A DNA stretch of 64,000 nucleotides from a virus. Shown one piece after another: positions 1 to 64,000 of the stretch (positions are counted from its first letter, which is position 1; each line of letters starts with the position of its first letter). The notes below the pieces were generated by a model. It had not been told where the DNA came from. It saw nothing but the letters and a program-made list of their open reading frames with translations, and ran no database searches. A program made the translations under genes and the position numbers. The stretch spans positions 32,001 through 96,000 of the IMG/VR virus record IMGVR_UViG_3300008255_000111; one strand, 5' to 3'.

Positions 1-414
1 GCGCCCGAAGATCGTAGCCAGCTCACAAGTCGAGATTGAAGCCCCACTGCTTAAGGCTCCACGAGGCTCAGGCTTGGAGAGGTAGAAGAAACTCAACTCC
101 TCCACTTTACCATTAAGAGTCTCGCCGCTGACCTCAACCTCGTAAAGCGCTATCGGATAACTGGCCCTCTTAGGAATGTTGCGAAGCTGCTCATGCACGA
201 CCTCAAAGAGCGCATAAGGGTCGAGCCAATCACTGCACCTGTACCTGAAGTGCGTTTCCCAGAGCATCGTATGGACGTTATTTTTGATCTCGACGACCTC
301 GATGCCTATCGTCGTTTTGATCTCTAGGGAGCCGCCTTTACCAAAGGACGACTCACTGCGCTCTTGAGTGATCTTGACGTGGAAGGGAGAGTCTTCGCGA
401 TAGTCGCGATACAC
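1..414 (-). CDS. partial hypothetical protein running off the left edge
   Basis: Own translation: frame open from about 468 to base 1 (..YEVYRDYREDSPFHVK..); first start codon is GTG at 414; true start uncertain. Confidence 0.5.
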   Translation of the reverse strand, partial: MYRDYREDSPFHVKITQERSESSFGKGGSLEIKTTIGIEVVEIKNNVHTMLWETHFRYRCSDWLDPYALFEVVHEQLRNIPKRASYPIALYEVEVSGETLNGKVEELSFFYLSKPEPRGALSSGASISTCELATIFGR

Positions 415-566
415 CTCGTAGGTCGCTGACTTTGAAGACTTGCGTTCATGGCTGAGCTGAGCCTGTGTTCATCTCGTGATACTCAAGAAGGTTGAGCTTG
501 GATATGACGGCCATCTTAAACCTGGGGGTTGGGAGTTGACGATTTGAGAACTCGTGAGCGCTTGTT

Positions 567-857
567 TCAGCGCCCTCGGGGGATGGGCATGGGATAGCGC
601 GAGCGCTCTGGGGTAGTTGACTGTCTATGGGCTGCCAAGACCTTGTTGACTTGCTTGAGCATCACCTCGTATGTGATGCCGTAGCCCATGTGGGCCATCT
701 TTCGCGAAAGCACATCTGCGATGCGATCTCGCGAAAGGCCGTTCAAAAAGTGGCAGTCGATGATGTCTTGAGCCATTCTGGGATGCTCAAGGATTTGACG
801 ATGCTGATGGCTCACTGGCTTGCTTTCGTCTGGTCGAAACTTCATGGCTTGCTCCAA
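567..857 (-). CDS. small hypothetical protein, possibly HTH DNA-binding
   Basis: 96 aa; LSRDRIADVL resembles an HTH helix; promoter-like sequence upstream. Confidence 0.5.
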   Translation of the reverse strand: MEQAMKFRPDESKPVSHQHRQILEHPRMAQDIIDCHFLNGLSRDRIADVLSRKMAHMGYGITYEVMLKQVNKVLAAHRQSTTPERSRYPMPIPRGR

Positions 858-935
858 GGATTGAAGGGGGTGTCGTTTGGGTTGCTGACCCTTTAACTAA
901 TAGCACCTCAGCAACTTGCGTCCATTGAAAAACAG

Positions 936-952
936 ACGCTGATGGTGCTTTT
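936..952 (-). promoter_or_regulatory. 17-bp motif AAAAGCACCATCAGCGT, copy 1 of 3
   Basis: Identical to 8376-8392 and 22607-22623; all intergenic. Confidence 0.7.
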
Positions 953-1067
953 ATATCTGGAGATTCTGGCGCATGAAGTGCGATGGTGAGCTGTGATGAT
1001 TGACTGAGCGAGCGCTAGGCCCCCTAGCCCTGGATGTGGCATTTAGCTGCTCTAAGCGCGCGCTCTA

Positions 1068-1268
1068 AGCCCTGTCTAGGGCGGCAGCTTGAAACTTGAG
1101 GTATAGGTCGCCTCGTTGAGCTGACTCGTCTTAAGCGATTCTAGGGCCTTGGCACTAGCCCTGTCTAGGGCGTGAGCTGAAGACTTGAGGTATAGGGTTG
1201 GATGTCTAAGATGAATCGTCTTGGGCGATTCTATGGGCTTTAAAACTGGCCCTGTATAGGTTTGAGGC
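1068..1268. repeat. ~90-bp imperfect tandem repeat (about 2.2 units) in non-coding DNA
   Basis: GCCCTGT(C/A)TAGG units start near 1068, 1157 and 1248; the two full units share ACTTGAGGTATAGG and TCGTCTTnnGCGATTCTA. Confidence 0.85.
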
Positions 1269-1293
1269 CCCTGACTCGGTGTGAAGTAGGCGC

Positions 1294-1321
1294 AAAAAAA
1301 GCCCCCCTCGCAAGGGGGGCT
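1294..1321 (-). terminator. rho-independent terminator
   Basis: AGCCCCCC-TCGCAA-GGGGGGCT hairpin with an A-run on + (U-tail on -), downstream of 1347..2135. Confidence 0.8.
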
Positions 1322-1346
1322 CTAAGGGGGGCTCTAGAGGTAAGGG

Positions 1347-2135
1347 TTACACTAAGAGGCTTTTAGCGCGCTTGAGTAGCGAAGCGGCGATTTTGGCGTT
1401 AAGCGCCTCGTCGCTGCGCTTCTGCGCTGCTTTGATGTCCTCGGTTGGGTTAGCGCGCTGTTGGATGATTCTATGGGCACCTTCTAGGTATAGGATCGAC
1501 TCGTGTAATGAGGTAGTGATGCACGCCCTGCTTAGCGTGTAGAAGTCTCTATGGCGATCTAAGAAGATCGCGAGAGGATCTTGATCTGCGTTGCCTGTAA
1601 TGGCGAGCTTAAGTTTAAGCGCGTCTAACTCCCTACTCAGCGCGCTGACGCTCATTTTGCGAGCTAAGCAGTCTTCTTGAGCTTGAAGCGCAACTGAGAT
1701 GAGCTGCTTAAGCTCCTCGTGGGCGTTCCTGTCCTCGTGAGTGAGATGCCCTTCGACTAGGCGCTTACTATTGAAAAGGCTGGGGTCGTCCCATTTGGCC
1801 TCGAAGACTTCGCGGCGCTGCTCGAAGATCGCTCTATGGAGCGATAGGTTGCTAAACTCGTAGCACTTGATGAGCTGGTCGCCTAAAGGAAGGTAGGCGT
1901 TGAGCGCCTTACTAGATGGCGTGTTGTTAAACTTAAGATGCCCGTAGGCCCTCTTGATGTTTGGCGTCTTATGCTCGTCCCAGAAGAATGGGATGTCCCC
2001 TTCTGCGAACCTCTGCTTGAGGTAGTGCAAAACTGGCTGAGCGAGTTCTGGCCTCTGGAGCTTGAGCGCGTTGATAAGGTCTTCGTTGCTGCTCTTGGGG
2101 TTGTGGCATGTGCTTCTAAGCTCTGAAAATGACAT
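1347..2135 (-). CDS. FGxxRS-motif protein, paralog of 9310..10071
   Basis: N-terminus MSFSELRS; shared blocks DIPFFW, RREVFEAK, ISVALQAQE. Confidence 0.85.
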   Translation of the reverse strand: MSFSELRSTCHNPKSSNEDLINALKLQRPELAQPVLHYLKQRFAEGDIPFFWDEHKTPNIKRAYGHLKFNNTPSSKALNAYLPLGDQLIKCYEFSNLSLHRAIFEQRREVFEAKWDDPSLFNSKRLVEGHLTHEDRNAHEELKQLISVALQAQEDCLARKMSVSALSRELDALKLKLAITGNADQDPLAIFLDRHRDFYTLSRACITTSLHESILYLEGAHRIIQQRANPTEDIKAAQKRSDEALNAKIAASLLKRAKSLLV

Positions 2136-2200
2136 TTTGCCGCTCGTGTTTGAAGGTTGGGTTAAAGGGCGTTGCAGCGGGTTGGGCTGCTGTTGATTTA

Positions 2201-2228
2201 AGTCTGGATTGAACTAGCCTGAGCGCAA
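2201..2228 (-). promoter_or_regulatory. phage promoter family, TTGCGC-N16-CAGACT
   Basis: CTAGT at spacer positions 6-10; upstream ATCAAAAAACAC tract. Confidence 0.65.
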
Positions 2229-2426
2229 GTGTTTTTTGATATTGGATGCGTTTTTTATTAGCGTTTAACTAGCTTTAACTGAGCTTTGCGTGAGCTGTTT
2301 GATAGTTGAGTGGCGATGATTGAGCTGGAAGCCTGACTAGCGTTTTACTAGAGCTTTGCATGTTGTGTTGTGGGCGGCAGCGCACCTTACTTTATACTTT
2401 ATAACTTAAGATGCGCTGCGAGAAGC

Positions 2427-3671
2427 CTACTTGGTGGAGTAGCGCTTGCCTGTCGTGACGATGTAGCGATCGTGGTTGTCCTCATCTGACTCGGCGCGCT
2501 TCATCTTCTCGACCTCAATGTGGCTCAGGTCAACGTGTCCCCAGGTGCAAAGCACGTTCCCCATGTGCTCGCCCAGGGTGTTGATAAGGTGCCTGATATG
2601 GGAGGCGAGCCCTTCGACATCCACGCGGTCGCCGTAGAACAGCCTGGAGGTGTGGTTGTAGCCAAGCTCGATGAGCAGCTTGTCGATCCCGGCCCGCGTG
2701 GCCTCATCTAGCTCAAGCTCACCGACTAGGGCGCTGTCCCTTTTCATCAGCTTCACGGCATGAAGTGCGTCGTCAACTGCCGCCTTGATGCTCGCGTTCG
2801 CATCGAGCATGTTAGGTGCCAATGCACCAGCGCGACGATAGTGGTTGCTCTCTCCCACGATCGTAAAAGGCAGCTCATGAGAGCTGATGCCATTAAGCGC
2901 ATCGACGACATGCTCGATCAGGCATCGCGCCAGGATGAAGTCTTGAGGCACAGCGATTCCAAGGTAGTCATCCCCTGGATCAAGCAGCTTATATTGAAGC
3001 GCGAGCGCTTCTAGCGCTTCCAGCGTGCTCGCATCCTCGAACGATTCGTCCCAATACTCGTCAAGGTTGCTGAAGCCCTGATCTTGCTCGCGCAAGATCG
3101 CTCGGACCTTCTCGATGGCTCGGGGTAGACCGTCATCGGGGTAGAGGTCATCTACCTCGGCGGACCGTGCATTGTAGTACAACTCGCGCCAGTGCTTGAC
3201 CAGCCTTGCGTCGCGTTTGTCCTTGGGATCTTCGGGCTCCTCGGCGGCGCTGATCATCTCTTTGAAGCGCTCAAGCAAGTCCTTGATCCAACGATCATAA
3301 AGGTCTTGCTGCGCTAGCTTTAAGTCCTGCTTAGGAGGGCGGCGTGTGGCTCTGATGAGGTTATCGATAAAGGTCACATCGTCCTGCTGCCTAAGCGCCT
3401 TGATCTGGCGAATGAAGGTGCTGTCACCCCTTGGGGAGAACTCATAGCTGCGCTTAATGGGCTCAGGCAGCTTGATCACTAAGGGTTGCTCCATGCCGAT
3501 GATGTAGACGCGCTCACCGTCCTGATGCGGATTCAGGCTCTTGATCAGTCGGATCGTGTGAGGGTTTCTATGGTCGGTGAAGGCGATCTTGATCTCATAC
3601 TCATCAAAGTGGATCGCGCAGTTGTATCGACCAATGGTCTTGTGGGGCTCTTTGTTGAAGTGAAACTGCAT
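2427..3671 (-). CDS. hypothetical protein (~414 aa)
   Basis: Long ORF; start moved to ATG 3671 (MQFHF) because of the CAGGAG SD upstream. Confidence 0.8.
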   Translation of the reverse strand: MQFHFNKEPHKTIGRYNCAIHFDEYEIKIAFTDHRNPHTIRLIKSLNPHQDGERVYIIGMEQPLVIKLPEPIKRSYEFSPRGDSTFIRQIKALRQQDDVTFIDNLIRATRRPPKQDLKLAQQDLYDRWIKDLLERFKEMISAAEEPEDPKDKRDARLVKHWRELYYNARSAEVDDLYPDDGLPRAIEKVRAILREQDQGFSNLDEYWDESFEDASTLEALEALALQYKLLDPGDDYLGIAVPQDFILARCLIEHVVDALNGISSHELPFTIVGESNHYRRAGALAPNMLDANASIKAAVDDALHAVKLMKRDSALVGELELDEATRAGIDKLLIELGYNHTSRLFYGDRVDVEGLASHIRHLINTLGEHMGNVLCTWGHVDLSHIEVEKMKRAESDEDNHDRYIVTTGKRYSTK

Positions 3672-3709
3672 CTCGGGCTCTCCTGCGGGTTGAATAGGTG
3701 ACTTGGATG

Positions 3710-3735
3710 AATGACTGCAATCGATTGCAGTCATT
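3710..3735. repeat. CTGCAATCGATTGCAG palindrome (core 3715-3730), extended to 26 bp
   Basis: AATGA-core-TCATT. Confidence 0.95.
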
Positions 3736-3750
3736 GTCTCGACTTGAAGA

Positions 3751-4095
3751 TCAGCCGTGCTTGATAGGCTTGTCCGGGTTCGTGTAGGAGGTGATCTGCA
3801 CCAGCGCCTTGAAGTAGGGCTGCGATGTCGGCATAAACACCGCCAAATTAGCGATGCTCAGCATGTTAGTCGCCCAAGCGAGCATCACATCACGCCCTGG
3901 GGTATCGCCAATCTTGACGTAGGGCGGCGAGAGGTAAAAACCAGTCGCCTCGCAGTTGGCAGGCTTGGGTACTTTAAGGTAGGCGGCGTAAACCAACTGA
4001 CCTTCCAAATGGCCGCGATAGATGCCGACCAAGCATCCATCAAAGTCATGGGTTTCCAAATGATCAAAGCCTTCAAAGTGTTCAGTATGGGACAT
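3751..4095 (-). CDS. hypothetical protein
   Basis: ORF; ATG at 4095 has a GGAG SD. Confidence 0.7.
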   Translation of the reverse strand: MSHTEHFEGFDHLETHDFDGCLVGIYRGHLEGQLVYAAYLKVPKPANCEATGFYLSPPYVKIGDTPGRDVMLAWATNMLSIANLAVFMPTSQPYFKALVQITSYTNPDKPIKHG

Positions 4096-4264
4096 AAGGG
4101 CTCCATTGAATTGAGCGCAAGGCGACCTGACACAACGGGCATCCATTGTGTCGGGTAGGTCTGCGGGTTATGACGTGCTGCGAGGGTTAGCTCGCCTTAC
4201 AAAAACAACTTAGGGCATACATCCTGGCGGCGCCAATGGTTTTTGCGCTCCGTTGGTGCGCCTT

Positions 4265-4672
4265 TCAAGAAGGGTTCTCAAGCGCGTCCAGCTCATCAAA
4301 GGTGGCCAACAAGCTGCGCGCGATGTGCCAGCCCATGTAGTAGCTACCCTCGGTGGCGGCGTAGTCCATGCCGTCGAGATTCTTACCTGCCCCTGCCACA
4401 ACGATCACGCCGATCATGTAGCCCCACATATAGGGATCGGAGATGTCTGGAAGCCAACCCCTGAGCTTCGATTTGTCTTCAACGTCTTCATTGAGATATG
4501 CCTGGACAGGGCCTTGCTTGAAGCTGAAGCCGCTTCGCATCACCAATGGACGTGACACCATGTTACAATGCTTGCGCACGAAGATCATGCCTTCCTTGGC
4601 CTCAAAGCGTGGATGCTCCATGAGCAGCTTGGCGATCTCAGCATTCTGGTCGTGGTCATAGAAAGTGGACAT
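4265..4672 (-). CDS. hypothetical protein
   Basis: 135 aa ORF with GGAG SD. Confidence 0.75.
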   Translation of the reverse strand: MSTFYDHDQNAEIAKLLMEHPRFEAKEGMIFVRKHCNMVSRPLVMRSGFSFKQGPVQAYLNEDVEDKSKLRGWLPDISDPYMWGYMIGVIVVAGAGKNLDGMDYAATEGSYYMGWHIARSLLATFDELDALENPS

Positions 4673-4733
4673 AAAGGCTCCAGTGAGACTGGCGCGATTC
4701 TTCGCGCCATAGAGTGAGAGGGGAAGGCCCGGC

Positions 4734-5657
4734 TTAAGCCAACATGCCTTGGGGTGGATCTAGGCTTTTCTGCTCCAGGCGTGCGAGGTGTTTCTGCGTG
4801 GCAATGGCCCTGACTTCTGGTTCTGCGTTCTCAGCGCCGTAGAGCCGATGCACGCATTCTTCTACATTCCTGAAGTCTTCCATGATGATTTTTCCACGAT
4901 ACAGCACCTCGCGAGGGTGCCCGTTTTCTTGGCGGTTCAGGTTGGTCCTGAAGTACGTCGGGTCATTAATGCACTGGTAGAGATCGTCAAGACAATCAAA
5001 GCAGTGGTCCATGCTCGTCTTATAGGTGAGCAGCGGCAGCAGCGGCCAGCCTTTCGCCACAAGCGGGAGCCGGACAAAGTAAGGCGTCATCATCACGTCA
5101 TACGAGCGCTTGGAGCGGCTCATCGATTGCGTGAACGTATAATAGGTAGGACGGGGAGGCGCCTTGCTCTCGACGAGCGCCCTATTCATCATGATCAGAT
5201 CCTGAATCAAAGGCTCAGGATGGCGACGATCGCGAATCATCCACGCGAGGCAGCCATCGCCCCGACCTGGGAGCCCGCTGGCAAACATCTGGCCAAAGAG
5301 CGCCTTGTGCTCGTAGACCATGCTAAAGCTCATGGTGGAGTTGGGCATGTCGATGTAAGTGACTTTGCGATTGACCTTGGCCTTGATCACAAGGCCAAAG
5401 GTCGGCTTAAGGATCATCTGAAAGAGGTAGACTTTAGGCACCTTGGGCAGCATGAGCCCGCTCTTTTTGTCGAGCCATTCAGAGATCCTGGGGATGTAGG
5501 GCTTGACGTAGGCCCGCGCTGACTCAAAGTCAACGCCAAGCGCCTCCTGATCGTGGAGGTCGATCCCATAGAGTTCTAGGCTTGGTTTGTTACAGAAGGC
5601 GCGCAGATCACCGAACGTAAAGCGGCGACCTTCAACGGGCAGTTGAGGGATGGGCAT
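4734..5657 (-). CDS. FGxxRS-motif protein
   Basis: ..RRFTFGDLRAFCN..; SD CAGGAG. Confidence 0.85.
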   Translation of the reverse strand: MPIPQLPVEGRRFTFGDLRAFCNKPSLELYGIDLHDQEALGVDFESARAYVKPYIPRISEWLDKKSGLMLPKVPKVYLFQMILKPTFGLVIKAKVNRKVTYIDMPNSTMSFSMVYEHKALFGQMFASGLPGRGDGCLAWMIRDRRHPEPLIQDLIMMNRALVESKAPPRPTYYTFTQSMSRSKRSYDVMMTPYFVRLPLVAKGWPLLPLLTYKTSMDHCFDCLDDLYQCINDPTYFRTNLNRQENGHPREVLYRGKIIMEDFRNVEECVHRLYGAENAEPEVRAIATQKHLARLEQKSLDPPQGMLA

Positions 5658-5705
5658 GACTTGCTCCTGCGGGAAAGTCGGGTTTGGGATGACGAGAAGT
5701 TCGGG

Positions 5706-5731
5706 CTTAGCTGCAATCTATTGCAGCTAAG
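5706..5731. repeat. palindrome variant CTGCAATCTATTGCAG (core 5711-5726)
   Basis: CTTAG-core-CTAAG; mismatch lies in the central 4 nt. Confidence 0.9.
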
Positions 5732-5807
5732 TCGACTAGAAGGTTAAAGAGCGCCCAGCTCACGCTCGATCTCAGCCAAGGTCGAAGCTTTCCATGCTTA
5801 CAAGACA

Positions 5808-5835
5808 ACTATGAAGCGCACTAACCAAGCGTCAA
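5808..5835 (-). promoter_or_regulatory. promoter family, TTGACG-N16-CATAGT
   Basis: TTAGT at spacer positions 6-10. Confidence 0.65.
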
Positions 5836-5838
5836 ACC

Positions 5839-6771
5839 TTAAGTGCTGCTCGATGGTGCTTTATCAAAATAAGAGGCGATCAGCTCTTTGACCTCAAGGA
5901 TATACCGCTCAAGATCGGCCTCATCACTCGAAGGCTTTAAGAGCCGGGGGAGGCATTCACCTGTCACCACGTCGATCACCCAGACATACTCGGGGTGATA
6001 GGAGTCGAAGAACAGGCGGTCGCAGACCAGCCATCCGTTGCGCCCATGATAGTCATAGGGATCGTTGCTGAGCATGACCACAGGCAGCGCACTATCATGG
6101 GGCCGCGCCAAGTTGACAGCGCTCGCGATCGTCATCCTGTTTGGCTTCTTCAGCTTCGGATGGACAGGCATCTTCGAGTAGTCAAAGCCATGATCCATCT
6201 TCTTGATGTAGCAAGGCAGGGGCTCTAAGACCCCTTTAGCTCTGCGCACGTCAAGCACGAACCAGCCGTTATTATGCAAGATCAAGCGCGTCGCAGCGTA
6301 GAACAGGCGCTTCTGCCCTTCTGCGCTCATGATGAGCCACTGCTTCTTTGCCTCGGTGAGCCCGCCAAGCACCTTGAGCTTGCGCGTGCGCGGCGTCACT
6401 GGCGCATAGGTGTCAACTCCCAGCACATAGTCAAAGAAGTCCCTATGCGCCTCGGTGTTAGGTACGACGCCTGAACAGAAGACATCCACGAAGCGCTCGG
6501 TCAGCGGCAGCACGTCACCTGGGCGACCGTATCGAAGGAACACTCCCATGCTCGAATCTCTAGCGGGCAGCTCGACCCTGAACTCAGTCAGCTTGAGCAG
6601 ATCCGCTTCGATGCGATCTCCCTGGCGCTCAATCGGCTCAGGAGGCTCGCTTGGGTTCATCCCCATTGAGACTAGGTAATGCGAGAGCAGCTTGTCTGAG
6701 CGCCCTTCTAAGATGTAGCTGAGCGCAGTTGTGATCCGCTGCGCGTTGTAGATGTTCTTATCCTTCTTCAA
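5839..6771 (-). CDS. hypothetical protein
   Basis: 310 aa ORF in a coupled run. Confidence 0.8.
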   Translation of the reverse strand: MKKDKNIYNAQRITTALSYILEGRSDKLLSHYLVSMGMNPSEPPEPIERQGDRIEADLLKLTEFRVELPARDSSMGVFLRYGRPGDVLPLTERFVDVFCSGVVPNTEAHRDFFDYVLGVDTYAPVTPRTRKLKVLGGLTEAKKQWLIMSAEGQKRLFYAATRLILHNNGWFVLDVRRAKGVLEPLPCYIKKMDHGFDYSKMPVHPKLKKPNRMTIASAVNLARPHDSALPVVMLSNDPYDYHGRNGWLVCDRLFFDSYHPEYVWVIDVVTGECLPRLLKPSSDEADLERYILEVKELIASYFDKAPSSST

Positions 6772-7138
6772 GGGAATCCCTCTCTAGTTGGGCTTTGATG
6801 ACCTTGCTGTCGGAGAGACGCGACGTATAAACCATCATCGTCTCAAGACCCTTGGATGCGTGGCGCGCAGCAGCGCGCTCCTCGACATCCAGGCTGCGTT
6901 CCACGCTGATCTCCGACTGGTGGTTAGACAACTCGCAAAGGTAGCGGCTGAGCGCATTGAGCCGTTCGATCGAGATGTCCATTACATTGAGGCGGCCCCT
7001 GAAGATGTCAACAAGATCCTGCGCCTCTTTTGTGCGGTCCACGCCGTCGAGGACGAACAGCTCGGGGCACTGCTCTAACAGCTCCTCGATCTCCATCTCA
7101 ATGAACGACTCGGCGTGCTCGCTTTTTGACCCTAGCAT
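6758..7138 (-). CDS. hypothetical protein
   Basis: 126 aa, coupled to neighbours. Confidence 0.75.
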   Translation of the reverse strand: MLGSKSEHAESFIEMEIEELLEQCPELFVLDGVDRTKEAQDLVDIFRGRLNVMDISIERLNALSRYLCELSNHQSEISVERSLDVEERAAARHASKGLETMMVYTSRLSDSKVIKAQLERDSLEEG

Positions 7139-7139
7139 C

Positions 7140-7529
7140 TTAAGCCTCTTTGCGTGGGATGATCGTCAGATTCATGCGCTCCATCTGCCAGTATTCTTCA
7201 GCCTCGTTGTATGTATAAGGCGCGAGCAGCGTATGTCCGCCGTCAGGCTCAAACCTGAGCACAAGCTCGCGATCGTTGACGAACGTAACGTCAAGGAAGG
7301 CGTCGCCATGCGGCGTGTCGATCAAGCGGCCCGAGATACCGTCCTCGCGCTCTGCGCCGATGACAAGCTCAGCATCTTCGCTTGTGTTCTGAGCCATTTC
7401 GATCAGGACCATGATTTTCATTGAGCTTGTCATCGCATCTCCGTCGTTTCCGTTCGCTTTCAACAACTTAAGACTCTCACTCACTGACAAAAGCGCAAGA
7501 TAAAAACAACGACTAGCGCATTTTTTCAA
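7140..7529 (-). CDS. hypothetical protein (true start probably further downstream)
   Basis: ORF in the operon run. Confidence 0.6.
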   Translation of the reverse strand: MKKCASRCFYLALLSVSESLKLLKANGNDGDAMTSSMKIMVLIEMAQNTSEDAELVIGAEREDGISGRLIDTPHGDAFLDVTFVNDRELVLRFEPDGGHTLLAPYTYNEAEEYWQMERMNLTIIPRKEA

Positions 7530-7923
7530 GCCTCGATAAGTTACGCGAGGCTGAAGACACCATGGCTAGAACGTGGTTGAGCTGATGACCAAGAAACTCG
7601 GTCCCATCAAGGCTATGGATTGACCAGCGATCGCCATCGAACAACAGGTCAAAGTCTGGATAATCCACATCGGAGAGCCTTAAGTAAGTGTAGACCATCC
7701 ACCTTAAGCGCACGGTACTTTGACTTTCTGACTTCACGACGTTGCGGCAATAGAGCCGCGCAGCTCTGGAGCCATTAGGCAGGGTGGTTACGTCCAACTC
7801 AAAGAGAAGAAACACCCTAGAGGCGTGAAACTGGAGGCCGTCGTCGCTCAAGTCGGAAGGCGTTTGGTTCGTCCCAAACGCCGCAAGCTCGTTAAGGCGT
7901 TCCTTCATAAGCTCGTTCATCAC
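7513..7923 (-). CDS. hypothetical protein
   Basis: 136 aa, overlaps the upstream stop. Confidence 0.7.
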   Translation of the reverse strand: MMNELMKERLNELAAFGTNQTPSDLSDDGLQFHASRVFLLFELDVTTLPNGSRAARLYCRNVVKSESQSTVRLRWMVYTYLRLSDVDYPDFDLLFDGDRWSIHSLDGTEFLGHQLNHVLAMVSSASRNLSRLEKMR

Positions 7924-8288
7924 ACCACCAAGTTAAAGGTCACGCCACTAGAGCGACCATGCTGCCCAGGCGCGTCACTGCGCACCTTGGCGATCACTCG
8001 ATCGAGATCGCCGTTGCTCATGGCGCCGAAGACTACTGAGTCAAACTGCGCAGTCTCCATCGCTTCGACCGCCTGCGCGTCGTCATTTGACGACCTGATG
8101 ATCTTGGCGATGTGACGCACTGCCAAGCCAAGCTGATCGATGTGATGCTCTATCTGCGCGATCAGCTCAACATCTTCAGCGTCTGCGCGCGCGCCCTCAA
8201 GGTAGTCGCTCAAGTCCTCACAGCGCTCTCTAAGAGCGATCAACGTTTTCATGCTCATAATGTCTCTCCTGGGTTGCGCTCCCTTCAT
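7920..8288 (-). CDS. hypothetical helical protein
   Basis: 122 aa ORF. Confidence 0.7.
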   Translation of the reverse strand: MKGAQPRRDIMSMKTLIALRERCEDLSDYLEGARADAEDVELIAQIEHHIDQLGLAVRHIAKIIRSSNDDAQAVEAMETAQFDSVVFGAMSNGDLDRVIAKVRSDAPGQHGRSSGVTFNLVV

Positions 8289-8375
8289 TTGGAAGCGACT
8301 TGTTTGGTTTGGCAGCGGGCTAGCTGCTCATGTTTAGACTTTAACGCTCCTCCAACTGATGAAAAGCAAAAAAGC

Positions 8376-8392
8376 ACGCTGATGGTGCTTTT
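8376..8392 (-). promoter_or_regulatory. 17-bp motif AAAAGCACCATCAGCGT, copy 2 of 3
   Basis: Lies between the hairpin at ~8400-8431 and a TAAAGT -10-like box. Confidence 0.7.
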
Positions 8393-8433
8393 TTCAAAAG
8401 AGCGAGGCGGGCTCTTAGGCCCGCCTCGCTCGA

Positions 8434-8646
8434 TCAAAGCTCTACCTCCTCGACGCTGAGGTCGGGGGGGATCATCGGCTGCCCTGTCTCTTTGTCGAGG
8501 TAGGGCCGCGCGCCTGCGTGAAAGCACATCGCCAAGTAGGCTTGAAGCTCATCCTTGCCCTTATACAAGGGCGGCGGCGTCGTCTCATCGAGAGAGTTGG
8601 CGAGGCGCCGATCTCTCTTACTCACGAACCTGAAGTATCGTTGCAT
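8434..8646 (-). CDS. small hypothetical protein
   Basis: 70 aa, followed by the hairpin GAGCGAGGCGGGC..GCCCGCCTCGCTC. Confidence 0.65.
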   Translation of the reverse strand: MQRYFRFVSKRDRRLANSLDETTPPPLYKGKDELQAYLAMCFHAGARPYLDKETGQPMIPPDLSVEEVEL

Positions 8647-8730
8647 GACCTGTCTCTTATGGTGCGTGTTGACAAAGAAGCGCGCTCAGCGAGCGCTCCC
8701 CCATAGTCAGCATATTAAGCACCTGAGCCC

Positions 8731-9222
8731 TTACAATAAACCCTTCAAGCCGAGCTGCGCCTGAATAAGCACCATCGCCCACGAGGTCAGGAGGTGCCAG
8801 GAGTTGTCCACGATGAAGATCGACCACGGCCCGAGGCCCTGTTTAAAGCCCTTCTGGCCAGCAAGATCCATATAGGGCACCGCCAGCCTGAAATGATCAA
8901 TGAGGAAGTGCGTGACAAAGCAAAGCAAGAGCATCCAAGGGCTCAGCTTACCAAGCGTGAGGGCGCCGCAGGCCGCAGTATAGATCGCGCAGTGTACTAG
9001 GCAGATCAAAGCCGCCTTGGCCTGTTCTGACGCTGTGGGCTCGTACCAGTGACCCCTTAGCTTGCTCTCGGGGTCGATCGGATGATCAAGATAACAATCA
9101 CTCTCCTTGGGCAGCTCGATGAAGGTGCGCTTGCGCCTCGTCTTACCGTTGGCCAAGTAGTCGTTTTGGAGCAGGTAGTCGCCAACAAAGTGAGCGACAA
9201 GCAGTGACGCGAGCATATCCAT
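8731..9222 (-). CDS. DUF3307-like membrane protein
   Basis: LLVAHFVGDYLLQ..H..IY..HFLID..VDNSWH pattern with hydrophobic helices. Confidence 0.8.
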   Translation of the reverse strand: MDMLASLLVAHFVGDYLLQNDYLANGKTRRKRTFIELPKESDCYLDHPIDPESKLRGHWYEPTASEQAKAALICLVHCAIYTAACGALTLGKLSPWMLLLCFVTHFLIDHFRLAVPYMDLAGQKGFKQGLGPWSIFIVDNSWHLLTSWAMVLIQAQLGLKGLL

Positions 9223-9309
9223 GACATGATCCTGATGGTGCGCGCAGGCATCGCCTACGACGTGACAAAGCGCTCAAGATTAGCTTGAGCGCAGGGGTTG
9301 GCAGTCATG

Positions 9310-10071
9310 TTATAGCGCAGCAAGCATCGCTGCTGCAAGGCGATCGGAGTATTCCTGATGCGCTGCGCGAAGTTTACGCGCGTCCTTCTCGCCGCTTGTT
9401 TCGGGGTGCAGGGCTTGCGCATAGCGAGAGCACGCTGTGCTCAAGTCCATATCCAAGACGAAGATGATCACCGCGTGGAATGGCCACAGTTGAGGCTCCT
9501 CAAACGCTCTGGCAGGATCAAACCCAAGATCGTAAAGCCGCTCGAACACCTCGTTGAGAGAAGCATTCTTAGCCTCAACGCTCTCCAGCGAGCCCGTGCC
9601 GCTCACAAATGCTTCCTGGGCATCAAGCGCCGCACTGACCGCTTGAATCGTCTCAGCGCGCAGTTGAGCGCCGATTTCGCCATCTTGCCAGTGATGGAGC
9701 CAGGACGACGATTTACTGATCTTGGCGGCGACGACCTCGCGCTTCATTTTGACCACCTCGGCGCTCATCAAAGCAACAGCGTTGGGCACATCAAAAAGGT
9801 CGAACAAATTACCACCAATGTTGAGCGCGCCTTTGATGCTGGGCATATTACAGGCCGGAGCGAGAGGGTAGCCGCTGATGGCGTGCAGCAACCTTTGGTC
9901 ACTGCATTTGCCAACCCACTTGAATGGCAGATCGGTCAATCCAAGGCTCTTAAAACTCGTGACGTAATCACGAGCAATCTCTCCAGGGCCGTTAAAGCAC
10001 TGGAGCGCGTGCCGCAGGCTTTCCATGCAGCCAACTTGACACGAGGATCGGATGTCTCCAAAGCCTTCCAT
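9310..10071 (-). CDS. FGxxRS-motif protein, paralog of 1347..2135
   Basis: MEGFGDIRS; DLPFKW, KREVVAAK, VSAALDAQE. Confidence 0.85.
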   Translation of the reverse strand: MEGFGDIRSSCQVGCMESLRHALQCFNGPGEIARDYVTSFKSLGLTDLPFKWVGKCSDQRLLHAISGYPLAPACNMPSIKGALNIGGNLFDLFDVPNAVALMSAEVVKMKREVVAAKISKSSSWLHHWQDGEIGAQLRAETIQAVSAALDAQEAFVSGTGSLESVEAKNASLNEVFERLYDLGFDPARAFEEPQLWPFHAVIIFVLDMDLSTACSRYAQALHPETSGEKDARKLRAAHQEYSDRLAAAMLAAL

Positions 10072-10145
10072 CTTAACTCCTTTATAGCAGCCGCTTTCGT
10101 TTAGCGGGGTTGGTTAAAGTGGAGTCGCGCGGACCCCATAAGTGA

Positions 10146-10173
10146 AGACTGAGGTAAACTATGGAGGGCGCAA
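10146..10173 (-). promoter_or_regulatory. promoter family, TTGCGC-N16-CAGTCT
   Basis: ATAGT at spacer positions 6-10. Confidence 0.65.
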
Positions 10174-10174
10174 G

Positions 10175-10212
10175 AAAAAAACGACGCTCGGTGTTCCGAG
10201 CGTCGTTTTTTT
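10175..10212. terminator. bidirectional terminator
   Basis: A7-CGACGCTCGG-TGTT-CCGAGCGTCG-T7. Confidence 0.85.
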
Positions 10213-10334
10213 ACCTCGCCGCTTTCCTGGCTTTCCTGGCGGCTTTGGCCTTGGCTCTCGCCTTCTTCTGTCTCTTGCTCAAGGCTTGGCGAGCGTAGCC
10301 GGGATCAGGCGCTACTTGAGGCAGCAGCAGCCCA

Positions 10335-10664
10335 TCAAGGCGCTCTAAAGCCTTTCTTCTTTCCTCGTCGTTTGCGGGAGGCGCTTGCGGACTGTCGTAC
10401 ACGTTCTTCACCTGTGGTTGAGGGGTCTTCTGACCGTCGCCCAAGGTGGCGAGAGGCGACGAACGCCCACTCCTCACCGTTGAGGTGACTGGAGGTGGTG
10501 AGACACATATCACCAACCTTGACTGAGGCAGCATTGGTGAGCCGCCTTATCTTGTGAGCGCTGACCTTGTTGGCTATTTTCCATGCTGAGTAGGCAAGGT
10601 CAAGCGTGGTGTGCCTGCTGGTCACGCGCCATCCGCGATCAACAACGACGTAGAGGTAAGTCAT
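10335..10664 (-). CDS. hypothetical protein, overlapping the basic ORF 10211..10534
   Basis: ATG MTYLYV lies downstream of the DUF262 gene; frame ambiguity at the 3' end. Confidence 0.5.
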   Translation of the reverse strand: MTYLYVVVDRGWRVTSRHTTLDLAYSAWKIANKVSAHKIRRLTNAASVKVGDMCLTTSSHLNGEEWAFVASRHLGRRSEDPSTTGEERVRQSASASRKRRGKKKGFRAP

Positions 10665-10690
10665 GGCAGTGTCCAGCAGGCGGCCCGGCT

Positions 10691-11176
10691 CTAAGCTCGG
10701 TGCGAGTTGAGCCTTGAGGCGATCATGTCGAGTTCGGCGGTGCTTTTCCAGCCGCAGACGCACACCACCCTGAAGGGCGTGTTCATCACGCCCCTTAAGC
10801 TACCAAAGAAGTCTGCGCCCGAAAACTCTTTAAAGACCATGCCGTTGAGGTCGGGAAGCTGCTCAAGGCCAGTGAGCCTCAAAGACTCGCCAGGGTACTG
10901 CTTGTCGCGCCCGAGGAAGTTGACCAGTGTGAGCAGCACTTGCTTCCCATCGACAGGGAAGTAGTAGCTGTCACCTGAGCCCGCATCGACTTTGGCGAGC
11001 ACGATTTGGGGCAGGGGCAGCCCCAGAAGCATCGACTCGATCAGAAGGCTTTGGGCTGGGTCTTCCCAAGTCCTCGTGTTGAGGTTGACTTTGATTTTGC
11101 CCTTGGTGAGCTGCGATAAGATCGTCTGGACGGTCCAGTCCAGAGTCTCAAGGTAGATGTGGTTTGAGGCGGCCAT
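10691..11176 (-). CDS. standalone DUF262 (ParB/Srx-like fold) protein, degenerate
   Basis: W..QSLLIESMLLGLPLPQI..VDGKQVLLTL; the canonical DGQQR motif is altered. Confidence 0.75.
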   Translation of the reverse strand: MAASNHIYLETLDWTVQTILSQLTKGKIKVNLNTRTWEDPAQSLLIESMLLGLPLPQIVLAKVDAGSGDSYYFPVDGKQVLLTLVNFLGRDKQYPGESLRLTGLEQLPDLNGMVFKEFSGADFFGSLRGVMNTPFRVVCVCGWKSTAELDMIASRLNSHRA

Positions 11177-11223
11177 TGTCCTGCCAAGTGATAGGGGTTG
11201 GGTTGGTGATGATCTGGCTCAGG

Positions 11224-11547
11224 TTAGAGCACGTCGTCATCTGGCGTGTACTCGAAGCGCGCCAGGGCTTCTTCGCGCTCTTGAGCCTCATCGTCGCTGG
11301 AGGTTGAGCACTCCAGGGCCGCGATGGCGAGCGCAGCCAGCTTGACTAGCGCGCTGGTTTGCGTGCCGTTGAGGCTGTGGATGTGGCGGGGGCTGGCTTC
11401 CTCGAAGCGCTCTAGCTGCTTACTAAGGAAGTAAGCCCATTCAAATGTGGTGTGTTCGGAGTCGTGCCTGTGACCTCCCCATTGAGCGACCTGTTTTGCT
11501 CGCTCAGACTTGATCGCGTCGAGCACGCGTGTTGAAAGCTCTGACAT
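11224..11547 (-). CDS. phage protein, possibly MazG-like all-alpha NTP pyrophosphohydrolase
   Basis: ERAKQ..QWG..HD..H..EW..LVKLAALAIAALE pattern. Confidence 0.5.
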   Translation of the reverse strand: MSELSTRVLDAIKSERAKQVAQWGGHRHDSEHTTFEWAYFLSKQLERFEEASPRHIHSLNGTQTSALVKLAALAIAALECSTSSDDEAQEREEALARFEYTPDDDVL

Positions 11548-11563
11548 GGAAACCTCCTGAAAG

Positions 11564-11591
11564 GTAGAGCTGCAATCGATTGCAGCTCTAC
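11564..11591. repeat. palindrome (core 11570-11585), extended to 28 bp
   Basis: GTAGAG-core-CTCTAC. Confidence 0.95.
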
Positions 11592-11640
11592 TGAGTAAAG
11601 CCCCCTAGAGAGGGGGCACTAGGTGGATTGACTAGATGGA

Positions 11641-12015
11641 CTAGGCGGCGCCCCACTTCTCAAGGGTGGTCTGGATGGAGTCGCGATGGAACTTGGGGCG
11701 CGTCTCAAATCGGTTGTTCTCACGCGTCGAGCATCGCATCACTGTACGATAGGACGCCACCTTGGGGGGGATTAAGTGAATCTCGAACACAACCCAATCC
11801 CAGCTCTGACTGATCGCAGAGCCCAAGATTTCGTACTCGAAGCCCGATAAGCTCTGCTCAAGCAGTCGGCGCGCTTCTGCGATGAGCAGATCGCGAGCAT
11901 TGAGCCCGCTGATGAGGTCGTTCCAGACCTCCTCCCATTTCTTCGGGGCGAGCTTGATGTTTTGCTCCATGTACTCCAACTGATTCAGCTCAAACTCGTT
12001 CTTGGGGATTGCCAT
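11641..12015 (-). CDS. hypothetical protein
   Basis: 124 aa with GGAG SD. Confidence 0.75.
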   Translation of the reverse strand: MAIPKNEFELNQLEYMEQNIKLAPKKWEEVWNDLISGLNARDLLIAEARRLLEQSLSGFEYEILGSAISQSWDWVVFEIHLIPPKVASYRTVMRCSTRENNRFETRPKFHRDSIQTTLEKWGAA

Positions 12016-12066
12016 TGTGTGCTCCGTTATGTTGTGTGGGCGACGTTGCCCCGTTTCGATAACTGA

Positions 12067-12094
12067 AGACTAAAACGCACTAGACTCGGCGCAA
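12067..12094 (-). promoter_or_regulatory. promoter family, TTGCGC-N16-TAGTCT
   Basis: CTAGT in spacer; upstream ATCAAAAAACGACA. Confidence 0.7.
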
Positions 12095-12149
12095 GTGCTA
12101 AATGTCGTTTTTTGATTATTTTACTGACACTTAGCACCTAATTGGACGA

Positions 12150-12533
12150 TCACTCATCATCAGCGTCGAGCCAACCTTCACCGCATGGTGATTGAACGAG
12201 GCCGGGCATGACCTTCAGCAGCTCGGGAGGGACAGGGCCGCGCTCATGGGCGAAGGCGCCTGCCTCGTTGATCATGATGTGGAGCTGCCATTGACAGACG
12301 ACCTCACCGAGCTTGAGCGCGCCTTTGTCCGTGCGCCTCACTCGCATCAAGCACATCGTCACCTCGGCGTCTACCTCCTCGGCAAACGCGCTGTCCAGCT
12401 TATCAGCAGCGTGATCCGCGCTCGCGTGCCAGCTCACGGCAGGGTCTTCATCAATAAAGATCGCATCATCGCCAAGCTGCGCGAAGCCCCAAAGCTCCTC
12501 AGAGCGCAGCTCGCTTAAGTATCCCATGAACAT
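12150..12533 (-). CDS. hypothetical acidic protein
   Basis: 127 aa ORF. Confidence 0.75.
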   Translation of the reverse strand: MFMGYLSELRSEELWGFAQLGDDAIFIDEDPAVSWHASADHAADKLDSAFAEEVDAEVTMCLMRVRRTDKGALKLGEVVCQWQLHIMINEAGAFAHERGPVPPELLKVMPGLVQSPCGEGWLDADDE

Positions 12534-12543
12534 GATGTTGTCC

Positions 12544-13269
12544 TTAGATCATTTGCCCGAGCAGCTTGTTTAGCGCTGCAACTAGGGCGGGGTCTTTGGG
12601 GGTTAGGTGGGCGTTTCCATTGGAGAACACTTTGATGCGCCAATGAGCGCTCTCGGACTGCCCGTCTCGCATCGCTTCTACCAGCGTCCCATCATCCCTA
12701 GTGCCAGGGATGGGCTGGCCTAAAGCCTGAGCCGTGATGGCGTCGATGTCGTGGAACAGAGCGACAATGTGCTCGCTCATGTAGCTCTCGCGGGCAACGC
12801 CAGGCAAGATCCACTTGTTTGGGAAGCTGGAGCCTCGGACGGCATCCTCTTTGGTCATGAGCCAGTACGCTCGCTTCAGCCTGTCTGCCAGCACATCGTC
12901 GAGTTGAGACTCGAAGTGCCTGAGCTGTTTGGCGATCGACTCAGCGCTGATTGCTTCAGGGTTCCTCGTGAAGCGCTGCTCGAAGGAGCGCAGACGCTCT
13001 CGATCAAGGAGGTCATCAAGCCCGCTCTCATTCATGACGCGCTGCCACAGTTGACGATCGACCATCGCGACGATGTGGGGCGTCACATGGTCTGCGCTGC
13101 TATATGTCCAGCGCAAGATGTTGTAGTCGAACACGATGCCATTTCGCCTAAGCTGAGCATCAAGATGATTGATCGCTTCTAACTGCTTGACGATAGCTGA
13201 GATCGCCGCGTTTCTATCATTGACGATCGTTGTGATCGCCGCTTGGCTCATTAAGCTCTGTTCCACCAT
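12544..13269 (-). CDS. DUF4942-like protein (standalone)
   Basis: VDRQLW..GL..LLD..; C-terminal IKVFSNGNAH..LVAALNKLL; AAGGAG SD before ATG 13269. Confidence 0.7.
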   Translation of the reverse strand: MVEQSLMSQAAITTIVNDRNAAISAIVKQLEAINHLDAQLRRNGIVFDYNILRWTYSSADHVTPHIVAMVDRQLWQRVMNESGLDDLLDRERLRSFEQRFTRNPEAISAESIAKQLRHFESQLDDVLADRLKRAYWLMTKEDAVRGSSFPNKWILPGVARESYMSEHIVALFHDIDAITAQALGQPIPGTRDDGTLVEAMRDGQSESAHWRIKVFSNGNAHLTPKDPALVAALNKLLGQMI

Positions 13270-13383
13270 ATCGCCGCTCCTTAATTGAGGTTTTGGGGTG
13301 AAGCTCGTTTGCACACAAAGACTTTGATGAACAAGACCTCGTGTCAAACGTTTTTCTATTAAAAACAACGACATGGGTGTTTT

Positions 13384-14577
13384 TTACCTCAAATCCCAAA
13401 ACCTCATAGAGCGCGCCGCTATCTTAACTTTATCGTCAAGATGGTGAAGTATCGAAGGCGACAACTCGAAAAAACACTTGAGCACAGTGCGCAACAATTT
13501 CTCCTGCTCAGGATATATCGCGTGCCCAGGCCAACAGTTCAAATGAAGGTCGATGGTGTTAAAGACGGGAGAGCTGAGCCCGCCGCTTCGATCAGCGACA
13601 ACGTAGTCCACATAAAGCGACGACACCTCGATGTTAGGCTCCAGCCTCAAGTTATGGTCCCAGACCTCGGAGCACCCCAGCAGGCCCCATGAGTCTACGT
13701 CGGGCCAGCCTACTATATCGCGAACGAGCTTGTCGGCTGAAGCTGACCTGAGCTTGTGATAACGAGACGCCATGTAAGCCCTGATTGACTGGATGGGGCA
13801 GAGCGAACAAAGCGCCAGGATCGAGTACAGGTAGGCCCGCTCGTCGGAGCCTGCTCGCTCGTTTGTTCGGATGGCGTCCACGACGTTTTCTTGAGCGGTC
13901 TGACAGCCTTCAACGCGATCCTGAGCCTCATCGTTCACAACACAGAAAGAGCCGTTGGGGTTGATCGCCCACTCAACGGGATCGTCGCAGTCTACTGGTA
14001 CGGGATCAGTAGGGGCGCCGTCGCGCTGGATGGTGGGGCCAGCACTGTTGCCACCAAAGCCATGATTGAGACACAGGGTGAGCATTAAGTGCGACTGGAT
14101 GTCTCGCACGGTGAGCTGTTCAACGTAATGCCTGTTGGCGGTCTGATTCGGTTTATCATCGCCACGCCAGATGCTTTGTATCGCACGGCTCCTGATCTCA
14201 CCAAAAGAGTAAGCCGAAGTCTGACCGTAAAAGTGCTGACTAAAGCCATGAATGTCTGCATGAGCGTTCACGCTGCCGAAGGGGAACACCGACGAGTTGA
14301 GCGCGGCAGCGACCATTAACCAAAGGCGCGCCGCCTCGGTGTCGGTGAACTCCTTGTAGATGACCTTGTGGCGGCCCCTGTTACGGTAGCCTACCAGCCT
14401 GATGCGTCGCCTTGTCGCGGCATAGATGGTGCCGTCGAAGATGTCAGGCACCTCAAGGAAGACCTCGTTGTGCTCCGGCATGATGTATTCTGCGGCGGCT
14501 TGGTTGAGGTGCCAGCCATCAGGAAGCGGCTTCCTGTTTTCGATGGCTGACCTGATCTCTCCAAAGGTAGGGCTCAT
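13384..14577 (-). CDS. FGxxRS-motif protein carrying two copies of the motif
   Basis: MSPTFGEIRS and internal YSFGEIRS. Confidence 0.85.
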   Translation of the reverse strand: MSPTFGEIRSAIENRKPLPDGWHLNQAAAEYIMPEHNEVFLEVPDIFDGTIYAATRRRIRLVGYRNRGRHKVIYKEFTDTEAARLWLMVAAALNSSVFPFGSVNAHADIHGFSQHFYGQTSAYSFGEIRSRAIQSIWRGDDKPNQTANRHYVEQLTVRDIQSHLMLTLCLNHGFGGNSAGPTIQRDGAPTDPVPVDCDDPVEWAINPNGSFCVVNDEAQDRVEGCQTAQENVVDAIRTNERAGSDERAYLYSILALCSLCPIQSIRAYMASRYHKLRSASADKLVRDIVGWPDVDSWGLLGCSEVWDHNLRLEPNIEVSSLYVDYVVADRSGGLSSPVFNTIDLHLNCWPGHAIYPEQEKLLRTVLKCFFELSPSILHHLDDKVKIAARSMRFWDLR

Positions 14578-14924
14578 CGCTTTACCTTCTCTTGCCGCAC
14601 CAGCTCAGGGTGGCTCATCCTGAGCGCCACAATAAACTGAGGCACAGAGGTACGATCGGGGAGGCGCTTGACCTGACCGACCACCCAAGAGCGGTCCACG
14701 ACGTAATCTTCGTCATTCCACCTTGGACCCATCCTCATGGTGCTTTCGTACCAGTAGTAGAGCCGGACGATGGCCTCGTCTTCAGCTCCGCCATCGACCA
14801 CCTCTGCGCAGCACATCTCGCAGCCTGGAGAGCCAAGCACAAGGTTCAGCTCGAAGTCTATGTCTTCATTAGATCGCATGTCTAAGTCCTTATTGCAGGA
14901 AACTGTGAAGATATGGAAGCTCAC
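14574..14924 (-). CDS. hypothetical protein
   Basis: 116 aa; AAGGAG SD. Confidence 0.7.
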   Translation of the reverse strand: MSFHIFTVSCNKDLDMRSNEDIDFELNLVLGSPGCEMCCAEVVDGGAEDEAIVRLYYWYESTMRMGPRWNDEDYVVDRSWVVGQVKRLPDRTSVPQFIVALRMSHPELVRQEKVKR

Positions 14925-14947
14925 GGCGGCGCTCCTTTGAAGCAGTG

Positions 14948-14963
14948 CTGCAATCGATTGCAG
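14948..14963. repeat. CTGCAATCGATTGCAG palindrome
   Basis: Perfect core, 24 bp upstream of the 14924 start. Confidence 0.95.
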
Positions 14964-15084
14964 TCACGACGACAGCAGCTCAGGTGAGCTGCTGCCTGAA
15001 TGTGCGCCACTGCGCGATGACTCCAAAAAGGCTAGCAAGAACAAAGCGGCACGCAAGCATTATGTGTCGCCTAATGGTGATTTG

Positions 15085-15951
15085 TCAGACGCCGCAAACG
15101 CCATCGCAGTCGTTATCGAGCCCGCCATCCCATTCAAACAGATCCGTCTGGGCAAGAGGGTTGTAGTCGCGCAGCGGCGTTCTGTTCCTCAAGACATAGG
15201 CGTGCGTCTCAAGGCCCGCGATCGGTTTGTCACCAGCTCGCAGCGCTTCGTCGAGAGCGACCGCCTTCGCCCAATCCTCGGGCACCTTGGCAACTTCTCG
15301 CCATTCGCCCTTGCTGTGGTAGGGGCAGTAAACGCAGCTCGACCTGATCGCTTGTATTGGTGAGCCGTCCAAGTACGTCAGCGACTCGATATAATTGGCG
15401 CAGTCGTGACGAGCCCAGCCCATATCTACAAGGGGGTAGGAGAAGCGGCGCCAGCTCTCATTAGACTCTCTAAGGCGCTGAAGCTCGTCGGTGCTCATCC
15501 CGTACCATTGGACGCAGCGCAGCTCCCACTTCTCCCCTTTAGGCGGACGACCATGTTTGAAGCGCTCCCTCGCCCAACGATCAAGAGGTTGGACCTTCCA
15601 GCGCTTTGTGCAGCCCCGATTGACGGGCACCGCGATCTGATTCTTGTCCTCGACAAAGACAGGCGGGAGATCGATCCCTGTTGTCTCCTGGGCGACTTGC
15701 TCAGCTAAGGTGCGCCAGTCCTTCCTGACGATGTAGAGCTTGAGGCCCGCGCTCGCCATCAGATCCGCCATCTTCCAGATGTGCTCGTAAGTCGCCAAGC
15801 GCTCGTCTCCAGTGTCCGCGAACACAAAGGCTTCGGGGAGCTGCCCGTTGGTGACAGACAGCAAGCGCTCGTCTTGGTTGGCGCATAGAAGCGCGATCGC
15901 TGTGCTCTGGACGCCGCCGCCCCAGCTCATATAAATCGGAACCCTATCCAT
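15085..15951 (-). CDS. PAPS-reductase-like / adenine nucleotide alpha-hydrolase family protein
   Basis: PP-loop SWGGGVQS, FADTGDE, CT..WK, SSCVYCPY, C-terminal CDGVC. Confidence 0.8.
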   Translation of the reverse strand: MDRVPIYMSWGGGVQSTAIALLCANQDERLLSVTNGQLPEAFVFADTGDERLATYEHIWKMADLMASAGLKLYIVRKDWRTLAEQVAQETTGIDLPPVFVEDKNQIAVPVNRGCTKRWKVQPLDRWARERFKHGRPPKGEKWELRCVQWYGMSTDELQRLRESNESWRRFSYPLVDMGWARHDCANYIESLTYLDGSPIQAIRSSCVYCPYHSKGEWREVAKVPEDWAKAVALDEALRAGDKPIAGLETHAYVLRNRTPLRDYNPLAQTDLFEWDGGLDNDCDGVCGV

Positions 15952-16028
15952 GACCTACTCCTGTGGTGAACGAACAAAAGCCCTAGACCGCCAAGTCTAG
16001 GGCTGCGTCGCTTGAGCTTCAATGGGAG

Positions 16029-17270
16029 TTAGCTTTGATCAGCCAAATCGCCGCCGAGCTTTGTGAAGATGAAAGTGGCCAGCTCCTTAAGGTCCACGAC
16101 TTCGCCGTTCATGTTGTCGAGCTTGTCGATCAGGCTCTTGGTCGCCTCAAGCACTTCCTTGATGTTCGCGTCGTCGGTGTTGAGCGTGACGTTTGGGCGG
16201 TATTTGACAGTGGGGTGTTGAGCGCTGGCATCCATGCGATCAAAGACCACCGCAAGGTTCTCGTTGGCGTGGCGCTCTACTTCTTGAAGGGCTTGTTCAA
16301 CGGTCGGGTAAATCCCGACGCAGATGTCGAGATCGCAGCGCACCTCGTAGCCAGAAAGGGCGCCCGGCTTGCCTGTGTCAAGTTTGTAGCTGCGGGAGGC
16401 TTCTAAGCTCACCAGCTTCCCTGTTTTGTAGTCGTACTGCCACTGTGGCTTGAACCGTGGTCGATCGCTCATGGGGTTGTCCTTGGGGGCTTGGGGTGTA
16501 GGTGGATCTTGAGGTTTGGGTTTTGGGGCGACTTGATCTGTCAAGATGACGGGCCAGCGCATGACTTCATCGACGCTTGCTCCAAGCACTATCCAGCCAA
16601 GCGCCTGAGTGAGCTGTTCAAGCTCATGATCGTTCTCGACCCCATCAAACTCAGGTGAATCCATATCTGGACCGTAGCAGCCCGCTGCGCGTGAGGCCCA
16701 AATGTAGGCGAAGCTCATAAGGGCGTCGCCTGGGTTGGATTGACAGCAGCCTCTAAGAAACACGTCGTCAAGGCTGCATCCTGAGATCATACTAAAGAAG
16801 GGCACGGCGTCTAACATGCAGCCGTGATCGACCCATGTGCTCCAGCTTTTGTTGATCTCAAGAGCCCGGCGCCGGGCCTGCTTACTCAAGCCTGTGAGGT
16901 GTTGGGTTAAGTATTCGCGCATCTTGTTCAGCGCCTTGACTACTTGGATCAAGGGACGCTCGATGTTGTCGTGCGCGAGGTAGTGGACTCGACCTATGCA
17001 GACCTCTGGCACCAAGGTTATCATCTGGCCGTAGTCAGAGAGCGCGCGCAGCGGGAAGTTGGCGCTTGTGGAATCGCTGTTGCGAAGTCGATACCACCCA
17101 AGCTCAACGCTCCAGCGCGAGGCTGGGCAGTAGCCGATCGACTTACGGATAAAGTCGATTGCGGCAACGGCTTCAGTGTCATCCACACTCATGTCGCGAA
17201 GAACTGCAAGGATCTTACCTTGGTCGCGCGATGCGAGCGCGTTGGTTAAGTCGAACTGAGCATAAGGCAT
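16029..17270 (-). CDS. hypothetical two-module protein
   Basis: 413 aa; Pro-rich linker followed by an internal SD+ATG at 16472. Confidence 0.8.
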   Translation of the reverse strand: MPYAQFDLTNALASRDQGKILAVLRDMSVDDTEAVAAIDFIRKSIGYCPASRWSVELGWYRLRNSDSTSANFPLRALSDYGQMITLVPEVCIGRVHYLAHDNIERPLIQVVKALNKMREYLTQHLTGLSKQARRRALEINKSWSTWVDHGCMLDAVPFFSMISGCSLDDVFLRGCCQSNPGDALMSFAYIWASRAAGCYGPDMDSPEFDGVENDHELEQLTQALGWIVLGASVDEVMRWPVILTDQVAPKPKPQDPPTPQAPKDNPMSDRPRFKPQWQYDYKTGKLVSLEASRSYKLDTGKPGALSGYEVRCDLDICVGIYPTVEQALQEVERHANENLAVVFDRMDASAQHPTVKYRPNVTLNTDDANIKEVLEATKSLIDKLDNMNGEVVDLKELATFIFTKLGGDLADQS

Positions 17271-17378
17271 CTTGACTCCCTATGAGTTAAAAGCGCCGCG
17301 CTCCAAAGCGCGCGGCGTTGAGTTGTGGCGAACGCCATGACAGAAAAACATTTACCAGCTACTATCAGAGTCGTCATC

Positions 17379-17855
17379 CTACTCGCAGATGCACGCGTCG
17401 GATTGGCGCTTTAGCTCTGCGTCAAGCGCGTCAACGCGCGCGGTGAGTTGGCGGATCTCATCGTCCTTCGCCTCAAGCTGCTCAATCAGTCCGTTTACAG
17501 CCTGGGCGGTGTAATAAGACTTGGGGAGCTTGAGCATGTTTTCAAGGTAAGGCTTGAACGCTTCAAGGGCCTTGGGCGGGGTCGCTTTGACAGCTTGTCG
17601 CATCGCCGCGTTGATGCTGAGCAAAAACGACTCATCGATCCTGGCCAGGGAGTCTTGGATGTAGCCCCAGGCGCGAGGATATACCTCGAACGTATCACCA
17701 ATCGCGCACTGGCCGATCATGCTGCCCGTCTCATCGTTGACGACTGTGATCCCAAAGGTCGCCCCCACGTTTAAATCGGAGGTCTTGAAAGTGACATCGA
17801 GAGCGTTATCGCGGGCTGCCTCTTGGAACATCTCAAACAGCTTGGGAATGGGCAT
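17379..17855 (-). CDS. hypothetical protein with C-terminal coiled coil
   Basis: 158 aa; MPIPK start; CAGGAG SD. Confidence 0.8.
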   Translation of the reverse strand: MPIPKLFEMFQEAARDNALDVTFKTSDLNVGATFGITVVNDETGSMIGQCAIGDTFEVYPRAWGYIQDSLARIDESFLLSINAAMRQAVKATPPKALEAFKPYLENMLKLPKSYYTAQAVNGLIEQLEAKDDEIRQLTARVDALDAELKRQSDACICE

Positions 17856-17887
17856 GACTGACTCCTGCGGGTAAAATGGGGGGTGAA

Positions 17888-17913
17888 GTGAGCTGCAATC
17901 GATTGCAGCTCAC
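17888..17913. repeat. palindrome (core 17893-17908), extended to 26 bp
   Basis: GTGAG-core-CTCAC. Confidence 0.95.
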
Positions 17914-17923
17914 CTTGGGGAGA

Positions 17924-18229
17924 CTAGGCGCACTCGCGGTCCTCGACATCCTCGCGAGAGAAGCCCGCTTGGCCGTCCACGAAAGTGAACACCGTTGTTT
18001 CGCCCGAGCTGAAGTTGTTATAGCCAAGCGACACTTGGCCCTCGCCATCACGACGCGTCACTGTTGACTCGGGCTCGTCGCACCATTCCCAAGCTGCGGT
18101 TTCTTGGGACTCAAGATCGCCGCGCCCTCCATAGTAGCGGCAGGGCTGCCAAGTGAACGCGGGGAGGTGGAGGAGGAGTGAAACAAGCTCAAGCGTCGTC
18201 ATCTTCGTGTACTGCATCATCGTCTCCAT
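17924..18229 (-). CDS. hypothetical protein
   Basis: 101 aa ORF. Confidence 0.65.
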   Translation of the reverse strand: METMMQYTKMTTLELVSLLLHLPAFTWQPCRYYGGRGDLESQETAAWEWCDEPESTVTRRDGEGQVSLGYNNFSSGETTVFTFVDGQAGFSREDVEDRECA

Positions 18230-18263
18230 TTAGGGCGGCGTGTTGGCCGCCGTTGATGTTTAG

Positions 18264-18291
18264 ACTTTGGATCGACTACCAAGTAGGTCAA
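18264..18291 (-). promoter_or_regulatory. promoter family, TTGACC-N16-CAAAGT
   Basis: GTAGT in spacer. Confidence 0.6.
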
Positions 18292-18322
18292 CCCTAAAAA
18301 CGACGCTGAGCGTATTTTTTCC

Positions 18323-18673
18323 CTAAACCTGTTCCAACAGCATCAAGAGCGAGTCAATGACTGTCTTGACGTGTTGGCGGGCCGCTTTCTGAGCGTGCCT
18401 TAGCGCGTCGTGGACACTTTCTTCGTCGCTTGTTATCTCGTAAGAGGTCGTCAGCGTCCTGCCAACAAAGTCCACTAAGACGCCATAGCACTTGAGATTC
18501 CTCGACGCGGGCCAGACACGGATCGAGAGCATCGCGAAGGGCACCACCTTGTTAAAGTGGTAGGCTGCCCTCATCACGTCGTCATCCCAATGCTGCTCAG
18601 TCACCTGCCAGTCACTCAGGTCTTCTGGTAGCGCTCTCTTGGCGTCGTCCGCCACACTCTTTAGCTCAGGCAT
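18323..18673 (-). CDS. hypothetical protein
   Basis: Coupled ORF. Confidence 0.7.
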   Translation of the reverse strand: MPELKSVADDAKRALPEDLSDWQVTEQHWDDDVMRAAYHFNKVVPFAMLSIRVWPASRNLKCYGVLVDFVGRTLTTSYEITSDEESVHDALRHAQKAARQHVKTVIDSLLMLLEQV

Positions 18674-19091
18674 CTTTACTTCTCCAGTTGAAGCTGTATC
18701 GCCAGAAGCGGCGACTTTTGTGAGGATGATTGCTCACAACAAAGCGGCGCCAGCCGTCTTTGTCGATGGGCACCGTTACCATATCCACAAAGAAGCCATC
18801 ATCATAGTTTTGAAGCGCGATGCTATCCACATAGCCGCGCTCGGCCCTAAGCCAAGCCCAAGCGAAAGAGGATGCGTCGGCATAGGGACATCCTTGTTTG
18901 GTGGCCGCTTTGATGATCGTGACCAGACCCTCAAACCGGGGGAAGGCCCGGTAAACCCTGTGCGGGACAGGCAGGTAAGAGCGCTTGTACCAGTGCAGGA
19001 GCGCCCCGCCCATGTCGCAGTCTTCTATCGCCCTGTCCCAGCCCGCGTCGTATTCAAGATCCCATTTCTGCTGCTGCGTCAGCTCATCCAT
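18666..19091 (-). CDS. hypothetical protein
   Basis: Coupled ORF (TGATG overlap). Confidence 0.7.
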   Translation of the reverse strand: MDELTQQQKWDLEYDAGWDRAIEDCDMGGALLHWYKRSYLPVPHRVYRAFPRFEGLVTIIKAATKQGCPYADASSFAWAWLRAERGYVDSIALQNYDDGFFVDMVTVPIDKDGWRRFVVSNHPHKSRRFWRYSFNWRSKDA

Positions 19092-19321
19092 CAGATCCCC
19101 CCTTTTTCAAACCATTCTATTAGAAACGCTTCGCGCTCGATCCACATAGCTAAGTGGTAATCGTGAGCGCTTACCATCTCTCCAGTAGGACCAAACGGCA
19201 CCTCAAGACCCAACTCACGCCCGCGCAATACAAAATCGCGAGAAAGATTGCGCGACCAAATCATGAGATCGATCAACTCATCAACGGATATTTGCTTTTG
19301 CTCGGTCACACCACACCTCAA
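19091..19321 (-). CDS. hypothetical protein
   Basis: Coupled ORF. Confidence 0.6.
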   Translation of the reverse strand: MRCGVTEQKQISVDELIDLMIWSRNLSRDFVLRGRELGLEVPFGPTGEMVSAHDYHLAMWIEREAFLIEWFEKGGI

Positions 19322-19698
19322 AGCGGCAGTTTGACTGATAGGTGCTTGACCTCGGAGTTGAACGAGATCACCGAGCTGAACTGGTCGATCGGTCGCTCAA
19401 AGGCGCAGGTCAAAGAATCCCTCACAAGGCGCGCCATTTTGTCTGTGTGGGGCGCGGGCATCGCAAGGATACCATCGTCGAAGAACATCGCCTCAACGCA
19501 ATCTGAGAGCATCTGGAGGCGATTCTGAGCTTGGTCAGGGGTGAGCCCGATCAGCTCAAGCTCTCCACGCATCTTGTAGTCGCCCGTGTCCGCCTGATAT
19601 TCAATGCGGCGCCACAGCGCTCGAAGGTTGAAGCGCACCCCTGCACCATGCTCACTAGGCATCTCGAACTGATACAACTTACCCACGTCACACCTCAT
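19318..19698 (-). CDS. hypothetical protein
   Basis: Coupled ORF. Confidence 0.65.
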   Translation of the reverse strand: MRCDVGKLYQFEMPSEHGAGVRFNLRALWRRIEYQADTGDYKMRGELELIGLTPDQAQNRLQMLSDCVEAMFFDDGILAMPAPHTDKMARLVRDSLTCAFERPIDQFSSVISFNSEVKHLSVKLPL

Positions 19699-20209
19699 CG
19701 TTAAAGGTCATCTTGTCGATCTCTCTCATGCGCCTGTACTCCTCAAGCGCTTTCTTTCGGGCTGAGTAAGACACTCGGTCAAAGATCAGAATCCCCTGAA
19801 GGTGGTCGAACTCGTGCTGAGCGATGACCGCCTCAACGCCAGAAAGCCTGTGCTTGATCGGCTCCCCCTCGGGGGTAAACCCCTCCAAGGTGATCGACTT
19901 GTGGCGCCGGATGCTCAGCTCAACGCCAGGGATGCTCAGGCACCCCTCGGTCCCAACCCGCACACCATAGCGCGAGGTGATCGATGGATTGACCACCATC
20001 AACTCGCCGCCGCTGCCAGTGATGATGCGCATGACGAACATCGCCACGTTATGCCCCACCTGCGGAGCAGCGAGGCCCAGGCCGCCATTGTTGTGCATCA
20101 GCCCAACCATCTCAGAAGCGATCTGAGGCAGATCCAGCTCACCCGAGAAGTTCGCCTTGGCCACCTTGGTCTTCAAGATGTCGTTCGGGAACATGACAAG
20201 ATCCATCAC
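19688..20209 (-). CDS. def: peptide deformylase
   Basis: All three PDF motifs present: GLGLAAPQVG, EGCLS, QHEFDHLQG. Confidence 0.95.
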   Translation of the reverse strand: MMDLVMFPNDILKTKVAKANFSGELDLPQIASEMVGLMHNNGGLGLAAPQVGHNVAMFVMRIITGSGGELMVVNPSITSRYGVRVGTEGCLSIPGVELSIRRHKSITLEGFTPEGEPIKHRLSGVEAVIAQHEFDHLQGILIFDRVSYSARKKALEEYRRMREIDKMTFNDEV

Positions 20210-21059
20210 TTTCTCCTAAGCGCAAGAGATCAGCGCGCAAGCCATAGTAGCGCAGCTTGATCAGTTCATTGGTTTGACAGGGCAGTGACCAGCACAGCCA
20301 TGACTTAGACTTCCACGCCAACGACAAGAAGTCCAATGTCCCGCTCTTTTTTATTTTGCCATCCCAGAGCGCGACAAACGCGTCCACATGCTTGATCATC
20401 GCCCTATTTCGGACTGGTCCGGCTGACAGGTCAAGGTTGCCTTCCTCGTCTCTCCACTTGGCAGGGTGATCGATGGTGAGGATGCCCATCAGCTCGCCCC
20501 AGCGCTTTCCAAGAAGATCGGTCCCCTCGCAGGCCCCGTGGTGGAGGGTGCGCCAAAACCAAGGCGCCTCGCTCAGCGCACCATGCACCTCCTTATAGTC
20601 GGTCAGCGACCTTGAGCCGCTGATCGCTCCGTTCAATGGTGCGTGCCCATAAAGGCGACGCTCCACGAGCTGCGCGATGAGAAGGTTGAGCCACATCTTT
20701 GCTTGGACAGGCCCCGCCTCACTTGCCACAGACGCAAGCTCAGCGAGTACATGGCCATGACACGCCTTGGGCTCGCAGAAGCAGCCCAAGCGCTTATCAG
20801 CCAGCTCACCAACTTCTTGCCAGAGCTTCTCGCGCTGAAGGTGCCCCATGTAGAGCAAGATGCACAGCTCGCGATCCCCATCGCAGTCCTCAAGCCTGAA
20901 GGGGTTGGCCCATTTGTTAGGAGGCTCACCAGCTCGCGAGCGCCCTATGTACTGATCAAAGGGTTGCTTATGGTGAAGGTTCACAACAAAAGCGTGGGCA
21001 GCTTCCAACTGCCCACGCTTAAGCCCGTGATGACTCAGAAGATCATCCAGAAGGCTCAT
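20139..21059 (-). CDS. DUF4326 domain fused to a YspA/SLOG-like domain
   Basis: YIGR..KWANPF..LGCFCEPKACHGHVL, then ISGSR..HGACEGTD..AGPVRNRAM..WDG..SGT. Confidence 0.8.
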   Translation of the reverse strand: MSLLDDLLSHHGLKRGQLEAAHAFVVNLHHKQPFDQYIGRSRAGEPPNKWANPFRLEDCDGDRELCILLYMGHLQREKLWQEVGELADKRLGCFCEPKACHGHVLAELASVASEAGPVQAKMWLNLLIAQLVERRLYGHAPLNGAISGSRSLTDYKEVHGALSEAPWFWRTLHHGACEGTDLLGKRWGELMGILTIDHPAKWRDEEGNLDLSAGPVRNRAMIKHVDAFVALWDGKIKKSGTLDFLSLAWKSKSWLCWSLPCQTNELIKLRYYGLRADLLRLGESDGSCHVPERHLEDQGGQGELLG

Positions 21060-21070
21060 GCCAAGTCACC

Positions 21071-21832
21071 TCAGTTCGCTTCAGGGCTGTCAAGGGCCGG
21101 AGAGAGAACACCACAGCCATCATGGATCTCAAAAGGCTCCCAAGCGTAGCCGTCCTCGTCTTCGGTGTCGCTCGGCTGGTAGCGATAGCGCGCCACACAC
21201 TTCACGAGGTAGGGGATCATGTCATCGTCATGCCATTCCGTCTCGCCATAGTACAGGTACTTGGAGGGCGCGGCGAAGCGATGCAGACGCCAGGGGATCT
21301 TGACCGTCTCAAAGACATGAAGATCGACAGGCTCGACATCGTGCTCGAAGTCGTAAAGATACTGCTCAAAATCCCGCACCGCTTCCCTGATCGTCGTGCC
21401 ACGAGCGCAATCATCGAGGTCTTCAACACCAAGGTTTGCGACGAGCGGCCCAGGCTCGACCTTTACCCTATCCAAGATGTCATCGACCAAGGGGTTTCCG
21501 GCCAAAGCAGTCAGCGCCTTACCAAGCCCTGTCGAGAGCAGGTCTTGTTGCTTGAGGTGCCTGTGCATGAGCAGCAGCATGTCATTAAAGACGCTGAAGA
21601 CATCCTCATCGACGCCGTTACTGCCCCCTTTAAGCGGCTCGCTGTGCTGCACAAGCAAAGAGCCGTGCTTGTCCACAAAGTCATAGGTGAAGCGGCATCC
21701 ACCTCGAAGGAGCTGCCACTGAAGGAACAGGCCACGACCTTCCATCGAGAAGTCGTCCAGCTCGTTCGCAGGGGTAGTGACGGGCGCCCCAATGAGCGCG
21801 GCGAAGTTTCTCACAAGTTCAGCACTAGACAT
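21071..21832 (-). CDS. hypothetical protein with a possible HicB-like segment
   Basis: Start moved to 21832 (AGGAG SD); DDCARGTTIREAV segment. Confidence 0.7.
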   Translation of the reverse strand: MSSAELVRNFAALIGAPVTTPANELDDFSMEGRGLFLQWQLLRGGCRFTYDFVDKHGSLLVQHSEPLKGGSNGVDEDVFSVFNDMLLLMHRHLKQQDLLSTGLGKALTALAGNPLVDDILDRVKVEPGPLVANLGVEDLDDCARGTTIREAVRDFEQYLYDFEHDVEPVDLHVFETVKIPWRLHRFAAPSKYLYYGETEWHDDDMIPYLVKCVARYRYQPSDTEDEDGYAWEPFEIHDGCGVLSPALDSPEAN

Positions 21833-21846
21833 CGGGTGTTCTCCTG

Positions 21847-21862
21847 CTGCAATCGATTGCAG
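21847..21862. repeat. CTGCAATCGATTGCAG palindrome
   Basis: Perfect core directly next to the SD of 21832. Confidence 0.95.
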
Positions 21863-21884
21863 TTGGGTTGGGGAGGTCGATCCA

Positions 21885-22481
21885 TCACTCGGCAACAACC
21901 TCGGGCTCGATCATCAAGTGAGCCATGCGGCTCATGTAGTAGGACACTTTGTCTTCGTCGGTCTTCTCGTGGCGGCGCTGGAGCTGGCGCTGAAACTCCA
22001 GACCGTCTTCGCTCCTGACTTGAAACCACCTGATGTCAGCCAAGCCAGCGAAGATGAACACGTCGTCATCCTGCGAGAGCAGCCGAGCATTTTCAGCGGC
22101 CAAATCCTCAGCGGTGGGGGCGTCGTAGAACAGGTGAACCAGATCGCCCTGGACGCCGATAGCGGCCCCAGAACAGTACCCATGCACAGCGACCTGCTCG
22201 AAGTATTGAGCGAGGCCGAGCTTGATCTCATCACGCGTCTTGTCCATGCAGACCATGATCTCAAGGCGTCGGCCCTCGTCAGCATTGACCAGCTCGCGAC
22301 TAAGCTGCTCGACGCCCATCAGGCACTCAAGCGCGCTCAATCCACGATCCACCTCGACTATGACCACAACGGGCTCGGGCTGGACGATCTCATCGTCGGC
22401 TCCCTCGGCATAGGGGGCAGGGTTAAAACAAGCGCTCAGCAGCGCAGCAGCTAGAACGGTGAGCATCTTGACGGTCTTCAT
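21885..22481 (-). CDS. predicted lipoprotein
   Basis: MKTVKMLTVLAAALLSAC signal peptide and lipobox. Confidence 0.8.
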   Translation of the reverse strand: MKTVKMLTVLAAALLSACFNPAPYAEGADDEIVQPEPVVVIVEVDRGLSALECLMGVEQLSRELVNADEGRRLEIMVCMDKTRDEIKLGLAQYFEQVAVHGYCSGAAIGVQGDLVHLFYDAPTAEDLAAENARLLSQDDDVFIFAGLADIRWFQVRSEDGLEFQRQLQRRHEKTDEDKVSYYMSRMAHLMIEPEVVAE

Positions 22482-22606
22482 GGCGTTTTCTCCAGGTCCA
22501 AGTTGTTGATTTTCAATGACGTTTACGATTGCCGCCTTGCAATCGTTCGATACAATCAACCTAACGGATAGACCAAAGAAAGAAAGCCTCATCGACTTAT
22601 TAACTA

Positions 22607-22623
22607 ACGCTGATGGTGCTTTT
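22607..22623 (-). promoter_or_regulatory. 17-bp motif AAAAGCACCATCAGCGT, copy 3 of 3
   Basis: Identical to the other two copies; intergenic. Confidence 0.7.
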
Positions 22624-22634
22624 TCCACACCGAG

Positions 22635-23459
22635 CTAAAACAGCGACACTTGCCCGCGCTCATCTATCTGGTAAGACACTGGAGGCTTGTCATAGGCGCT
22701 TGGCGGTGCGGGGGCGGCTCCCCAAGGCACATAGAGCATGAAGTTGGCCTTAGCACAGACCAGCACAGTGTGATCAATGTCCTGGCCGGTCAGGTGTAGA
22801 GCATGGTTGCCCGCCACCATAAGCGTTCGCCCTGTGCCGACGCACGGGTCGCAGACCTTGACATGCACGCCAACGTCGAACATGCCCATTTTAGCCATGC
22901 ACTTCACGACCTCCATCGGAGTCGGAAAAAACGCCGTGGACGACTTGCCGTGGCCGCTCTCACTCAAGAGCGCTCCAAAGTAGTCGTAGGGCGCTCCGAT
23001 CATGAGGTCCAGGCAGAACGTCTGATATAGCTCCTCGTGAAGCCCCTGCGTGACATCAGCGGGCGGATGAGGCGTTCTGGAGTCAAGGCTCCAACTGATC
23101 CACTCGGCCAAGATGGGGACGGTTCGCGAGGCGCTGTAACCATACCTACTGCCGATTGCATCGAGACAACTCCTCAGCATCCCAATCGTCACATCGCAGG
23201 GCGACGACAAGAAGTCAATCTGCGGGATCTCTTTGATGCTGGCGACCGTGTTATCACCAAGGTGCATGAGCCACCACATCCATCGACCCCATAGAACGTC
23301 GTCGAGCTGGAGCAAGAACTCAAAAGCCCAACCTGCACCATTCTCGATGCGCGGCGCGCTCGGGCATGGCAGGACCACCTTGTTAGGCTTCCACGACCGT
23401 CTGAACATCTCAAAGGATGCTTTCATGATGACACCTGCTTCAAAAATGGCGTCCTGCAT
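22635..23459 (-). CDS. N-6 DNA methylase-like protein lacking motif IV
   Basis: FFPTP..VV, DPCVGTGRTL, GQDID; no NPP(Y/F). Confidence 0.75.
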   Translation of the reverse strand: MQDAIFEAGVIMKASFEMFRRSWKPNKVVLPCPSAPRIENGAGWAFEFLLQLDDVLWGRWMWWLMHLGDNTVASIKEIPQIDFLSSPCDVTIGMLRSCLDAIGSRYGYSASRTVPILAEWISWSLDSRTPHPPADVTQGLHEELYQTFCLDLMIGAPYDYFGALLSESGHGKSSTAFFPTPMEVVKCMAKMGMFDVGVHVKVCDPCVGTGRTLMVAGNHALHLTGQDIDHTVLVCAKANFMLYVPWGAAPAPPSAYDKPPVSYQIDERGQVSLF

Positions 23460-23483
23460 CGTCGATACAGGACGCCATTGAGA

Positions 23484-23936
23484 CTAAACGCGGTTGGAAG
23501 CGTAGGGCAGCGGCGGCATGATTGTTGCTGTGCGCCTCCAGCGAGGCAGCGGCCCGCCTCCACGAGCTTGACCTTGCGGCAGCAGCTCAGGTCGGGTGAA
23601 GCGCCGGACGATCTCATCGTCAAAGCTGCGCGCGAGCATGAGGTGATGCTTTTCGCTCATGGGCTGACCATCGACCACGACGCGATAACCAAGGTGGTAA
23701 GCCTTCATGATCTCGGCATCGGTGTAGTCGAAGTGCGCCATGATGGCGACAAGATCGAAGGGCTCAACGCCCACAACACGGCCACTAAGCGCTCCCCCAG
23801 CGGTGAAGTAGTCGTAGAGCGCCACGGTGAGCGCATCCCGAACACTGACGTAGAGTCCATCAAGATAAGTCGAAGCCATCAGATTCTCCCTTGAGAAAGG
23901 ACCGAAGGTAAAAGCAAGGCGACCTGCCCACACCAT
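23484..23936 (-). CDS. hypothetical protein (start probably ~23879)
   Basis: ORF in the run. Confidence 0.6.
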   Translation of the reverse strand: MVWAGRLAFTFGPFSRENLMASTYLDGLYVSVRDALTVALYDYFTAGGALSGRVVGVEPFDLVAIMAHFDYTDAEIMKAYHLGYRVVVDGQPMSEKHHLMLARSFDDEIVRRFTRPELLPQGQARGGGPLPRWRRTATIMPPLPYASNRV

Positions 23937-24606
23937 CCTCGGGTCGTTTACGGTCTTTGATCAGGAAGTCGCGCTCCTCGGGAGTGAGCGATGCCACCCA
24001 AGAGAAGCCACGACTTGTCATCCAGACATCGGCTCGGATCAACACTGGACCAACATCAGGATCAACGTAGAGCACACCGCTTAATCGGGCGCCATGATGC
24101 AGCATGACAAACCCTTTGGGCTGGACATGCAGGAGCTTTTCACTAAAGGCCCGCGTCGGGTCCGCCCCTGGAAGGCTTCCAGATAGCACAGTGCGCGCCT
24201 TGTGAAGCGGCGCGCTGTGAAAGCCACCTGTGGCGCCTCGTTGAATGAGGTAGATCCCCTCACGCGGGGCGCCAAAAGACTTGCGAAGGACAAAGTATAC
24301 CTTCTTGCCAACGCGAAAGTCCTTCAAATCAGCCTGCTTGACTCGCTGCTTCTTATTAACTACTGGCGGCACGCGCTCATCGAGCTTGATCAAGTGCTGG
24401 CCGCCGACCTTGAGACAAAGCCCAAGGCTCGTCGTATCCTCTAACTGAGCACCTGCTCGCAGCTCCCATTGAGAGCCTGCGGCAACTGCCTCGTAAATCT
24501 TCATATCACCACTCAATTCGGGGCTCCTCAAGGGAGTACCCGAAGAACTCGTAGGGGTCGTCCAGCATGAGCGCGTCCTCATCGTCCATGTGCTCATCCA
24601 TGACAC
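23860..24606 (-). CDS. hypothetical protein (start probably ~24504)
   Basis: ORF in the run. Confidence 0.65.
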   Translation of the reverse strand: MSWMSTWTMRTRSCWTTPTSSSGTPLRSPELSGDMKIYEAVAAGSQWELRAGAQLEDTTSLGLCLKVGGQHLIKLDERVPPVVNKKQRVKQADLKDFRVGKKVYFVLRKSFGAPREGIYLIQRGATGGFHSAPLHKARTVLSGSLPGADPTRAFSEKLLHVQPKGFVMLHHGARLSGVLYVDPDVGPVLIRADVWMTSRGFSWVASLTPEERDFLIKDRKRPEDGVGRSPCFYLRSFLKGESDGFDLS

Positions 24607-24733
24607 AAGAGTGACAGGTGAGGCCGAGCTTGCCCTTATAAGCGCGCGTCAAGCGCTTCATCGGAAAGCCGCAAGAGGCGCAGATCGTCTCCTTCCTCAA
24701 CTTCACCGTCTTAAGCTCGTGCTGCTCAGTCAT
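24506..24733 (-). CDS. small Zn-finger-like protein
   Basis: CASC..CHSC and acidic tail. Confidence 0.65.
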   Translation of the reverse strand: MTEQHELKTVKLRKETICASCGFPMKRLTRAYKGKLGLTCHSCVMDEHMDDEDALMLDDPYEFFGYSLEEPRIEW

Positions 24734-24805
24734 TTTCTACTCCTTCGCTGCCGCCTTTATTTGGCGGGTGTCGTTTGAGTCGCTTCGATGTGAAGCGATA
24801 AGATG

Positions 24806-24833
24806 ACTTTGAGCGACACTAGCCTTGTGGCAA
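24806..24833 (-). promoter_or_regulatory. promoter family, TTGCCA-N16-CAAAGT
   Basis: CTAGT in spacer; upstream ATCAAAAAAACGACA. Confidence 0.7.
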
Positions 24834-24856
24834 GGGGAAAATGTCGTTTTTTTGAT

Positions 24857-25288
24857 TTAAAGGACTGTCACGTCAAAGCCCGAGTACCTGACGGCCCGAG
24901 CCTCGTCATGACAGATCACTGTCTCAATGCAAGAGACGCCTTGAGCGCTCTCTCTTACGTCGTCGAGCGCTCGCTTGATGGATGAAGTGTTCAGCTCACC
25001 TAGCAGTCTCGTAGCGGCGCTGAGCGCGCGTTCACGACTGATCTCACGGCCTTCCACCTGACTCTCAAAGAGCGTGGTCAGCGCTGTGATCATCAGCAGA
25101 CCCAAGCTAAAGCTCCCGGCCAACTTAATCACTGCGTTAATGAGCTGCGCGATCTGATCGCTCGGGATCTGGTAGGTGTTCCATCGATCTTCATGGTCAA
25201 CGGAGGGCATGACAAGAAAGAGCGCGTCATCGTCCATGTAAAGGAACGGCCTGCGCTCCAATTCAGGCGTGGTCATCTCAGACAACAT
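24857..25288 (-). CDS. hypothetical protein
   Basis: 143 aa ORF. Confidence 0.7.
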   Translation of the reverse strand: MLSEMTTPELERRPFLYMDDDALFLVMPSVDHEDRWNTYQIPSDQIAQLINAVIKLAGSFSLGLLMITALTTLFESQVEGREISRERALSAATRLLGELNTSSIKRALDDVRESAQGVSCIETVICHDEARAVRYSGFDVTVL

Positions 25289-25306
25289 ATAAGCACCTTC
25301 AGCGGA

Positions 25307-25822
25307 TTATGTGCGTGACAGCATTACCCTATCCCAAAGCTCACTGCGTGAACAAGCAAACAGAAGCGGCCTAAGATGCTCTCCAGTAAGCTCTTTGTGA
25401 AAGTAGCGCAGATGTGCGCAGCGACGATCGCTGCTCTCAAGGAAGGCGAAGGTTGACTCACCATGCGATTCATGGAGGACGACCGATTCCTCAAAGAACT
25501 TGCCGTCTGATGACTTCGCAACGTTGATGCGCGCGGCCACAAACTTTGTGATGTCGAACGCGACACCCTCAAGAGGATACCTTGAGGCGAAGCTGGGGAA
25601 GTCGGCCCGGCTCTTGACAAGCTCTTGGCCTTTGCGCCAGCGCTCGCGGAAATCTTCGGCGTCGAACAGCAGCGCGTTGGGCTGGTCAACCAGCGCTGAC
25701 CCAAACACTGCGATCATCGTTTTGTCATAGGGCGGGTCAGTCAGCTCGATGACTTCAGGGTGGATCGTTCCCACCTCGCTTGAGGTGGTCGGCGGATTCA
25801 GAAAGAGCGTCGGGGTCTTCAT
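25307..25822 (-). CDS. hypothetical protein
   Basis: 171 aa ORF. Confidence 0.7.
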   Translation of the reverse strand: MKTPTLFLNPPTTSSEVGTIHPEVIELTDPPYDKTMIAVFGSALVDQPNALLFDAEDFRERWRKGQELVKSRADFPSFASRYPLEGVAFDITKFVAARINVAKSSDGKFFEESVVLHESHGESTFAFLESSDRRCAHLRYFHKELTGEHLRPLLFACSRSELWDRVMLSRT

Positions 25823-26078
25823 CGGGTTGAACCTTTACTATGGGTTGAATATAGACTCGATATTTAACGCGGGACGTGCCGGGCTCTGGGAACTCCCCAT
25901 GAACCCTAACAACGTGGAAAGGGCCGCGTCCTCCTAGACTTACGAAAGACCCCACGGGAGGCAAGAGGCCAAGACCTGCCGTGGTAAAAAAAATGCTGTG
26001 AACGATGGTGCTTGTCTTCGCGTCCACAAACTCAAGAACCAGATAGGCTCCCGCCTTTACCGTTTCTAACTCGTCCAC
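25755..26078 (-). CDS. hypothetical protein
   Basis: 107 aa; AAGGAG SD. Confidence 0.6.
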   Translation of the reverse strand: MDELETVKAGAYLVLEFVDAKTSTIVHSIFFTTAGLGLLPPVGSFVSLGGRGPFHVVRVHGEFPEPGTSRVKYRVYIQPIVKVQPDEDPDALSESADHLKRGGNDPP

Positions 26079-26195
26079 CCTTTACTCCTTTGGTTCATAG
26101 TCGCGCTAACAACTCAAACCATAGTGCAAGTGCGGCCAGAAAACAGCTCAGACAAGCATCGGGATGGTGGTTCGGGCAGGGGGAGGACTCAGCCT

Positions 26196-26927
26196 CTAGC
26201 GCGCCAGACCATGACGAACCAGCTTCGCTCGATAGGTGTTGAACATGCGCTCCTCATCAATCTGGGCGTCGCCGGGGATGGGGCGGTCGAACGACTGACC
26301 AAACTTGTCGATCAGCTTGAAGCGAGTCGCGCCAGCAGCTCGACACGTCTCCATCAGCTTCATGTCAAAGATGACATCTCCAAGGTCTTTGTTCTCGGGC
26401 TCCAAGTACAGGGCAAGCTCCATGTTCAACTCGTAGAAGATAGTCGTGCCATCAAGCCTGCCGCTGAGGCGCCCGTCTGTCCTCTCGCTCACCTTGTTCA
26501 ACTGGCGAGCTGCTTCAGCTCTAAAGACTTCTCTAAGGGAAGCCTTATCCACGTCGTTACAGGTCTTGATCACGCCGTATAGGCGCTTTTTATAGTCATC
26601 CTTGCTCGGCCACGAGTAGAGCTTGGCGTTGATCTTGTAGAGGTCGGCAGCGGCCCCCATTTCATCAGCCTCAAACCAACACGTTGCCGCTGTGGCATCG
26701 TTTCGGATCATAAGGTAAGCCTCGGCCTTGCGCAGCGTTGACTCAGTTTGAGCGTCTGGGCTCGGTTTGGGGTCGTAGAAGCTGATCAAGAGGACCGCCA
26801 AAGCGAGCGCTCCCAAGATGAGGGCGATCATCGCCGCACGTCTACTTTCAGCTCTGGCAAGACGCCTCTCAATGAAGGACAGACGGTCTACTGAGTCCTG
26901 AATCTCTCGATCTGAATCTGACATCAT
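26196..26927 (-). CDS. membrane-anchored hypothetical protein
   Basis: Single TM helix MIALILGALALAVLLISF. Confidence 0.75.
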   Translation of the reverse strand: MMSDSDREIQDSVDRLSFIERRLARAESRRAAMIALILGALALAVLLISFYDPKPSPDAQTESTLRKAEAYLMIRNDATAATCWFEADEMGAAADLYKINAKLYSWPSKDDYKKRLYGVIKTCNDVDKASLREVFRAEAARQLNKVSERTDGRLSGRLDGTTIFYELNMELALYLEPENKDLGDVIFDMKLMETCRAAGATRFKLIDKFGQSFDRPIPGDAQIDEERMFNTYRAKLVRHGLAR

Positions 26928-26973
26928 CGTTCATCTCCTCCGAGGGCATCATCGCCCCAGGCTCGGGTTGGGG

Positions 26974-28290
26974 TTAGTGTTTGATGATCAAGCCATTCAT
27001 GGCGCGCGAGTAGGCGACGTACAGCAGCCTCGCCCTCATGTTGAGGTCGTAGCGCGTGGTGCCCATGATGTCGCTGTAATCCACAGCGCAATATTTAAAG
27101 CTGGAGCCTTGGCTCTTGTGGACCGTGCAGGCGAAGGGCGGCTTGAGCCACGCGAACTGCTCCTTGAGCGCGTAAAAGTCCTTCCAGTTGCGCTTCTTGA
27201 TCGCCTTAGCTTTGAGTTGCGCGAGGGCCTTGTTGTAGGCGCCCATGTCCTCGGGCGCGACGGTCAAGACTTGGCAGGTGCTTCCATCATCAGCTTTGAG
27301 GCTCAGCTTCCAGACCGAGGCTGTGAAGTCAGGGCTGTGGAAGGGGCTGCGCTCAGCTTCCATGACCTCGACCTGCTGCTCGTTATACAGGACGATCGAG
27401 TCATTAACGACATACGACTCATTGGCCACAAGGCGCTCACCGACCAAGTAGTCTTCCACGTCGCCGCCGTATAGCTCACGGCGCACGACCCTGTTGAGCG
27501 CGTCAACTGTCCTGTTCGTGTATGCGATGATCTTCACGTCCTCACCAGCTCGCACAAGCTCCATGACGCGATCTTTAAAGGGTGCGCCTTTGTGCAGCTC
27601 GACGAAGGACTCAGGCGTCCCTCCAGCTCCAGGCAGCATATTCCTGTCCAAGACGTTATCAATGAGCGCGTTGCGGGGCATGGCCACGGCGTCGCTGATG
27701 ATGCCGTCATAGCGCATGATCTGACTTAGGGTTTTGCTCTCCACGTCGAATGACTCGGAAAGCTCCATGCTGTCACTTACCGGGGGGAGCTGAAGCGGAT
27801 CGCCCATGCAAATGACCTTGGTGCCATAAGCGGCGGCTGCGTCGGTGATGTGTGTCCACAGCTTAGTGTCAAGCATCGAGCACTCATCCACGACAAGCAC
27901 CCTGAAGTTATGGACCTTGACGGCCCGGTGATTGACCTCAAAGGTCATCTCACCAGAGGTCTTGTTCTTGGCGGGGCGAAGCCCTAGCAGGCTGTGGACG
28001 GTGTTATATTCTGGCGTCCACGACGTACTGGCTAGCTTCTTTCCATCGATGAGCGAGGTGGAGCCGAGCGCTTCTGCCTTACTGCCCATGCCAGCGAGCA
28101 CGCCCACCGCTTTATGCGTCGGAGCGGTCATCGCCATAGAGACAGTAGGGAACTCTCTAAGGACCGCTGCCACGGTGGCGCTTTTGCCTGTGCCAGCGTA
28201 ACCGAAGACGCCGACGAACTTCTGGGCCGGATCTAGCATAAACTCCTGAAGGCGGAGCGCCGCCCCAAGCTGATCTGGGTTGAGCTTCAT
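26974..28290 (-). CDS. Dda/RecD-like SF1B DNA helicase
   Basis: GYAGTGKS, VDECSM, GDPLQLPPV, TVHKSQGS, YVAYSRA. Confidence 0.92.
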   Translation of the reverse strand: MKLNPDQLGAALRLQEFMLDPAQKFVGVFGYAGTGKSATVAAVLREFPTVSMAMTAPTHKAVGVLAGMGSKAEALGSTSLIDGKKLASTSWTPEYNTVHSLLGLRPAKNKTSGEMTFEVNHRAVKVHNFRVLVVDECSMLDTKLWTHITDAAAAYGTKVICMGDPLQLPPVSDSMELSESFDVESKTLSQIMRYDGIISDAVAMPRNALIDNVLDRNMLPGAGGTPESFVELHKGAPFKDRVMELVRAGEDVKIIAYTNRTVDALNRVVRRELYGGDVEDYLVGERLVANESYVVNDSIVLYNEQQVEVMEAERSPFHSPDFTASVWKLSLKADDGSTCQVLTVAPEDMGAYNKALAQLKAKAIKKRNWKDFYALKEQFAWLKPPFACTVHKSQGSSFKYCAVDYSDIMGTTRYDLNMRARLLYVAYSRAMNGLIIKH

Positions 28291-28304
28291 TTAAACTCCA
28301 TGAG

Positions 28305-28320
28305 CTGCAATCGATTGCAG
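28305..28320. repeat. CTGCAATCGATTGCAG palindrome
   Basis: Perfect core, 15 bp upstream of the helicase ATG. Confidence 0.95.
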
Positions 28321-28498
28321 TCGAGTCAATCCCTGCGTGACATTTAAGATGCCAAGCAGGTTGTGTTGAGGGGCCGCAAGAGCGCGGCAGATGACATGAG
28401 TAGACTGGCAGGTAACTGACCAGAGGCAAGTGTGTTTTTCAAAAAAACACGCCCCTATGGTGAAAAAACAAGAGGCGGACAAGCCGCCTTTCCATCAT

Positions 28499-29566
28499 CT
28501 AAGCTAACAGGGGCGATGAACGCTCACTTGGAGGCGCGAGGTCTAAAGCTCCAAGCATATACCTGTCAATGAGATAGCCGTACTTCCAGAACTTCTTGAG
28601 CGTGGCCACCATGAACGCTCGGGCGGGCAGCGGGGATAGGTGACTGATAGCAACCATCTGCATCACAGCAGACAGCAACGCTTGACTCGACGAGCCCGTC
28701 TCAAACTGGCTGCGTGGGCGAAAGCCAGCCTCGGGCGGCACGATCATGTTGTTCTCGGCCACCTCTTTCTCGAAGATCATTGCCACGATCTCAGCGGCGA
28801 ACCAGCCCACCGCGTTGCCTTCAAGGTGGTCGATGTTCTCCATCAGGAACCAATGGCCTTCCAACTTATCTGGAAGCGCTCCTGATGGTGTAGGGATGAG
28901 CTGGATCAGATCGCCTCCAGTGAGATACTGGCGCTCAATATGCTCCGAGCTGTTGAACATGCGCGAGGTGCGATCGTCGCCTTCTTGGCTGATGTAGAAG
29001 ACGGGATTCTCAGTCACCTGCACAGCCTCAACCTTAAGGCGGACGGTCGGAAAGGCGCTATGACCGGGCTTGTGTGGGGGCCAGTTGATCAGCTCACACC
29101 ATTCAAAGCGTGCCTCGCCAAAGATCACGCCGATCGGCACGCCAAGCGCGACAGGACAGTGAAAGTCGCCAAGCGACTCGGTGAGCTTGATGCGCTCGCG
29201 ACCGAGATTCAACACCTCTCCAGGCTTCAGGCTGTTATGGCGAGTTCTCCACCACACGCCTGAGTGCCTGTCGTCACCAGTGAAGGGCGGGGCCGTCTCC
29301 AAGAACGCTTGCTTACCTTTCGCAAGCTCCTCAAAGCAAGCAAGCTCCTCGGCTGTTGGTGGTGTGGGGTAGAGCTTCTTGGTTGAGTGGTTGACGATCT
29401 CAAGCTCGTCAACAACCCCTCGCGCGAGCAAGTAAGAGGCGATCGGGCTGAGGCGCAAGCCTTGCTTGGGAAACGTGGCCAAAGGCGGGTTAGAAGCGCT
29501 CATGTCTTTGTCCTTAGAGGTGATAAGGGCGTTAAGTGGGAACGACACCGCGCTCCCAATTGACAA
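28499..29566 (-). CDS. hypothetical protein (start probably ~29503)
   Basis: Long ORF. Confidence 0.75.
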   Translation of the reverse strand: MSIGSAVSFPLNALITSKDKDMSASNPPLATFPKQGLRLSPIASYLLARGVVDELEIVNHSTKKLYPTPPTAEELACFEELAKGKQAFLETAPPFTGDDRHSGVWWRTRHNSLKPGEVLNLGRERIKLTESLGDFHCPVALGVPIGVIFGEARFEWCELINWPPHKPGHSAFPTVRLKVEAVQVTENPVFYISQEGDDRTSRMFNSSEHIERQYLTGGDLIQLIPTPSGALPDKLEGHWFLMENIDHLEGNAVGWFAAEIVAMIFEKEVAENNMIVPPEAGFRPRSQFETGSSSQALLSAVMQMVAISHLSPLPARAFMVATLKKFWKYGYLIDRYMLGALDLAPPSERSSPLLA

Positions 29567-30425
29567 TGAAAAAGGTGGTGCTGACAGCGTTGCGAACGTA
29601 AAGCCACGATTGATCTATTGGATCAATGAGAAGATCAAGCGGGTTCTTACCGGGGAAGCTGGGGGAGGCGCCTTGTGGCGCAGTCTTAAACCAAATGCTT
29701 GGTCCGAGATCAAGATCAATACTGCTGTTAATGTTGGCAGCCGACATCATGATACCACGCGTGGGACGCAAAGTGCCATCCACACTTGTAGACATTCCAG
29801 TAGAAGGGAACGAAGCAAACGCCTGATACCATTGGGCGACACCACCCTCATCAAGACCCCTGATTCGACTCCCGTTGGTTTGAGTGGTCGTGTTGAACCA
29901 ACAATTGGTGCCGCTGCTTGCGGGCGCGCCAACAAGAACAGCGTGACCATCTATACCCCTAAGCTCGTCGCCATCCTCCATTGGATTGAACAACTTGCCA
30001 ACCATGATGCCGCTCGGAAGTAACGATTTGCCTGGGTCTTGAAAGAGGACTGCGATGGCGCTGTCATACTCGCAGACAAAGAACCTCGTTGAGATCGACG
30101 GGAAAGAGCCGCCAGACCTGCACTCGGGCGACATGTTGGCAGATCCTGTCGGCTCGGTTGAAGCATCACCTGCGCTGTCAATCGAGCTATCTGGATCGAG
30201 CACAGCTCCAAGCTGAGTCGTGCCAACCCTCCTTATGGCGATGTGACTGATAGAGTCTGCTTTTGCTCGGATCGCAAGCGACTCACCAGCGACAGGTGGT
30301 GCGCCTGGGACAAGCTCCCATCTCCCTGGAGCAGTCGTAAAGTGAGCGATGAGCGCGGCCATCACATCTGACAGCGCAGTCGTGGCCGCATCAAGCGTGT
30401 AAGTCTTTGTGTCACTGTATCCCAT
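29532..30425 (-). CDS. hypothetical protein with virion-structural-like composition
   Basis: Rich in T/S/G/A and beta-strand-like segments; GAGG SD. Confidence 0.75.
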   Translation of the reverse strand: MGYSDTKTYTLDAATTALSDVMAALIAHFTTAPGRWELVPGAPPVAGESLAIRAKADSISHIAIRRVGTTQLGAVLDPDSSIDSAGDASTEPTGSANMSPECRSGGSFPSISTRFFVCEYDSAIAVLFQDPGKSLLPSGIMVGKLFNPMEDGDELRGIDGHAVLVGAPASSGTNCWFNTTTQTNGSRIRGLDEGGVAQWYQAFASFPSTGMSTSVDGTLRPTRGIMMSAANINSSIDLDLGPSIWFKTAPQGASPSFPGKNPLDLLIDPIDQSWLYVRNAVSTTFFIVNWERGVVPT

Positions 30426-30452
30426 ACCTCTCGCCTCTCATTGGTGAGCGTT

Positions 30453-30716
30453 TCAACTAAAGTCCAGCGAGGACTCAGGCAGCTTGGTCGTCGTGGGTTC
30501 GCCAGAAGCGAGCACGGCGCTTGCTCCTGCGTTGACAACAGATGACTCAAAGCCTCGGGCGATCCTATCGGGATAGACCGCGATCACCACAACCCCTTCA
30601 AGCTCACCAAAGGGAACAGGCCCGGCATAATCGTCCCCATCAGGGTCAAACCCGCGCGACTGCCAGTTGTAGTAGGTGTTGCTTATTGCGTGATAGCCCC
30701 TGTTCGTCGCTGCCAT
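30453..30716 (-). CDS. small hypothetical protein
   Basis: ATG 30716 with GAGGT SD. Confidence 0.7.
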   Translation of the reverse strand: MAATNRGYHAISNTYYNWQSRGFDPDGDDYAGPVPFGELEGVVVIAVYPDRIARGFESSVVNAGASAVLASGEPTTTKLPESSLDFS

Positions 30717-30728
30717 ATTCACCTCTCG

Positions 30729-30744
30729 CTGCAATCGATTGCAG
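30729..30744. repeat. CTGCAATCGATTGCAG palindrome
   Basis: Perfect core next to the SD of 30716. Confidence 0.95.
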
Positions 30745-30817
30745 TTGGAGCATAAGGCATCCCTAAGAACTGAGAAAGCCCTAGTGGCATACTAGGGCTC
30801 TCACTGGTCAATCTAGG

Positions 30818-31015
30818 TCAGTTGGGCGAGGGTGCGATCGGCATGTCGTCAAAGAACTTGTCCTCACCCTCATCGTAGGCGAAGACGATCTTAGCGCACT
30901 CGACGTTTGATCCTAAGACCTTGAGCTGGTCGATGATGGCAGCTCGTTCCTCGTCACTAGGGCGCCTGGAGACTTCGACTGTGAGCGTGAGCGAGAGAAT
31001 AGGGTTATCGGTCAT
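30818..31015 (-). CDS. small hypothetical protein
   Basis: 65 aa, followed by the hairpin AGCCCTAGT..ACTAGGGCT (~30777-30799). Confidence 0.6.
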   Translation of the reverse strand: MTDNPILSLTLTVEVSRRPSDEERAAIIDQLKVLGSNVECAKIVFAYDEGEDKFFDDMPIAPSPN

Positions 31016-31080
31016 GTTTGAACCTGCGATGCAAGAGAAGGGGCACTAGGCCCCTTCTAGCTGAAGTTATGGATGATGTA

Positions 31081-31530
31081 TTAGATCGACTGGCGCTCGG
31101 CCAGCTCGGCTGCGCCCTTGGGGCCGATGCCGCGCATGACACTATCGTAGGAGGTCAGGGGGCGCCCCGTCACGGGGCAGAAGAACTTGACCTTGACCTC
31201 GATGCCAGCAGCGCGAGCAGCGGGGATGGCGTTGATCAACTTGGCATATTTGCGCAGCTTGCCGCCCTCGGGCAAGCGCTTGAATGGATGGATGCGCCCG
31301 TCGCTGCCGCAGACAGCGAAGGGGTGCATCTTGCCATTAGTGACCTTCCACAAGAAGGGCACGTCTGCGCCGTCTGCGTGGAAGATCCTGAACTCGCGCA
31401 GCTCACCCGTCTTGGGGTTGAACAAGACGATCTGGGCGTCGTGCTTGGCGGGATCAAGCAGCTCAGGGAATGCGCTAAAGTTGGCGGTGTCGATCGAGGA
31501 AGAAATCATGGCGTCGATGATGGTTTTCAT
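31081..31530 (-). CDS. DUF6011-like protein
   Basis: C-terminal CPVTGRPLT..DSVMRGIGP. Confidence 0.65.
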   Translation of the reverse strand: MKTIIDAMISSSIDTANFSAFPELLDPAKHDAQIVLFNPKTGELREFRIFHADGADVPFLWKVTNGKMHPFAVCGSDGRIHPFKRLPEGGKLRKYAKLINAIPAARAAGIEVKVKFFCPVTGRPLTSYDSVMRGIGPKGAAELAERQSI

Positions 31531-31614
31531 GGGGTGTTCTCTTTTGTGTGTCCGCCGTCATTTGGCGGGGTGCGTTGAGATGTGAGCGGCTTCGTTGCCG
31601 CCCGTCATGTTTTA

Positions 31615-31642
31615 AACATCGCATCGACTAGACTGAGCGCAA
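31615..31642 (-). promoter_or_regulatory. promoter family, TTGCGC-N16-GATGTT
   Basis: Spacer TCAGTCTAGT is nearly identical to the 2201 copy. Confidence 0.6.
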
Positions 31643-31696
31643 GGGGTTTTTGTCGATTTTCCTTAAAAAAAGACAACTTGCGCTCATTTTGATGCC

Positions 31697-32005
31697 CTAT
31701 AAAGGCTGCGGCTCCTCGGGCTCGTCAGGATGATGCCTATCCCATTCAAGCGCTAAGCGGCTGAGCGGGATCATGACCTTGTGAGGCATATCTGAGCGAA
31801 CGCCTACAACATAGAGCGTGCCCGCTTTACCTTCGCGCTTAATGTCGGAGGCCCTAAAGGTTACGTCGCCCCTAGACCACACTGAGCGCGCTAAGCGCTC
31901 CTCCTCTTTTTTACGCGACTTCATGCGCTCCATGCCGACTCGGCTGGAGAGCATAAGCGCTCCAAGCATCCCCATGTCAAAGGGTGGCGAATCTTGACCT
32001 CTCAT
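31697..32005 (-). CDS. hypothetical protein
   Basis: 102 aa; GAGGT SD. Confidence 0.65.
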   Translation of the reverse strand: MRGQDSPPFDMGMLGALMLSSRVGMERMKSRKKEEERLARSVWSRGDVTFRASDIKREGKAGTLYVVGVRSDMPHKVMIPLSRLALEWDRHHPDEPEEPQPL

Positions 32006-32016
32006 CGTTCACCTCA

Positions 32017-32051
32017 AAAGAAAGGCGGTAGCCCTTGGGGGCTACCGCCTT
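32017..32051 (-). terminator. rho-independent terminator
   Basis: AAGGCGGTAGCCC-TTGG-GGGCTACCGCCTT hairpin with A-rich flank. Confidence 0.75.
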
Positions 32052-32059
32052 GTTCATAT

Positions 32060-32287
32060 TCAAGCCTGGGGGCCTGACCTCCCAGACGCCATTAAAGATG
32101 CGACGTATCCTGCTTTTGTGCGCCACGTCGCCAAGCACACCTCACACTTCACTGACGAGTAGTCTGATGGTGTGCGGTGGTATCCGTTAAAGGCGGATCG
32201 GTTATGCTTAAAGCGAACCACGATCCAACGGCGCTGCTCTAAGGGTTTGGCTCGCTCATCGCAGCGACAGTAGACGCCGCCGCTCAT
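32060..32287 (-). CDS. small Cys-rich protein
   Basis: CRC..CEVC; coupled start. Confidence 0.6.
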   Translation of the reverse strand: MSGGVYCRCDERAKPLEQRRWIVVRFKHNRSAFNGYHRTPSDYSSVKCEVCLATWRTKAGYVASLMASGRSGPQA

Positions 32288-32709
32288 TCTTCTTCTTCTT
32301 CTTCTTCTGCTTCTTCTCTAAGCTCAGCCTCGATCTCAAACAAGCGCTCAGCCACCTCTTGGCCACACGTCTCATAACTCTCGCCTGGATCGAGCGACAT
32401 CTGAGGCGTGAACTTGTACTCGCGGTGGGCGAAGACAATATCACCATCATCATTGAGCTTAGCCCAGACCTCGGTTCCGCACGGCACTGGACCATCGACT
32501 TTGAAAGGCTTGAAGCCCTTCTCCATTAAACGACTTTCTTCTAGTGATGAGATCATCTCAACGTCCTCACTTGGGGTAGGCGCCCGAACAAGGTCAGGCA
32601 GGGTTGGGGGGGGACTATGCAAGGCCAACGTCAAGCATGATCTGCTTGACGACGCCTTTGAGCCATTCATCTGCCAGCTCACAGGCTTTGTCGATCGGCC
32701 CGTCATCAT
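32284..32709 (-). CDS. hypothetical protein with poly-Glu tail (true start probably further downstream)
   Basis: EAEEEEEEE tail. Confidence 0.55.
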   Translation of the reverse strand: MMTGRSTKPVSWQMNGSKASSSRSCLTLALHSPPPTLPDLVRAPTPSEDVEMISSLEESRLMEKGFKPFKVDGPVPCGTEVWAKLNDDGDIVFAHREYKFTPQMSLDPGESYETCGQEVAERLFEIEAELREEAEEEEEEE

Positions 32710-32896
32710 CCATGATCACTGTGCTCTGGATGGTGCCGCTCACCGTCTTCCAGTGAGCGCGCAGATGATACTGGTTTGAGTAGGGCTTTGTGACCCTTAT
32801 GATTGAGAGCCATTGACCAGCGTTGATCAAGCGACGTTCGGCGGGCTCTCTCAAGTCGCCTGTTTTGGTCCATCCAGCGGGCAGCTTATCAGCCAT
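32615..32896 (-). CDS. hypothetical protein
   Basis: 93 aa ORF. Confidence 0.65.
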   Translation of the reverse strand: MADKLPAGWTKTGDLREPAERRLINAGQWLSIIRVTKPYSNQYHLRAHWKTVSGTIQSTVIMDDDGPIDKACELADEWLKGVVKQIMLDVGLA

Positions 32897-32948
32897 GACA
32901 TTCTCGCTCTGGGGGCGCAGGGCGCTTTGTGCGCCCTGCTTTGTGGGA

Positions 32949-33704
32949 TTAGGCGTCGAGCACGACTAGGGCGGTGTTGACCTTGGTGCCGCTCTCTTTG
33001 AATGAGTCGGGAGGCAGCATGAGCGCGTCTCCATTCTCATTGATCAGGGCGCTAAGCTCAGCGTAAGCGCCTGTGGTCCTGAACAAGACCCCTGCGCTGG
33101 CCACTGAGATCAATCGCCCCCCTTCCTTCAGGAAGCGGCGGGCGTGCAAAATGTGCTTGGCGTCATGGCTTTTCGAGAAGGGCGGGTTCATGAAGATCAA
33201 ATCGAAGCCAGAGAACTCGTCGGGCTCGACTTCAAGGAAGTCAGCCTTGATCTGGAGGTCAGTGAGCGCGCTGCTGAGGTTGCACCTACCCTCGTCAACC
33301 TCGATGCCGACGATCGTGGCGTCTGGGCAAGCTGCGCGCAGAGCTTTGACCAAGGCTCCATCACCCGAGCTTGGCTCAAGCACATGGATACAACCTGCGC
33401 GCAGGCCATCGGGGATGGCGTTGATCATCTGGGCCTGGACCGCAGCGGGCGTCGGGAAGTAGCCCATATCCTGCCGGGTCGTGACTTCGCCCGTGTTGAA
33501 GACCGACTCCAGGGCGTCTGCGAGCGCTTCTGCGCTGTCAAACAGGTGCGCTTTGCGCGTCCTGTTCCATTTGCCGCCCATCGCTTCGATGACCTTGTTG
33601 AGCGCGAGGTAATCCTTGCGCTCAAGCTGCTCAGTGATCCTGAGCTGTGGGCCGATGACATTTCCGTTATTGAGCTGAGCGAGCTGTGCTTCTGTGACTT
33701 TCAT
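32949..33704 (-). CDS. amino-group (probably N6-adenine) DNA methyltransferase
   Basis: YFPTP, VLEPSSGDG (motif I), IFMNPPF (motif IV), FKESGT. Confidence 0.9.
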   Translation of the reverse strand: MKVTEAQLAQLNNGNVIGPQLRITEQLERKDYLALNKVIEAMGGKWNRTRKAHLFDSAEALADALESVFNTGEVTTRQDMGYFPTPAAVQAQMINAIPDGLRAGCIHVLEPSSGDGALVKALRAACPDATIVGIEVDEGRCNLSSALTDLQIKADFLEVEPDEFSGFDLIFMNPPFSKSHDAKHILHARRFLKEGGRLISVASAGVLFRTTGAYAELSALINENGDALMLPPDSFKESGTKVNTALVVLDA

Positions 33705-34043
33705 GCGGGTGTTCCTATCGGGTTGAGCCCTCCTTTATTTGGAGGGGTAAGGGGAGGTTTGGGCGGGGGCTGTGGTTTCTGGCGAAAGCAACCACAGCCC
33801 CCTGGCCGTTCATTTGCAACCAAGCAGCAAACCAAGTGGACCAACTTCGATGCTCACCGCCTGAACGGCGTACAAACGGAGCGCGGCGCATCTTGCAGCG
33901 GTTACAACGCCAACGCTGCTGGGCTTGTTTGATTCGGTTCGCGGGGTGCCGCTGACAAGAACAAGACTCGCAGCTACATCGCCAATGGCAAGAGAAAAAC
34001 AACTCACGTCGTCGTTTTTTTGCGAGACGTAAGACCTGTCATC

Positions 34044-35123
34044 TTAATCGGATGACTTCGCCCATTGGTCAATGCCTGTGTGGCCCATGAAATAGTTTCT
34101 GTACTCGTCCAGAAAGCATTGGTGGAACATCGGCTCGATCTCATCACAGATCGTCATCAACTCAGTAACATTGTCAGCGTTCGCAAAGCTGGCCAGGATT
34201 CGATCCTTGAACGTGATCGCACCCAAGATCATGTGGATCACTAGACAGTTCAAGAGGTCAGGGAAAGAGGGGGAGCGACTGCTGTTCAAATTCCTTAACA
34301 GGTTCGTCGCCTCGATCGAACGAGTGATCGAGAGGTCATCAGAAAAGAACAGATGGTGCTCCTTTGATTCAGGGAACGAGACTGAGTATGTCTGGAACAA
34401 GGCGAGCCTGTGGACACTTTCGTGTGAATTAAAGTCTGATGGAGGGTCAGGCAGCATCATGGTGAAGGTCGTATGGAGATCGCTATGTGTGGTCTGCCTC
34501 CAAATGGCTCGACTTGTAGCAGCAGCGCCCTTCTCATTGAACAGCAAGTTATTCAGCAGATTCAAAGCCTCTGGGTTGTCCTTTGCTCGCTCGCAAATGC
34601 GAACACTAAGCCTAAACAGCGCTGAGATCACCACATGAAGGAACGGCGCAAACTCAAAAGGACGCCGTACCTCGTGGATACGATTTACCACAGCCACCTT
34701 GGTGTCCATCGTTGTCGTAGAGTAGTTGCGCCTTTCGATCAGAAAGCCTTTCAAGGATTCGAGAAGACCCTCGCGGGCCGCCCTGCTCCAGAACAGCTCG
34801 ACAATCTCCACATTGGGAGCTTCTTGAAAGTCTCGCTGGTGACGATGCCACGCCAAGAAGTCATTGTTTCGGCGCCTGATGTGGTCAAAGTCACAAGGGC
34901 CACATTCATTGTTGCACACGAAGATGCCGTCAAAGCGCTGCTTTGCCAAAGCGCTTGAGCCGAAGATATAGTCGCGAAGCTCAGCTCCATACCCTGAGCT
35001 TTTGTCCATCGCATTGTCGATCAGGCGCGAAAGATCCCTCACGCCTTTATCCAAGACAAGCGGGTCGCTCTTACCCTTGAGGTTGGCGAGGATTGAGCGT
35101 GCTTCACCATAAAAGTCAGACAT
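34044..35123 (-). CDS. FGxxRS-motif protein (YGEARS variant)
   Basis: MSDFYGEARS..ELRDYIF. Confidence 0.85.
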   Translation of the reverse strand: MSDFYGEARSILANLKGKSDPLVLDKGVRDLSRLIDNAMDKSSGYGAELRDYIFGSSALAKQRFDGIFVCNNECGPCDFDHIRRRNNDFLAWHRHQRDFQEAPNVEIVELFWSRAAREGLLESLKGFLIERRNYSTTTMDTKVAVVNRIHEVRRPFEFAPFLHVVISALFRLSVRICERAKDNPEALNLLNNLLFNEKGAAATSRAIWRQTTHSDLHTTFTMMLPDPPSDFNSHESVHRLALFQTYSVSFPESKEHHLFFSDDLSITRSIEATNLLRNLNSSRSPSFPDLLNCLVIHMILGAITFKDRILASFANADNVTELMTICDEIEPMFHQCFLDEYRNYFMGHTGIDQWAKSSD

Positions 35124-35153
35124 GAGCTGGCCTTAAGTTGAAAAGGGGAGTCA

Positions 35154-35169
35154 CTGCAATCGATTGCAG
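35154..35169. repeat. CTGCAATCGATTGCAG palindrome
   Basis: Lies between the promoter at 35192-35219 and ATG 35123. Confidence 0.95.
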
Positions 35170-35191
35170 CCTCCAGTTAATGACAAGACAA

Positions 35192-35219
35192 ACCATACCC
35201 TTGACAAGCCAACGGTCAA
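35192..35219 (-). promoter_or_regulatory. promoter family, TTGACC-N16-TATGGT
   Basis: CTTGT at spacer positions 6-10. Confidence 0.65.
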
Positions 35220-35240
35220 CGCATTTGAGCGCGTCGTGCC

Positions 35241-36212
35241 TTAATAACACCTGCCGCAGTTGAAGACGTTGACCCTTTTGGGAACTGGGCGAACGAAACC
35301 CCTTAGTCGAGCATAAAACTCCTCTAAGAAGTGGTGGTGAAAGACGATGGGCGTCAACAAGCTGATCGCATTGAGAGTGAGCATGTTGGCATTTCCAATG
35401 TCAGTGACAATATCGGGATCGTAATGCCCTGGGACTTTTGCCAGCTCCCCTTTCAGGATAGAAGGCAGATCAACGGCTCTCTGGAGCACTTTTGACAATC
35501 CTGTAAACGGCAGGTTGCTCGGGTCAGCTTCTCCGTCAACATCCTGAACCTCTGGACGGTCCAAGTCATACAGAAGCTCAGATGGTGGCCGCTTATGCGA
35601 ATCAGCACGTTGAAACATCTCGGGGCGCGCCATGTAGTAGCTCAAAGCCCCATACACAAAGTACAGCCGTAGAGGCCAACGGTCGCGCCAGTCAGGAGGT
35701 AGATCGGCCTCGCGCCCTTTGAATATCTGCTCACTATAAGCATAGGCGTCATTGGCGATCTTGCGATCGATGCTTGAGCTGAGCTGATACATGGTCGCTT
35801 CAAGCACCTCGTGGAATGAGAGGTCGGCTGTCACGTTTCCAAGGAAGTCTGTAAGCGTCGCGCGCGTCTGCCTGTCCTCAACCATGTAGTAAAGACTAGA
35901 GCGCTCTCGCACATTAACTATCGAGTGTAGCATCCCTGGCCCCTGCAACAGCATCGAGCGGTGGCCTGGGCGATGAAGGTTGATCTGGCTGAGTAGGTCT
36001 TGCTTAAGCTGCCTGTGACTCGCCAAGAACGAGTAGATGGCTTCGACATCTGCCCCGCCTTTACTTTCAAGCATTCTGAGCTGAGCGTTAAGGTGCTCAT
36101 AGAGCATGGACAGGTTGCTCAAGTTCCGGCCTGCCGACACGATTTCATGTACGGTGGAGCGCACGTCACCGAACGTCACGACTGACATAAACATCTCCCT
36201 TGGTGATGCCAT
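35241..36212 (-). CDS. FGxxRS-motif protein
   Basis: ..MSVVTFGDVRST.. Confidence 0.85.
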   Translation of the reverse strand: MASPREMFMSVVTFGDVRSTVHEIVSAGRNLSNLSMLYEHLNAQLRMLESKGGADVEAIYSFLASHRQLKQDLLSQINLHRPGHRSMLLQGPGMLHSIVNVRERSSLYYMVEDRQTRATLTDFLGNVTADLSFHEVLEATMYQLSSSIDRKIANDAYAYSEQIFKGREADLPPDWRDRWPLRLYFVYGALSYYMARPEMFQRADSHKRPPSELLYDLDRPEVQDVDGEADPSNLPFTGLSKVLQRAVDLPSILKGELAKVPGHYDPDIVTDIGNANMLTLNAISLLTPIVFHHHFLEEFYARLRGFVRPVPKRVNVFNCGRCY

Positions 36213-36219
36213 GAATGAA

Positions 36220-36251
36220 ACAGGCTACTGCAATCGATTGCAGTAGCCTGT
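36220..36251. repeat. palindrome (core 36228-36243), extended to 32 bp
   Basis: ACAGGCTA-core-TAGCCTGT. Confidence 0.95.
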
Positions 36252-36320
36252 GTATGACAACTTGTTGTCTGCCCCACCAAGAGCCAGTGTCAAGGCAATT
36301 GATGGTTAATTGATGGTGCC

Positions 36321-36827
36321 CTAGTCCTTCTTGGCGATAGGGCTCTTGATCGCACCATCCCAGCAGCGCACGTCGCCGCCCTTGTCACGGGCATCACGCC
36401 CGCAATCTTTGGGCGCGCCGGTCAGGCTCGGCTTGCGCTTGCCTGTCTTGCGGTCCAGCTTAGAGCCTTTGTATTTGTAGCGCTCACCCTTCTTATAGAT
36501 GAGGCTCCAAGTGCCCTTCTTCAGCTCAGGCCCCCCAAACTTACCAGTATCAGGGTCGTGATACGGGTTGGCCTCGTCCAAGTGATCTGGATCATACGTC
36601 TCGTCTTTCATGCTGCCCTCTTTGAGAGGCACCCATTTACCTGATGCCTCGTCCTTCTTGTAGTGGTTGTTGATCACACCCCACGCCTTAGCGTAGTGCG
36701 CTCCTTCCTCTGCGTCTGGCTCCTTATTGTAAGACGAGTTGAAGACAGCAAGCCACTGTTTTTGAGCTTTTGTGGGGAGCGCGGCTTGGACTGCTTTGGG
36801 GAGGTCTTTTAGGGAGTCGAAAGGCAT
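36321..36827 (-). CDS. ChaB-domain protein with a basic C-terminal extension
   Basis: MPFDSLKDLPKAVQAALP..AQKQWLAVFNS..AWGVI..YKK..GKW; NPYHDPDTGKF. Confidence 0.85.
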   Translation of the reverse strand: MPFDSLKDLPKAVQAALPTKAQKQWLAVFNSSYNKEPDAEEGAHYAKAWGVINNHYKKDEASGKWVPLKEGSMKDETYDPDHLDEANPYHDPDTGKFGGPELKKGTWSLIYKKGERYKYKGSKLDRKTGKRKPSLTGAPKDCGRDARDKGGDVRCWDGAIKSPIAKKD

Positions 36828-36828
36828 A

Positions 36829-37368
36829 TCACTGTCTCCTTGTGGATCGCTTGCCGACGCGGCTGCTCAGCAAGTATTGGTGGCGGTTGATCGTGTTGCA
36901 TATTTTGGCCGTGGTGTCGCGCAGACCCTCACTCACGTCATGACGCTCTCGCTTCATATCACCGATCAGCCCCTCCGCCACGATCTCAAGGTCGATGGTG
37001 AGGTCCAACATGATCTCGGCAAGCTCCGTTGCTCCGACATCGTGATTCATCTTGCGAGCCTTAATCTCACAAAGCTCGGCCAAGCCAAAGTACATCGACT
37101 TGGGGTGAAGCGCATCTCGTCCAAATTGGCCGATGATGATCTCGGCGTACTCGTCCACAAACGGATCAAGCTCCTCATACATCTGCTTATAGAGCAGGTG
37201 GTCTTGATAGAAGGTCGGTCCCTCGACCTGCCAGTGCATCGTCTGAAGGTCCAGCCGATGCGAGATGAGCTGACTGAGAAACCTCACAAAGCGCTTAGAC
37301 AGGTCGTGATCTGCGTGATAGGTGCCAACGACACCAATAGACTCGTGGAGCTTACTTCTCAATGACAT
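36829..37368 (-). CDS. Dps/ferritin-like protein
   Basis: HWQVEGPTFYQDHLLY..YEEL..VDEYAE matches the Dps ferroxidase signature. Confidence 0.8.
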   Translation of the reverse strand: MSLRSKLHESIGVVGTYHADHDLSKRFVRFLSQLISHRLDLQTMHWQVEGPTFYQDHLLYKQMYEELDPFVDEYAEIIIGQFGRDALHPKSMYFGLAELCEIKARKMNHDVGATELAEIMLDLTIDLEIVAEGLIGDMKRERHDVSEGLRDTTAKICNTINRHQYLLSSRVGKRSTRRQ

Positions 37369-37442
37369 CGCGCACCTCGCTGATGGGGTTGTTCATTACC
37401 ACTCCAATAAACTACTCAATGCGGGCGCAAGAACAAAAAACA

Positions 37443-37478
37443 AAAGAGGGTTGGAGCCTGCCCAGCTCCAACCCTCTT
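37443..37478 (-). terminator. rho-independent terminator after nrdJ
   Basis: AAGAGGGTTGGAGC-CTGCCCA-GCTCCAACCCTCTT. Confidence 0.8.
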
Positions 37479-37544
37479 GCTTCCCATTCCCCATCGAACA
37501 TCGAGTTAAGACCACACTAGGGGATTAGGATCGCGCTGTCAACA

Positions 37545-40500
37545 CTACCCGCAACCAGTTGTGCTCCCGCACTGCGTGCAGACTTGGCAGGCCCCTGACT
37601 GGACAAGCTGACCGCCACAGCTCAGGCAGAGCGCACCAAGGTACTCATCAGTGCGCTTGGCCTCAGTCAAGTAGATCGGCTTTGGTGCTGGCGTGGGCTC
37701 GTTTTGGTCAACAGCTCCCGTAGATTCTGCGAGTTGACCAAATCGAAGGTCCATCCAGCGCACAACATAGTCCATGAGCGACGATGCAAACCTCACATCC
37801 GGGTTGGACGTGTAGCCGCTCGGCTCATATTTGGTGTGCTTGAACTTGTCCACGATGACCTGAAGCGGCACCCCATACTGAAGGCAGATCGAGATGAGCG
37901 TGGCCGCTGCGTCCAGAAGGCCGTTGATGGTGCTCCCCTGCTTGCTTGAGGTGATGAACACCTCGCCGGGCGAACCATCAGGGTAGAGGCCAACCGTGAT
38001 GTAGCCCTCATGCCCACCGATCGAGAACTTGTGCGTCTTTGAGTCGCGCTCGTCAGAGAGGCGGCGGCGCACGCCATTAGACACTGCTGCAATCGATTGC
38101 AGCTGGTCGATAGAGGCTTGGGCTTGGGCTTGGGCGTCATCTTCGCTCGTGCCATTTGAAGCTGTGAGCGGCTGGCTTCCTTTGGAGTTGTCGCGGTAGA
38201 TCGCGACCGCCTTGAGCCCTTTACGCCAAGCGTCGATGTAAATATCAAATATCTCCTCGGGCGTAATGTCCTCGGGAGCGTTGACTGTCTTAGAGATCGC
38301 ACCACTGATCGCGGGTTGAGCAGCGGCCATCGCGTTGACGTGTGCCTGCCAGGGGAGCGCGTCGGCGCCAAAGGACACGTCAAAGACGGGAAGGTCGGCA
38401 GACCTGATCCCTGTGCCCTTCACATCGTCGCCGTAAATGCCATCGTAGACAAAGCTCTTAAGGTTGCCATGCTCTAGGATGTGCTCCACCGCGTGATCGA
38501 TCACGAACTGGTCATACCCTAGAGCCTTAAGAGCGCGCGGCACCGCTTGGTTGATGATGCTTATCTTGCCACCACCCACAAGCGTCTTGCTCTTGATGAG
38601 TGACAGCTCAGGCTCGATCCCTGTGGTGTCGCAGTCCATGATGAACGAGATTGTGTTGTGAGACACAAACCCGTCCGCGACATAGGTGTTTCGGGTCGGC
38701 ACAGAGAGGTCATAGGTCGGACGCAATCCGATGCAGTCGTTACTCTGCACCTCAACAAACTCAAGGTTGCCTAGCTCAAGAAGCTGCCCGATCTTGCTCG
38801 ACTTGAGTTGAGGGTGTTGACCAATAACGTCTCGCAACCAACCCACGTTGACGCTGCCTTGCGTCTTGCGCGCGGCGATGTTTTGACGAACATCATTCGG
38901 AAGGCCCACAGAAGACTCATACAGGTCGTCAATGAGCGCTTGTGACCGCAGCGTATGGCCACGCCATTCACAAGCCATATCAGCGCCCAAGCCTTGACTC
39001 AGGACGGCCCGCTTGCGCGTGGAGAGGAAGCCGACCTTTGACGCAAACACTTTCACATCTCCAAACGAAGCGCACGACACCCTGTACTTTGGCCGATCGC
39101 CAAAGCTATCAACCCTGGGGGGCGTCACACCGATCGTCGTCCTGATGCCTAGAGCCATGAGCGCTGCACTTACTTGCTTGGCAAGTTGGCTGCTGGTCGT
39201 GCTCAAGGACACCGTAGGCGAGTTGTTGCGCTGGAGATGGACCGTTCCATCTGCCTCGAACAAACCTGCCAAGAACGCTCCAAGGACGCGACTGTTGGAG
39301 CGAAGAACCTGCGTGGGGATGCGCGCCGAAGCTGCGCCCTCACCGTGATTGCCGACACTCTTGTCTAGGTCGTTAGCCTTCATCCATCGGTACAGCCTTC
39401 GGCTGTTATAGTGGGCGATGACGCAACCTTGGCGCTCCTCGATCGCTGCGCCTCGATCTAACGTGCTGCCAAAGAGCCCAACCAAGTCGGTGTCCTGCTC
39501 ATTGATCACCATGTGAAGGCCACCCTTCTCTTTGAGGTAGCCATCACCAACATAGTAGCCGAGCAACGCAGCAAAGCGCTCATCAAGGTGATCAGGGATG
39601 TAGATGTCCTTCTCGTTACTGTGCGCAGGATCATCCACGCGGACAAACTTAACGAGCGGGGCGGACCCCAAGACATCCTCGTGGCCACCGATGTTGCGAA
39701 CAACGATGTCACCGGGGCAGATGTCTTCCATTCGACGCCAGACATATTCCCCAGCCTCATTGATCACTCGGAGCTGGTGCTTCCAAGTCGCCTGAATCTC
39801 ATGACCACGAGTCGTCACGAGCTGGAAGGTACGATCCTCACCGTTGACATAGAACTTGGTTGCAGGCTGCGTGCCAGACTCTTGCGACACTTGAACGTCA
39901 AGATGCTGCCACTGCTCACCATCAACGTCCCCAAGCTCATCAATCGGAAGCAAGCCCGCTGAGGTTAACAGCATGGTTTCAGCGACCACACAACCTGTTG
40001 GCGCCAAGACCGTCGCCTGAGCGTTGCGCAGCCCATAGTCGCTGACGCCATCTAAGGCGCGCTGCCAGTCTGCTTCGATGGAGGAAATGCAAGTGTCGAT
40101 AAACGACCTCACGCGATCTGGCAGCGCATCTGGAGCATCATCTTTAAGCTGCCAGTATTTGATGTGCTCGGTGTCCATGTCGGGTTGACGGGCATAGCAC
40201 ATGCCATGCCTGAACAGGTCATAGTGGCGCTTGATCAGATCCGTCATCCCAACCTTATTAGAATGATCAAAGGCGGGGAACGGCCCAAGCACCTCAGCAA
40301 GATCCGCACTGGCGGCGTAAGCGGCTGCCGTCATGGTGTGGCTCAGGAGGTTGATCATTACCTCAGCCGCGTGGCTGTAATAGGGAATGCCCATGCACAT
40401 CAGCATAGCGCCAAGGTTCGTGAAGCCAAGGCCGACTGTGCGATATTCTTTGGTCTTCTTGGCAATATCCTCGGTCGGGTATTCGCTGAAGTCCAGCAGG

Positions 40501-42773
40501 TAGTCTTGCGTCAAGAAGATGAGGATGCAGTCGCGCCTGAACAGCTTGTGGTCAAACACACCATCTTCGCTCAGGTATTTGAGCAGGTTGGTCGAGGCCA
40601 GATTGCAGGCCGTGTTGTTCAGGAAAAGATACTCAGAGCAGTTGTGGATCGTCAGGCCGTTGCCTACGAAGTGATGCGTGTCGGGCTCGGTCAGATCGTA
40701 GACCGTCTGCACACCAAGGGGCTCAATGCCCTTTACCGTGTCAACCATCAACTCAGGATAAGCTGAGACGTTTGCATTGAGTTGGGTGAGCGCTTCATTC
40801 TTGATGTTGCCGCTAACAAAGCCGATCTCACGCTCAAAAACGAGGCGCGAAGATCGTGAGATCCGCAGGCTGTGCATTTGGTGCACAGGATATTCCTTGG
40901 TGCCGCCTTGGCCATCTGGAAGCATCGCCGTGGTTTGACCGAGTGGGCGACGGTCCTTGTAGAGCTTGGATTTGATCCCGAAGCTCAAGAGCATAAGTTG
41001 CACCTGCTGTAAGAGAGGCAGGGCCGTGGAGTCTAGGGCAACATATTGTGACTTGGAGCCATAGTTGGCCACTGTGCCGTCAGCGGTGAACAGACCTCGC
41101 AGGAGCGCGGCTGTCGTCTCTTTGTTTGCTGAGAGCGCCTTGGCTGTGAACAGCTTTCCTAGGCTTTTTTCGTCAAGCACTGCCCATTCATTACAGGCGT
41201 TGACGATCTCTTTAGACGACGTGCGCACCTGAATGCCTGTGGCCACATCGATCGGCACCACCTCGCGCGCGCTACGCCCATCATTGATGGTGCGCTCGAA
41301 CTCATTGATGCTGTTTGCCCACTTGAGCGCCAGGGCTTTTTCTTCTGTTGACATGCTGATTGATAGCGTGCCGTCTTGACCTACACAGCCGTCACCTATT
41401 GCAAAGCCGATCAGCTCAGCAAAGTCTTGGCTCTCGATGGCAAACTCACCGAAGCCAGCGCCTTGAAGTAAGAGCTGATCATCTTTAGTCAACTCAACCA
41501 ACGGAACATCGCCCCTATTGAGGGTGAAGACCTTGTGGTCGCCCGTCGCATTCAGCGAGTAGCCGCATTTCGTCGTGAGCGCGTAGACAGGCTTCTCACC
41601 TGTCACAAAAGCTGGGGCGATCGCGTGAAACTTGCCGTCCAAGCCAGCGACCATAGAAGGGCGACCCACAAGGCTCTCAATGGCAACCAAGCCATCAGAC
41701 GTGGCCACTAGAGTGTCACCCGTCACACAAGGATTAGACGCCGTGATTCGACCATCAGCGCAGCAGCCGTGCATCCTTTGGATCTCGCCGTCGTATTGGA
41801 GGCCCGGATCGCCGCACTCCCAAGTCGTCTTAGAGATCGTATCAAGCAGGTCGCGCGCGTCAATCTGGTCCGTCACCTTGCCATCTAAGCGCGAGATCAG
41901 GTCATAAGGTGCGCCGTTGACCACAGCCTCCATGAACTTGTCGTCAACCCTCACAGAGTGATTGGCGTTCTGAAAGAAGACAGACGCGTAGGCGCCATTC
42001 TCATCGGTGAAGTCGCTGCTGTACCCTGCGTCGATCAGAGCACGCGCTTTCTTGTCCTCGACGCTCTTGCACAAGGTGAACTCGTAGATGTCCGGGTGAT
42101 CGGCGTCGAGAACGATCATCTTTGCAGCGCGGCGCTTCTTACCACCGCTCTTGACGACTCCAGCAAAAGCATCAAAGCCACGCATGAAGCTCACAGGCCC
42201 CGATGCCGTGCCACCGCCTGCGAGCTTGGCGTTGCGCTCCCTCACAGCGCTCATACTCACACCTGCACCTGAGCCCCATTTGAAGATTTGCGCTTCCTCG
42301 GTCTGAAGCTGGCAGAGTGACTTGATGTTGTCGTTCACTTCATTGATGAAGCAAGCGCTTGAGCGCTGCTCACCTGGGGTTCCGATGTTGAACCAGACAG
42401 GGCTGTTCCACGCGAAGCGCTGATCGCAGAGCATGAACAGAAGCTCATCGCGCAGCACGTCATAGGAGCCGCCAAGCATATAGCTCTTGTCGTAGGAGAG
42501 GATCTTGTCCACGACTCGACAGCAAAGCTGCCAGAAGCTCGTCTCGCGCTCAGGCGTGTCGCGCTGACCGTAAAAATACTTCTCCGAGATGACGTTGACA
42601 GCTCGATCGGAGAACGTCGTGGGGAACTCGACCCCCTTCTGCTCAAAAGCCAAGCCGCCCGTCATGTGGTTGACGATCTTAGCGTCGCGCAGCGACCACT
42701 CGAACATCTCTTTGACGCGACCCTCGTAACCGACCGTGTAGTGACGATCAAGCACACCATTAAAGACCTGCAT
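37545..42773 (-). CDS. nrdJ: class II (adenosylcobalamin) ribonucleotide reductase containing two inteins
   Basis: NSPVWFN, SACFI, SGGKKRRAAKM, NP|CSE, ACNLAS, APTG|TIS, ISKTVN, C-terminal TSCPD-like domain and CxxC..CxxC; start 42773 with AAGGA SD. Confidence 0.95.
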   Translation of the reverse strand: MQVFNGVLDRHYTVGYEGRVKEMFEWSLRDAKIVNHMTGGLAFEQKGVEFPTTFSDRAVNVISEKYFYGQRDTPERETSFWQLCCRVVDKILSYDKSYMLGGSYDVLRDELLFMLCDQRFAWNSPVWFNIGTPGEQRSSACFINEVNDNIKSLCQLQTEEAQIFKWGSGAGVSMSAVRERNAKLAGGGTASGPVSFMRGFDAFAGVVKSGGKKRRAAKMIVLDADHPDIYEFTLCKSVEDKKARALIDAGYSSDFTDENGAYASVFFQNANHSVRVDDKFMEAVVNGAPYDLISRLDGKVTDQIDARDLLDTISKTTWECGDPGLQYDGEIQRMHGCCADGRITASNPCVTGDTLVATSDGLVAIESLVGRPSMVAGLDGKFHAIAPAFVTGEKPVYALTTKCGYSLNATGDHKVFTLNRGDVPLVELTKDDQLLLQGAGFGEFAIESQDFAELIGFAIGDGCVGQDGTLSISMSTEEKALALKWANSINEFERTINDGRSAREVVPIDVATGIQVRTSSKEIVNACNEWAVLDEKSLGKLFTAKALSANKETTAALLRGLFTADGTVANYGSKSQYVALDSTALPLLQQVQLMLLSFGIKSKLYKDRRPLGQTTAMLPDGQGGTKEYPVHQMHSLRISRSSRLVFEREIGFVSGNIKNEALTQLNANVSAYPELMVDTVKGIEPLGVQTVYDLTEPDTHHFVGNGLTIHNCSEYLFLNNTACNLASTNLLKYLSEDGVFDHKLFRRDCILIFLTQDYLLDFSEYPTEDIAKKTKEYRTVGLGFTNLGAMLMCMGIPYYSHAAEVMINLLSHTMTAAAYAASADLAEVLGPFPAFDHSNKVGMTDLIKRHYDLFRHGMCYARQPDMDTEHIKYWQLKDDAPDALPDRVRSFIDTCISSIEADWQRALDGVSDYGLRNAQATVLAPTGCVVAETMLLTSAGLLPIDELGDVDGEQWQHLDVQVSQESGTQPATKFYVNGEDRTFQLVTTRGHEIQATWKHQLRVINEAGEYVWRRMEDICPGDIVVRNIGGHEDVLGSAPLVKFVRVDDPAHSNEKDIYIPDHLDERFAALLGYYVGDGYLKEKGGLHMVINEQDTDLVGLFGSTLDRGAAIEERQGCVIAHYNSRRLYRWMKANDLDKSVGNHGEGAASARIPTQVLRSNSRVLGAFLAGLFEADGTVHLQRNNSPTVSLSTTSSQLAKQVSAALMALGIRTTIGVTPPRVDSFGDRPKYRVSCASFGDVKVFASKVGFLSTRKRAVLSQGLGADMACEWRGHTLRSQALIDDLYESSVGLPNDVRQNIAARKTQGSVNVGWLRDVIGQHPQLKSSKIGQLLELGNLEFVEVQSNDCIGLRPTYDLSVPTRNTYVADGFVSHNTISFIMDCDTTGIEPELSLIKSKTLVGGGKISIINQAVPRALKALGYDQFVIDHAVEHILEHGNLKSFVYDGIYGDDVKGTGIRSADLPVFDVSFGADALPWQAHVNAMAAAQPAISGAISKTVNAPEDITPEEIFDIYIDAWRKGLKAVAIYRDNSKGSQPLTASNGTSEDDAQAQAQASIDQLQSIAAVSNGVRRRLSDERDSKTHKFSIGGHEGYITVGLYPDGSPGEVFITSSKQGSTINGLLDAAATLISICLQYGVPLQVIVDKFKHTKYEPSGYTSNPDVRFASSLMDYVVRWMDLRFGQLAESTGAVDQNEPTPAPKPIYLTEAKRTDEYLGALCLSCGGQLVQSGACQVCTQCGSTTGCG
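38087..38102. repeat. palindrome in frame (LQSIA) in the NrdJ linker
   Basis: Perfect core following AQAQAQASIDQ. Confidence 0.95.
38655..39992 (-). mobile_element. intein 2 with LAGLIDADG homing endonuclease (446 aa)
   Basis: APTG|CVVAET..FVSHN|TIS; LLGYYVGDG and FLAGLFEADG. Confidence 0.95.
40641..41729 (-). mobile_element. intein 1 with LAGLIDADG homing endonuclease (363 aa)
   Basis: SNP|CVTGDT..LTIHN|CSEY; LIGFAIGDG and LLRGLFTADG. Confidence 0.95.
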
Positions 42774-42827
42774 CGTGTTCCTTTTGTTGGGCAGGAGATA
42801 AAAAAATAGGGCGTAGTTGCCCATCGA

Positions 42828-42843
42828 CTGCAATCGATTGCAG
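42828..42843. repeat. CTGCAATCGATTGCAG palindrome
   Basis: Perfect core, 55 bp upstream of the nrdJ ATG. Confidence 0.95.
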
Positions 42844-42968
42844 CAAGACCTATGCCCTATGTTGTGGGGATGCGCCAACAAACCCACAACCTATTGTGCA
42901 TTATGAGTCTGTTGGCTTGAAGATAGTAAGAGCCTTGCGCTAAGGCGCGCAAGTCAAAAACAAGCGAT

Positions 42969-43784
42969 TTAATCACCAAGCGGCGGGAGCGAGGCCGCAT
43001 TGTCCAGAAGGTTGTAAACCCTTGCGATCTCAAGGTTACGCGCTCGCGTCTGCGGGATGATGAGGTCGCCTAACTGGATCGTCTCGATGAAGCTCAGGCT
43101 CACCCTGGCAATCCTGGGCAAACCAGACGGAAAGCTCTGAACATAGGTCGTATTGAGCGACGACAACACGCCGTAGAAGTCTTGCGTCGTCTGACTTAAC
43201 GTCAACCCCCTGGACCTTGAGTTGGGAGCGCTCACCGACACAGCTCGATCCAGGCTCTCTAGGGCATTCACTGTCGAGTTGAGCACACCACCCAGCGCGG
43301 GAGCGATCTCAGTCGCATAACTCGCATCGAGCCCATCAGGGGGCAGGTATTCTGCGACGATCTGAATCACAGGCGGCGGCTTGACCTGCCTCACGCCGTT
43401 GATCACGGCGATGTCAGGGTTGGTGCAAGCTGTAAGCCACGCAAGGCCCGCGTTAATGTCAACGTTCCTGTCATCTGGATAGGCGATCTTATCGTCCACC
43501 AAGAGATAGGCAGGGTCCGTGTCTGCCGTAAGCTCAAGCTCAAACGATAACGTTGGCAGACCGTTGGACGACCACGACAAAAGAGCGCCCATCCCAGGCA
43601 CCTCTTTCGTCTGCCAGCCGACCGTGCCCCGATCTAGGGTGATCGTCTCAGGCCAGTATTGAAGCCTCATCGGCTCAAACCCAGGGATCGGCTGAGCTGT
43701 GGCGGCGTCAAGTGGGATAAGCCACATGCGCGCCACCTTGTCTTCTGTGCCATCAGGCACGTCAAGAAGTTTACTCAAGCTCAT
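42969..43784 (-). CDS. contractile-injection-system tube-initiator-like protein
   Basis: LQYWPETI..PTLSFEL..PPP..GVLSSLNTTY..F..GLPRIARVSLSFIE. Confidence 0.65.
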   Translation of the reverse strand: MSLSKLLDVPDGTEDKVARMWLIPLDAATAQPIPGFEPMRLQYWPETITLDRGTVGWQTKEVPGMGALLSWSSNGLPTLSFELELTADTDPAYLLVDDKIAYPDDRNVDINAGLAWLTACTNPDIAVINGVRQVKPPPVIQIVAEYLPPDGLDASYATEIAPALGGVLNSTVNALESLDRAVSVSAPNSRSRGLTLSQTTQDFYGVLSSLNTTYVQSFPSGLPRIARVSLSFIETIQLGDLIIPQTRARNLEIARVYNLLDNAASLPPLGD

Positions 43785-43795
43785 CGCGCTCCTCC

Positions 43796-46774
43796 TTAGA
43801 CCTTCTTGATCGCGCCACCAATCTCAAGCGACGCGGAGCTATCTGTGTAGCCTGTGCCACCTCCGTTTTGGATGATCAGGTTGTTGATCAGTCCGTTGCC
43901 CGCCGCCGCCTCAAAGACGATCGCTTGATCGTTACTGCCACCGTTGACGCTGAGGTTAGCCACCAGCGCTCGCGCGCCCGTTGCCGTCAAGAGGCGGGCA
44001 GACACCGTGTCAGCCGTCACGAGCCGCCCACCGTTGACCACGCAGTCTGCGCCTGCAACAACAACGTTGCTCCCGCCAGCCGTGAGGGCCGCCGTGTAAA
44101 CCTGCACGTTGTTTAAGCAGACGTTATCGCTCTCGATGAGCACACCTGCCGCGCAGTCCGCAGAGTCCACGAACACTTGCAGGTTACTGACGTTGAGCCC
44201 GCTACCTAATGGTGAGTTATTATTGAGCTTCACTGGCGTGACGCTTGAGACAGTCGCGATGGCGCCGGGGTAGCGCGCCTCGACGTTGACGATAGAGCCG
44301 CCCAAGCCAGACGCGTTAAGCAGCGTCTCGTAGTGCGTGCCGTTCGCTGCCAAGAACACAAGGTTGCTCAGTTGGCCACCAAGCGAAGGCGCATCTGCCT
44401 CAAGCGGGCAGTCGAGAAAGCGACACCCATCGACCAAGAGGCGCGCGGCGTTAAGGAACACGCCGTTGTTTCCACCAAGCGCGGTGACGTTGCGGCAATC
44501 AAAGGTGCATCCCCTAAAGAGGATGGACCCTGTGTTGCTCCCCCCAAGCGCTAAGAATGCCGTGCCCGGCCCGCTCCCGGTCCCGACCTCAAAGTGACAG
44601 TCCTCGAAGATCACCTCTTGGTTGGCATCCAAGGTCGATGAGTCCACGATCTTGTCCCCATAGAGACGACACCTTCTCAGCGTAAGGGGAAGCCCTGATG
44701 CGTTGGAGGGGATGCGCAAGGCTTCATCCCAGACCGCTGTACTTGGCGTGCCCGAGTAGTAGAGGTCCACGTCTTCGATCAGGATGTTGGCGCCATCTGC
44801 GTTAATCAGCTCGCCCGCTCCAAAGATGCCAGACCCGGAGTACCTGAAGCTCAGGTTGCGCAGAACTGAGTTGTCATTGAGCTTGATCTTGGTGCCAGAG
44901 AAGCCGTCCACAAGCACAGTCACCAAGCTGCCATCTCCCTCGATGATCACGTTGCGCGTCAACGTACCTGATGCCACGTCGGAGGCGGCGAGCGTAAAGC
45001 CCTGCATGATCTTGATCGTGGCGCGCGGCTGCACCAGAGATGGGTTAGAGCTTGTCGTGAGCGCCACATAAAGCAACGCCTGAGACAGCGACGTGAAGTG
45101 AGGCTGTTGGTTCGGGTGGTTGGGCGTCAGTGATGGACCAACAAGGATCTCGGGTGCAATCGATTGCAGCGGCGTCCCGAAGGTTCGCAAGTCAACAATC
45201 GAGATGATGGTGCCCACAGACACCTCGACATAAAACAGCGGGATGCGATCAGCGGTGGTGGTGTACGCCCCAAACGTTGAGAACGACTTAACCCCTGCCG
45301 TCGTCACATAGACCACATAGAAGTCATCGACCGCTGGAAGCACCACAGAGCCCGCAGTCACTACAACGTTGTCGTCGTACTCGGTGGCGCCCGATTCACG
45401 CCTCAGAAGCCCCTGAGTGAGCGAGAGCGTCCTCGGAGCGACAAATGTGGGCTCAAGGCCGCTCAAGAGCTGACGGCCAAGCAGCGGGCTCGTGGCGCCG
45501 TAGAGCGCAGAGCCCCTCACGGCATCCCTGATGAGCGAGTCCTCAATCGTCTTGCCGTAACCTGCCTCGGTCAGCGTCGCCAGCAAGGAGCCTGCATAGC
45601 TGCGCGGATCACCAAAGCCGGGAAGCTCCACGAAGGTGTTGTGATCCATGAAGCCTAAGCGCCCGTCGTTTGTCCCCACAAGCGAGATGCGCGCGTCAGT
45701 GTAGCTCAACTCAGTATCACCAGCGATCAGCTCAACAGCCCTAAGCGGCGCTTGGGCCGCAAGCCCTGAGAAGGCCGTCCCGTCTGGTCTGGTGATGTAG
45801 ACCTCGCAGTTGTCGATCACATACTGGCCCGAACCACCGGGCGGGTTGAAGGCGAAGACCGACAGGGTGAAAAGCTCAGCATCGGTGCTCACAGCGGGCA
45901 CCTCGATCATAAAGCCGTAGCTCTCGAAGCCCGCGACCGAGCCCCCCTCAAGGTACGTCTGCGAGAACAAGATCCCCTCAGAGCCCGCTGCCCATTCCGA
46001 GAGCCTGACGTTGAGGTTAGTCGTCGCGCTCAGCACGCCTTGAGTCTTAATCCTAAAGCGCACGAACAAGAGATCGTTCTCCCTGACATCGAAGATGCTC
46101 ACCCTCAGCGCGCTGGTTGTCGGAGGGCCGACTGCCACAGAAGACCCAAGGATGGCGCTATAATCATCACCATCGCCAGCAGTCGTGTCGAGCTGGTAGA
46201 CGCCGCCTTGTTGGATGTCCCAGCCCGCAAAGCCAGCGCGGAAGCTGCTGTTAGGGGCAAGCGACTGCCAGCCCTGAAGGCCGTTCCTGAAGACCCCTGC
46301 CCATTGTGCTGTGGCGTGGTCACAGTGCTCGTTTGTGATGGCGCCCACAGAAGGCACTCGGACGCTTCCGAGCGAGATCGCGGAGTTGATCCAGAGCGCG
46401 CCAAGCTCGGCTGCGTCCACAACCCTATATTCTGCGCTGGTGGCCCCAGCCGTCGTATAGTTCACATAGATGAAGAAATAGACGCGCGTGCCTGCGAAGG
46501 CGGCCAAGTCAAACGAGGGCTCAGCAGTCTCAAGAATCGTCAGCGCAAGTCGGTTCACCTCGTCAGGCACGAAGGCGAGCGAGTCATTGAAGACCGCAGA
46601 CCTCGCCAACTTCACCACTGCGCCAGCGACAGGCACAAGCCTAAACCCTCGGGCCAAGCCCATGCGACCGCTGACGAACAAGCCTCTATTTAGCGACTCG
46701 GAGGTGTACGTCTCCTCGAAGCGAGTCCTGATCTTAGACGGCGTGATCACTGCCGTGGGCGCTAGAATGGTCAT
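43796..46774 (-). CDS. tail fibre / receptor-binding protein with C-terminal beta-helix
   Basis: 992 aa; CBM-like central domain; pectate-lyase-like repeats; position after the baseplate genes. Confidence 0.75.
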   Translation of the reverse strand: MTILAPTAVITPSKIRTRFEETYTSESLNRGLFVSGRMGLARGFRLVPVAGAVVKLARSAVFNDSLAFVPDEVNRLALTILETAEPSFDLAAFAGTRVYFFIYVNYTTAGATSAEYRVVDAAELGALWINSAISLGSVRVPSVGAITNEHCDHATAQWAGVFRNGLQGWQSLAPNSSFRAGFAGWDIQQGGVYQLDTTAGDGDDYSAILGSSVAVGPPTTSALRVSIFDVRENDLLFVRFRIKTQGVLSATTNLNVRLSEWAAGSEGILFSQTYLEGGSVAGFESYGFMIEVPAVSTDAELFTLSVFAFNPPGGSGQYVIDNCEVYITRPDGTAFSGLAAQAPLRAVELIAGDTELSYTDARISLVGTNDGRLGFMDHNTFVELPGFGDPRSYAGSLLATLTEAGYGKTIEDSLIRDAVRGSALYGATSPLLGRQLLSGLEPTFVAPRTLSLTQGLLRRESGATEYDDNVVVTAGSVVLPAVDDFYVVYVTTAGVKSFSTFGAYTTTADRIPLFYVEVSVGTIISIVDLRTFGTPLQSIAPEILVGPSLTPNHPNQQPHFTSLSQALLYVALTTSSNPSLVQPRATIKIMQGFTLAASDVASGTLTRNVIIEGDGSLVTVLVDGFSGTKIKLNDNSVLRNLSFRYSGSGIFGAGELINADGANILIEDVDLYYSGTPSTAVWDEALRIPSNASGLPLTLRRCRLYGDKIVDSSTLDANQEVIFEDCHFEVGTGSGPGTAFLALGGSNTGSILFRGCTFDCRNVTALGGNNGVFLNAARLLVDGCRFLDCPLEADAPSLGGQLSNLVFLAANGTHYETLLNASGLGGSIVNVEARYPGAIATVSSVTPVKLNNNSPLGSGLNVSNLQVFVDSADCAAGVLIESDNVCLNNVQVYTAALTAGGSNVVVAGADCVVNGGRLVTADTVSARLLTATGARALVANLSVNGGSNDQAIVFEAAAGNGLINNLIIQNGGGTGYTDSSASLEIGGAIKKV
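45154..45169. repeat. palindrome variant GTGCAATCGATTGCAG in frame (LQSIA)
   Basis: 15/16 match, in the linker DLRTFGTPLQSIAPE. Confidence 0.85.
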
Positions 46775-46802
46775 GATTCACCTCTTGAGTCGATTCCAGA
46801 TA

Positions 46803-47339
46803 TTAGGTGGAGGCCGGGATGTGGGCGCGCGCTTCAAGACCCCTGGTCACATCTTTGGTCGTCGGGTCGAACGTGCCATACAAGATCATCGTATCGTCTA
46901 CGCGGCCCGTTGCAGCTTGGACTAAGGCTACCGCTGAGGCGTTGTCAAAAACACCCCACTCAGCAAACCGATAGTTGGGCGCGTTGTTTTCTTCGGCCTT
47001 CTCTAGTCGCGCGAGCACGGTCGTGAAGTTGGCGCCAGGAGCACCAACGACCGAGGCATTAAACTGCACCTCTGTCGCGAGATCCAACGGATAAAGAGCG
47101 CTGGCATGACTATACCCAGGGTAAAGCCCTGGGTTGGTGATGATCTCAAGGTCGGTGTTAGTCACGAACAGATCAGGATCACGCGCCACATCAACGCCAG
47201 ATACCGTCTCCCAACCACCCTCACCATACTTGATCCCATAGAACAAGCGGTAGCCAGCGGGATACCAAGTGTCGTAGTTCGCCAGGAAGCGCGCGATCAT
47301 CTCACGCCCAAAATCCGTTATCACTGCTCGCGTTGTCAT
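46803..47339 (-). CDS. tail fibre-baseplate attachment (collar-like) protein
   Basis: AVITDFGREMIA..GEGG..EWGVFD. Confidence 0.6.
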   Translation of the reverse strand: MTTRAVITDFGREMIARFLANYDTWYPAGYRLFYGIKYGEGGWETVSGVDVARDPDLFVTNTDLEIITNPGLYPGYSHASALYPLDLATEVQFNASVVGAPGANFTTVLARLEKAEENNAPNYRFAEWGVFDNASAVALVQAATGRVDDTMILYGTFDPTTKDVTRGLEARAHIPAST

Positions 47340-47349
47340 CTCAAACTCC

Positions 47350-49062
47350 TCAGAAGATCGTTAGGCTTGCGCTCACGACGTGCAAGTTGGTGTCAACTGG
47401 TTGAACGTCTGCCGGGATCTGGTCAAACCTGTCACCAAGGAGGTGTCCAGGCAAAAGACCGTCCAGCTCGATGAACAGCTCTCCAGTCAGCGCTTGCGCC
47501 AATAGTCCTGTTACTACCGCTGAGACGGTCACATCCTTTGACACAAGGCGGATATGCAGCGGGATATATCGATCGAGCTTGTCTGATATTCTCTGCACCA
47601 ACAAGCTCAGATCAGCGGCCCCGTCAACTAACACGTCTGTGGGCGTGATCTCAAAGAAGTAGACCGCCGCTCTCTTATAGTTTGGCAGGCAAGCAAACTG
47701 CGGCTTAGCGATCAGCGAGGCCGCACCTACTGCCGGGGGAGCGGGGGCCGTCCCGCCAGCAGGACCGAGCACGCACACCCCAACCCCGTCCGCCGTCACG
47801 ACCACATCTGAGCCCACCTGAACGCCAGGGATCGTCACCGCTGAGAATACCCCCGTTAGATAGTCGATGGTGCCTGCTGCGGGCACGCCATTAAGCGGGC
47901 TCACAAGCTGACCTTGGCCGTTGTCCAACCAAGTGATCGTATCGCCCGTCACATCATAGACCACCTCGACAACAACGCTGCCGGGCCTGATGCGAGTCAT
48001 TGCTCCAAGTAGGCCGTTGAGCACGACCATTGAGGCTGCCGCAACAATAACCTCACGCTCAGGGTAAGAGATGCGCTCGATGTAGTAGGTGGCGCCAAGA
48101 CTGTCTTGAATCTGCCAGTTTGTTGAGGCAAGGATGTTCTTCCAGTCTGCTTCAGGAAGGCGCAGGCAGTAGAGCCCGTCTACCTCATCAATTGAAGAAA
48201 GCGTCGTCGGCAGCACAACGTCTGTCCGGCGATCCACGGGGATCAAGTCGGCAGGAAGCTGATCGAAGAAATGAAACAGCGGCGGCGCCGAGGTGAAGTA
48301 CCTCATCACACCATCAATCTCGACCTTGAAGGCGGCGTTGGCGTCGATCGCGATCATGTTCAGGTAGCGCGACTGATCGATGCAGTAAGCTGTCGTGAGC
48401 TGCACCTGAAAGCCGTATATCTTGCCCAGGAGCGTGAAAAGGCGCTCGCACACCTTCAAGTCTCGGATCAGCGGCTCACGGTAAAGCAGGCGCCTTGTGT
48501 ATTTTGGAGGATCAACCCTGTCAGCGTAGAGCCCAAGGTTATCGCCAAGCCTCACAAGGAGGTCTGGAGGTCGAACCCCTATCGTCGCCCCGATCGTCTC
48601 CCGCGTGTAGATGTCGATCGTTCGCTCATAAGCATCCACAGCTCTCACTGGCGCCAAGCTCTGACCCACGACGGCGATCCAGCCGTCTTGCTGATAGACG
48701 CCATCGCTCAAGCTCTGAGGCCACATCGCGAACAAAGCGGCGTCATCGGAGGACGACAATCTGACACGCCAGAGGTTCGGCTCCAGCTCAACCGCGCTCG
48801 TCACCGTCAACGTCCTCTCCAACTCCTGCCCAGAAGGCGCAAGCGTCGGATCTCTCAGCTCGACGAACGCCCACGCTTTGACCAACGACTCCATCAGGAT
48901 GTCCGCCACAACATAGAGATACGTCTTGAGGTCGCCGCCAAAGTTGGCGTCATCCTCCTGCTGCTGTAACGGGATCGTCCTGTCGTAGATCGCAGCGTGG
49001 GTCGTTTCTTCTATCCCAAAGTAGCCAGACCCAAAAGGTCGTCCGCCAAAGCCAAAGCTCAT
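47350..49062 (-). CDS. baseplate wedge protein (P2 gpI-like core)
   Basis: GFGGRPFG N-terminus; LVRLGDNLG..; RYIPLHI; gene position. Confidence 0.6.
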   Translation of the reverse strand: MSFGFGGRPFGSGYFGIEETTHAAIYDRTIPLQQQEDDANFGGDLKTYLYVVADILMESLVKAWAFVELRDPTLAPSGQELERTLTVTSAVELEPNLWRVRLSSSDDAALFAMWPQSLSDGVYQQDGWIAVVGQSLAPVRAVDAYERTIDIYTRETIGATIGVRPPDLLVRLGDNLGLYADRVDPPKYTRRLLYREPLIRDLKVCERLFTLLGKIYGFQVQLTTAYCIDQSRYLNMIAIDANAAFKVEIDGVMRYFTSAPPLFHFFDQLPADLIPVDRRTDVVLPTTLSSIDEVDGLYCLRLPEADWKNILASTNWQIQDSLGATYYIERISYPEREVIVAAASMVVLNGLLGAMTRIRPGSVVVEVVYDVTGDTITWLDNGQGQLVSPLNGVPAAGTIDYLTGVFSAVTIPGVQVGSDVVVTADGVGVCVLGPAGGTAPAPPAVGAASLIAKPQFACLPNYKRAAVYFFEITPTDVLVDGAADLSLLVQRISDKLDRYIPLHIRLVSKDVTVSAVVTGLLAQALTGELFIELDGLLPGHLLGDRFDQIPADVQPVDTNLHVVSASLTIF

Positions 49063-49508
49063 GCCCTTTCCCCTATCACGTTGCTCTCGACAAAGCCGAC
49101 CGCCTCAGCGACGACTGCCGTGGTGTTGCCGACTGTCCTCAGCACGAGTGCGTCGCCAGGAAGTAAGACCAGATCAAGATCAAGCCTCACCAAGTTAGAG
49201 CCCTCGGTCGCTGAGTCGGTCAGTGCTGTCTCTTTGACAAGCTGGTCTTTAAGTACGTCGTGGTAAACCCCAAGCGTCCAGCTCACTGCGTCGCCCGCTG
49301 AGATCAACATTCGGCGCACGTTCACCGCTCGCGTGATAGAGAACCTAAAGTAGCCGTTTTCGGTCCTACCTTCATAGGTGGCGATGGCATTGTTGACTGA
49401 GCGGGCTGGGGCCGCCGCTGGAGGCGCGCCATTGAATGCAACACCAGCTCCACCTATGAAGCGAATAGCGATCGGATCGTAAGCCTGCGGCCTAGAGTAA
49501 CTTGACAT
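49059..49508 (-). CDS. virion structural protein, unknown
   Basis: Within the baseplate operon. Confidence 0.65.
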   Translation of the reverse strand: MSSYSRPQAYDPIAIRFIGGAGVAFNGAPPAAAPARSVNNAIATYEGRTENGYFRFSITRAVNVRRMLISAGDAVSWTLGVYHDVLKDQLVKETALTDSATEGSNLVRLDLDLVLLPGDALVLRTVGNTTAVVAEAVGFVESNVIGERA

Positions 49509-49525
49509 GATTGAACCTCGTGTGG

Positions 49526-50386
49526 TCAGAACGTTGTCACGATGTGAAGGGCGGCATTCCAGATGACCACGCTCTCACCAAGCCCATAGGGCGCGCCCAA
49601 CGGATCGAGCCCAGCTTGAAGCTCGTAAGCCCGCTCACCTGCCGCCTGGAGCGTAAAGGCCGATGAGAACTTGGCAGGCTGATCACTGTTGAAGTCAAAC
49701 GATGCCAGCTCGACCGGGGCGCCTGTGGTGTCGTAGAGCTTGACGAAGGCGGTCTGGCCGTCAACAAGGACGTTTGCTTCGATGTGGATCTCGTAGGTCT
49801 GCCCTTGAGCTTCGGCAAAGGTGTAGTTGGTTGCAGGATCAAGGCGAACGCGGCCAAGCACAGCAAGACCTTCCCCCTGATAGCCTGCCGTCACGAGCGG
49901 GATAACTTGGCGAAGCACATCCCCTTCAGTCACGCCACCGCTAGCGCCGCCCGCTGAGGTCTGGCCCGTCAAGACAAGCTGGCCGCCCATGATCCACAGC
50001 CGTTCGCCGTTGCGATAAAAGAGAAGCTGCGCGCTGTCTGAGTTCGGCACGTTGCCCGCAAGGATCTGTGGCACCAGGGAGTAGTTCTTGCTCGGAGGGT
50101 GCGGGATGTTCACATAGAGCCCGGCCCCGTCTGCAAGCAACAAAGACCCTGCTGCGATGGTGCCGATGAAACCCTTGGCGCCGTGAAAGAGCTTCATCTC
50201 GGGCCACGTCACAACGTAATCGACCCCAAACTCAATGTCATCCTGATGCACAAGCGCGAGGTTGCGGTGAGAGCGAGCTGAAAAGAGCATCTGATCGATA
50301 GAGTCGATCATCGACTTAAACTTGCCCCACCAGTTCACCTCGCCTTCTGATGGATAGGTGATGAGGGTTCTATTCGTCTGGGCCAT
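49526..50386 (-). CDS. virion structural protein, unknown
   Basis: Within the baseplate operon, coupled start. Confidence 0.7.
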   Translation of the reverse strand: MAQTNRTLITYPSEGEVNWWGKFKSMIDSIDQMLFSARSHRNLALVHQDDIEFGVDYVVTWPEMKLFHGAKGFIGTIAAGSLLLADGAGLYVNIPHPPSKNYSLVPQILAGNVPNSDSAQLLFYRNGERLWIMGGQLVLTGQTSAGGASGGVTEGDVLRQVIPLVTAGYQGEGLAVLGRVRLDPATNYTFAEAQGQTYEIHIEANVLVDGQTAFVKLYDTTGAPVELASFDFNSDQPAKFSSAFTLQAAGERAYELQAGLDPLGAPYGLGESVVIWNAALHIVTTF

Positions 50387-52614
50387 TAGATCGCCTCCCT
50401 AGAGCCGTTAGGCAGTCTTCTGAAAAAATTGAAGGTTGGGCGATGAACGATCTCTCGCTCATCCACAGACAAGTTGCCCTCGCTGTCGATGAACGACTTA
50501 AGAAAGGCGGCACCTGTAAAGCCTGTGATCGTGATATTAACGCGCTCAAGCTCAAGAGACTCCAGCTCTTTATAAAGCTCGTCTAGATCGAGGTCACTGC
50601 CAAATGTCTTGCCCTTGATCAGCGCCTCAATCCTCGACTGGATGTCTGATTTGATCTTGAGCGGCTTGTCTCCTGGGATCTCCTGAAAGACCACGGTGAG
50701 CGTGGGAGCGACGAAGTAACCATCTCCAGATAGGACGCGAAACACCACGGAAGGCTCCTTGCGCGCATCAAGATACGCCTCAAGCGACTTCACAAGACCG
50801 TTGGGGGCCGCAGCATAGTAACCATCACTGTCGCGCGTCAAAATGGGCACCGTGATCAGGTTGGGGCCACACACGTCAGCGAAGACTCCATCAAGATGCT
50901 GCTCAAGCTCGGTGAGCTTATCAAGAGCGCCATTGTACGGGTTCACGAGGCGCTGCTGAAGGTCGTCAACCTCGTCATTGAAGCCGGACACCAACGGACC
51001 AACAAGCGCAAGAGCCGCGATCTCGTCCACAAGATCCGCCTGGGCGGTGGTTCGGCTCTGCGTCGCCGCATCAATCTGCGTCTCTTGCGATGACACCAGC
51101 GATCGTATCGTGGCCGTGCTCGCGATCACGCTACCCAACGAGTTGCTAACTGCCCCCGATGGTGATGTGACCTTTGAGACTTGCTCAGTGGCGCTGTCAG
51201 CCTGATCCAACAAGGCGATCAGTGAGCTGTACGTCGCTGGCGCGATCGTGCCGCCTGAGCCCACACCTACGATGGCCGACCTGATGCTGCTGAGCTGTGA
51301 CTGAATCTGCGAGACGCTGTTGTCTGCTGTCGATACGCTTGTCTGGACAAAAGATGCCTCAGTAGAGAGGCCGTTTGACGCATCCCTAAGATCCACCACG
51401 TCGGAGTCGATCTGAGTGAGCGCTACATCTAGGGGAGAGCCCGCGTCAAGATCATCTGCAATCGATTGCAGCGCTGCTCCAGTCGCAGTCAGCCGGGCTT
51501 GAATGTCAGTAGCAAGCGCAGCGATGGCCGTGTCGCTCAAAGCAATCTCAGCGAGCGCATCCACGATGAGGCCGCGAAGTTGCGTGATGATGCTCAAGCT
51601 CACCATGTCGTTATCGATCGAGGTCGCCAAAACAGCGCGCGCTGCCTCGACCGCCCCAAAGACAGGATCTCGATAGACGCCAACCAAGCCGTCAAAGTCA
51701 CTCTTGACCACAACTGCGCCGTCGCTGTGCTTGGCGAGTGGGAGGCGCGCTTTTGTGATCACTGCCGTTTCTGGCGCCTTGCCGCCCCTCATGTCCGACG
51801 ATTCTACCGTAAGAGGCAGCGGCGTCCCTAGCACGAGCAGATCGTCTGCCGCCCCTGTGATCTCACCTGCCGGAATGATGCCTTGCTCAGCTCGGGTAAC
51901 TGCAAACTTCACAGCGATCGAAGCCCCATCAGGAGGGATGAGCCCAACGGCCCCGTCTCCAAACTCGATGTAGGGCGTGCTCGGCGTATAGGCGACTCGA
52001 TAGACCGTCGTGTCTGTGTCAAGGAACGCGTCGCGCTCGGTCCACGTCACACCATCGATCACAACCTCAAGCGATCGATATGCCAGGAACTCACCTACCG
52101 CCAAGCTGCCAAGGTTGAAGACCTGAAAAGGGGAGCCATCCGATCCAAAGGTCAGGTTCCTCGTCTCGCGCTGAGAGACATCGATCACCTGGGAAGCCGT
52201 TGAGCCCAGGGGGAACGTATAAGACTGCACAGCCTCATAGCGAAGGCCTTGCGGCCCAAGGAAGCCAAAGCCATTCGGCATGATCGCCGTTGAGACGGGG
52301 GCGGCCTGGGGTGTCACCACGAGCTGACCAGACGAAGGCACTGCACCTGCTGGGTTATAGGCGCGGGCCGCCGCATAGCGATCTAGCGCCTCTCGGCTTT
52401 GGATCGTGGGCAGGTAGACATCGTTGGCCTGCAAGTCCTGAAAGAAGTTGACCAGCTCGGCCACATAGGACGCCTGATCCAAGAGCAGCGAGGTCAGATC
52501 ATTGGTGAAGTCAAACGTCACACCCTTGGGCTCGTAGACCGCGCGCAGCTTGGATTTAACCTGCTGCACCAGGGTGTCAAAATCCTTACCCGCATAGAGT
52601 CGTTTAGTGGCCAT
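50386..52614 (-). CDS. baseplate J / gp6-like wedge protein with a long helical insertion
   Basis: KDFDTL..; IEFGDG..G.IPP.G; GG.APE..; AVVVKSDF. Confidence 0.85.
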   Translation of the reverse strand: MATKRLYAGKDFDTLVQQVKSKLRAVYEPKGVTFDFTNDLTSLLLDQASYVAELVNFFQDLQANDVYLPTIQSREALDRYAAARAYNPAGAVPSSGQLVVTPQAAPVSTAIMPNGFGFLGPQGLRYEAVQSYTFPLGSTASQVIDVSQRETRNLTFGSDGSPFQVFNLGSLAVGEFLAYRSLEVVIDGVTWTERDAFLDTDTTVYRVAYTPSTPYIEFGDGAVGLIPPDGASIAVKFAVTRAEQGIIPAGEITGAADDLLVLGTPLPLTVESSDMRGGKAPETAVITKARLPLAKHSDGAVVVKSDFDGLVGVYRDPVFGAVEAARAVLATSIDNDMVSLSIITQLRGLIVDALAEIALSDTAIAALATDIQARLTATGAALQSIADDLDAGSPLDVALTQIDSDVVDLRDASNGLSTEASFVQTSVSTADNSVSQIQSQLSSIRSAIVGVGSGGTIAPATYSSLIALLDQADSATEQVSKVTSPSGAVSNSLGSVIASTATIRSLVSSQETQIDAATQSRTTAQADLVDEIAALALVGPLVSGFNDEVDDLQQRLVNPYNGALDKLTELEQHLDGVFADVCGPNLITVPILTRDSDGYYAAAPNGLVKSLEAYLDARKEPSVVFRVLSGDGYFVAPTLTVVFQEIPGDKPLKIKSDIQSRIEALIKGKTFGSDLDLDELYKELESLELERVNITITGFTGAAFLKSFIDSEGNLSVDEREIVHRPTFNFFRRLPNGSREAI
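51456..51471. repeat. palindrome in frame (LQSIA) in the helical insertion of baseplate J
   Basis: Perfect core. Confidence 0.95.
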
Positions 52615-52625
52615 CAGACACCTCT

Positions 52626-52988
52626 TTAAATCTGGTTCACGCGCTGGCGCGTTGCATAAGTCTTGCCCCTAAACGACCAGACAACTTCGATATCAAGGTA
52701 GCGCACATCGCCCGATTGAATATACCCCGCCAACACCGCCTCGACAGTTAACCGGGGCTCGTTGCGTGTCAGCCCAAGCGTGATCTCTCGACGCACGCTG
52801 GCTTTGACCAGCTCAGATTCATTCTCAAAGAGATAGGCATCAAGGCGTTGACCGTTGCTATCACTATAAACTCGCTCCCCGAAGCGCTGGCTCAGAAACT
52901 GCGACACAGCTGAAGCGACAAGATCCTCATCAGCGGCAGCAACGGGAGCGCCCGCGTTTATCCTGAACGGGTAGGCAATTCCAAGCAT
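52626..52988 (-). CDS. gp25/GPW-like baseplate protein
   Basis: GIAYPF..GERV..LFE..EPRL; ATG 52988 with AAGGAG SD. Confidence 0.85.
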   Translation of the reverse strand: MLGIAYPFRINAGAPVAAADEDLVASAVSQFLSQRFGERVYSDSNGQRLDAYLFENESELVKASVRREITLGLTRNEPRLTVEAVLAGYIQSGDVRYLDIEVVWSFRGKTYATRQRVNQI

Positions 52989-53002
52989 ATCGCGCTCCTT
53001 CA

Positions 53003-53022
53003 AGCTGCAATCGATTGCAGCT
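53003..53022. repeat. palindrome (core 53005-53020) filling the gap between the spike stop and the gp25 SD
   Basis: AG-core-CT. Confidence 0.95.
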
Positions 53023-53917
53023 AGCTGGTGAAAGTCTTTTTGGAGATCATCCCTGCGTTGGGCGAAGGCGGAGGAACAATCGGTGGGGTCGTGGGCGAGC
53101 CTGGAGCGGGAGTCACGATATTATGAACGTGAGTGGCCTTCCAGATAAAGTCCTGCAAGAGATACGACAACAGCAGCTCACCATAAACAAGCGGGTGAGA
53201 TGCTGAGGCGTCACCAAGCCTTACCAGGGCAGCGCTCATGACTGCCAAGCGCGATTTAAGCTCAATCTCGCGCGCTGCTTCCAAGAGCGCTTTGCCCGAT
53301 GCGAGTTTTATACTGTCGCCGCTTGAGTCTTTCACCTCAACATCTTTGTCGAGCGCGACCTGAGCGCCCTGCCTATGCAGCACGGTCAGCTTACCATCAG
53401 GATCGATCTTCACTGAGTCGCCGTTGGCCGTCTTTAAAGTGAGCAGGCCCGTTGGCGAGATCACAACCTCAGTCCCGGTCTTGTGCTTGATCTGGATCTG
53501 CTCATCACCATCAGCGTCTCGCACCTTGAAGGTGTGGCCCCCACGCGTGACGAAGCCCCTATCCTCCACATCAGTAAACCCTGGCGGTTTGCTGGCGCCA
53601 GGGGCGAAGCTGAGGTGGAAGTACATCAGGTCTTTGACCTCCCCCTGTCTGAACCAAGCCCACACCTTCTCGCCAACCCGAGGCACGTTGTAGCTGCCGT
53701 AACCATCCCCAAAGGGCACCGGCCCAACCACAGGGTTAGCCCACGCAGGATGGGCCGCGTTGTTCTCAAGGTTAAGCGATGGGATCTTGAGCTTCACCCT
53801 ACCCCGCTGGTCGGGATCTTCATTGTTCACAACCTCAGCAGGGTAGAGCGAGTAATAGCGCTGAAAATGCTCCAGCCCAAAGCGCTTCACTGACGAGATA
53901 AACCTCTCAATCGTCAT
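53021..53917 (-). CDS. baseplate spike (gpV/gp5 OB-fold)
   Basis: VVNNEDPDQRGRVKLKIP..WA..P.VGEKVW..F..G; C-terminal THVH. Confidence 0.9.
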   Translation of the reverse strand: MTIERFISSVKRFGLEHFQRYYSLYPAEVVNNEDPDQRGRVKLKIPSLNLENNAAHPAWANPVVGPVPFGDGYGSYNVPRVGEKVWAWFRQGEVKDLMYFHLSFAPGASKPPGFTDVEDRGFVTRGGHTFKVRDADGDEQIQIKHKTGTEVVISPTGLLTLKTANGDSVKIDPDGKLTVLHRQGAQVALDKDVEVKDSSGDSIKLASGKALLEAAREIELKSRLAVMSAALVRLGDASASHPLVYGELLLSYLLQDFIWKATHVHNIVTPAPGSPTTPPIVPPPSPNAGMISKKTFTS

Positions 53918-55320
53918 CGGATCACCCCGTCAATTGACTTCACAGCAAGCTCACCTGGGTTTGTGACAGCGTTCGTCGTCGCGTCAAGAGTAGCGCGCGT
54001 GTTCGGCTCAGAAGGCACACTGGAGGAAACTAGGCGCTGTGGGATGTCGGTCAGGATGTCAGTCTGCGCGGGCGCCTGCCCAGGAGAGTAAGCTGAGATC
54101 GAAAGATCAAGACCCTGGCCACCATAGCTGTAAGTCAGCTCGCTGATCTGATAGCGCCCATCGTAGAGGAAGGACAAGCCACTGACATGCGCGATATGCC
54201 CAGGCAAGATCGTAGGGAGCGGCAGCGTTTGCCACGTCATACTCGACCCGCTCACATCCTCGGCGCGCGCTTTGAGGTAGGCCAGCTTCGCATCATAAGA
54301 AGGATCACTTTTAGAGAGCGTCGGTTGCACTGAGGTGGTGCCCGAGCGATCACCAAAGACCTGACTTGAGCCGCCAAGCGAGTCGTCCCTTACCCCAGGT
54401 CTGAGGTGGACAACGTTGACGCGCGGATCGTTCCTCGTGATCACGTCTTCAGCCGTCTCAGCGCCGCTCTCAAGATCAATGTCCTTCGCACCGAGCGCTC
54501 CAGTCCCCTTCGCGAAGGCAAGCCCTGAGTTCTTCACTGAGGGGCCGATGATCGGCATGATGCCACTGTCGATGTCGATCCGAGCTTTACGGTACTCGAA
54601 GCGCCATTCACTCCTGTTGTTGACTCGCTGCTCAGTCGGATCAAAAACCACGATGCGATTGCCGTTGATATAAAAGCCAAGCTGGGCGCGCACCGAGATG
54701 AGATCCTTGATCAGCATGAACTCGTTGTCTTTAAAGACTTCATTGAGCCGGACGCCCATCCTAGACGCAAACCTCACGTTCCCATCGTTGAGTGGGCGCT
54801 CGTCCCCTGTCGAAGCGTCAACGTAATAAACGACTGTCCCATAGGCCGCGCAGATGTCCACGATCAGCTCGTAGATGGTGCGACCATTAGCATTGAGCGA
54901 GCGTTCGTTGCGTGAGCTGAACCAAAGCGAGCCCTTCCCCTCGACCGACAACACCACTGAGTCTGGTTGAAACGTCGCGCTTGGAAGGCCAATGACTGTC
55001 GCGGAGAACTCGCGCGTCAAGAAGTTGCCGCTTGAGAAGCCAAACTGCACCTTAAGCGTCTGGCCCGGCGTGAACAGATCGAACCACGCCCCCATGAACG
55101 CTTCAAAGTTCAGCGCAGGAACCTCAAGACCAAGGCTAATGTCATTTGACGTGCCCAGGCGCGTCGTGACTGTCAACGTCTTCATGTAAGGCAGTGAGAC
55201 GCTACCTTGCGTGCGCCCCACATCGTAAGATGCCCTGTTTGGTGAGAAGTCAATAAAGCGACCTGGGTTGTTTCTATCCTCCAGGCGGCAGAGCGCGATC
55301 GGATCGATAAAGTTTGTCAC
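53914..55320 (-). CDS. baseplate hub (late control D / gp27-like)
   Basis: Gene position; P.ILPG..VSGL..YDGRYQI. Confidence 0.75.
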   Translation of the reverse strand: MTNFIDPIALCRLEDRNNPGRFIDFSPNRASYDVGRTQGSVSLPYMKTLTVTTRLGTSNDISLGLEVPALNFEAFMGAWFDLFTPGQTLKVQFGFSSGNFLTREFSATVIGLPSATFQPDSVVLSVEGKGSLWFSSRNERSLNANGRTIYELIVDICAAYGTVVYYVDASTGDERPLNDGNVRFASRMGVRLNEVFKDNEFMLIKDLISVRAQLGFYINGNRIVVFDPTEQRVNNRSEWRFEYRKARIDIDSGIMPIIGPSVKNSGLAFAKGTGALGAKDIDLESGAETAEDVITRNDPRVNVVHLRPGVRDDSLGGSSQVFGDRSGTTSVQPTLSKSDPSYDAKLAYLKARAEDVSGSSMTWQTLPLPTILPGHIAHVSGLSFLYDGRYQISELTYSYGGQGLDLSISAYSPGQAPAQTDILTDIPQRLVSSSVPSEPNTRATLDATTNAVTNPGELAVKSIDGVIR

Positions 55321-55679
55321 CTGTTCCTCGACGGGCTTTCAGTGCCGCTCGTGAGCGTCGCCACATAGTCGGCAGCGGGGATGCGCAGTTGCGTCCCTGG
55401 TGCAAACTGACTGAAGGGCAAGCGCATGTCATTAGCCAAGGCAATCACCCACCACAGCCTAGAATCGCCGTAGACGGCCTGCGCCACATTCTGAGGGTAA
55501 AGGGGGCGGGTGACGTCAAAGGTCGTGTCTCCGTTGCGAGGGGATAGGTCAGGCTGCTTAAAATAGCCCCAGGTCTGTGTCCCGTCCTCCAGCTTGAGCG
55601 CGCTCGACTGGTTAAGCCAAGATCCGGCCTTAACCACAAAAGGAGAGCTGCCGCTCACTGTCTGCTTTCTCGTCGCCAT
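55317..55679 (-). CDS. LysM/gp53-like baseplate protein
   Basis: VAQAVYGDSRLWWVIALAN..PGTQLRIP. Confidence 0.85.
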   Translation of the reverse strand: MATRKQTVSGSSPFVVKAGSWLNQSSALKLEDGTQTWGYFKQPDLSPRNGDTTFDVTRPLYPQNVAQAVYGDSRLWWVIALANDMRLPFSQFAPGTQLRIPAADYVATLTSGTESPSRNR

Positions 55680-55690
55680 CTAATCACCTC

Positions 55691-58600
55691 CTAGAATAAG
55701 CCGCCATCCTCGCTATCTTCTTTCCTTTTCCCGAGCCTGTTGATCGCATCGACGATCGCCTTGCCACTCTCGGTCGTCGCTGAGGCGATCGTAGCAAAGC
55801 CCTTGCGATTCATCTCGACGACTGGCGTGTCGTCGGCTGCGGGCACACCCAGCGCCGCTTGAGGTGCCACGGCCCTCGTCTGCTTCACAGATGCCACTGG
55901 CGTGACTGATGCCGGGTTGCTTCTGGCGAGGTAGTTGGCATTGAACTCGCGCTCGCTGGCACCAACACCACTCAGATAAGCTGAGCCAATACCCTGCACG
56001 TTCGCACCCGTGTTGCGCTCAAGATCCGCCCTTCTCGACTCAAGGTTGCGCTTGTTGTAGTAGGCCACGCCTCTGAGCTGGCCCTGCATGATAGACAGGT
56101 TCTCAGCCATCTTAGACGCCATCGTGACACCCTGCGCTGAGTTATTCGCGCTCACCGCCGCCTCATAGTCGCCAACAATGCGCGCTCGCTCCTCAGCAAG
56201 CTGCTCGCTCGACTTCTTACGGGCGTCCTCGATCAGCTTCGCGTCGAACATGGTCCCCTTGGTGAAGCCAAACTCAGACGCGTTCATCCCGAGGAACGCT
56301 TCTGCTGAGGCAGGCAGCAGACCTCTTGGAATCTTGCGAGCGATCTTCTGGATGGTGATGATCTGCGACACCACGAACTGCTCGATCGCCTGGACGATCG
56401 GCGCCAGCACGTCAAACACGACCGTCTGCTTAAAGCCAGTGAATGAGGCCGTCAGGTTGAGCAGCATCATCTTGCCACCCATCTTAAAGCCTTCAAAGAA
56501 ATTCTTGCTGCTCTTGTGAAGCTCGTTAAAGACGCCCTGGGCGATCTCAAGACCCTTTACAAAGCGCTCGATCACACCGAGCAGCGCACCACCGCCTACC
56601 TCAGCGATCGTCCAGAACACCTCCATTGAGGTGATCTTAAAGCGCTCAAACGCATACTTGCCACCCTCAATCGCGAGGTCAAAGATCATGATCGCCTTGA
56701 GCATCCAGCCCTCGGCCTGCATCACAAGAGAGTCGTAGAAGTTCTGAAAGTCCTTCTTACCGATCCCTAGCGACTTAGAGATCATGCCGGGGATGCCCAA
56801 GAACATCGCGTTCAAGATGGAGGTGAAGCTCGATGCGATGTTAAACCCTGTGTCATTCATCTCCTTGAGCGACATCTCGCCATATTTGTTGATCAGCTTG
56901 GCGCTGTTCTTCGCGATCGATGGTGCTTGCTCATAGATCGCGACGGCGCCCATCACGCCGCCTGCGACCTTGGCGATACGACCCGCACCCTTGAGCTTGG
57001 AGCCGCCCCCCGCTTTCGCAGCGAGCTTACCTGCCCCACCAAGAATGCCTCGGCCCGCTTTGCCCGCCAGCTTCCCTCCAGGCAGTTTGCCCATCGCAGC
57101 GAGGCCCACGCCTGCCACGAGCGCACCTCCCACAAACTTACCCGCACCTTCTGCTTTCTTGCTCGCGGGCATGTTGGGGTCCGCGACGTACTGAAACGCC
57201 TTAGAGAGCATCCCTGAGATTGACCCTCCCAGCGCTCGAAGCGTTGAGGTGCCCAGCTTGGCAAACGCATCAGTCAGCCTAGATGTGGTTTTTTCGGCAA
57301 GGCTCTTGGTGGGGTCGGCCAGGGCGGCATCCCCAGAAGGCCCTGAGATCATCTTCTCTAAGATGTCAGTCGCGAAGTCGAAGGCCCCGATGAACGCATC
57401 GCCCATGAAGCCGCCAACCTTCTCTCCAAGGCTCTCCCAATCCACTTTATCAAGAAGCCCACTGAGCCCGTTGAGGATCTTCGTTCCCATGTAGCTCAGG
57501 CCAGAGATGATCTTAGGCGCGATCTCAACGGCCTGCGTCCAAGCAGCTCCGAGCGCTTTCTCGATCTTGGGCCAGTTTTTCTTGATCGTCTTCTCAGCGT
57601 TATCAACAAAGCCCTTGATCCCGCCTTTGAAGTTCTTTTCAAGGTGGATGAGGCCATAGATGAGCGCAGCTCCCCCGCCGATAAGACCCAACGGACCCAT
57701 CAGGAACTTGGTGAAGTTGAAGCCCATGAACTTCATCGCCGCTGCGACCGCCAAGAGCTGAGGCGCGAAGCTCGCAAGAGCACCCACCGCGCCAAGCACC
57801 TTGCTCTCGTTCTCGTCAAAGAAGGCATTGAGGAATTTAAACTGCCTCATTGAGTCGATGATTGAGATCGCGACGCCTTGGATACCAGCCACACGGAAGG
57901 CAAGGAAAGCTCGCGTCGCCGCGCCGACTGGTCCCGTGTCCTTGCTCCACTTCTCTAGCTGATCACCTATCGCCTTATAAGCCTTGTTGTTGAGTTTAAG
58001 GAACTTCGACTGCACACCTGAAGCCGCTGCCATGTGGCTGAGGCGTGTGTTGAACTTCTCCTGCATCCTGCTGAACATATCAGCGGCGGTGAAGCCTGTT
58101 CGATACGCTTTGGCGAGGTTGTTGGCGCTGCCCGCTGCGTTGGTGAGCGACTTCTGAACGCGATCGATCTCCCCCGCCACTTTGGAGAAGTTGCCCTTGA
58201 TCAACCAGTCAGGCGAGGCGTTCATCGACTGCAAGAGATTCTTGTCTACAAACTTCTTCTGCGCGTCGGTCAGGTTGGTGTAGTTGGCAGCGAGCGCCTT
58301 CACAAAGTCAAGCGGGTTGGCTCTCATTAGCTCAGTAGCCGACCCAAAGTCGCCCATGCTCAGGTTAAGGCGCTGAAGCATGTCAGGCAGATCGGCGCCC
58401 ACGCCCTGCGCAAGCGACTCGAAGTCGTTACGCGTATCGGCAAGCATCGAGAACAGATCCGTCGCCTTGCTGATGGCTTCAGACGGCTTGTCCCCCGTCT
58501 TAATCATCGCGCCTGCCAACAGCAGCACTTGGTCGTTAAGCTCGGTCATCTCCTTGGCAGTGACGTTGGGGTTGATCTTCCTGAGCTTGTCGTCAAACGT

Positions 58601-59242
58601 GCTCAGCGTACTCCCCATTGACTGCATCACCGTGTCGGCAAAACCAAGCTCTTGACCGATCTTCACGCTGCGATCCAAGAACTTCTTGGCCTCAGTCTCG
58701 CTGAAGCCATAAGACTTGGTGAGGAGTCTGATGTTTGTCACCAGATCCTTGCCGCTGACGCCCGCCACCTCTGCAAACTTCGTGAACTCTTGGAGGTTTT
58801 TAAAGCCGAGGTTTTGGAGTGACAGGCCAGAGCGCTCAAGCTCAACCCACGTCTCCTGCACCGCCTTAGAGTCAACGTTCAAATCGTAGAAGAACGCCGT
58901 CTCTTTCTTCATCTGCCGGAGCTGCTTAGAGGTCAGGCCAGCATTAGCGCCAAGAGCGGCGGCTGATTTCCCTGCACTGGCGAAGGTTGAATCAAGGCTT
59001 GTGCTGAGGTTGATATTGGAGGAGGCGGCGTCACCTACTGAGTCTAGCTTCTTCACAAGCTGGTCGAGCTTGGCGAGGCTCACCGCGTCAATCAAGCTGT
59101 TGAGCGAGTTGACCTTGCCGATCTTGGTCAGGACAGACTCGATCGACTCTAGCTTCTTATAGAGCAGAGCGATCTCTTTCTTTGCGCTATCTGCCTTCGC
59201 AAAGAAAGAGACGCCGAGGCCACCATAATTTCTGTCACCCAT
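55691..59242 (-). CDS. tape measure protein
   Basis: 1183 aa; helical, A/G/K-rich with hydrophobic stretches; located between the chaperone and LysM genes. Confidence 0.9.
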   Translation of the reverse strand: MGDRNYGGLGVSFFAKADSAKKEIALLYKKLESIESVLTKIGKVNSLNSLIDAVSLAKLDQLVKKLDSVGDAASSNINLSTSLDSTFASAGKSAAALGANAGLTSKQLRQMKKETAFFYDLNVDSKAVQETWVELERSGLSLQNLGFKNLQEFTKFAEVAGVSGKDLVTNIRLLTKSYGFSETEAKKFLDRSVKIGQELGFADTVMQSMGSTLSTFDDKLRKINPNVTAKEMTELNDQVLLLAGAMIKTGDKPSEAISKATDLFSMLADTRNDFESLAQGVGADLPDMLQRLNLSMGDFGSATELMRANPLDFVKALAANYTNLTDAQKKFVDKNLLQSMNASPDWLIKGNFSKVAGEIDRVQKSLTNAAGSANNLAKAYRTGFTAADMFSRMQEKFNTRLSHMAAASGVQSKFLKLNNKAYKAIGDQLEKWSKDTGPVGAATRAFLAFRVAGIQGVAISIIDSMRQFKFLNAFFDENESKVLGAVGALASFAPQLLAVAAAMKFMGFNFTKFLMGPLGLIGGGAALIYGLIHLEKNFKGGIKGFVDNAEKTIKKNWPKIEKALGAAWTQAVEIAPKIISGLSYMGTKILNGLSGLLDKVDWESLGEKVGGFMGDAFIGAFDFATDILEKMISGPSGDAALADPTKSLAEKTTSRLTDAFAKLGTSTLRALGGSISGMLSKAFQYVADPNMPASKKAEGAGKFVGGALVAGVGLAAMGKLPGGKLAGKAGRGILGGAGKLAAKAGGGSKLKGAGRIAKVAGGVMGAVAIYEQAPSIAKNSAKLINKYGEMSLKEMNDTGFNIASSFTSILNAMFLGIPGMISKSLGIGKKDFQNFYDSLVMQAEGWMLKAIMIFDLAIEGGKYAFERFKITSMEVFWTIAEVGGGALLGVIERFVKGLEIAQGVFNELHKSSKNFFEGFKMGGKMMLLNLTASFTGFKQTVVFDVLAPIVQAIEQFVVSQIITIQKIARKIPRGLLPASAEAFLGMNASEFGFTKGTMFDAKLIEDARKKSSEQLAEERARIVGDYEAAVSANNSAQGVTMASKMAENLSIMQGQLRGVAYYNKRNLESRRADLERNTGANVQGIGSAYLSGVGASEREFNANYLARSNPASVTPVASVKQTRAVAPQAALGVPAADDTPVVEMNRKGFATIASATTESGKAIVDAINRLGKRKEDSEDGGLF

Positions 59243-59245
59243 CGT

Positions 59246-59587
59246 TCACCACCGCAGTACAAGAAAGACCCTCTTGTGCTTGATCATCAAGTCTTGCGGT
59301 AAAGTGTCGTTCAACTCAGGGTCGGGAACAAGGACCACATGATCGCGCTCTGCGTCGTCCTCGTCTTCTTTGAGGTAGAGCAGGTAATAATAAGAGCGGC
59401 CCTCAAACACCATCATGATGTCGCGCTCAAAGCCATGCTCCTCAAGCGCGTCCCAGGCAGCGGCGAAGATCGGACTATCTGCGATCGCCAAGCTCAAGAC
59501 GCCTGAGTCCCCAAAGGGCTCAACCTTGACGTTCGGGATGATAATGAACGGGCAGGTCGTATCCTGATCGAACTCAAGCCTGAACAT
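59246..59587 (-). CDS. hypothetical protein
   Basis: 113 aa acidic ORF with GAGG SD. Confidence 0.7.
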   Translation of the reverse strand: MFRLEFDQDTTCPFIIIPNVKVEPFGDSGVLSLAIADSPIFAAAWDALEEHGFERDIMMVFEGRSYYYLLYLKEDEDDAERDHVVLVPDPELNDTLPQDLMIKHKRVFLVLRW

Positions 59588-59605
59588 GGGAACCTCTCTC
59601 TCTTG

Positions 59606-59911
59606 TCACTTGCCGCCGAAGATCCTGCCAAGCAGCTTGCTGAGTCCTTTGAACTTGAGGCTTTCTTGCTCTGCTTCGTTTTGGCGGCGCTTATTGATCC
59701 AGTGCAGCATCAACGACCTCTCAGCGACGCTCATGTCAAGCACGTCATCAAGACGCACACCAAGCTCAAGCGCAATCTCGCCTGAAGTCTCGATCACATC
59801 TGAGACGTGATCTGCGCTGCCATGAGGCATGAAGAATGAGGCGCCTGCGTAGTAGAATGCCTCGATCGCTGTGTGTGGACGCTTTTTTAAGTCTGGACCG
59901 ACTCGGCTCAC
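59606..59911 (-). CDS. C-terminal part of the frameshifted tail assembly chaperone (GT-like)
   Basis: In the -1 frame of the upstream chaperone; LDMSVAER motif. Confidence 0.75.
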   Translation of the reverse strand: MSRVGPDLKKRPHTAIEAFYYAGASFFMPHGSADHVSDVIETSGEIALELGVRLDDVLDMSVAERSLMLHWINKRRQNEAEQESLKFKGLSKLLGRIFGGK

Positions 59912-60939
59912 ACTTCCAAGTCGGTAGGGTAAAAAAAAGCGGGGTCTTGCGGGTGAAGCAAGAACTCAAGGTTGGCGCCACACGAGTTGCACGACAGGTA
60001 AACGTTGTGATCGAAGTAGGGCTCATAGGAGGTGAACTCCTTGAAGATGAGAAGCCTCACCGCCTCGGGGAGCGTCAGCAGCTTGTCGATACTGTCGAGC
60101 TTAGACAAGACCAGCGCTCCGTCGTCTGTTTGCCCTCCCGTGTGGCGGCGGCCCAGATAGACCGTCTCGACCTCATCGTCTTTGTTGAGCTTAGGGAAGG
60201 TGATATTATCGATCCTGGCGACGCACGCTGATGTCACAATATCAAGGCTGCGCTCGTTTGGATCTGCGACATCTTGGCGGTTGGCCACTTCTTTCCTTCG
60301 GTGACGCTTGCGGTCCACAGCGGCGGCCTTCGTGCGACTTTCCTCCCTCAACTGCTTGTCCACGTCAAAGAGGTACTTGGCGTCGTGCTGAGTCATCATG
60401 TGCCAAGTGACTTCCCAGACATAGCCGTGAACGTTGATGCTGGAGGTGATCGGCTCAAAGTGGTCCACGTCTAGCCCCTCGACGCCCATCTCCTCCATGT
60501 TCGCCGTGTAGCGCGCGTCGTGGCCACACTTCTCACATTCAATCCTGAACGTGTATTTGCTGCCCAAGCTCATCTGACGCAGCTTAAACAGCAGATAGGT
60601 GTAGTCCGCCAAGAGGATGCGCCCTTTAAGGATCTCTAGGATCTCGTGCCTGCTCGTATAGTTTCCAAAGGCGGCGATCGACTCTAGCAGGAGCCGATCG
60701 AGCGCCACGTCGCCAGCGATCTTGCCCGATGTAGCATCTGACAGGACCATATCACCCTTACCTGTGATGCCTTTAAGGAGCACAGTCGGCAGGCGCTCGC
60801 CCTTATAGAGCGGCCCACCAAAAGGAAGCTCCACCGTTGCAAGGAAGTCTTTGCCGTCAAACTTAATCTCAGGCAGCTCACCGAGCGTCTTGGTGGCGTG
60901 CATCTCCAGCTTTTCGAGAACGTCTTTTTTATCACTCAT
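59908..60939 (-). CDS. tail assembly chaperone / baseplate hub assembly protein
   Basis: VELP..; DYTYLLFKLR..SLG; two CxxCG motifs; ends AFFYP; start MSDKK at 60939. Confidence 0.8.
   Translation of the reverse strand: MSDKKDVLEKLEMHATKTLGELPEIKFDGKDFLATVELPFGGPLYKGERLPTVLLKGITGKGDMVLSDATSGKIAGDVALDRLLLESIAAFGNYTSRHEILEILKGRILLADYTYLLFKLRQMSLGSKYTFRIECEKCGHDARYTANMEEMGVEGLDVDHFEPITSSINVHGYVWEVTWHMMTQHDAKYLFDVDKQLREESRTKAAAVDRKRHRRKEVANRQDVADPNERSLDIVTSACVARIDNITFPKLNKDDEVETVYLGRRHTGGQTDDGALVLSKLDSIDKLLTLPEAVRLLIFKEFTSYEPYFDHNVYLSCNSCGANLEFLLHPQDPAFFYPTDLEV
59931..59938 (-). other. slippery sequence T TTT TTT for a programmed -1 frameshift
   Basis: GCT TTT TTT TAC; the -1 frame reads FFLPYRLGSVSRVGPD into 59606..59911. 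Confidence 0.8.
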
Positions 60940-60957
60940 GGGAAACCTCGGGAAAGC

Positions 60958-60977
60958 GACTGCAATCGATTGCAGTC
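60958..60977. repeat. palindrome (core 60960-60975)
   Basis: GA-core-TC, 21 bp upstream of the chaperone ATG. Confidence 0.95.
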
Positions 60978-61139
60978 CAACGTGGGGAGCTTTCAAGCTC
61001 GTAAATGGTGACTTCACCTTGGGCGGCCCGCTCACACACCTTGAGCCAAAGCTCGATCGCGGCGTCGCGCGTGCCTGCCTTGTGGTGAATAAAGCAACGA
61101 CCACCCTCCTGCCAGAACACCTGGAAGCCTAAAGGCGTC

Positions 61140-61880
61140 TCACCTGTGGCGATCATTCTTCTCATGAGTCCCATCCAACACAGCTAACCTTGACTTGGCA
61201 ACACTAATGGCCTCAGCCGATATATCATTAACAATGAAGCGACGGCCATGTCGAGCTGCACATACTGCTGTGGTGCCGCTGCCGACGAACGGGTCAATGA
61301 CCATATCGCCTGCGTTGGTGCTGTTGAGCAAAAGCGTGCTCACAAGCTCCTCCGGCTTCTGTGTGGGATAGCCCTTGTGAATCGGAGGCACCAAGAGCAC
61401 GTCAGGCACAGACAAATCATTGAGGCGCCGCTTGTCCCTCTTTCCAGGCTTAGGGCCGCGCCCGAACATCAGGATGTTCTCGCTGGTGCGGCGGTAGTGA
61501 TAGCCCATACCCATCTTGAGCTTGCCCGGCTCTTTCGCTGCCTTCACCCATGTCAGGCTGTTCCAGAACCAGAAGCCCGCTGCCACAGCCATCGGATGTG
61601 CGACAAAGGCTGTCTCATCATCACAGAAAAAATAGAAGTGCGTGTTCGGCTTCATGACGCGGTAAATCTCGCTCATGAGCGAGGGGATGTTTTCGTTTTT
61701 AAAGACCTGAAACCAGTCGTTACTACTTGCGTCGCTATGACTAAGGCGCGTGGTCGTCCCAACGCTTCGGTGCTTCTCTAGTGACTCGTAAGCAATATCT
61801 GTGATCACGCAGTCAGCGACCCCTGACTCAAGGCCCGACAAAAACTCAATGGCGTCCTTCGTCGCAAAGGTGCGATCCAT
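61140..61880 (-). CDS. beta-class N4/N6 DNA methyltransferase with atypical DIAY motif
   Basis: ITDIAY, YPTQKP, IDPFVGSGTT; start moved to 61880. Confidence 0.88.
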   Translation of the reverse strand: MDRTFATKDAIEFLSGLESGVADCVITDIAYESLEKHRSVGTTTRLSHSDASSNDWFQVFKNENIPSLMSEIYRVMKPNTHFYFFCDDETAFVAHPMAVAAGFWFWNSLTWVKAAKEPGKLKMGMGYHYRRTSENILMFGRGPKPGKRDKRRLNDLSVPDVLLVPPIHKGYPTQKPEELVSTLLLNSTNAGDMVIDPFVGSGTTAVCAARHGRRFIVNDISAEAISVAKSRLAVLDGTHEKNDRHR

Positions 61881-62045
61881 TAGACCCTCGTTCGCTGAGG
61901 TTTGATATGACAAGAACCGAGACAGGCCGTGATGTGAAATCACGGCCTGTCCCTGCAACCCATAAGGAAAGACACCCGCAGCCATTTCCTTATATGTTGA
62001 AGATGACGACGCGCCCTTGTTCGCGCCGCCGTCCTCACCATTAAG

Positions 62046-62234
62046 CTACCCAACAGGAAAGAGGGGCACAACCCATATTTTACCAAGGGCCGTTTTATTT
62101 TGGTCTTTCACCTTCTCCAAGTCCTCACTGTTCCAGACCGTGCTCAGCCCTGGACTTGCAACCAACAACGGGGTGTTGGCCGTCGTCGTGGTGACACTCT
62201 CCTCTTGCTCTTGCTTGTGTTCATCTGAGCGCAT
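62046..62234 (-). CDS. small hypothetical protein
   Basis: Start overlaps the end of tube 2; GAGG SD. Confidence 0.5.
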   Translation of the reverse strand: MRSDEHKQEQEESVTTTTANTPLLVASPGLSTVWNSEDLEKVKDQNKTALGKIWVVPLFPVG

Positions 62235-62883
62235 TCCTCACCTCTCTAAGTCTAAGCGGCGTCCCCAGCACAAACTCGCTAAAGCTGGAGATGCTGATGT
62301 CCAGCTCCGCCACGCTGATCTCCTCGCCACTTCCATCGAAGTCCTGAGCTGCTTTATAGCGCGTCGGCACGCAGCCCTTCAAGAGCCAGACACGAGCCGA
62401 CCAGTCCAGCGCTGAGGCAGCGAGGCCCGTCGCCGCTGAGATCACTGGACGGTCGCGCTGGTTGCTCGCAAGCGCTGACACAAGAAGGCTTGAGACGATG
62501 CCTATCTTCTCGATGTCGCTTTTCCTACTGTCGATCTGACCGTGGATCTGGATGAGCGCCAAGTCGCGACGATAGATGCCTCGACCATGCTGAGCTTTTC
62601 TGATCCACTGGTAGAACTCATCGTCGCCTGTGAGCACCCCTCGTTGAAGCGTCAGCGCATCGACCTTGCCACGCTTAATCACATCGATCGAGTAAGGCAA
62701 GTTGCCCGGCCTAACCTCCTGCGTCTCAAGCGAGATCGATGGTGCTGTGATCGACTTGAAGCCGATCTGCGGCGTCAGCGCCAGAAAAGGCACGTTGAGG
62801 TTGCTAAAGCCGCCTGTGCGCGTCACGTCAAGCAAGTGGAAGTTGAAGCTGTTGAAGTAGTCTTCTGATGTCGTGCGCGCCAT
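62221..62883 (-). CDS. tail tube protein 2 (T4 gp19-like)
   Basis: FNFH..GFKSI..LTLQRGV..FYQW..RRDL..W.L..C.PTRYK..EL. Confidence 0.85.
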   Translation of the reverse strand: MARTTSEDYFNSFNFHLLDVTRTGGFSNLNVPFLALTPQIGFKSITAPSISLETQEVRPGNLPYSIDVIKRGKVDALTLQRGVLTGDDEFYQWIRKAQHGRGIYRRDLALIQIHGQIDSRKSDIEKIGIVSSLLVSALASNQRDRPVISAATGLAASALDWSARVWLLKGCVPTRYKAAQDFDGSGEEISVAELDISISSFSEFVLGTPLRLREVRNALR

Positions 62884-62901
62884 AGTCTCACCTTCAAATG
62901 A

Positions 62902-62929
62902 TAAGGGCTGCAATCGCTTGCAGCCCTTA
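62902..62929. repeat. palindrome variant CTGCAATCGCTTGCAG (core 62908-62923), extended to 28 bp
   Basis: TAAGGG-core-CCCTTA, between the two tube genes. Confidence 0.9.
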
Positions 62930-62932
62930 AGA

Positions 62933-63475
62933 TCAGGTGGGGAGGCGGGAGTCGTCAACCGTGAACTGCTCAAACTTCAGATCGACCTCTTGCATAGAGG
63001 CGTCCTCGCTCGTGGCGTCAAGGTCAGACCCAGGCTTGGCCCTCACCACAAACGCTTCGTTCACGCTGATGATTCGAGCCGCCTGTGGGTTGTAGGCGGG
63101 CTGGCGTTGACGAAGGTTGGGCGCCGTGTCTTGAGTGAACTGATAGATCGTAAGATCCATCCTGTATTCAAGCCTTTCGAGGTAGCGCTCGATCATCCTT
63201 AAGAACGTGGTGTCAAGCCTGACTACGCCGCGCGTCATGCTGATCTCGTTCGTGCTTAAGAGGCCGGGCTGGTGGATGGGGAAGGGGCTTAAGCCGTGGC
63301 GATACTCAATCTGCCCAACCGTATATTCAGGATAGGTGACTGACTGAAAGCCCGCCTCGGCCCCGTCTGGACCCTTGTTGAAGCCCACGGGATTTGAGGT
63401 GTTAGGGTCCGCGCTCACCGAGGTGACGTGGAACCTGAAGTTTTGCATGAAGTCGTCTGTGCTCGCGCGTGGCAT
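62933..63475 (-). CDS. tail tube protein 1 (T4 gp19-like)
   Basis: FRFHV..AGFQSV..IEYRHG..PG..ISMTRGV..DLDATS..E. Confidence 0.9.
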   Translation of the reverse strand: MPRASTDDFMQNFRFHVTSVSADPNTSNPVGFNKGPDGAEAGFQSVTYPEYTVGQIEYRHGLSPFPIHQPGLLSTNEISMTRGVVRLDTTFLRMIERYLERLEYRMDLTIYQFTQDTAPNLRQRQPAYNPQAARIISVNEAFVVRAKPGSDLDATSEDASMQEVDLKFEQFTVDDSRLPT

Positions 63476-63504
63476 TCAAGCCTCCTTTTGATCAGCTCTA
63501 AGAT

Positions 63505-63987
63505 TTAAGGCATCCAGCCTGACGTGCCCATATAGGGAGCGGCCAAGCGATTTAACACATCACCAAAGGTCAACGTCTCTCGGTCTTCTCCCGTGAGCGC
63601 ACCTCTCAAGCCATTAAAGACCTGATACCACTCATAGGTCGTCAGGGCGTCTCTAGGCAGAAGACCCAAGCCGTAGGGGTGCGCGGCGGCGGCGTCGATA
63701 GCCTGGACATACTGGACCACCGAGTTATAAGAGTTGCGCCCCACTAGGCTCTTGAAAATCGCGTTGTAACGACCACCTTGCAGAAGCTCTCGGAGGTCGG
63801 TCGTGGTGTAGACCTGAACCTCCTGCGCCGGAGGATAAGCCCAACTCCGATTCTGAACCGCCTGGAAAAGCCGGACGAGCTGAGGCGCGTAGATGGGCAA
63901 GCCATCATAAGGCAGCAGCGAGTCAAGCTCTAGGGCGACTGGTCCCTTCATCGGAGTCGAAGGGCGATCGACTATCCTAAAGCGCAC
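63505..63987 (-). CDS. hypothetical protein upstream of the tube genes
   Basis: 160 aa ORF. Confidence 0.7.
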   Translation of the reverse strand: MRFRIVDRPSTPMKGPVALELDSLLPYDGLPIYAPQLVRLFQAVQNRSWAYPPAQEVQVYTTTDLRELLQGGRYNAIFKSLVGRNSYNSVVQYVQAIDAAAAHPYGLGLLPRDALTTYEWYQVFNGLRGALTGEDRETLTFGDVLNRLAAPYMGTSGWMP

Positions 63988-64000
63988 ATTACAACCATCC

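Follow-up and report, generated by a model that had tools for sequence, protein, structure and literature searches.

A short N-terminal peptide common to six otherwise dissimilar proteins of a myovirus-like phage

Six genes in the 64,000-nucleotide stretch of phage DNA analysed here (the window) encode proteins that carry the peptide [FY][GS][DE]x-R-[SA] close to the start, with the consensus F-G-D/E-x-R-S. The peptide is kept by protein-level selection. Our preferred explanation, which we hold with about equal belief and doubt, is that the six proteins form a lineage-specific and fast-diverging accessory family, in which the retained N-terminal peptide is the common contact for one partner. 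As such the peptide may be a common docking element of otherwise dissimilar proteins.

Occurrence and conservation of the peptide

The six open reading frames named in the original prediction were found on the minus strand at the same coordinates, with the same translations (Table 1), and the peptide was present near the start of all six. A six-frame regular-expression scan of the whole source contig (104,952 bp) gave 10 matches. Seven of them lay in the six proteins, 6 being N-terminal and 1 internal, the latter at residue 125 of the 397-aa member 4. The 7 copies scored 17.9–25.4 bits against a weight matrix and the best match in any other long ORF scored 12.6 bits. As anticipated, the motif was enriched at N-termini over shuffled proteins, with 6 matches in the first 20 residues compared to 0.023 expected, a figure that is an upper bound on the significance because the motif was defined post hoc on the same data. 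This comparison used a crude set of 129 genes and 2000 per-protein shuffles, and no shuffle exceeded 1 match. An unbiased all-versus-all comparison of N-terminal 25-mers gave one multi-member cluster only, which consisted of five of the six proteins; single pair scores in this comparison were not above those of shuffles.

Table 1. Coordinates of the six genes, the seven motif copies and the leader palindromes in the window.
Feature	Coordinates	Strand	Remarks
Member 1, 262 aa	1347..2135	-	motif at residues 3-8; paralogue of member 3
Motif copy F-S-E-L-R-S, member 1	2112..2129	-	
Member 2, 307 aa	4734..5657	-	motif at residues 15-20, behind a 14-residue extension
Motif copy F-G-D-L-R-A, member 2	5598..5615	-	
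16-bp palindrome, leader of member 2	5711..5726		1 mismatch
Member 3, 253 aa	9310..10071	-	motif at residues 4-9
Motif copy F-G-D-I-R-S, member 3	10045..10062	-	
Member 4, 397 aa	13384..14577	-	two motif copies, residues 5-10 and 125-130
Internal motif copy F-G-E-I-R-S, member 4	14188..14205	-	
N-terminal motif copy F-G-E-I-R-S, member 4	14548..14565	-	
Member 5, 359 aa	34044..35123	-	motif at residues 5-10; tandem neighbour of member 6
Motif copy Y-G-E-A-R-S, member 5	35094..35111	-	
16-bp palindrome, leader of member 5	35154..35169		
Member 6, 323 aa as longest ORF	35241..36212	-	
Motif copy F-G-D-V-R-S, member 6	36156..36173	-	
16-bp palindrome, leader of member 6	36228..36243		

Two additional loci, 12150-12533 in the window and 103470-104258 on the contig, matched a relaxed regular expression, yet ranked below the top 40 of the weight matrix and were not accepted as members. 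Bro-N/KilA-N domains were considered for the F-x-x-x-R start, and neither PF02498 nor PF04383 matched anywhere on the contig at E<=10.

Among the copies the Arg was encoded by AGA, AGG, CGA and CGC, and the Ser by AGC, TCA and TCC. Since Arg and Ser each draw on both of their codon families, we concluded that the constraint is on the peptide and not on RNA or DNA, and a nucleotide-level signal was rejected on account of this switching. The GC3 of the six genes was typical for the genes of this genome, thus they are native coding genes. Neither a transmembrane segment nor a signal-like stretch was detected in the six proteins, which are 253-397 aa long and have no common charge character.

When ATGs backed by a Shine-Dalgarno sequence were taken as starts, the motif began at residue 3-6 in all members but member 2, where it began at residue 15; in this gene AGGAG lies 6 nt ahead of the ATG and no other start is present between the ATG and the motif. 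For member 3 the public gene call begins at Met16 and thereby lacks the motif. AAAGGAG is found ahead of the first ATG, and the public start call is probably wrong. The better and likely start of member 6 is the ATG at 36188, following AAGGGAG, which places the motif at residues 6-11. The start of member 4 overlaps the stop of a 116-aa gene (14574-14924), and its internal copy is not preceded by an in-frame start with a ribosome site. Member 5 has the lowest G+C among 98 genes.

Similarity beyond the peptide and genomic setting

The proteins had been described as unrelated downstream of the peptide except for one pair, and significant similarity was indeed found only between members 1 and 3 (BLASTP E 3e-4, 28% over 162 aa; Smith-Waterman z 4.3), being strongest over the first ~52 residues. 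For the other core pairs (15 in all) one reached z 2.9 and 13 stayed at z 1.1 or below. Common descent is demonstrated for only 1 of the 15 pairs.

A second element, (D/E/H/A)-Y-(I/V/L), follows 26-47 residues past the motif in five of the six proteins, in agreement with the original prediction. It is also present after the internal copy of member 4, hence in 6 of 7 modules, and is missing in member 6; about 9% of all genes carry the same pattern in the same interval. The offset was 35 in members 1 and 2, and 26 for both copies of member 4. With a profile built from the first 70 residues of members 1 and 3, members 6, 2 and 4 were within the five best non-self matches in the proteome, all of them marginal (E 0.026-0.5). 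Signs of duplication are the adjacent members 5 and 6, and member 4 with its two copies 120 residues apart. An internal duplication of member 4 extending past the peptide was rejected, as the two copies have only the peptide in common.

None of the six proteins matched a family in Pfam, PHROGs, PADLOC or NCBIfam, and sequence searches of the PDB gave nothing below E 0.2. Homologues in large collections were searched for with three queries (members 1 and 3 together, member 4 and member 5), members 2 and 6 being left out. Among 1.84 billion representatives, the HMMER profile of members 1 and 3 recovered no proteins other than those of the window itself. A word-indexed search of 5.8 billion clusters returned nothing for member 4 and only an identical 221-aa fragment for member 5. 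Conservation in the alignment of the N-terminal modules was too weak for it to serve as a query. AlphaFold2 models of the N-terminal 75 residues from a 7-row alignment (pLDDT 48), of member 2 alone (pLDDT 33), and ESM Atlas models (pLDDT 0.40 and 0.30, with neighbours at chance level) were all unusable. In the low-confidence models a helix began at the motif, spanning residues 5-25 in member 3 and 15-21 in member 2.

The window originates from a contig of about 105 kb, ~81% complete, of a myovirus-like, uncultured tailed phage. The tail module is of the normal myovirus type, with sheath, two tube-like genes, baseplate and a 1183-aa gene assigned as tape measure by position only. The contig end adjoins neck and sheath genes. 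The Pfam profiles Phage_capsid, Terminase_6N and Peptidase_S78 gave 0 matches on this incomplete contig, the T4-specific Gp23 and S77 models being left out of the search. The phage had no megablast match in INPHARED; the nearest homologue of the sheath was 34% identical, and baseplate J gave only ~23-26% matches. No related contigs were found in viral-contig scans with members 3, 4 and the helicase as queries, nor in a metagenome-contig scan with members 1 and 3.

The six genes are separate units on one strand in the non-structural arm. Their neighbours include DUF4942 methyltransferase-like, PAPS_reduct-like, GmrSD_N-like, ChaB and N6-methyltransferase genes. The timing of their expression was deduced from position and sequence motifs only.

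A palindrome had been reported in three of the leaders and was located ahead of members 2, 5 and 6, at distances of 54, 31 and 16 nt from the called starts. The same palindrome precedes 12 other genes. The leader of the 116-aa gene just ahead of member 4 carries it. A special link between palindrome and family was rejected, as the enrichment is weak (Fisher p 0.03) and the palindrome stands ahead of many other genes. The claim that several members have their own promoter was confirmed only in part. Upstream of member 1 we found the promoter-like CTTGCGC-N17-AGACTT; the motif of members 1 and 3 is one that also precedes the ribonucleotide reductase gene, and member 5 has a sigma-70-like site at 35219-35192.

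Comparison with known systems

The internal proteins of T4 are counter-defence proteins that have only their capsid targeting sequence (CTS) in common (PMC3012670; used as a comparator in PMC9024508). In both cases a short N-terminal peptide is the sole common part of diverse accessory proteins, apart from the one homologous pair here, and the T4 set serves counter-defence, as the genes here lie among DNA-modification and anti-restriction-type genes. The peptide described here, however, has no sequence resemblance to that of T4 and is not followed by a protease-type cleavage motif, whereas the T4 sequence ends in the cleavage motif of the prohead protease and is removed. The proteins are far larger than IPI-III, one of them has an internal copy, their genes are scattered whereas those of T4 form one hyperplastic locus, and the set is known from genes alone, on a contig where no head, scaffold or protease genes were found.

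In P1 DarB the N-terminal 30 residues suffice for capsid targeting (PMC9024508). In that phage an N-terminal stretch of fewer than 30 residues on a large anti-restriction protein is enough for capsid loading, so such signals exist outside T4, but the signal was described for one protein instead of being common to six, and no sequence relation is evident. Encapsulin shells of the HK97 fold bind short peptides at the termini of their cargo, one of which is an N-terminal motif on ferredoxins (PMC8346489). The likeness lies in short conserved terminal peptides on unrelated cargo, bound in a pocket on the inside of the shell, with N-terminal versions known; encapsulins differ in that they are cellular nanocompartments, their peptides are usually C-terminal with another consensus, and a shell gene is not at hand here.

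Families of lineage-specific early or accessory paralogues in phages resemble the six genes in being same-strand, similar-size genes of the non-structural arm with a tandem pair, one demonstrably homologous pair and no homologues outside the lineage. What differs is that most pairs here keep just the 8-residue N-terminal peptide and a weak second element, which is unusually little for a family identified by sequence.

Explanations for the shared peptide

In this explanation the six genes encode soluble accessory proteins restricted to one lineage. They most likely descend from a single ancestor by duplication, as indicated by the alignable pair, the tandem neighbours and the two-copy member, which resembles fused tandem duplicates. 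The proteins would have diverged beyond recognition, save for the peptide (S/T)-F-G-(D/E)-hydrophobic-R-S and the weaker second element. Through the peptide all members would contact one shared phage or host partner, and the variable bodies would perform different tasks. A role in host takeover or counter-defence is more likely than one in virion structure, given that each gene stands as its own unit in the non-structural arm and that DNA methyltransferase-like, PAPS-reductase-like and GmrSD_N-like genes are interspersed with them. The original prediction of a docking signal on variable cargo gains from the constraint at the protein level, from 13 of 15 pairs being without downstream similarity and from the second copy in member 4; its proposal of capsid or tail-lumen loading found no support. 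Common ancestry is no less likely than a portable tag carried by unrelated cargo, since one pair can be aligned, two members are tandem neighbours and the second weak element extends the similarity.

The peptide could instead be a structural relic, the N-cap and hydrophobic staple of the first helix of an inherited fold, conserved for stabilising each protein's own fold and without any docking. The helices that begin at the motif in the low-confidence models would fit this, as would hydrophobic positions repeating at i, i+3 and i+7, the likeness of members 1 and 3 across their N-terminal part, and the second element 26-47 residues further on, which points to a small N-terminal domain more than to a tag by itself. 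We nevertheless consider it unlikely: the start of a helix seldom holds five specified residues while the remaining fold drifts past detection, the internal copy of member 4 shares nothing but the peptide with the first, and the models are too poor to serve as evidence. Chance, or a nucleotide-level signal such as a translational operator or downstream box that translates by coincidence into similar peptides, is the least credible explanation. The motif was defined afterwards and single N-terminal pair scores are no higher than those of shuffles, but the excess of N-terminal copies over expectation, the clean score gap to other ORFs and the amino acids being kept while their Arg and Ser codons change family have largely refuted it.

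Docking could also serve loading into the virion, where the peptide would attach the six proteins to the scaffold, the inner capsid surface or another virion part, so that they would be packaged and then injected alongside the DNA. A short N-terminal peptide on otherwise dissimilar proteins in an anti-restriction-type setting recalls the T4 internal proteins (PMC3012670), and precedents exist in P1 DarB (PMC9024508) and encapsulin shells (PMC8346489). Against it, head, scaffold or protease genes that could provide a linkage were not detected on the contig, and inspection of the six N-termini gave no consistent (L/I)-x-E or (S/A/G)-x-E site after the peptide. All six genes belong to the non-structural arm, two of them have the promoter-like motif that also stands ahead of the ribonucleotide reductase gene, and the proteins are large and share no charge character. 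One copy is internal and another is preceded by 14 residues, which shows that the peptide does not need a free N-terminus. We regard virion loading as improbable, and equally doubtful is its more specific form, in which a myovirus of a non-T4 lineage would load its capsid with six different and large proteins for counter-defence, to be co-injected with the DNA, by means of an address label unrelated in sequence to that of T4. As for a tail-lumen cargo leader of the eCIS type, nothing ties the six genes to the tail module on the contig, and the product of the 1183-aa gene, if its position is indicative, would already fill the lumen.

Host AAA+ proteases recognise short N-terminal signals on phage proteins, and the peptide might be a degron or a cleavage site for a host or phage protease that gives the six proteins a shared, timed lifetime. 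Its N-terminal position and the conserved aromatic followed by a fixed basic residue are consistent with this. On the other hand, no defined degron class was matched, an acidic residue two positions past the aromatic, as found here, is unfavourable for N-end-rule recognition, and a strictly end-dependent reading fits poorly with the internal copy and with the 14-residue offset. A turnover or processing signal therefore seems a very slim prospect.

Should the peptide prove to be a true docking handle, it would mark a set of co-handled accessory proteins that probably serve counter-defence or host takeover, in a lineage with no known relatives, and it would add one more phage to the growing list of those whose unrelated proteins are grouped by short terminal peptides. 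If the capsid address label were true, N-termini alone could suffice to recognise sets of injected effectors in phages distant from T4. The example is clean but small. In practice it is chiefly useful for allowing six orphan genes to be handled as a single functional set, together with the probable correction of the start call of member 3.

The N-terminal peptide and its level of constraint

Translation of the six open reading frames matched exactly the sequences quoted in the original prediction. When all six reading frames of the contig were searched for the motif (F/Y)(G/S)(D/E)xR(S/A), 10 matches were found, seven of them within the six family proteins (members 1 to 6); six of these seven lie close to the N-terminus, the seventh at residue 125 of member 4 (397 aa). 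The enrichment at N-termini held against shuffled sequences: six matches fall within the first 20 residues where 0.023 were expected among 129 crudely called genes, a generous figure as the motif was defined post hoc from the same data, and 2000 per-protein shuffles never gave more than one match in this region. With a weight matrix the seven copies scored 17.9-25.4 bits, compared to 12.6 for the best other match in a long ORF. A comparison of all N-terminal 25-mers without motif bias yielded a single multi-member cluster, consisting of five of the six family proteins. Two other genes fit a relaxed expression, with L-S-E-L-R-S at residue 6 and L-D-E-V-R-S-C at residue 16; both were outside the best 40 matrix hits and were not counted. 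The former is the final gene in the operon of member 4.

Ribosome-binding sites support the first ATG in four family genes and, in member 6, an internal ATG. With these starts, five of the proteins have the motif at residues 3-6. Member 2 has a good AGGAG site and starts 14 residues ahead of the motif, with no alternative start between. The public protein for member 3 (238 aa) begins at Met16 and so is without the motif; since a strong AAAGGAG lies 6 nt upstream of the first ATG and the motif is restored from there, the annotated public start is probably incorrect. Among the copies, codons for the invariant Arg are AGA, AGG, CGA and CGC, and those for the Ser are AGC, TCA and TCC. Judged from these codons, the constraint lies at the protein level, not at the nucleotide level, and an RNA-level signal such as a translational operator was excluded, since the peptide is conserved and its coding nucleotides are not.

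Coordinates of the features discussed (window positions unless marked contig)
Feature	Position	Strand	Remarks
Member 1	1347-2135	-
Member 2	4734-5657	-
Member 3	9310-10071	-
Member 4	13384-14577	-
Member 5	34044-35123	-
Member 5, C-terminal fragment	34044-34709	-	221 aa
Member 6	35241-36212	-
Member 6, supported internal ATG	36188	-
L-S-E-L-R-S gene	12150-12533	-	not counted
L-D-E-V-R-S-C gene	contig 103470-104258	-	not counted
Palindrome, example sites	11570-11585, 28305-28320, 53005-53020		among 17 in window
CTTGCGC box starts	2229, 7499, 10174, 12095, 31643, 37431, 42953	-	further upstream copies outside window
AAAAGCACCATCAGCG box	8368-8394	-	others outside window
Gene preceded by AAAAGCACCATCAGCG	567-857
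DNA-modification-type genes	10691-11176, 12544-13374, 15085-15951, 32949-33704, 61140-61985	all -	last one inside tail module
S-H-H-G-L protein	20139-21059	-	306 aa, unknown
Class II ribonucleotide reductase	37545-42887	-	1780 aa; two insertions; C-terminal TSCPD domain

Similarity beyond the peptide

As predicted, a single pair, here members 1 and 3, is demonstrably homologous past the peptide (BLASTP E 3e-4, 28% identity over 162 residues; Smith-Waterman z 4.3). One additional pair reached z 2.9, and the remaining 13 core pairs were no different from shuffles. A profile built from residues 1-70 of members 1 and 3 placed members 6, 2 and 4 within its five best non-self proteome hits, at E-values of only 0.026-0.5. 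The proposed second element, a (D/E/H/A)-Y-(I/V/L) tripeptide, was present in five of the six, 26-47 residues past the motif, but it is weak, occurring in the same window in about 9% of all genes. It also follows the internal motif copy of member 4; its offset is 35 in members 1 and 2 and 26 at both member 4 copies, between which no similarity beyond the peptide was found.

The six proteins are soluble, without a hydrophobic segment, and with pI values of 5.4-9.0 have no charge character in common. GC3 of their genes is normal for the genome, and three of the six rank among its six lowest-G+C genes. Searches of Pfam, PHROGs, PADLOC, NCBIfam and the sequences of PDB entries gave no match; Bro-N and KilA-N, considered for the F...R start, were rejected by search. 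The large-collection searches covered members 1, 3, 4 and 5: a profile of members 1 and 3 found no homologues among 1.84 billion representatives, and members 4 and 5 none among 5.8 billion clusters except one hit to member 5, an identical C-terminal fragment from a different contig (1,379 bp). From this fragment we concluded that the phage, or the member 5 gene, was assembled at least twice. Scans of viral contigs with members 3 and 4 and the helicase, and of metagenome contigs with members 1 and 3, gave no relatives, and all structure models of the family proteins were unusable.

Genomic setting and leader elements

The source is a single linear IMG/VR contig of 104,952 bp (estimated completeness about 81%), with nearly all genes on the minus strand; the window covers its bases 32001-96000. 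Recognisable genes for a contractile tail are those for the sheath, two tube-like proteins, and the baseplate hub, wedge and J, together with a 1183-aa gene that occupies the tape-measure position. A Dda-like helicase, a clamp-like protein and an endolysin are also present, as is a ribonucleotide reductase. Of the two insertions in the reductase, one is an intein splicing domain with LAGLIDADG and the other a further homing-endonuclease domain. Searches with the Pfam models Phage_capsid, Terminase_6N and Peptidase_S78 detected no capsid, terminase or prohead-protease gene on the contig; the missing part of the genome, which would continue past the neck genes at this end of the contig, probably holds the head module. 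The phage is without near relatives, as megablast against INPHARED gave no match, baseplate J matched at only ~23-26% and the closest sheath homologue in 5.8 billion protein clusters was 34% identical.

The family genes are separate units within the non-structural arm, members 5 and 6 being tandem neighbours. A DUF4942 methyltransferase-like gene lies directly downstream of member 4; other neighbours include a PAPS-reductase-like and a GmrSD_N-like gene, ChaB, DUF3307 and an N6-methyltransferase. The DNA-modification-type set (GmrSD_N-like, DUF4942 methyltransferase-like, PAPS-reductase-like, N6-methyltransferase and the further DNA methyltransferase of the tail module) points to a phage that invests heavily in DNA modification or anti-restriction. 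Separately, the top N-terminal 8-mer pair of the whole proteome joins this tail-module methyltransferase and a 306-aa protein, both with S-H-H-G-L (score 37 against a shuffle maximum of 33); the pairing may be chance.

With at most 2 mismatches, a 16-bp palindrome has 29 sites in the contig, 17 of them in the window; its perfect form, CTGCAATCGATTGCAG, is present in vast excess (0.02 expected). The palindrome stands no more than 120 nt ahead of 15 gene starts, and its flanks are often complementary and copy-specific. Three of these leaders belong to family members, as predicted, namely members 2, 5 and 6, at 16-54 nt before the called starts, and the small gene overlapping the member 4 start is preceded by it too. 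The association with the family is weak (Fisher p 0.03) because 12 other genes, including the helicase, are also preceded by the palindrome. Its abundance, its placement ahead of genes and its flanks suggest a leader hairpin or operator in genome-wide use rather than a family-specific element. The claim that several members have their own promoter was borne out in part: a generic sigma-70 scan showed no enrichment and matched only member 5 among the family leaders, but a recurrent promoter-like arrangement (A/T tract, CTTGCGC, CTAGT-like block and, 17 nt past the first box, an AGTCTT-like sequence) lies upstream of members 1 and 3 and is repeated ahead of the ribonucleotide reductase gene and several further non-structural genes. 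On the minus strand 13 of 30 CTTGCGC copies are, by our tally, intergenic. Copies of another box, AAAAGCACCATCAGCG, stand upstream of several genes; at 8394-8368 the box forms a hairpin of 10 bp with a T-run after it.

Origin and possible role of the peptide

We could show from sequence comparison that six genes of one phage, most of them no longer alignable, keep a short N-terminal peptide under protein-level constraint. Common descent with fast divergence is the most economical origin: one pair can still be aligned, another stands in tandem, one member has two motif copies, the proteins are of similar size, and a weak second element is present. Survival of five specified residues while the rest drifts points to a specific function of the peptide itself. 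We favour, giving it an even chance, that the peptide would be a shared contact for one partner, while the variable bodies may do different jobs in host takeover or counter-defence. The main rival, that the peptide would be a purely structural helix start, we consider rather unlikely. The capsid-loading tag of the original prediction appears improbable. Such a tag would resemble the T4 capsid targeting sequence and the signal of P1 DarB (PMC3012670, PMC9024508) or, more loosely, encapsulin targeting peptides (PMC8346489), but the shared-peptide pattern itself is all that speaks for it here. No consistent cleavage motif was found after the peptide, no head genes to link it with were detected on the contig, the family genes lie in the non-structural arm, and one motif copy is internal and another 14 residues from the start.

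By the database searches the family appears new, nothing similar having been found in the databases searched. Its kind is already known, either as a lineage-specific phage accessory family or as a shared terminal peptide on phage proteins. The six proteins, for which the searches found no relatives, are a small, clean example of this kind and not a surprising one.

What the first reader, a model, noticed from the sequence alone, without database searches (positions are those of the whole stretch)
3710..62929. Window-wide 16-bp palindrome CTGCAATCGATTGCAG (17 copies): an unexplained cis-element system
Seen: perfect copies start at 3715, 11570, 14948, 17893, 21847, 28305, 30729, 35154, 36228, 38087, 42828, 51456, 53005 and 60960; one-mismatch copies start at 5711, 45154 and 62908. 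Chance expectation for a given 16-mer in 64 kb is about 1.5e-5 with uniform bases. Gaps are 1.1-8.0 kb and copies span accessory, replication and virion genes alike. Fourteen are intergenic, about 13-55 bp upstream of a minus-strand start codon, several next to the SD. At 5711 and 35154 they lie downstream of a predicted promoter, so they should be transcribed. Established analogues: mycobacteriophage stoperators and start-associated sequences, and bacterial parS, Noc and SlmA sites. I do not recognise this sequence as any of them. Inference: binding sites for a dimeric protein acting genome-wide (global repressor, genome organisation/partition, or protection), or RNA-processing hairpins.
Basis: partly seen in the sequence, partly recalled or inferred. 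Interest (0 to 1): 0.92.

Follow-up and report, generated by a model that had tools for sequence, protein, structure and literature searches.

The report
Genome-wide palindromic operator of a phage clade
The 16-base palindrome is real and is this phage's version of a short DNA docking site (GCAAT-NN-ATTGC) that a large, deeply diverged group of phages, including cultured Vibrio, Stenotrophomonas and Rhodobacter phages, scatters evenly along their genomes, most likely for a phage-made ParB/KorB-like DNA-binding protein that controls the whole genome.

Summary
Observation confirmed: 14 perfect and 3 one-mismatch copies in the window (0.02 expected), and 29 in the 105-kb virus record.

The element is not private to this phage. 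The core GCAAT-NN-ATTGC recurs 8-57 times per genome in at least 12 relatives that share only 25-40% protein identity and span 38-61% GC. These include cultured Vibrio phage V-YDF132, Stenotrophomonas phage DLP5 (temperate phagemid) and Rhodobacter phage RcZahn. I found no paper describing it.

Sites are enriched between genes, but many lie deep inside genes, often near the middle of long ones and mostly in the frame LQSIA. Spacing is far more even than chance in every genome (CV about 0.5 against 0.95).

The best candidate is a conserved DUF3102-like protein whose modelled fold resembles the ParB/KorB DNA-binding domain. Its gene is preceded by a site in 8-10 of 11 genomes. In V-YDF132 many sites lie 8-9 bp upstream of a -35 box.

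The copy-specific hairpin arms occur only in this lineage. They look like a secondary co-option, and three copies are terminators. A primary RNA-hairpin role is disfavoured.

The scan had already noted this palindrome in other windows of this genome, and similar repeats in other phages. All function is inferred.

The parts
3715..3730 (.). Perfect 16-mer, intergenic, with 5-bp copy-specific arms. It lies 20 nt after a stop and 43 nt before the start of gene 2427-3671(-).
5711..5726 (.). One-mismatch copy (central position), intergenic, with 5-bp arms, 53 nt before the start of 4734-5657(-). A weak sigma-70-like match lies at 5835-5808 upstream.
11570..11585 (.). Perfect copy, intergenic, with 6-bp arms, 22 nt before the start of 11224-11547(-).
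14948..14963 (.). Perfect copy, intergenic, no arms, 23 nt before the start of 14574-14924(-).
17893..17908 (.). Perfect copy, intergenic, with 5-bp arms, 15 nt after a stop and 37 nt before the start of 17379-17855(-).
21847..21862 (.). Perfect copy, intergenic, no arms. The SD abuts the site, which is 14 nt before the start of 21071-21832(-).
28305..28320 (.). Perfect copy, intergenic, 14 nt before the start of the Dda-like helicase gene 26974-28290(-).
30729..30744 (.). Perfect copy, intergenic, 12 nt before the start of 30453-30716(-).
35154..35169 (.). Perfect copy, intergenic, 30 nt before the start of 34044-35123(-). It begins 22 nt downstream of a weak sigma-70-like match (35219-35192).
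36228..36243 (.). Perfect copy, intergenic, with 8-bp arms (32-bp perfect palindrome; RNA fold -23.9 kcal/mol), 39 nt before the start of 35241-36188(-).
38087..38102 (.). Perfect copy inside the ribonucleotide reductase ORF 37545-42773(-), read as LQSIA.
42828..42843 (.). Perfect copy, intergenic, 54 nt before the start of the ribonucleotide reductase gene.
45154..45169 (.). One-mismatch copy (outermost base) near the middle of the 992-aa gene 43796-46774(-), in frame LQSIA.
51456..51471 (.). Perfect copy at the midpoint (1144/1071 nt) of the baseplate wedge gene 50386-52614(-), in frame LQSIA.
53005..53020 (.). Perfect copy, intergenic. It directly abuts the stop of 53021-53917(-) and is 16 nt before the start of 52626-52988(-).
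60960..60975 (.). Perfect copy, intergenic, 20 nt before the start of 59908-60939(-).
62908..62923 (.). One-mismatch copy (near-central position), intergenic, with 6-bp arms, 9 nt after a stop and 24 nt before the start of 62221-62883(-).

Best explanation
The palindrome is a double-stranded DNA docking site. Its clade-wide core is GCAAT-NN-ATTGC, and this lineage uses the strict 16-mer. It is read by a dimer of a phage-encoded DNA-binding protein. The most likely reader is a conserved DUF3102-like protein whose modelled central domain resembles the ParB/KorB/Noc DNA-binding domain. Its gene lies between the replication and packaging modules. That part of the genome is missing from this truncated contig but is present on fragment G004, which looks like the same or a sibling phage.

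The protein occupies 20-55 evenly spaced sites along the one-directional genome and acts as a genome-wide regulator in the manner of KorB at its OB sites. It would sit next to promoters where they exist and at operon junctions or inside long genes elsewhere, and it would regulate its own gene.

In this lineage about a third of the sites have secondarily been built into longer hairpins. Three of these, outside the window, serve as intrinsic terminators.

Shown: the sites, their conservation, their spacing, their variants and the fold similarity.
For: 1) Real and clade-wide. There are 29 copies in G000. The same core occurs 8-57 times per genome in G001, G003, G004 and G006-G010 and 5 times in the G002 fragment. 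It also occurs in cultured V-YDF132 (25), DLP5 (28) and RcZahn (8). Shared proteins in these genomes are only 25-40% identical, and GC ranges from 38 to 61%.
2) DNA-level signature. Many sites are truly intragenic: G007 33/47, G009 24/34, G010 28/54. They favour one reading frame (LQSIA) and sit near the midpoints of long genes. Spacing CV is 0.45-0.52 in most genomes (0.70 in G008) against about 0.95 for random or gene-start nulls. The p-value is at most 0.0006 in five genomes and below 0.04 in the other four. DLP5 gives 0.49 and V-YDF132 gives 0.57.
Lineages lacking the canonical site carry coherent two-half-site variants, for example GCAAC x9, GCAAA x11 and GCACT x5. Hosts span Vibrio, Stenotrophomonas and Rhodobacter.
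4) Candidate reader. The A3/A5 family is present in 11 relatives that contain the replication module. A site lies within 160 nt upstream of its homology region in 8/11 genomes. G003 adds a variant site, and every other conserved gene has 5/7 or fewer. In 80 further loci encoding a relative there are 219 sites, against 0-6 for six control palindromes. In the AF2 model residues 116-231 have pLDDT above 90. They match the ParB DBD-parS complex 6s6h (Z 8.8, rmsd 2.5 A, 94 residues), Spo0J 1vz0 (Z 7.5) and KorB 8qa8/1r71 (Z 7.2/6.8). Foldseek's top hits are ParB and Noc.
5) Promoter coupling in a cultured relative. In V-YDF132, 15/34 sites have a TTGACA-like box 8-9 nt downstream, 11 of them with a -10 box; the antisense control gives 4 and 0. 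This includes the site before the candidate gene, and DLP5 and RcZahn show the same geometry there.
6) G004 is the likely missing part of this genome. Tetranucleotide r is 0.961, against at most 0.55 for other genomes and 0.931 for G000 split in halves. It has the same strict 16-mer and the same arms.
7) Precedent. KorB loads at palindromic OB sites and silences promoters more than 1 kb away (PMC11790492).
Against: There is no experiment of any kind. The candidate reader is not on this contig, so its link to G000 rests on composition and shared features with G004.

The fold match is to a small helical domain, and the tool itself warns that Z below about 13 can be a common arrangement. Raf1 scores as high as ParB. 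No Pfam model reaches threshold (DUF3102, E 0.004). No ParB N-terminal CTPase domain was detected in the candidate, so KorB-like sliding is not supported for it. The separate ParB_N protein is absent from the complete genomes G001 and G009.

Any clade-conserved gene would co-occur with a clade-conserved site, and a site retained upstream of one gene could be inheritance rather than autoregulation.

In G000 itself only 1/29 sites has a -35-like box downstream, so a direct promoter role is not visible here.

In G010 the site is asymmetric and oriented with transcription (sense TACAAT...). A simple symmetric dimer does not explain this.

Even spacing and mid-gene placement fit genome organisation at least as well as transcription control.
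Confidence: 0.55

Rival explanations
1. The binding is the same (a phage-encoded dimer on dsDNA), but the purpose is physical rather than regulatory. The evenly spaced sites would organise, partition, compact or shield the whole phage or plasmid-prophage genome, like ParB-parS, Noc-NBS or the dispersed centromeres of phage-plasmid N15.
For: Spacing is much more even than chance in all genomes, and sites sit at the midpoints of long genes. Neither feature is needed to regulate promoters. The cultured relative DLP5 persists as a phagemid (PMC5834331, PMC7326821). Most relatives also encode a ParB_N protein next to the terminase.
Against: The complete genomes G001 and G009 keep the sites but have no ParB_N protein. 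Centromeres are usually clustered, not spread over the whole genome. The fixed 8-9 bp spacing to -35 boxes in V-YDF132 points to contact with RNA polymerase. No ParA-type partner was sought or found.
Confidence: 0.22
2. The element works mainly as a transcribed RNA hairpin at gene junctions, serving as a terminator, an RNase processing site or an mRNA stabiliser.
For: In G000, 9-12 of 28-29 copies have copy-specific perfect arms, against a chance rate of about 0.001 per site. With arms the fold is very stable at -23.9 kcal/mol. The copies at G000 6337, 12807 and 17375 are followed by T-runs on the coding strand and look like intrinsic terminators. Most copies lie between a stop codon and the next SD.
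Against: Arms exist only in G000 and its probable other half G004, and in 0 of about 200 sites in 11 other genomes. The bare 16-mer folds weakly at -5.1 kcal/mol, and the dominant sense-strand form in G010 does not fold at all (0 kcal/mol). The perfect arm runs contain no G-U pair. Where a run breaks, sense-strand G-U and A-C are about equally frequent. Many variants break pairing outright. Deep intragenic copies would be harmful if they terminated or were cleaved. There is no Rfam match. Independent terminators exist next to sites in G010 and elsewhere in the window.
Confidence: 0.12
3. The element is itself a promoter, or a -10-like core, for host RNA polymerase redirected by a phage factor, as in T4 late promoters. 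It would start a transcript just before each SD.
For: In G010 the sense-strand form is TACAATCGATTGCA (about 30 copies, plus TATAAT variants), oriented with transcription at about 30:7. In two places a separate terminator abuts the site, with the SD and ATG 12-13 nt after it. All genes lie on one strand. Sites sit at the heads of conserved gene blocks: before DnaC/DnaB, before the helicase, and before the DUF3102-like gene.
Against: In G000, G002 and G004 the site is a perfect palindrome with no asymmetric flank, so it would fire in both directions. TGCAAT lacks the key A at position 2 of a -10 box. Mid-gene copies make no sense as promoters. No T7-type polymerase or sigma-70 region 2 was found in six of seven genomes, but the polymerase search had no positive control. 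In V-YDF132 the site lies upstream of ordinary -35/-10 promoters rather than replacing them.
Confidence: 0.07
4. The repeat spreads by a mutational or recombinational drive, as proposed for DNA uptake sequences, or marks targets of a nuclease or nickase. It would have no regulatory reader.
For: Even spacing, a preferred reading frame inside genes and occasional use as terminator stems all resemble what is described for uptake sequences in Neisseria and Haemophilus (my own knowledge). Perfect arm extensions could arise by template switching at a palindrome.
Against: No drive mechanism is known for phages. Site positions are conserved at orthologous gene junctions across very deep divergence. 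Spacing to -35 boxes is fixed. A palindromic nick site would cut both strands.
Confidence: 0.04

Closest known systems
KorB and its OB operators on plasmid RK2 (PMC11790492; PDB 1r71, 8qa8)
   Same: A short palindrome is dispersed over a whole mobile genome. Some copies lie right beside promoters and others far from any. It is read by a dimer with a ParB-type DNA-binding domain, and the output is global control.
   Different: No ParB N-terminal CTPase domain was detected in the candidate, so clamp sliding is not supported. There are far more sites (20-55 against about a dozen, the latter from my own knowledge). The sites are evenly spaced and often inside genes. The element is in phages, not a conjugative plasmid. 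There is no sequence similarity between the sites.
17-bp dyad repeat TGTTCGGNNNCCGAACA of Cluster O mycobacteriophages (PMC4351075)
   Same: More than 30 copies per genome with invariant arms and a variable centre. The copies are a mix of intergenic, near-5'-end and intragenic. The repeat is conserved within a phage group, and its function and reader are unknown.
   Different: That repeat is confined to five closely related genomes. Here the core persists across genomes with 25-40% protein identity and hosts from different classes, and a candidate reader and promoter coupling can be named. Spacing regularity was not reported there.
Stoperators of Cluster A mycobacteriophages (L5 gp71); own knowledge
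   Same: Two to three dozen repressor sites sit in short intergenic gaps across the genome. This would explain silencing of a prophage, and the cultured relative DLP5 is temperate.
   Different: Stoperators are asymmetric 13-mers bound by a monomer and strictly oriented with transcription. The G000 site is a perfect palindrome. No repressor or lysogeny module was identified in G000.
ParB-parS, Noc-NBS and the dispersed SopB centromeres of phage-plasmid N15; own knowledge plus PDB 6s6h, 6y93
   Same: 14-16-bp palindromes are read by ParB-fold HTH dimers. Noc sites are scattered over a chromosome, and N15 scatters its centromeres among phage genes.
   Different: Those proteins carry the CTPase domain and act in segregation or division control. 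N15 has four sites. No ParA partner or membrane-targeting helix was examined here.
RNase III processing sites of T7-group phages and intercistronic hairpins of T4; own knowledge
   Same: Both are repeated hairpin-capable elements between genes of a genome transcribed in one direction.
   Different: Those act in RNA and vary in sequence while keeping their structure. Here the sequence is fixed, the structure is dispensable (G010), and copies lie inside genes.

Membership tests
Dispersed dyad-symmetric protein-binding repeats of phage/plasmid genomes (KorB-OB, Cluster O repeat type) | Many copies of one short palindrome, far above chance, spread over the whole genome | tested here: met
   17 copies in the window against 0.02 expected, and 29 in the record
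Dispersed dyad-symmetric protein-binding repeats of phage/plasmid genomes (KorB-OB, Cluster O repeat type) | Arms invariant, centre variable, conserved in relatives | tested here: met
   The core GCAAT..ATTGC is kept while the centre varies (CG, CA, TG, TA) across 12 relatives
Dispersed dyad-symmetric protein-binding repeats of phage/plasmid genomes (KorB-OB, Cluster O repeat type) | A sequence-specific protein binds the repeat | not testable with these tools
   Only a candidate is available (DUF3102-like protein with a fold resembling the ParB DNA-binding domain). EMSA or ChIP is needed.
ParB/KorB family (for the candidate reader) | HTH DNA-binding domain of the ParB type | tested here: inconclusive
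   VIA Z 8.8 to 6s6h, 7.5 to 1vz0 and 7.2 to 8qa8. Foldseek probability is 0.9-0.99 but E is 0.05-0.5. The domain is helical and Raf1 scores equally.
ParB/KorB family (for the candidate reader) | N-terminal ParB_N CTPase domain | tested here: not met
   No PF02195 hit appeared among the 91 family members scanned at E up to 0.01. The PF02195 hits in these genomes fall on a different gene. The N-terminus of the G001 model looks like a winged helix.
Stoperators (Cluster A mycobacteriophages) | Asymmetric site, one orientation relative to transcription | tested here: not met
   The G000 sites are perfect palindromes with no asymmetric flank. Only G010 shows oriented asymmetry.
Stoperators (Cluster A mycobacteriophages) | Temperate phage with an identified repressor | not tested
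   The relative DLP5 is temperate (PMC5834331). No repressor or integrase search was done for G000.
Intrinsic terminators | G+C-rich stem followed by a U-tract on the coding strand | tested here: not met
   None of the 17 window copies was listed among terminator-like sites in the stretches scanned (1-20000 and 34900-36500), and none shows a T-run after its arms. Three copies outside the window (G000 6337, 12807, 17375) do have one.
Known RNA families (Rfam 15) | Match at gathering score | tested here: not met
   0 matches in the window
Host genomic repeat (REP-like) | Similar density in a bacterial chromosome | tested here: not met
   Only scattered single copies in unrelated taxa, about the number expected by chance. 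The scan was truncated at 120 rows.

The most novel reading that the evidence does not exclude
A very large and old clade of tailed phages, 80-135 kb with all genes on one strand and hosts from Vibrio to Rhodobacter and beyond, keeps a genome-covering array of one palindrome at enforced, near-regular spacing. The spacing pressure is strong enough to write the site into protein-coding sequence (LQSIA) at the middle of long genes. The array would be read by a new CTPase-less branch of ParB-fold proteins that coats or organises the whole genome. This would be a chromosome-organisation system for phages rather than an ordinary operator set.
Probability: 0.22. Interest if true: 0.8.

Novelty: new variant of a known kind. 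Interest (0 to 1): 0.62.

Why it matters
Dispersed palindromes are repeatedly seen in phage genomes and are almost never explained. This one is unusually tractable. The same core is kept across phages that share barely a quarter of their protein residues. It occurs in at least three cultured phages, including the temperate phagemid DLP5 and a Vibrio phage in which it sits at a fixed distance from promoters. A single conserved candidate reader can be named and tested directly.

The even spacing and the mid-gene, frame-constrained copies show that a non-coding signal can shape coding sequence in phages. They also hint at a whole-genome function: silencing, maintenance of the plasmid-prophage, or organisation.

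The lineage variants (GCAAC, GCAAA, GCACT) would give a natural specificity series.

Tried and rejected
- Close relatives of G000: none found. Megablast of 20 kb against cultured phages gave nothing. Two gene-based scans of viral contigs also gave nothing. Orthologous-hairpin covariation could therefore not be tested.
- Exact-string literature searches for six forms of the motif returned only primers and unrelated hits. The DLP3/DLP5 papers do not mention the repeat.
- Host repeat: rejected.
- ParB_N protein as the universal reader: rejected, because the complete genomes G001 and G009 lack it.
- T7-like RNA polymerase and sigma-70 region 2: not found in most genomes. The polymerase search had no positive control, so it is not informative.
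- Pfam and PHROG on 30 G000 proteins: almost all blank.
- Extra conserved flanks such as -35 or UP elements around the sites: none in any genome's logo.
- LacI/PurR-type operator and LexA-box resemblances, recalled from memory: not pursued, because hosts are too diverse and lineage variants argue for a phage reader.
- G-U against A-C test on the arms: too few informative pairs.
- Residue-to-site covariation in the candidate (W-S/T-K helix against position 5 of the half-site, read off): suggestive only, confounded by kinship, and not claimed.
- G005 proved identical to G001.

Full report
**1. Observation.** CTGCAATCGATTGCAG occurs 14 times perfectly and 3 times with one mismatch in the window, at exactly the coordinates given. 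Shuffles give a mean of 0.02. The window is bases 32001-96000 of a 104,952-bp IMG/VR virus record (G000, estimated 81% complete), which carries 29 copies. All but one of 118 called genes lie on the minus strand. Fourteen window copies are intergenic, with the 16-mer ending 12-54 nt before a start codon and 0-178 nt after the previous stop. Three are in frame inside long genes. A scan of 596 Gb of bacterial genomes found only scattered single copies in unrelated taxa, roughly the number I estimate for chance.

**2. The element belongs to a whole clade.** An exact-match scan of viral contigs found many records with several copies. Searching whole records showed the following:
- G001 (134 kb, complete): 23-25 sites.
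- G003: 10-11 sites.
- G004: 10 sites.
- G006: about 15-21 sites, as CGCAAT..ATTGCG.
- G007: 47-57 sites.
- G008: 37-40 sites.
- G009: 34-43 sites.
- G010: about 50 sites.
- G002 (38% GC fragment): 5 sites.

G000 shows no nucleotide similarity to G001-G004. At the protein level, G000 matches only G001, with 16 proteins at about 30% identity. The others share a syntenic module at 25-40% identity. That module comprises a DnaC-like loader, a DnaB helicase, a primase, a gp32-like zinc SSB, a helicase, UvsX, a Cas4-like nuclease, a DUF3102-like protein and TerL.

A TerL search led to cultured phages with the same module. These also carry the core: Vibrio phage V-YDF132 has 25 GCAATTAATTGC, Stenotrophomonas phage DLP5 has 28 GCAATYRATTGC, and Rhodobacter phage RcZahn has 8. 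The invariant part is GCAAT-NN-ATTGC. The outer bases and the central dinucleotide vary by lineage. I found no description of this repeat in the literature.

**3. Where the sites lie.** Sites are strongly enriched in intergenic DNA: 25 of 29 in G000, where 15% of the genome is intergenic. Intergenic gaps in these genomes are tiny. A 16-mer placed in one must therefore end up between a stop and the next SD, so the position 'next to the SD' is largely a geometric consequence.

Many sites are truly intragenic in other genomes: G007 33/47, G009 24/34, G010 28/54. These favour the frame that reads LQSIA. In long genes they sit near the midpoint, for example 1144/1071 nt in the G000 baseplate wedge gene and 2221/2433 nt in a 4.7-kb G010 gene.

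Spacing is far more even than chance in every genome. The CV is 0.45-0.52 in most genomes (0.70 in G008, 0.22 for the five sites of G002), against about 0.95 for uniform or gene-start nulls. The p-value is at most 0.0006 in G000, G001, G007, G009 and G010. DLP5 gives 0.49 and V-YDF132 gives 0.57. No additional conserved flank exists. Site positions are conserved at orthologous junctions of the replication module: before DnaC/DnaB, before the helicase, and before the DUF3102-like gene.

**4. DNA or RNA?** In G000, 9-12 copies have perfect, copy-specific arms extending the palindrome to 26-38 bp. The chance rate is about 0.001 per site. Three copies outside the window are followed by T-runs on the coding strand and look like terminators. 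The RNA hairpin is therefore real at some sites.

The arms occur only in G000 and G004, however. None of about 200 sites in eleven other genomes has them. The bare 16-mer folds weakly at -5.1 kcal/mol, against -23.9 kcal/mol with 8-bp arms. The dominant sense-strand form in G010, UACAAUCGAUUGCA, does not fold at all. The perfect arm runs contain no G-U pairs. Where a run breaks, sense-strand G-U and A-C are about equally frequent. Many variants break pairing outright. Mid-gene copies would be harmful if they terminated transcription or were cleaved. There is no Rfam match. I conclude that the conserved function is read in DNA, and that the G000/G004 lineage has secondarily built hairpins around some sites.

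**5. Who reads it?** The hosts are diverse, and lineages without the canonical site carry coherent two-half-site variants. Examples are GCAAC x9, GCAAA x11, GCACT x5, GCAGT, GCAGA, GAAAT and GACAT.

The ParB_N protein beside the terminase is absent from the complete genomes G001 and G009. The best candidate is the conserved DUF3102-like protein, for four reasons:
- **Distribution.** It is present in all 11 relatives that contain the module.
- **A site before its own gene.** A site lies within 160 nt upstream of its homology region in 8 of 11 genomes, with a variant site in G003. Every other conserved gene has 5/7 or fewer.
- **Wider association.** In 80 further viral loci encoding a relative there are 219 sites, against 0-6 for six control palindromes.
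- **Fold.** The AF2 model was built from a 91-sequence alignment (mean pLDDT 75.5, above 90 for residues 116-231). Its central domain matches the ParB DBD-parS complex 6s6h (Z 8.8, rmsd 2.5 A, 94 residues), Spo0J (Z 7.5) and KorB (Z 7.2 and 6.8). Foldseek's top hits are ParB and Noc DNA-binding domains.

These are moderate scores for a helical domain. Raf1 scores equally, and no Pfam model reaches threshold. No ParB CTPase domain is detected in this family. The family is large, with 6,242 cluster representatives at E up to 0.001.

**6. Link to transcription.** In V-YDF132, 15 of 34 sites have a TTGACA-like hexamer 8-9 nt downstream, 11 of them with a -10 box. The antisense control gives 4 and 0. 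The same geometry precedes the candidate gene in V-YDF132, DLP5 and RcZahn. This resembles what I recall of KorB operators that lie just upstream of -35 boxes (own knowledge). KorB also acts from sites more than 1 kb from promoters (PMC11790492). In G000 this geometry is absent (1/29). Two window sites lie downstream of weak sigma-70-like matches.

**7. The missing part of this genome.** G000 ends, in the sense direction, just after the position where G001 has its major capsid gene, so it lacks the replication and packaging module. G004 is a 38-kb fragment that carries exactly that module and ends just after the capsid gene. It has the same GC content, the same strict 16-mer and the same arms. 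Its tetranucleotide profile correlates with G000 at r = 0.961, against at most 0.55 for all other genomes and 0.931 for G000 split in halves. G004 is very probably the same or a sibling phage. It encodes the DUF3102-like protein (18240-19085) and a ParB_N protein.

**8. Verdict.** The palindrome is real and strongly selected. It is the local form of a clade-wide DNA site. I put about 0.55 on a genome-wide regulatory operator read by a phage ParB/KorB-fold protein. I put about 0.22 on the same binding serving organisation or partition, about 0.12 on a primary RNA role, about 0.07 on a promoter, and about 0.04 on a drive or nuclease target.

Two things remain unexplained: the oriented asymmetry in G010, and the reason for even spacing.

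The kind of element is known (KorB-OB; the Cluster O repeat, PMC4351075; stoperators). What is new is its breadth, its spacing rule, the coding-sequence imprint and a testable reader.

The scan had already flagged this palindrome in two other windows of this genome, and similar dispersed palindromes in other phages.

Noticed in passing
window 37545-42887 (-): The 1,780-aa ORF is a ribonucleotide reductase large subunit interrupted by intein-like inserts, with PHROG hits to an endonuclease and Hint-type segments. The palindrome at 38087 lies in its C-terminal part.
   Followed up: partly
IMG/VR record G004 (L189-L190), whole 38,318 bp: Probably the missing replication/packaging part of the G000 phage or a sibling. 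Tetranucleotide r is 0.961, with the same GC, the same strict 16-mer and the same arm phenomenon. It ends just after the capsid gene, where G000 begins.
   Followed up: partly
G010 (L199-L203), about 50 sites: The site is asymmetric and oriented with transcription: sense TACAATCGATTGCA about 30 times against 7 reversed, plus TATAAT variants. Perfectly symmetric copies are mostly intragenic. This is unexplained. It could be a -10-like overlap or a changed half-site preference.
   Followed up: partly
G006 (L222-L228), 15 places, e.g. 57583 on the minus-strand listing: Fifteen copies of a strong sigma-70-type promoter, TTGAC(A/T)-N16-TATGCT, embedded in the conserved GATTATGCTGTA. This element is separate from the palindrome and is probably the early promoters.
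   Followed up: no
window 3650-3690, 5660-5690, 17860-17885 (-): The leaders of three genes share CCCGCAGGAG just before the ATG, and two of the proteins begin MPIP. This looks like a paralogous gene family with a duplicated ribosome-binding region.
   Followed up: no
all genomes of the clade: Every genome examined (80-134 kb) has essentially all genes on one strand, which is unusual for phages of this size.
   Followed up: partly
G000 15684-16934 (L229) and G010 75695-79174 (L202): G000 encodes a DNA polymerase III beta-like sliding clamp (sub-threshold Pfam hit). The G010 family-A DNA polymerase carries an intein.
   Followed up: no
G000 6387-11561 (L229), window 43796-46774 and 55691-59242: Three very large proteins (1,724, 992 and 1,183 aa) have no Pfam hit. 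The latter two also have no PHROG hit, and the 1,724-aa protein was not scanned against PHROGs. The 1,183-aa one is distantly similar to a 1,764-aa G001 protein in the tail region.
   Followed up: no
G000 442-470 (L001): Two overlapping copies of the palindrome, 13 bp apart, at the far end of the record. This is the only tandem pair.
   Followed up: no
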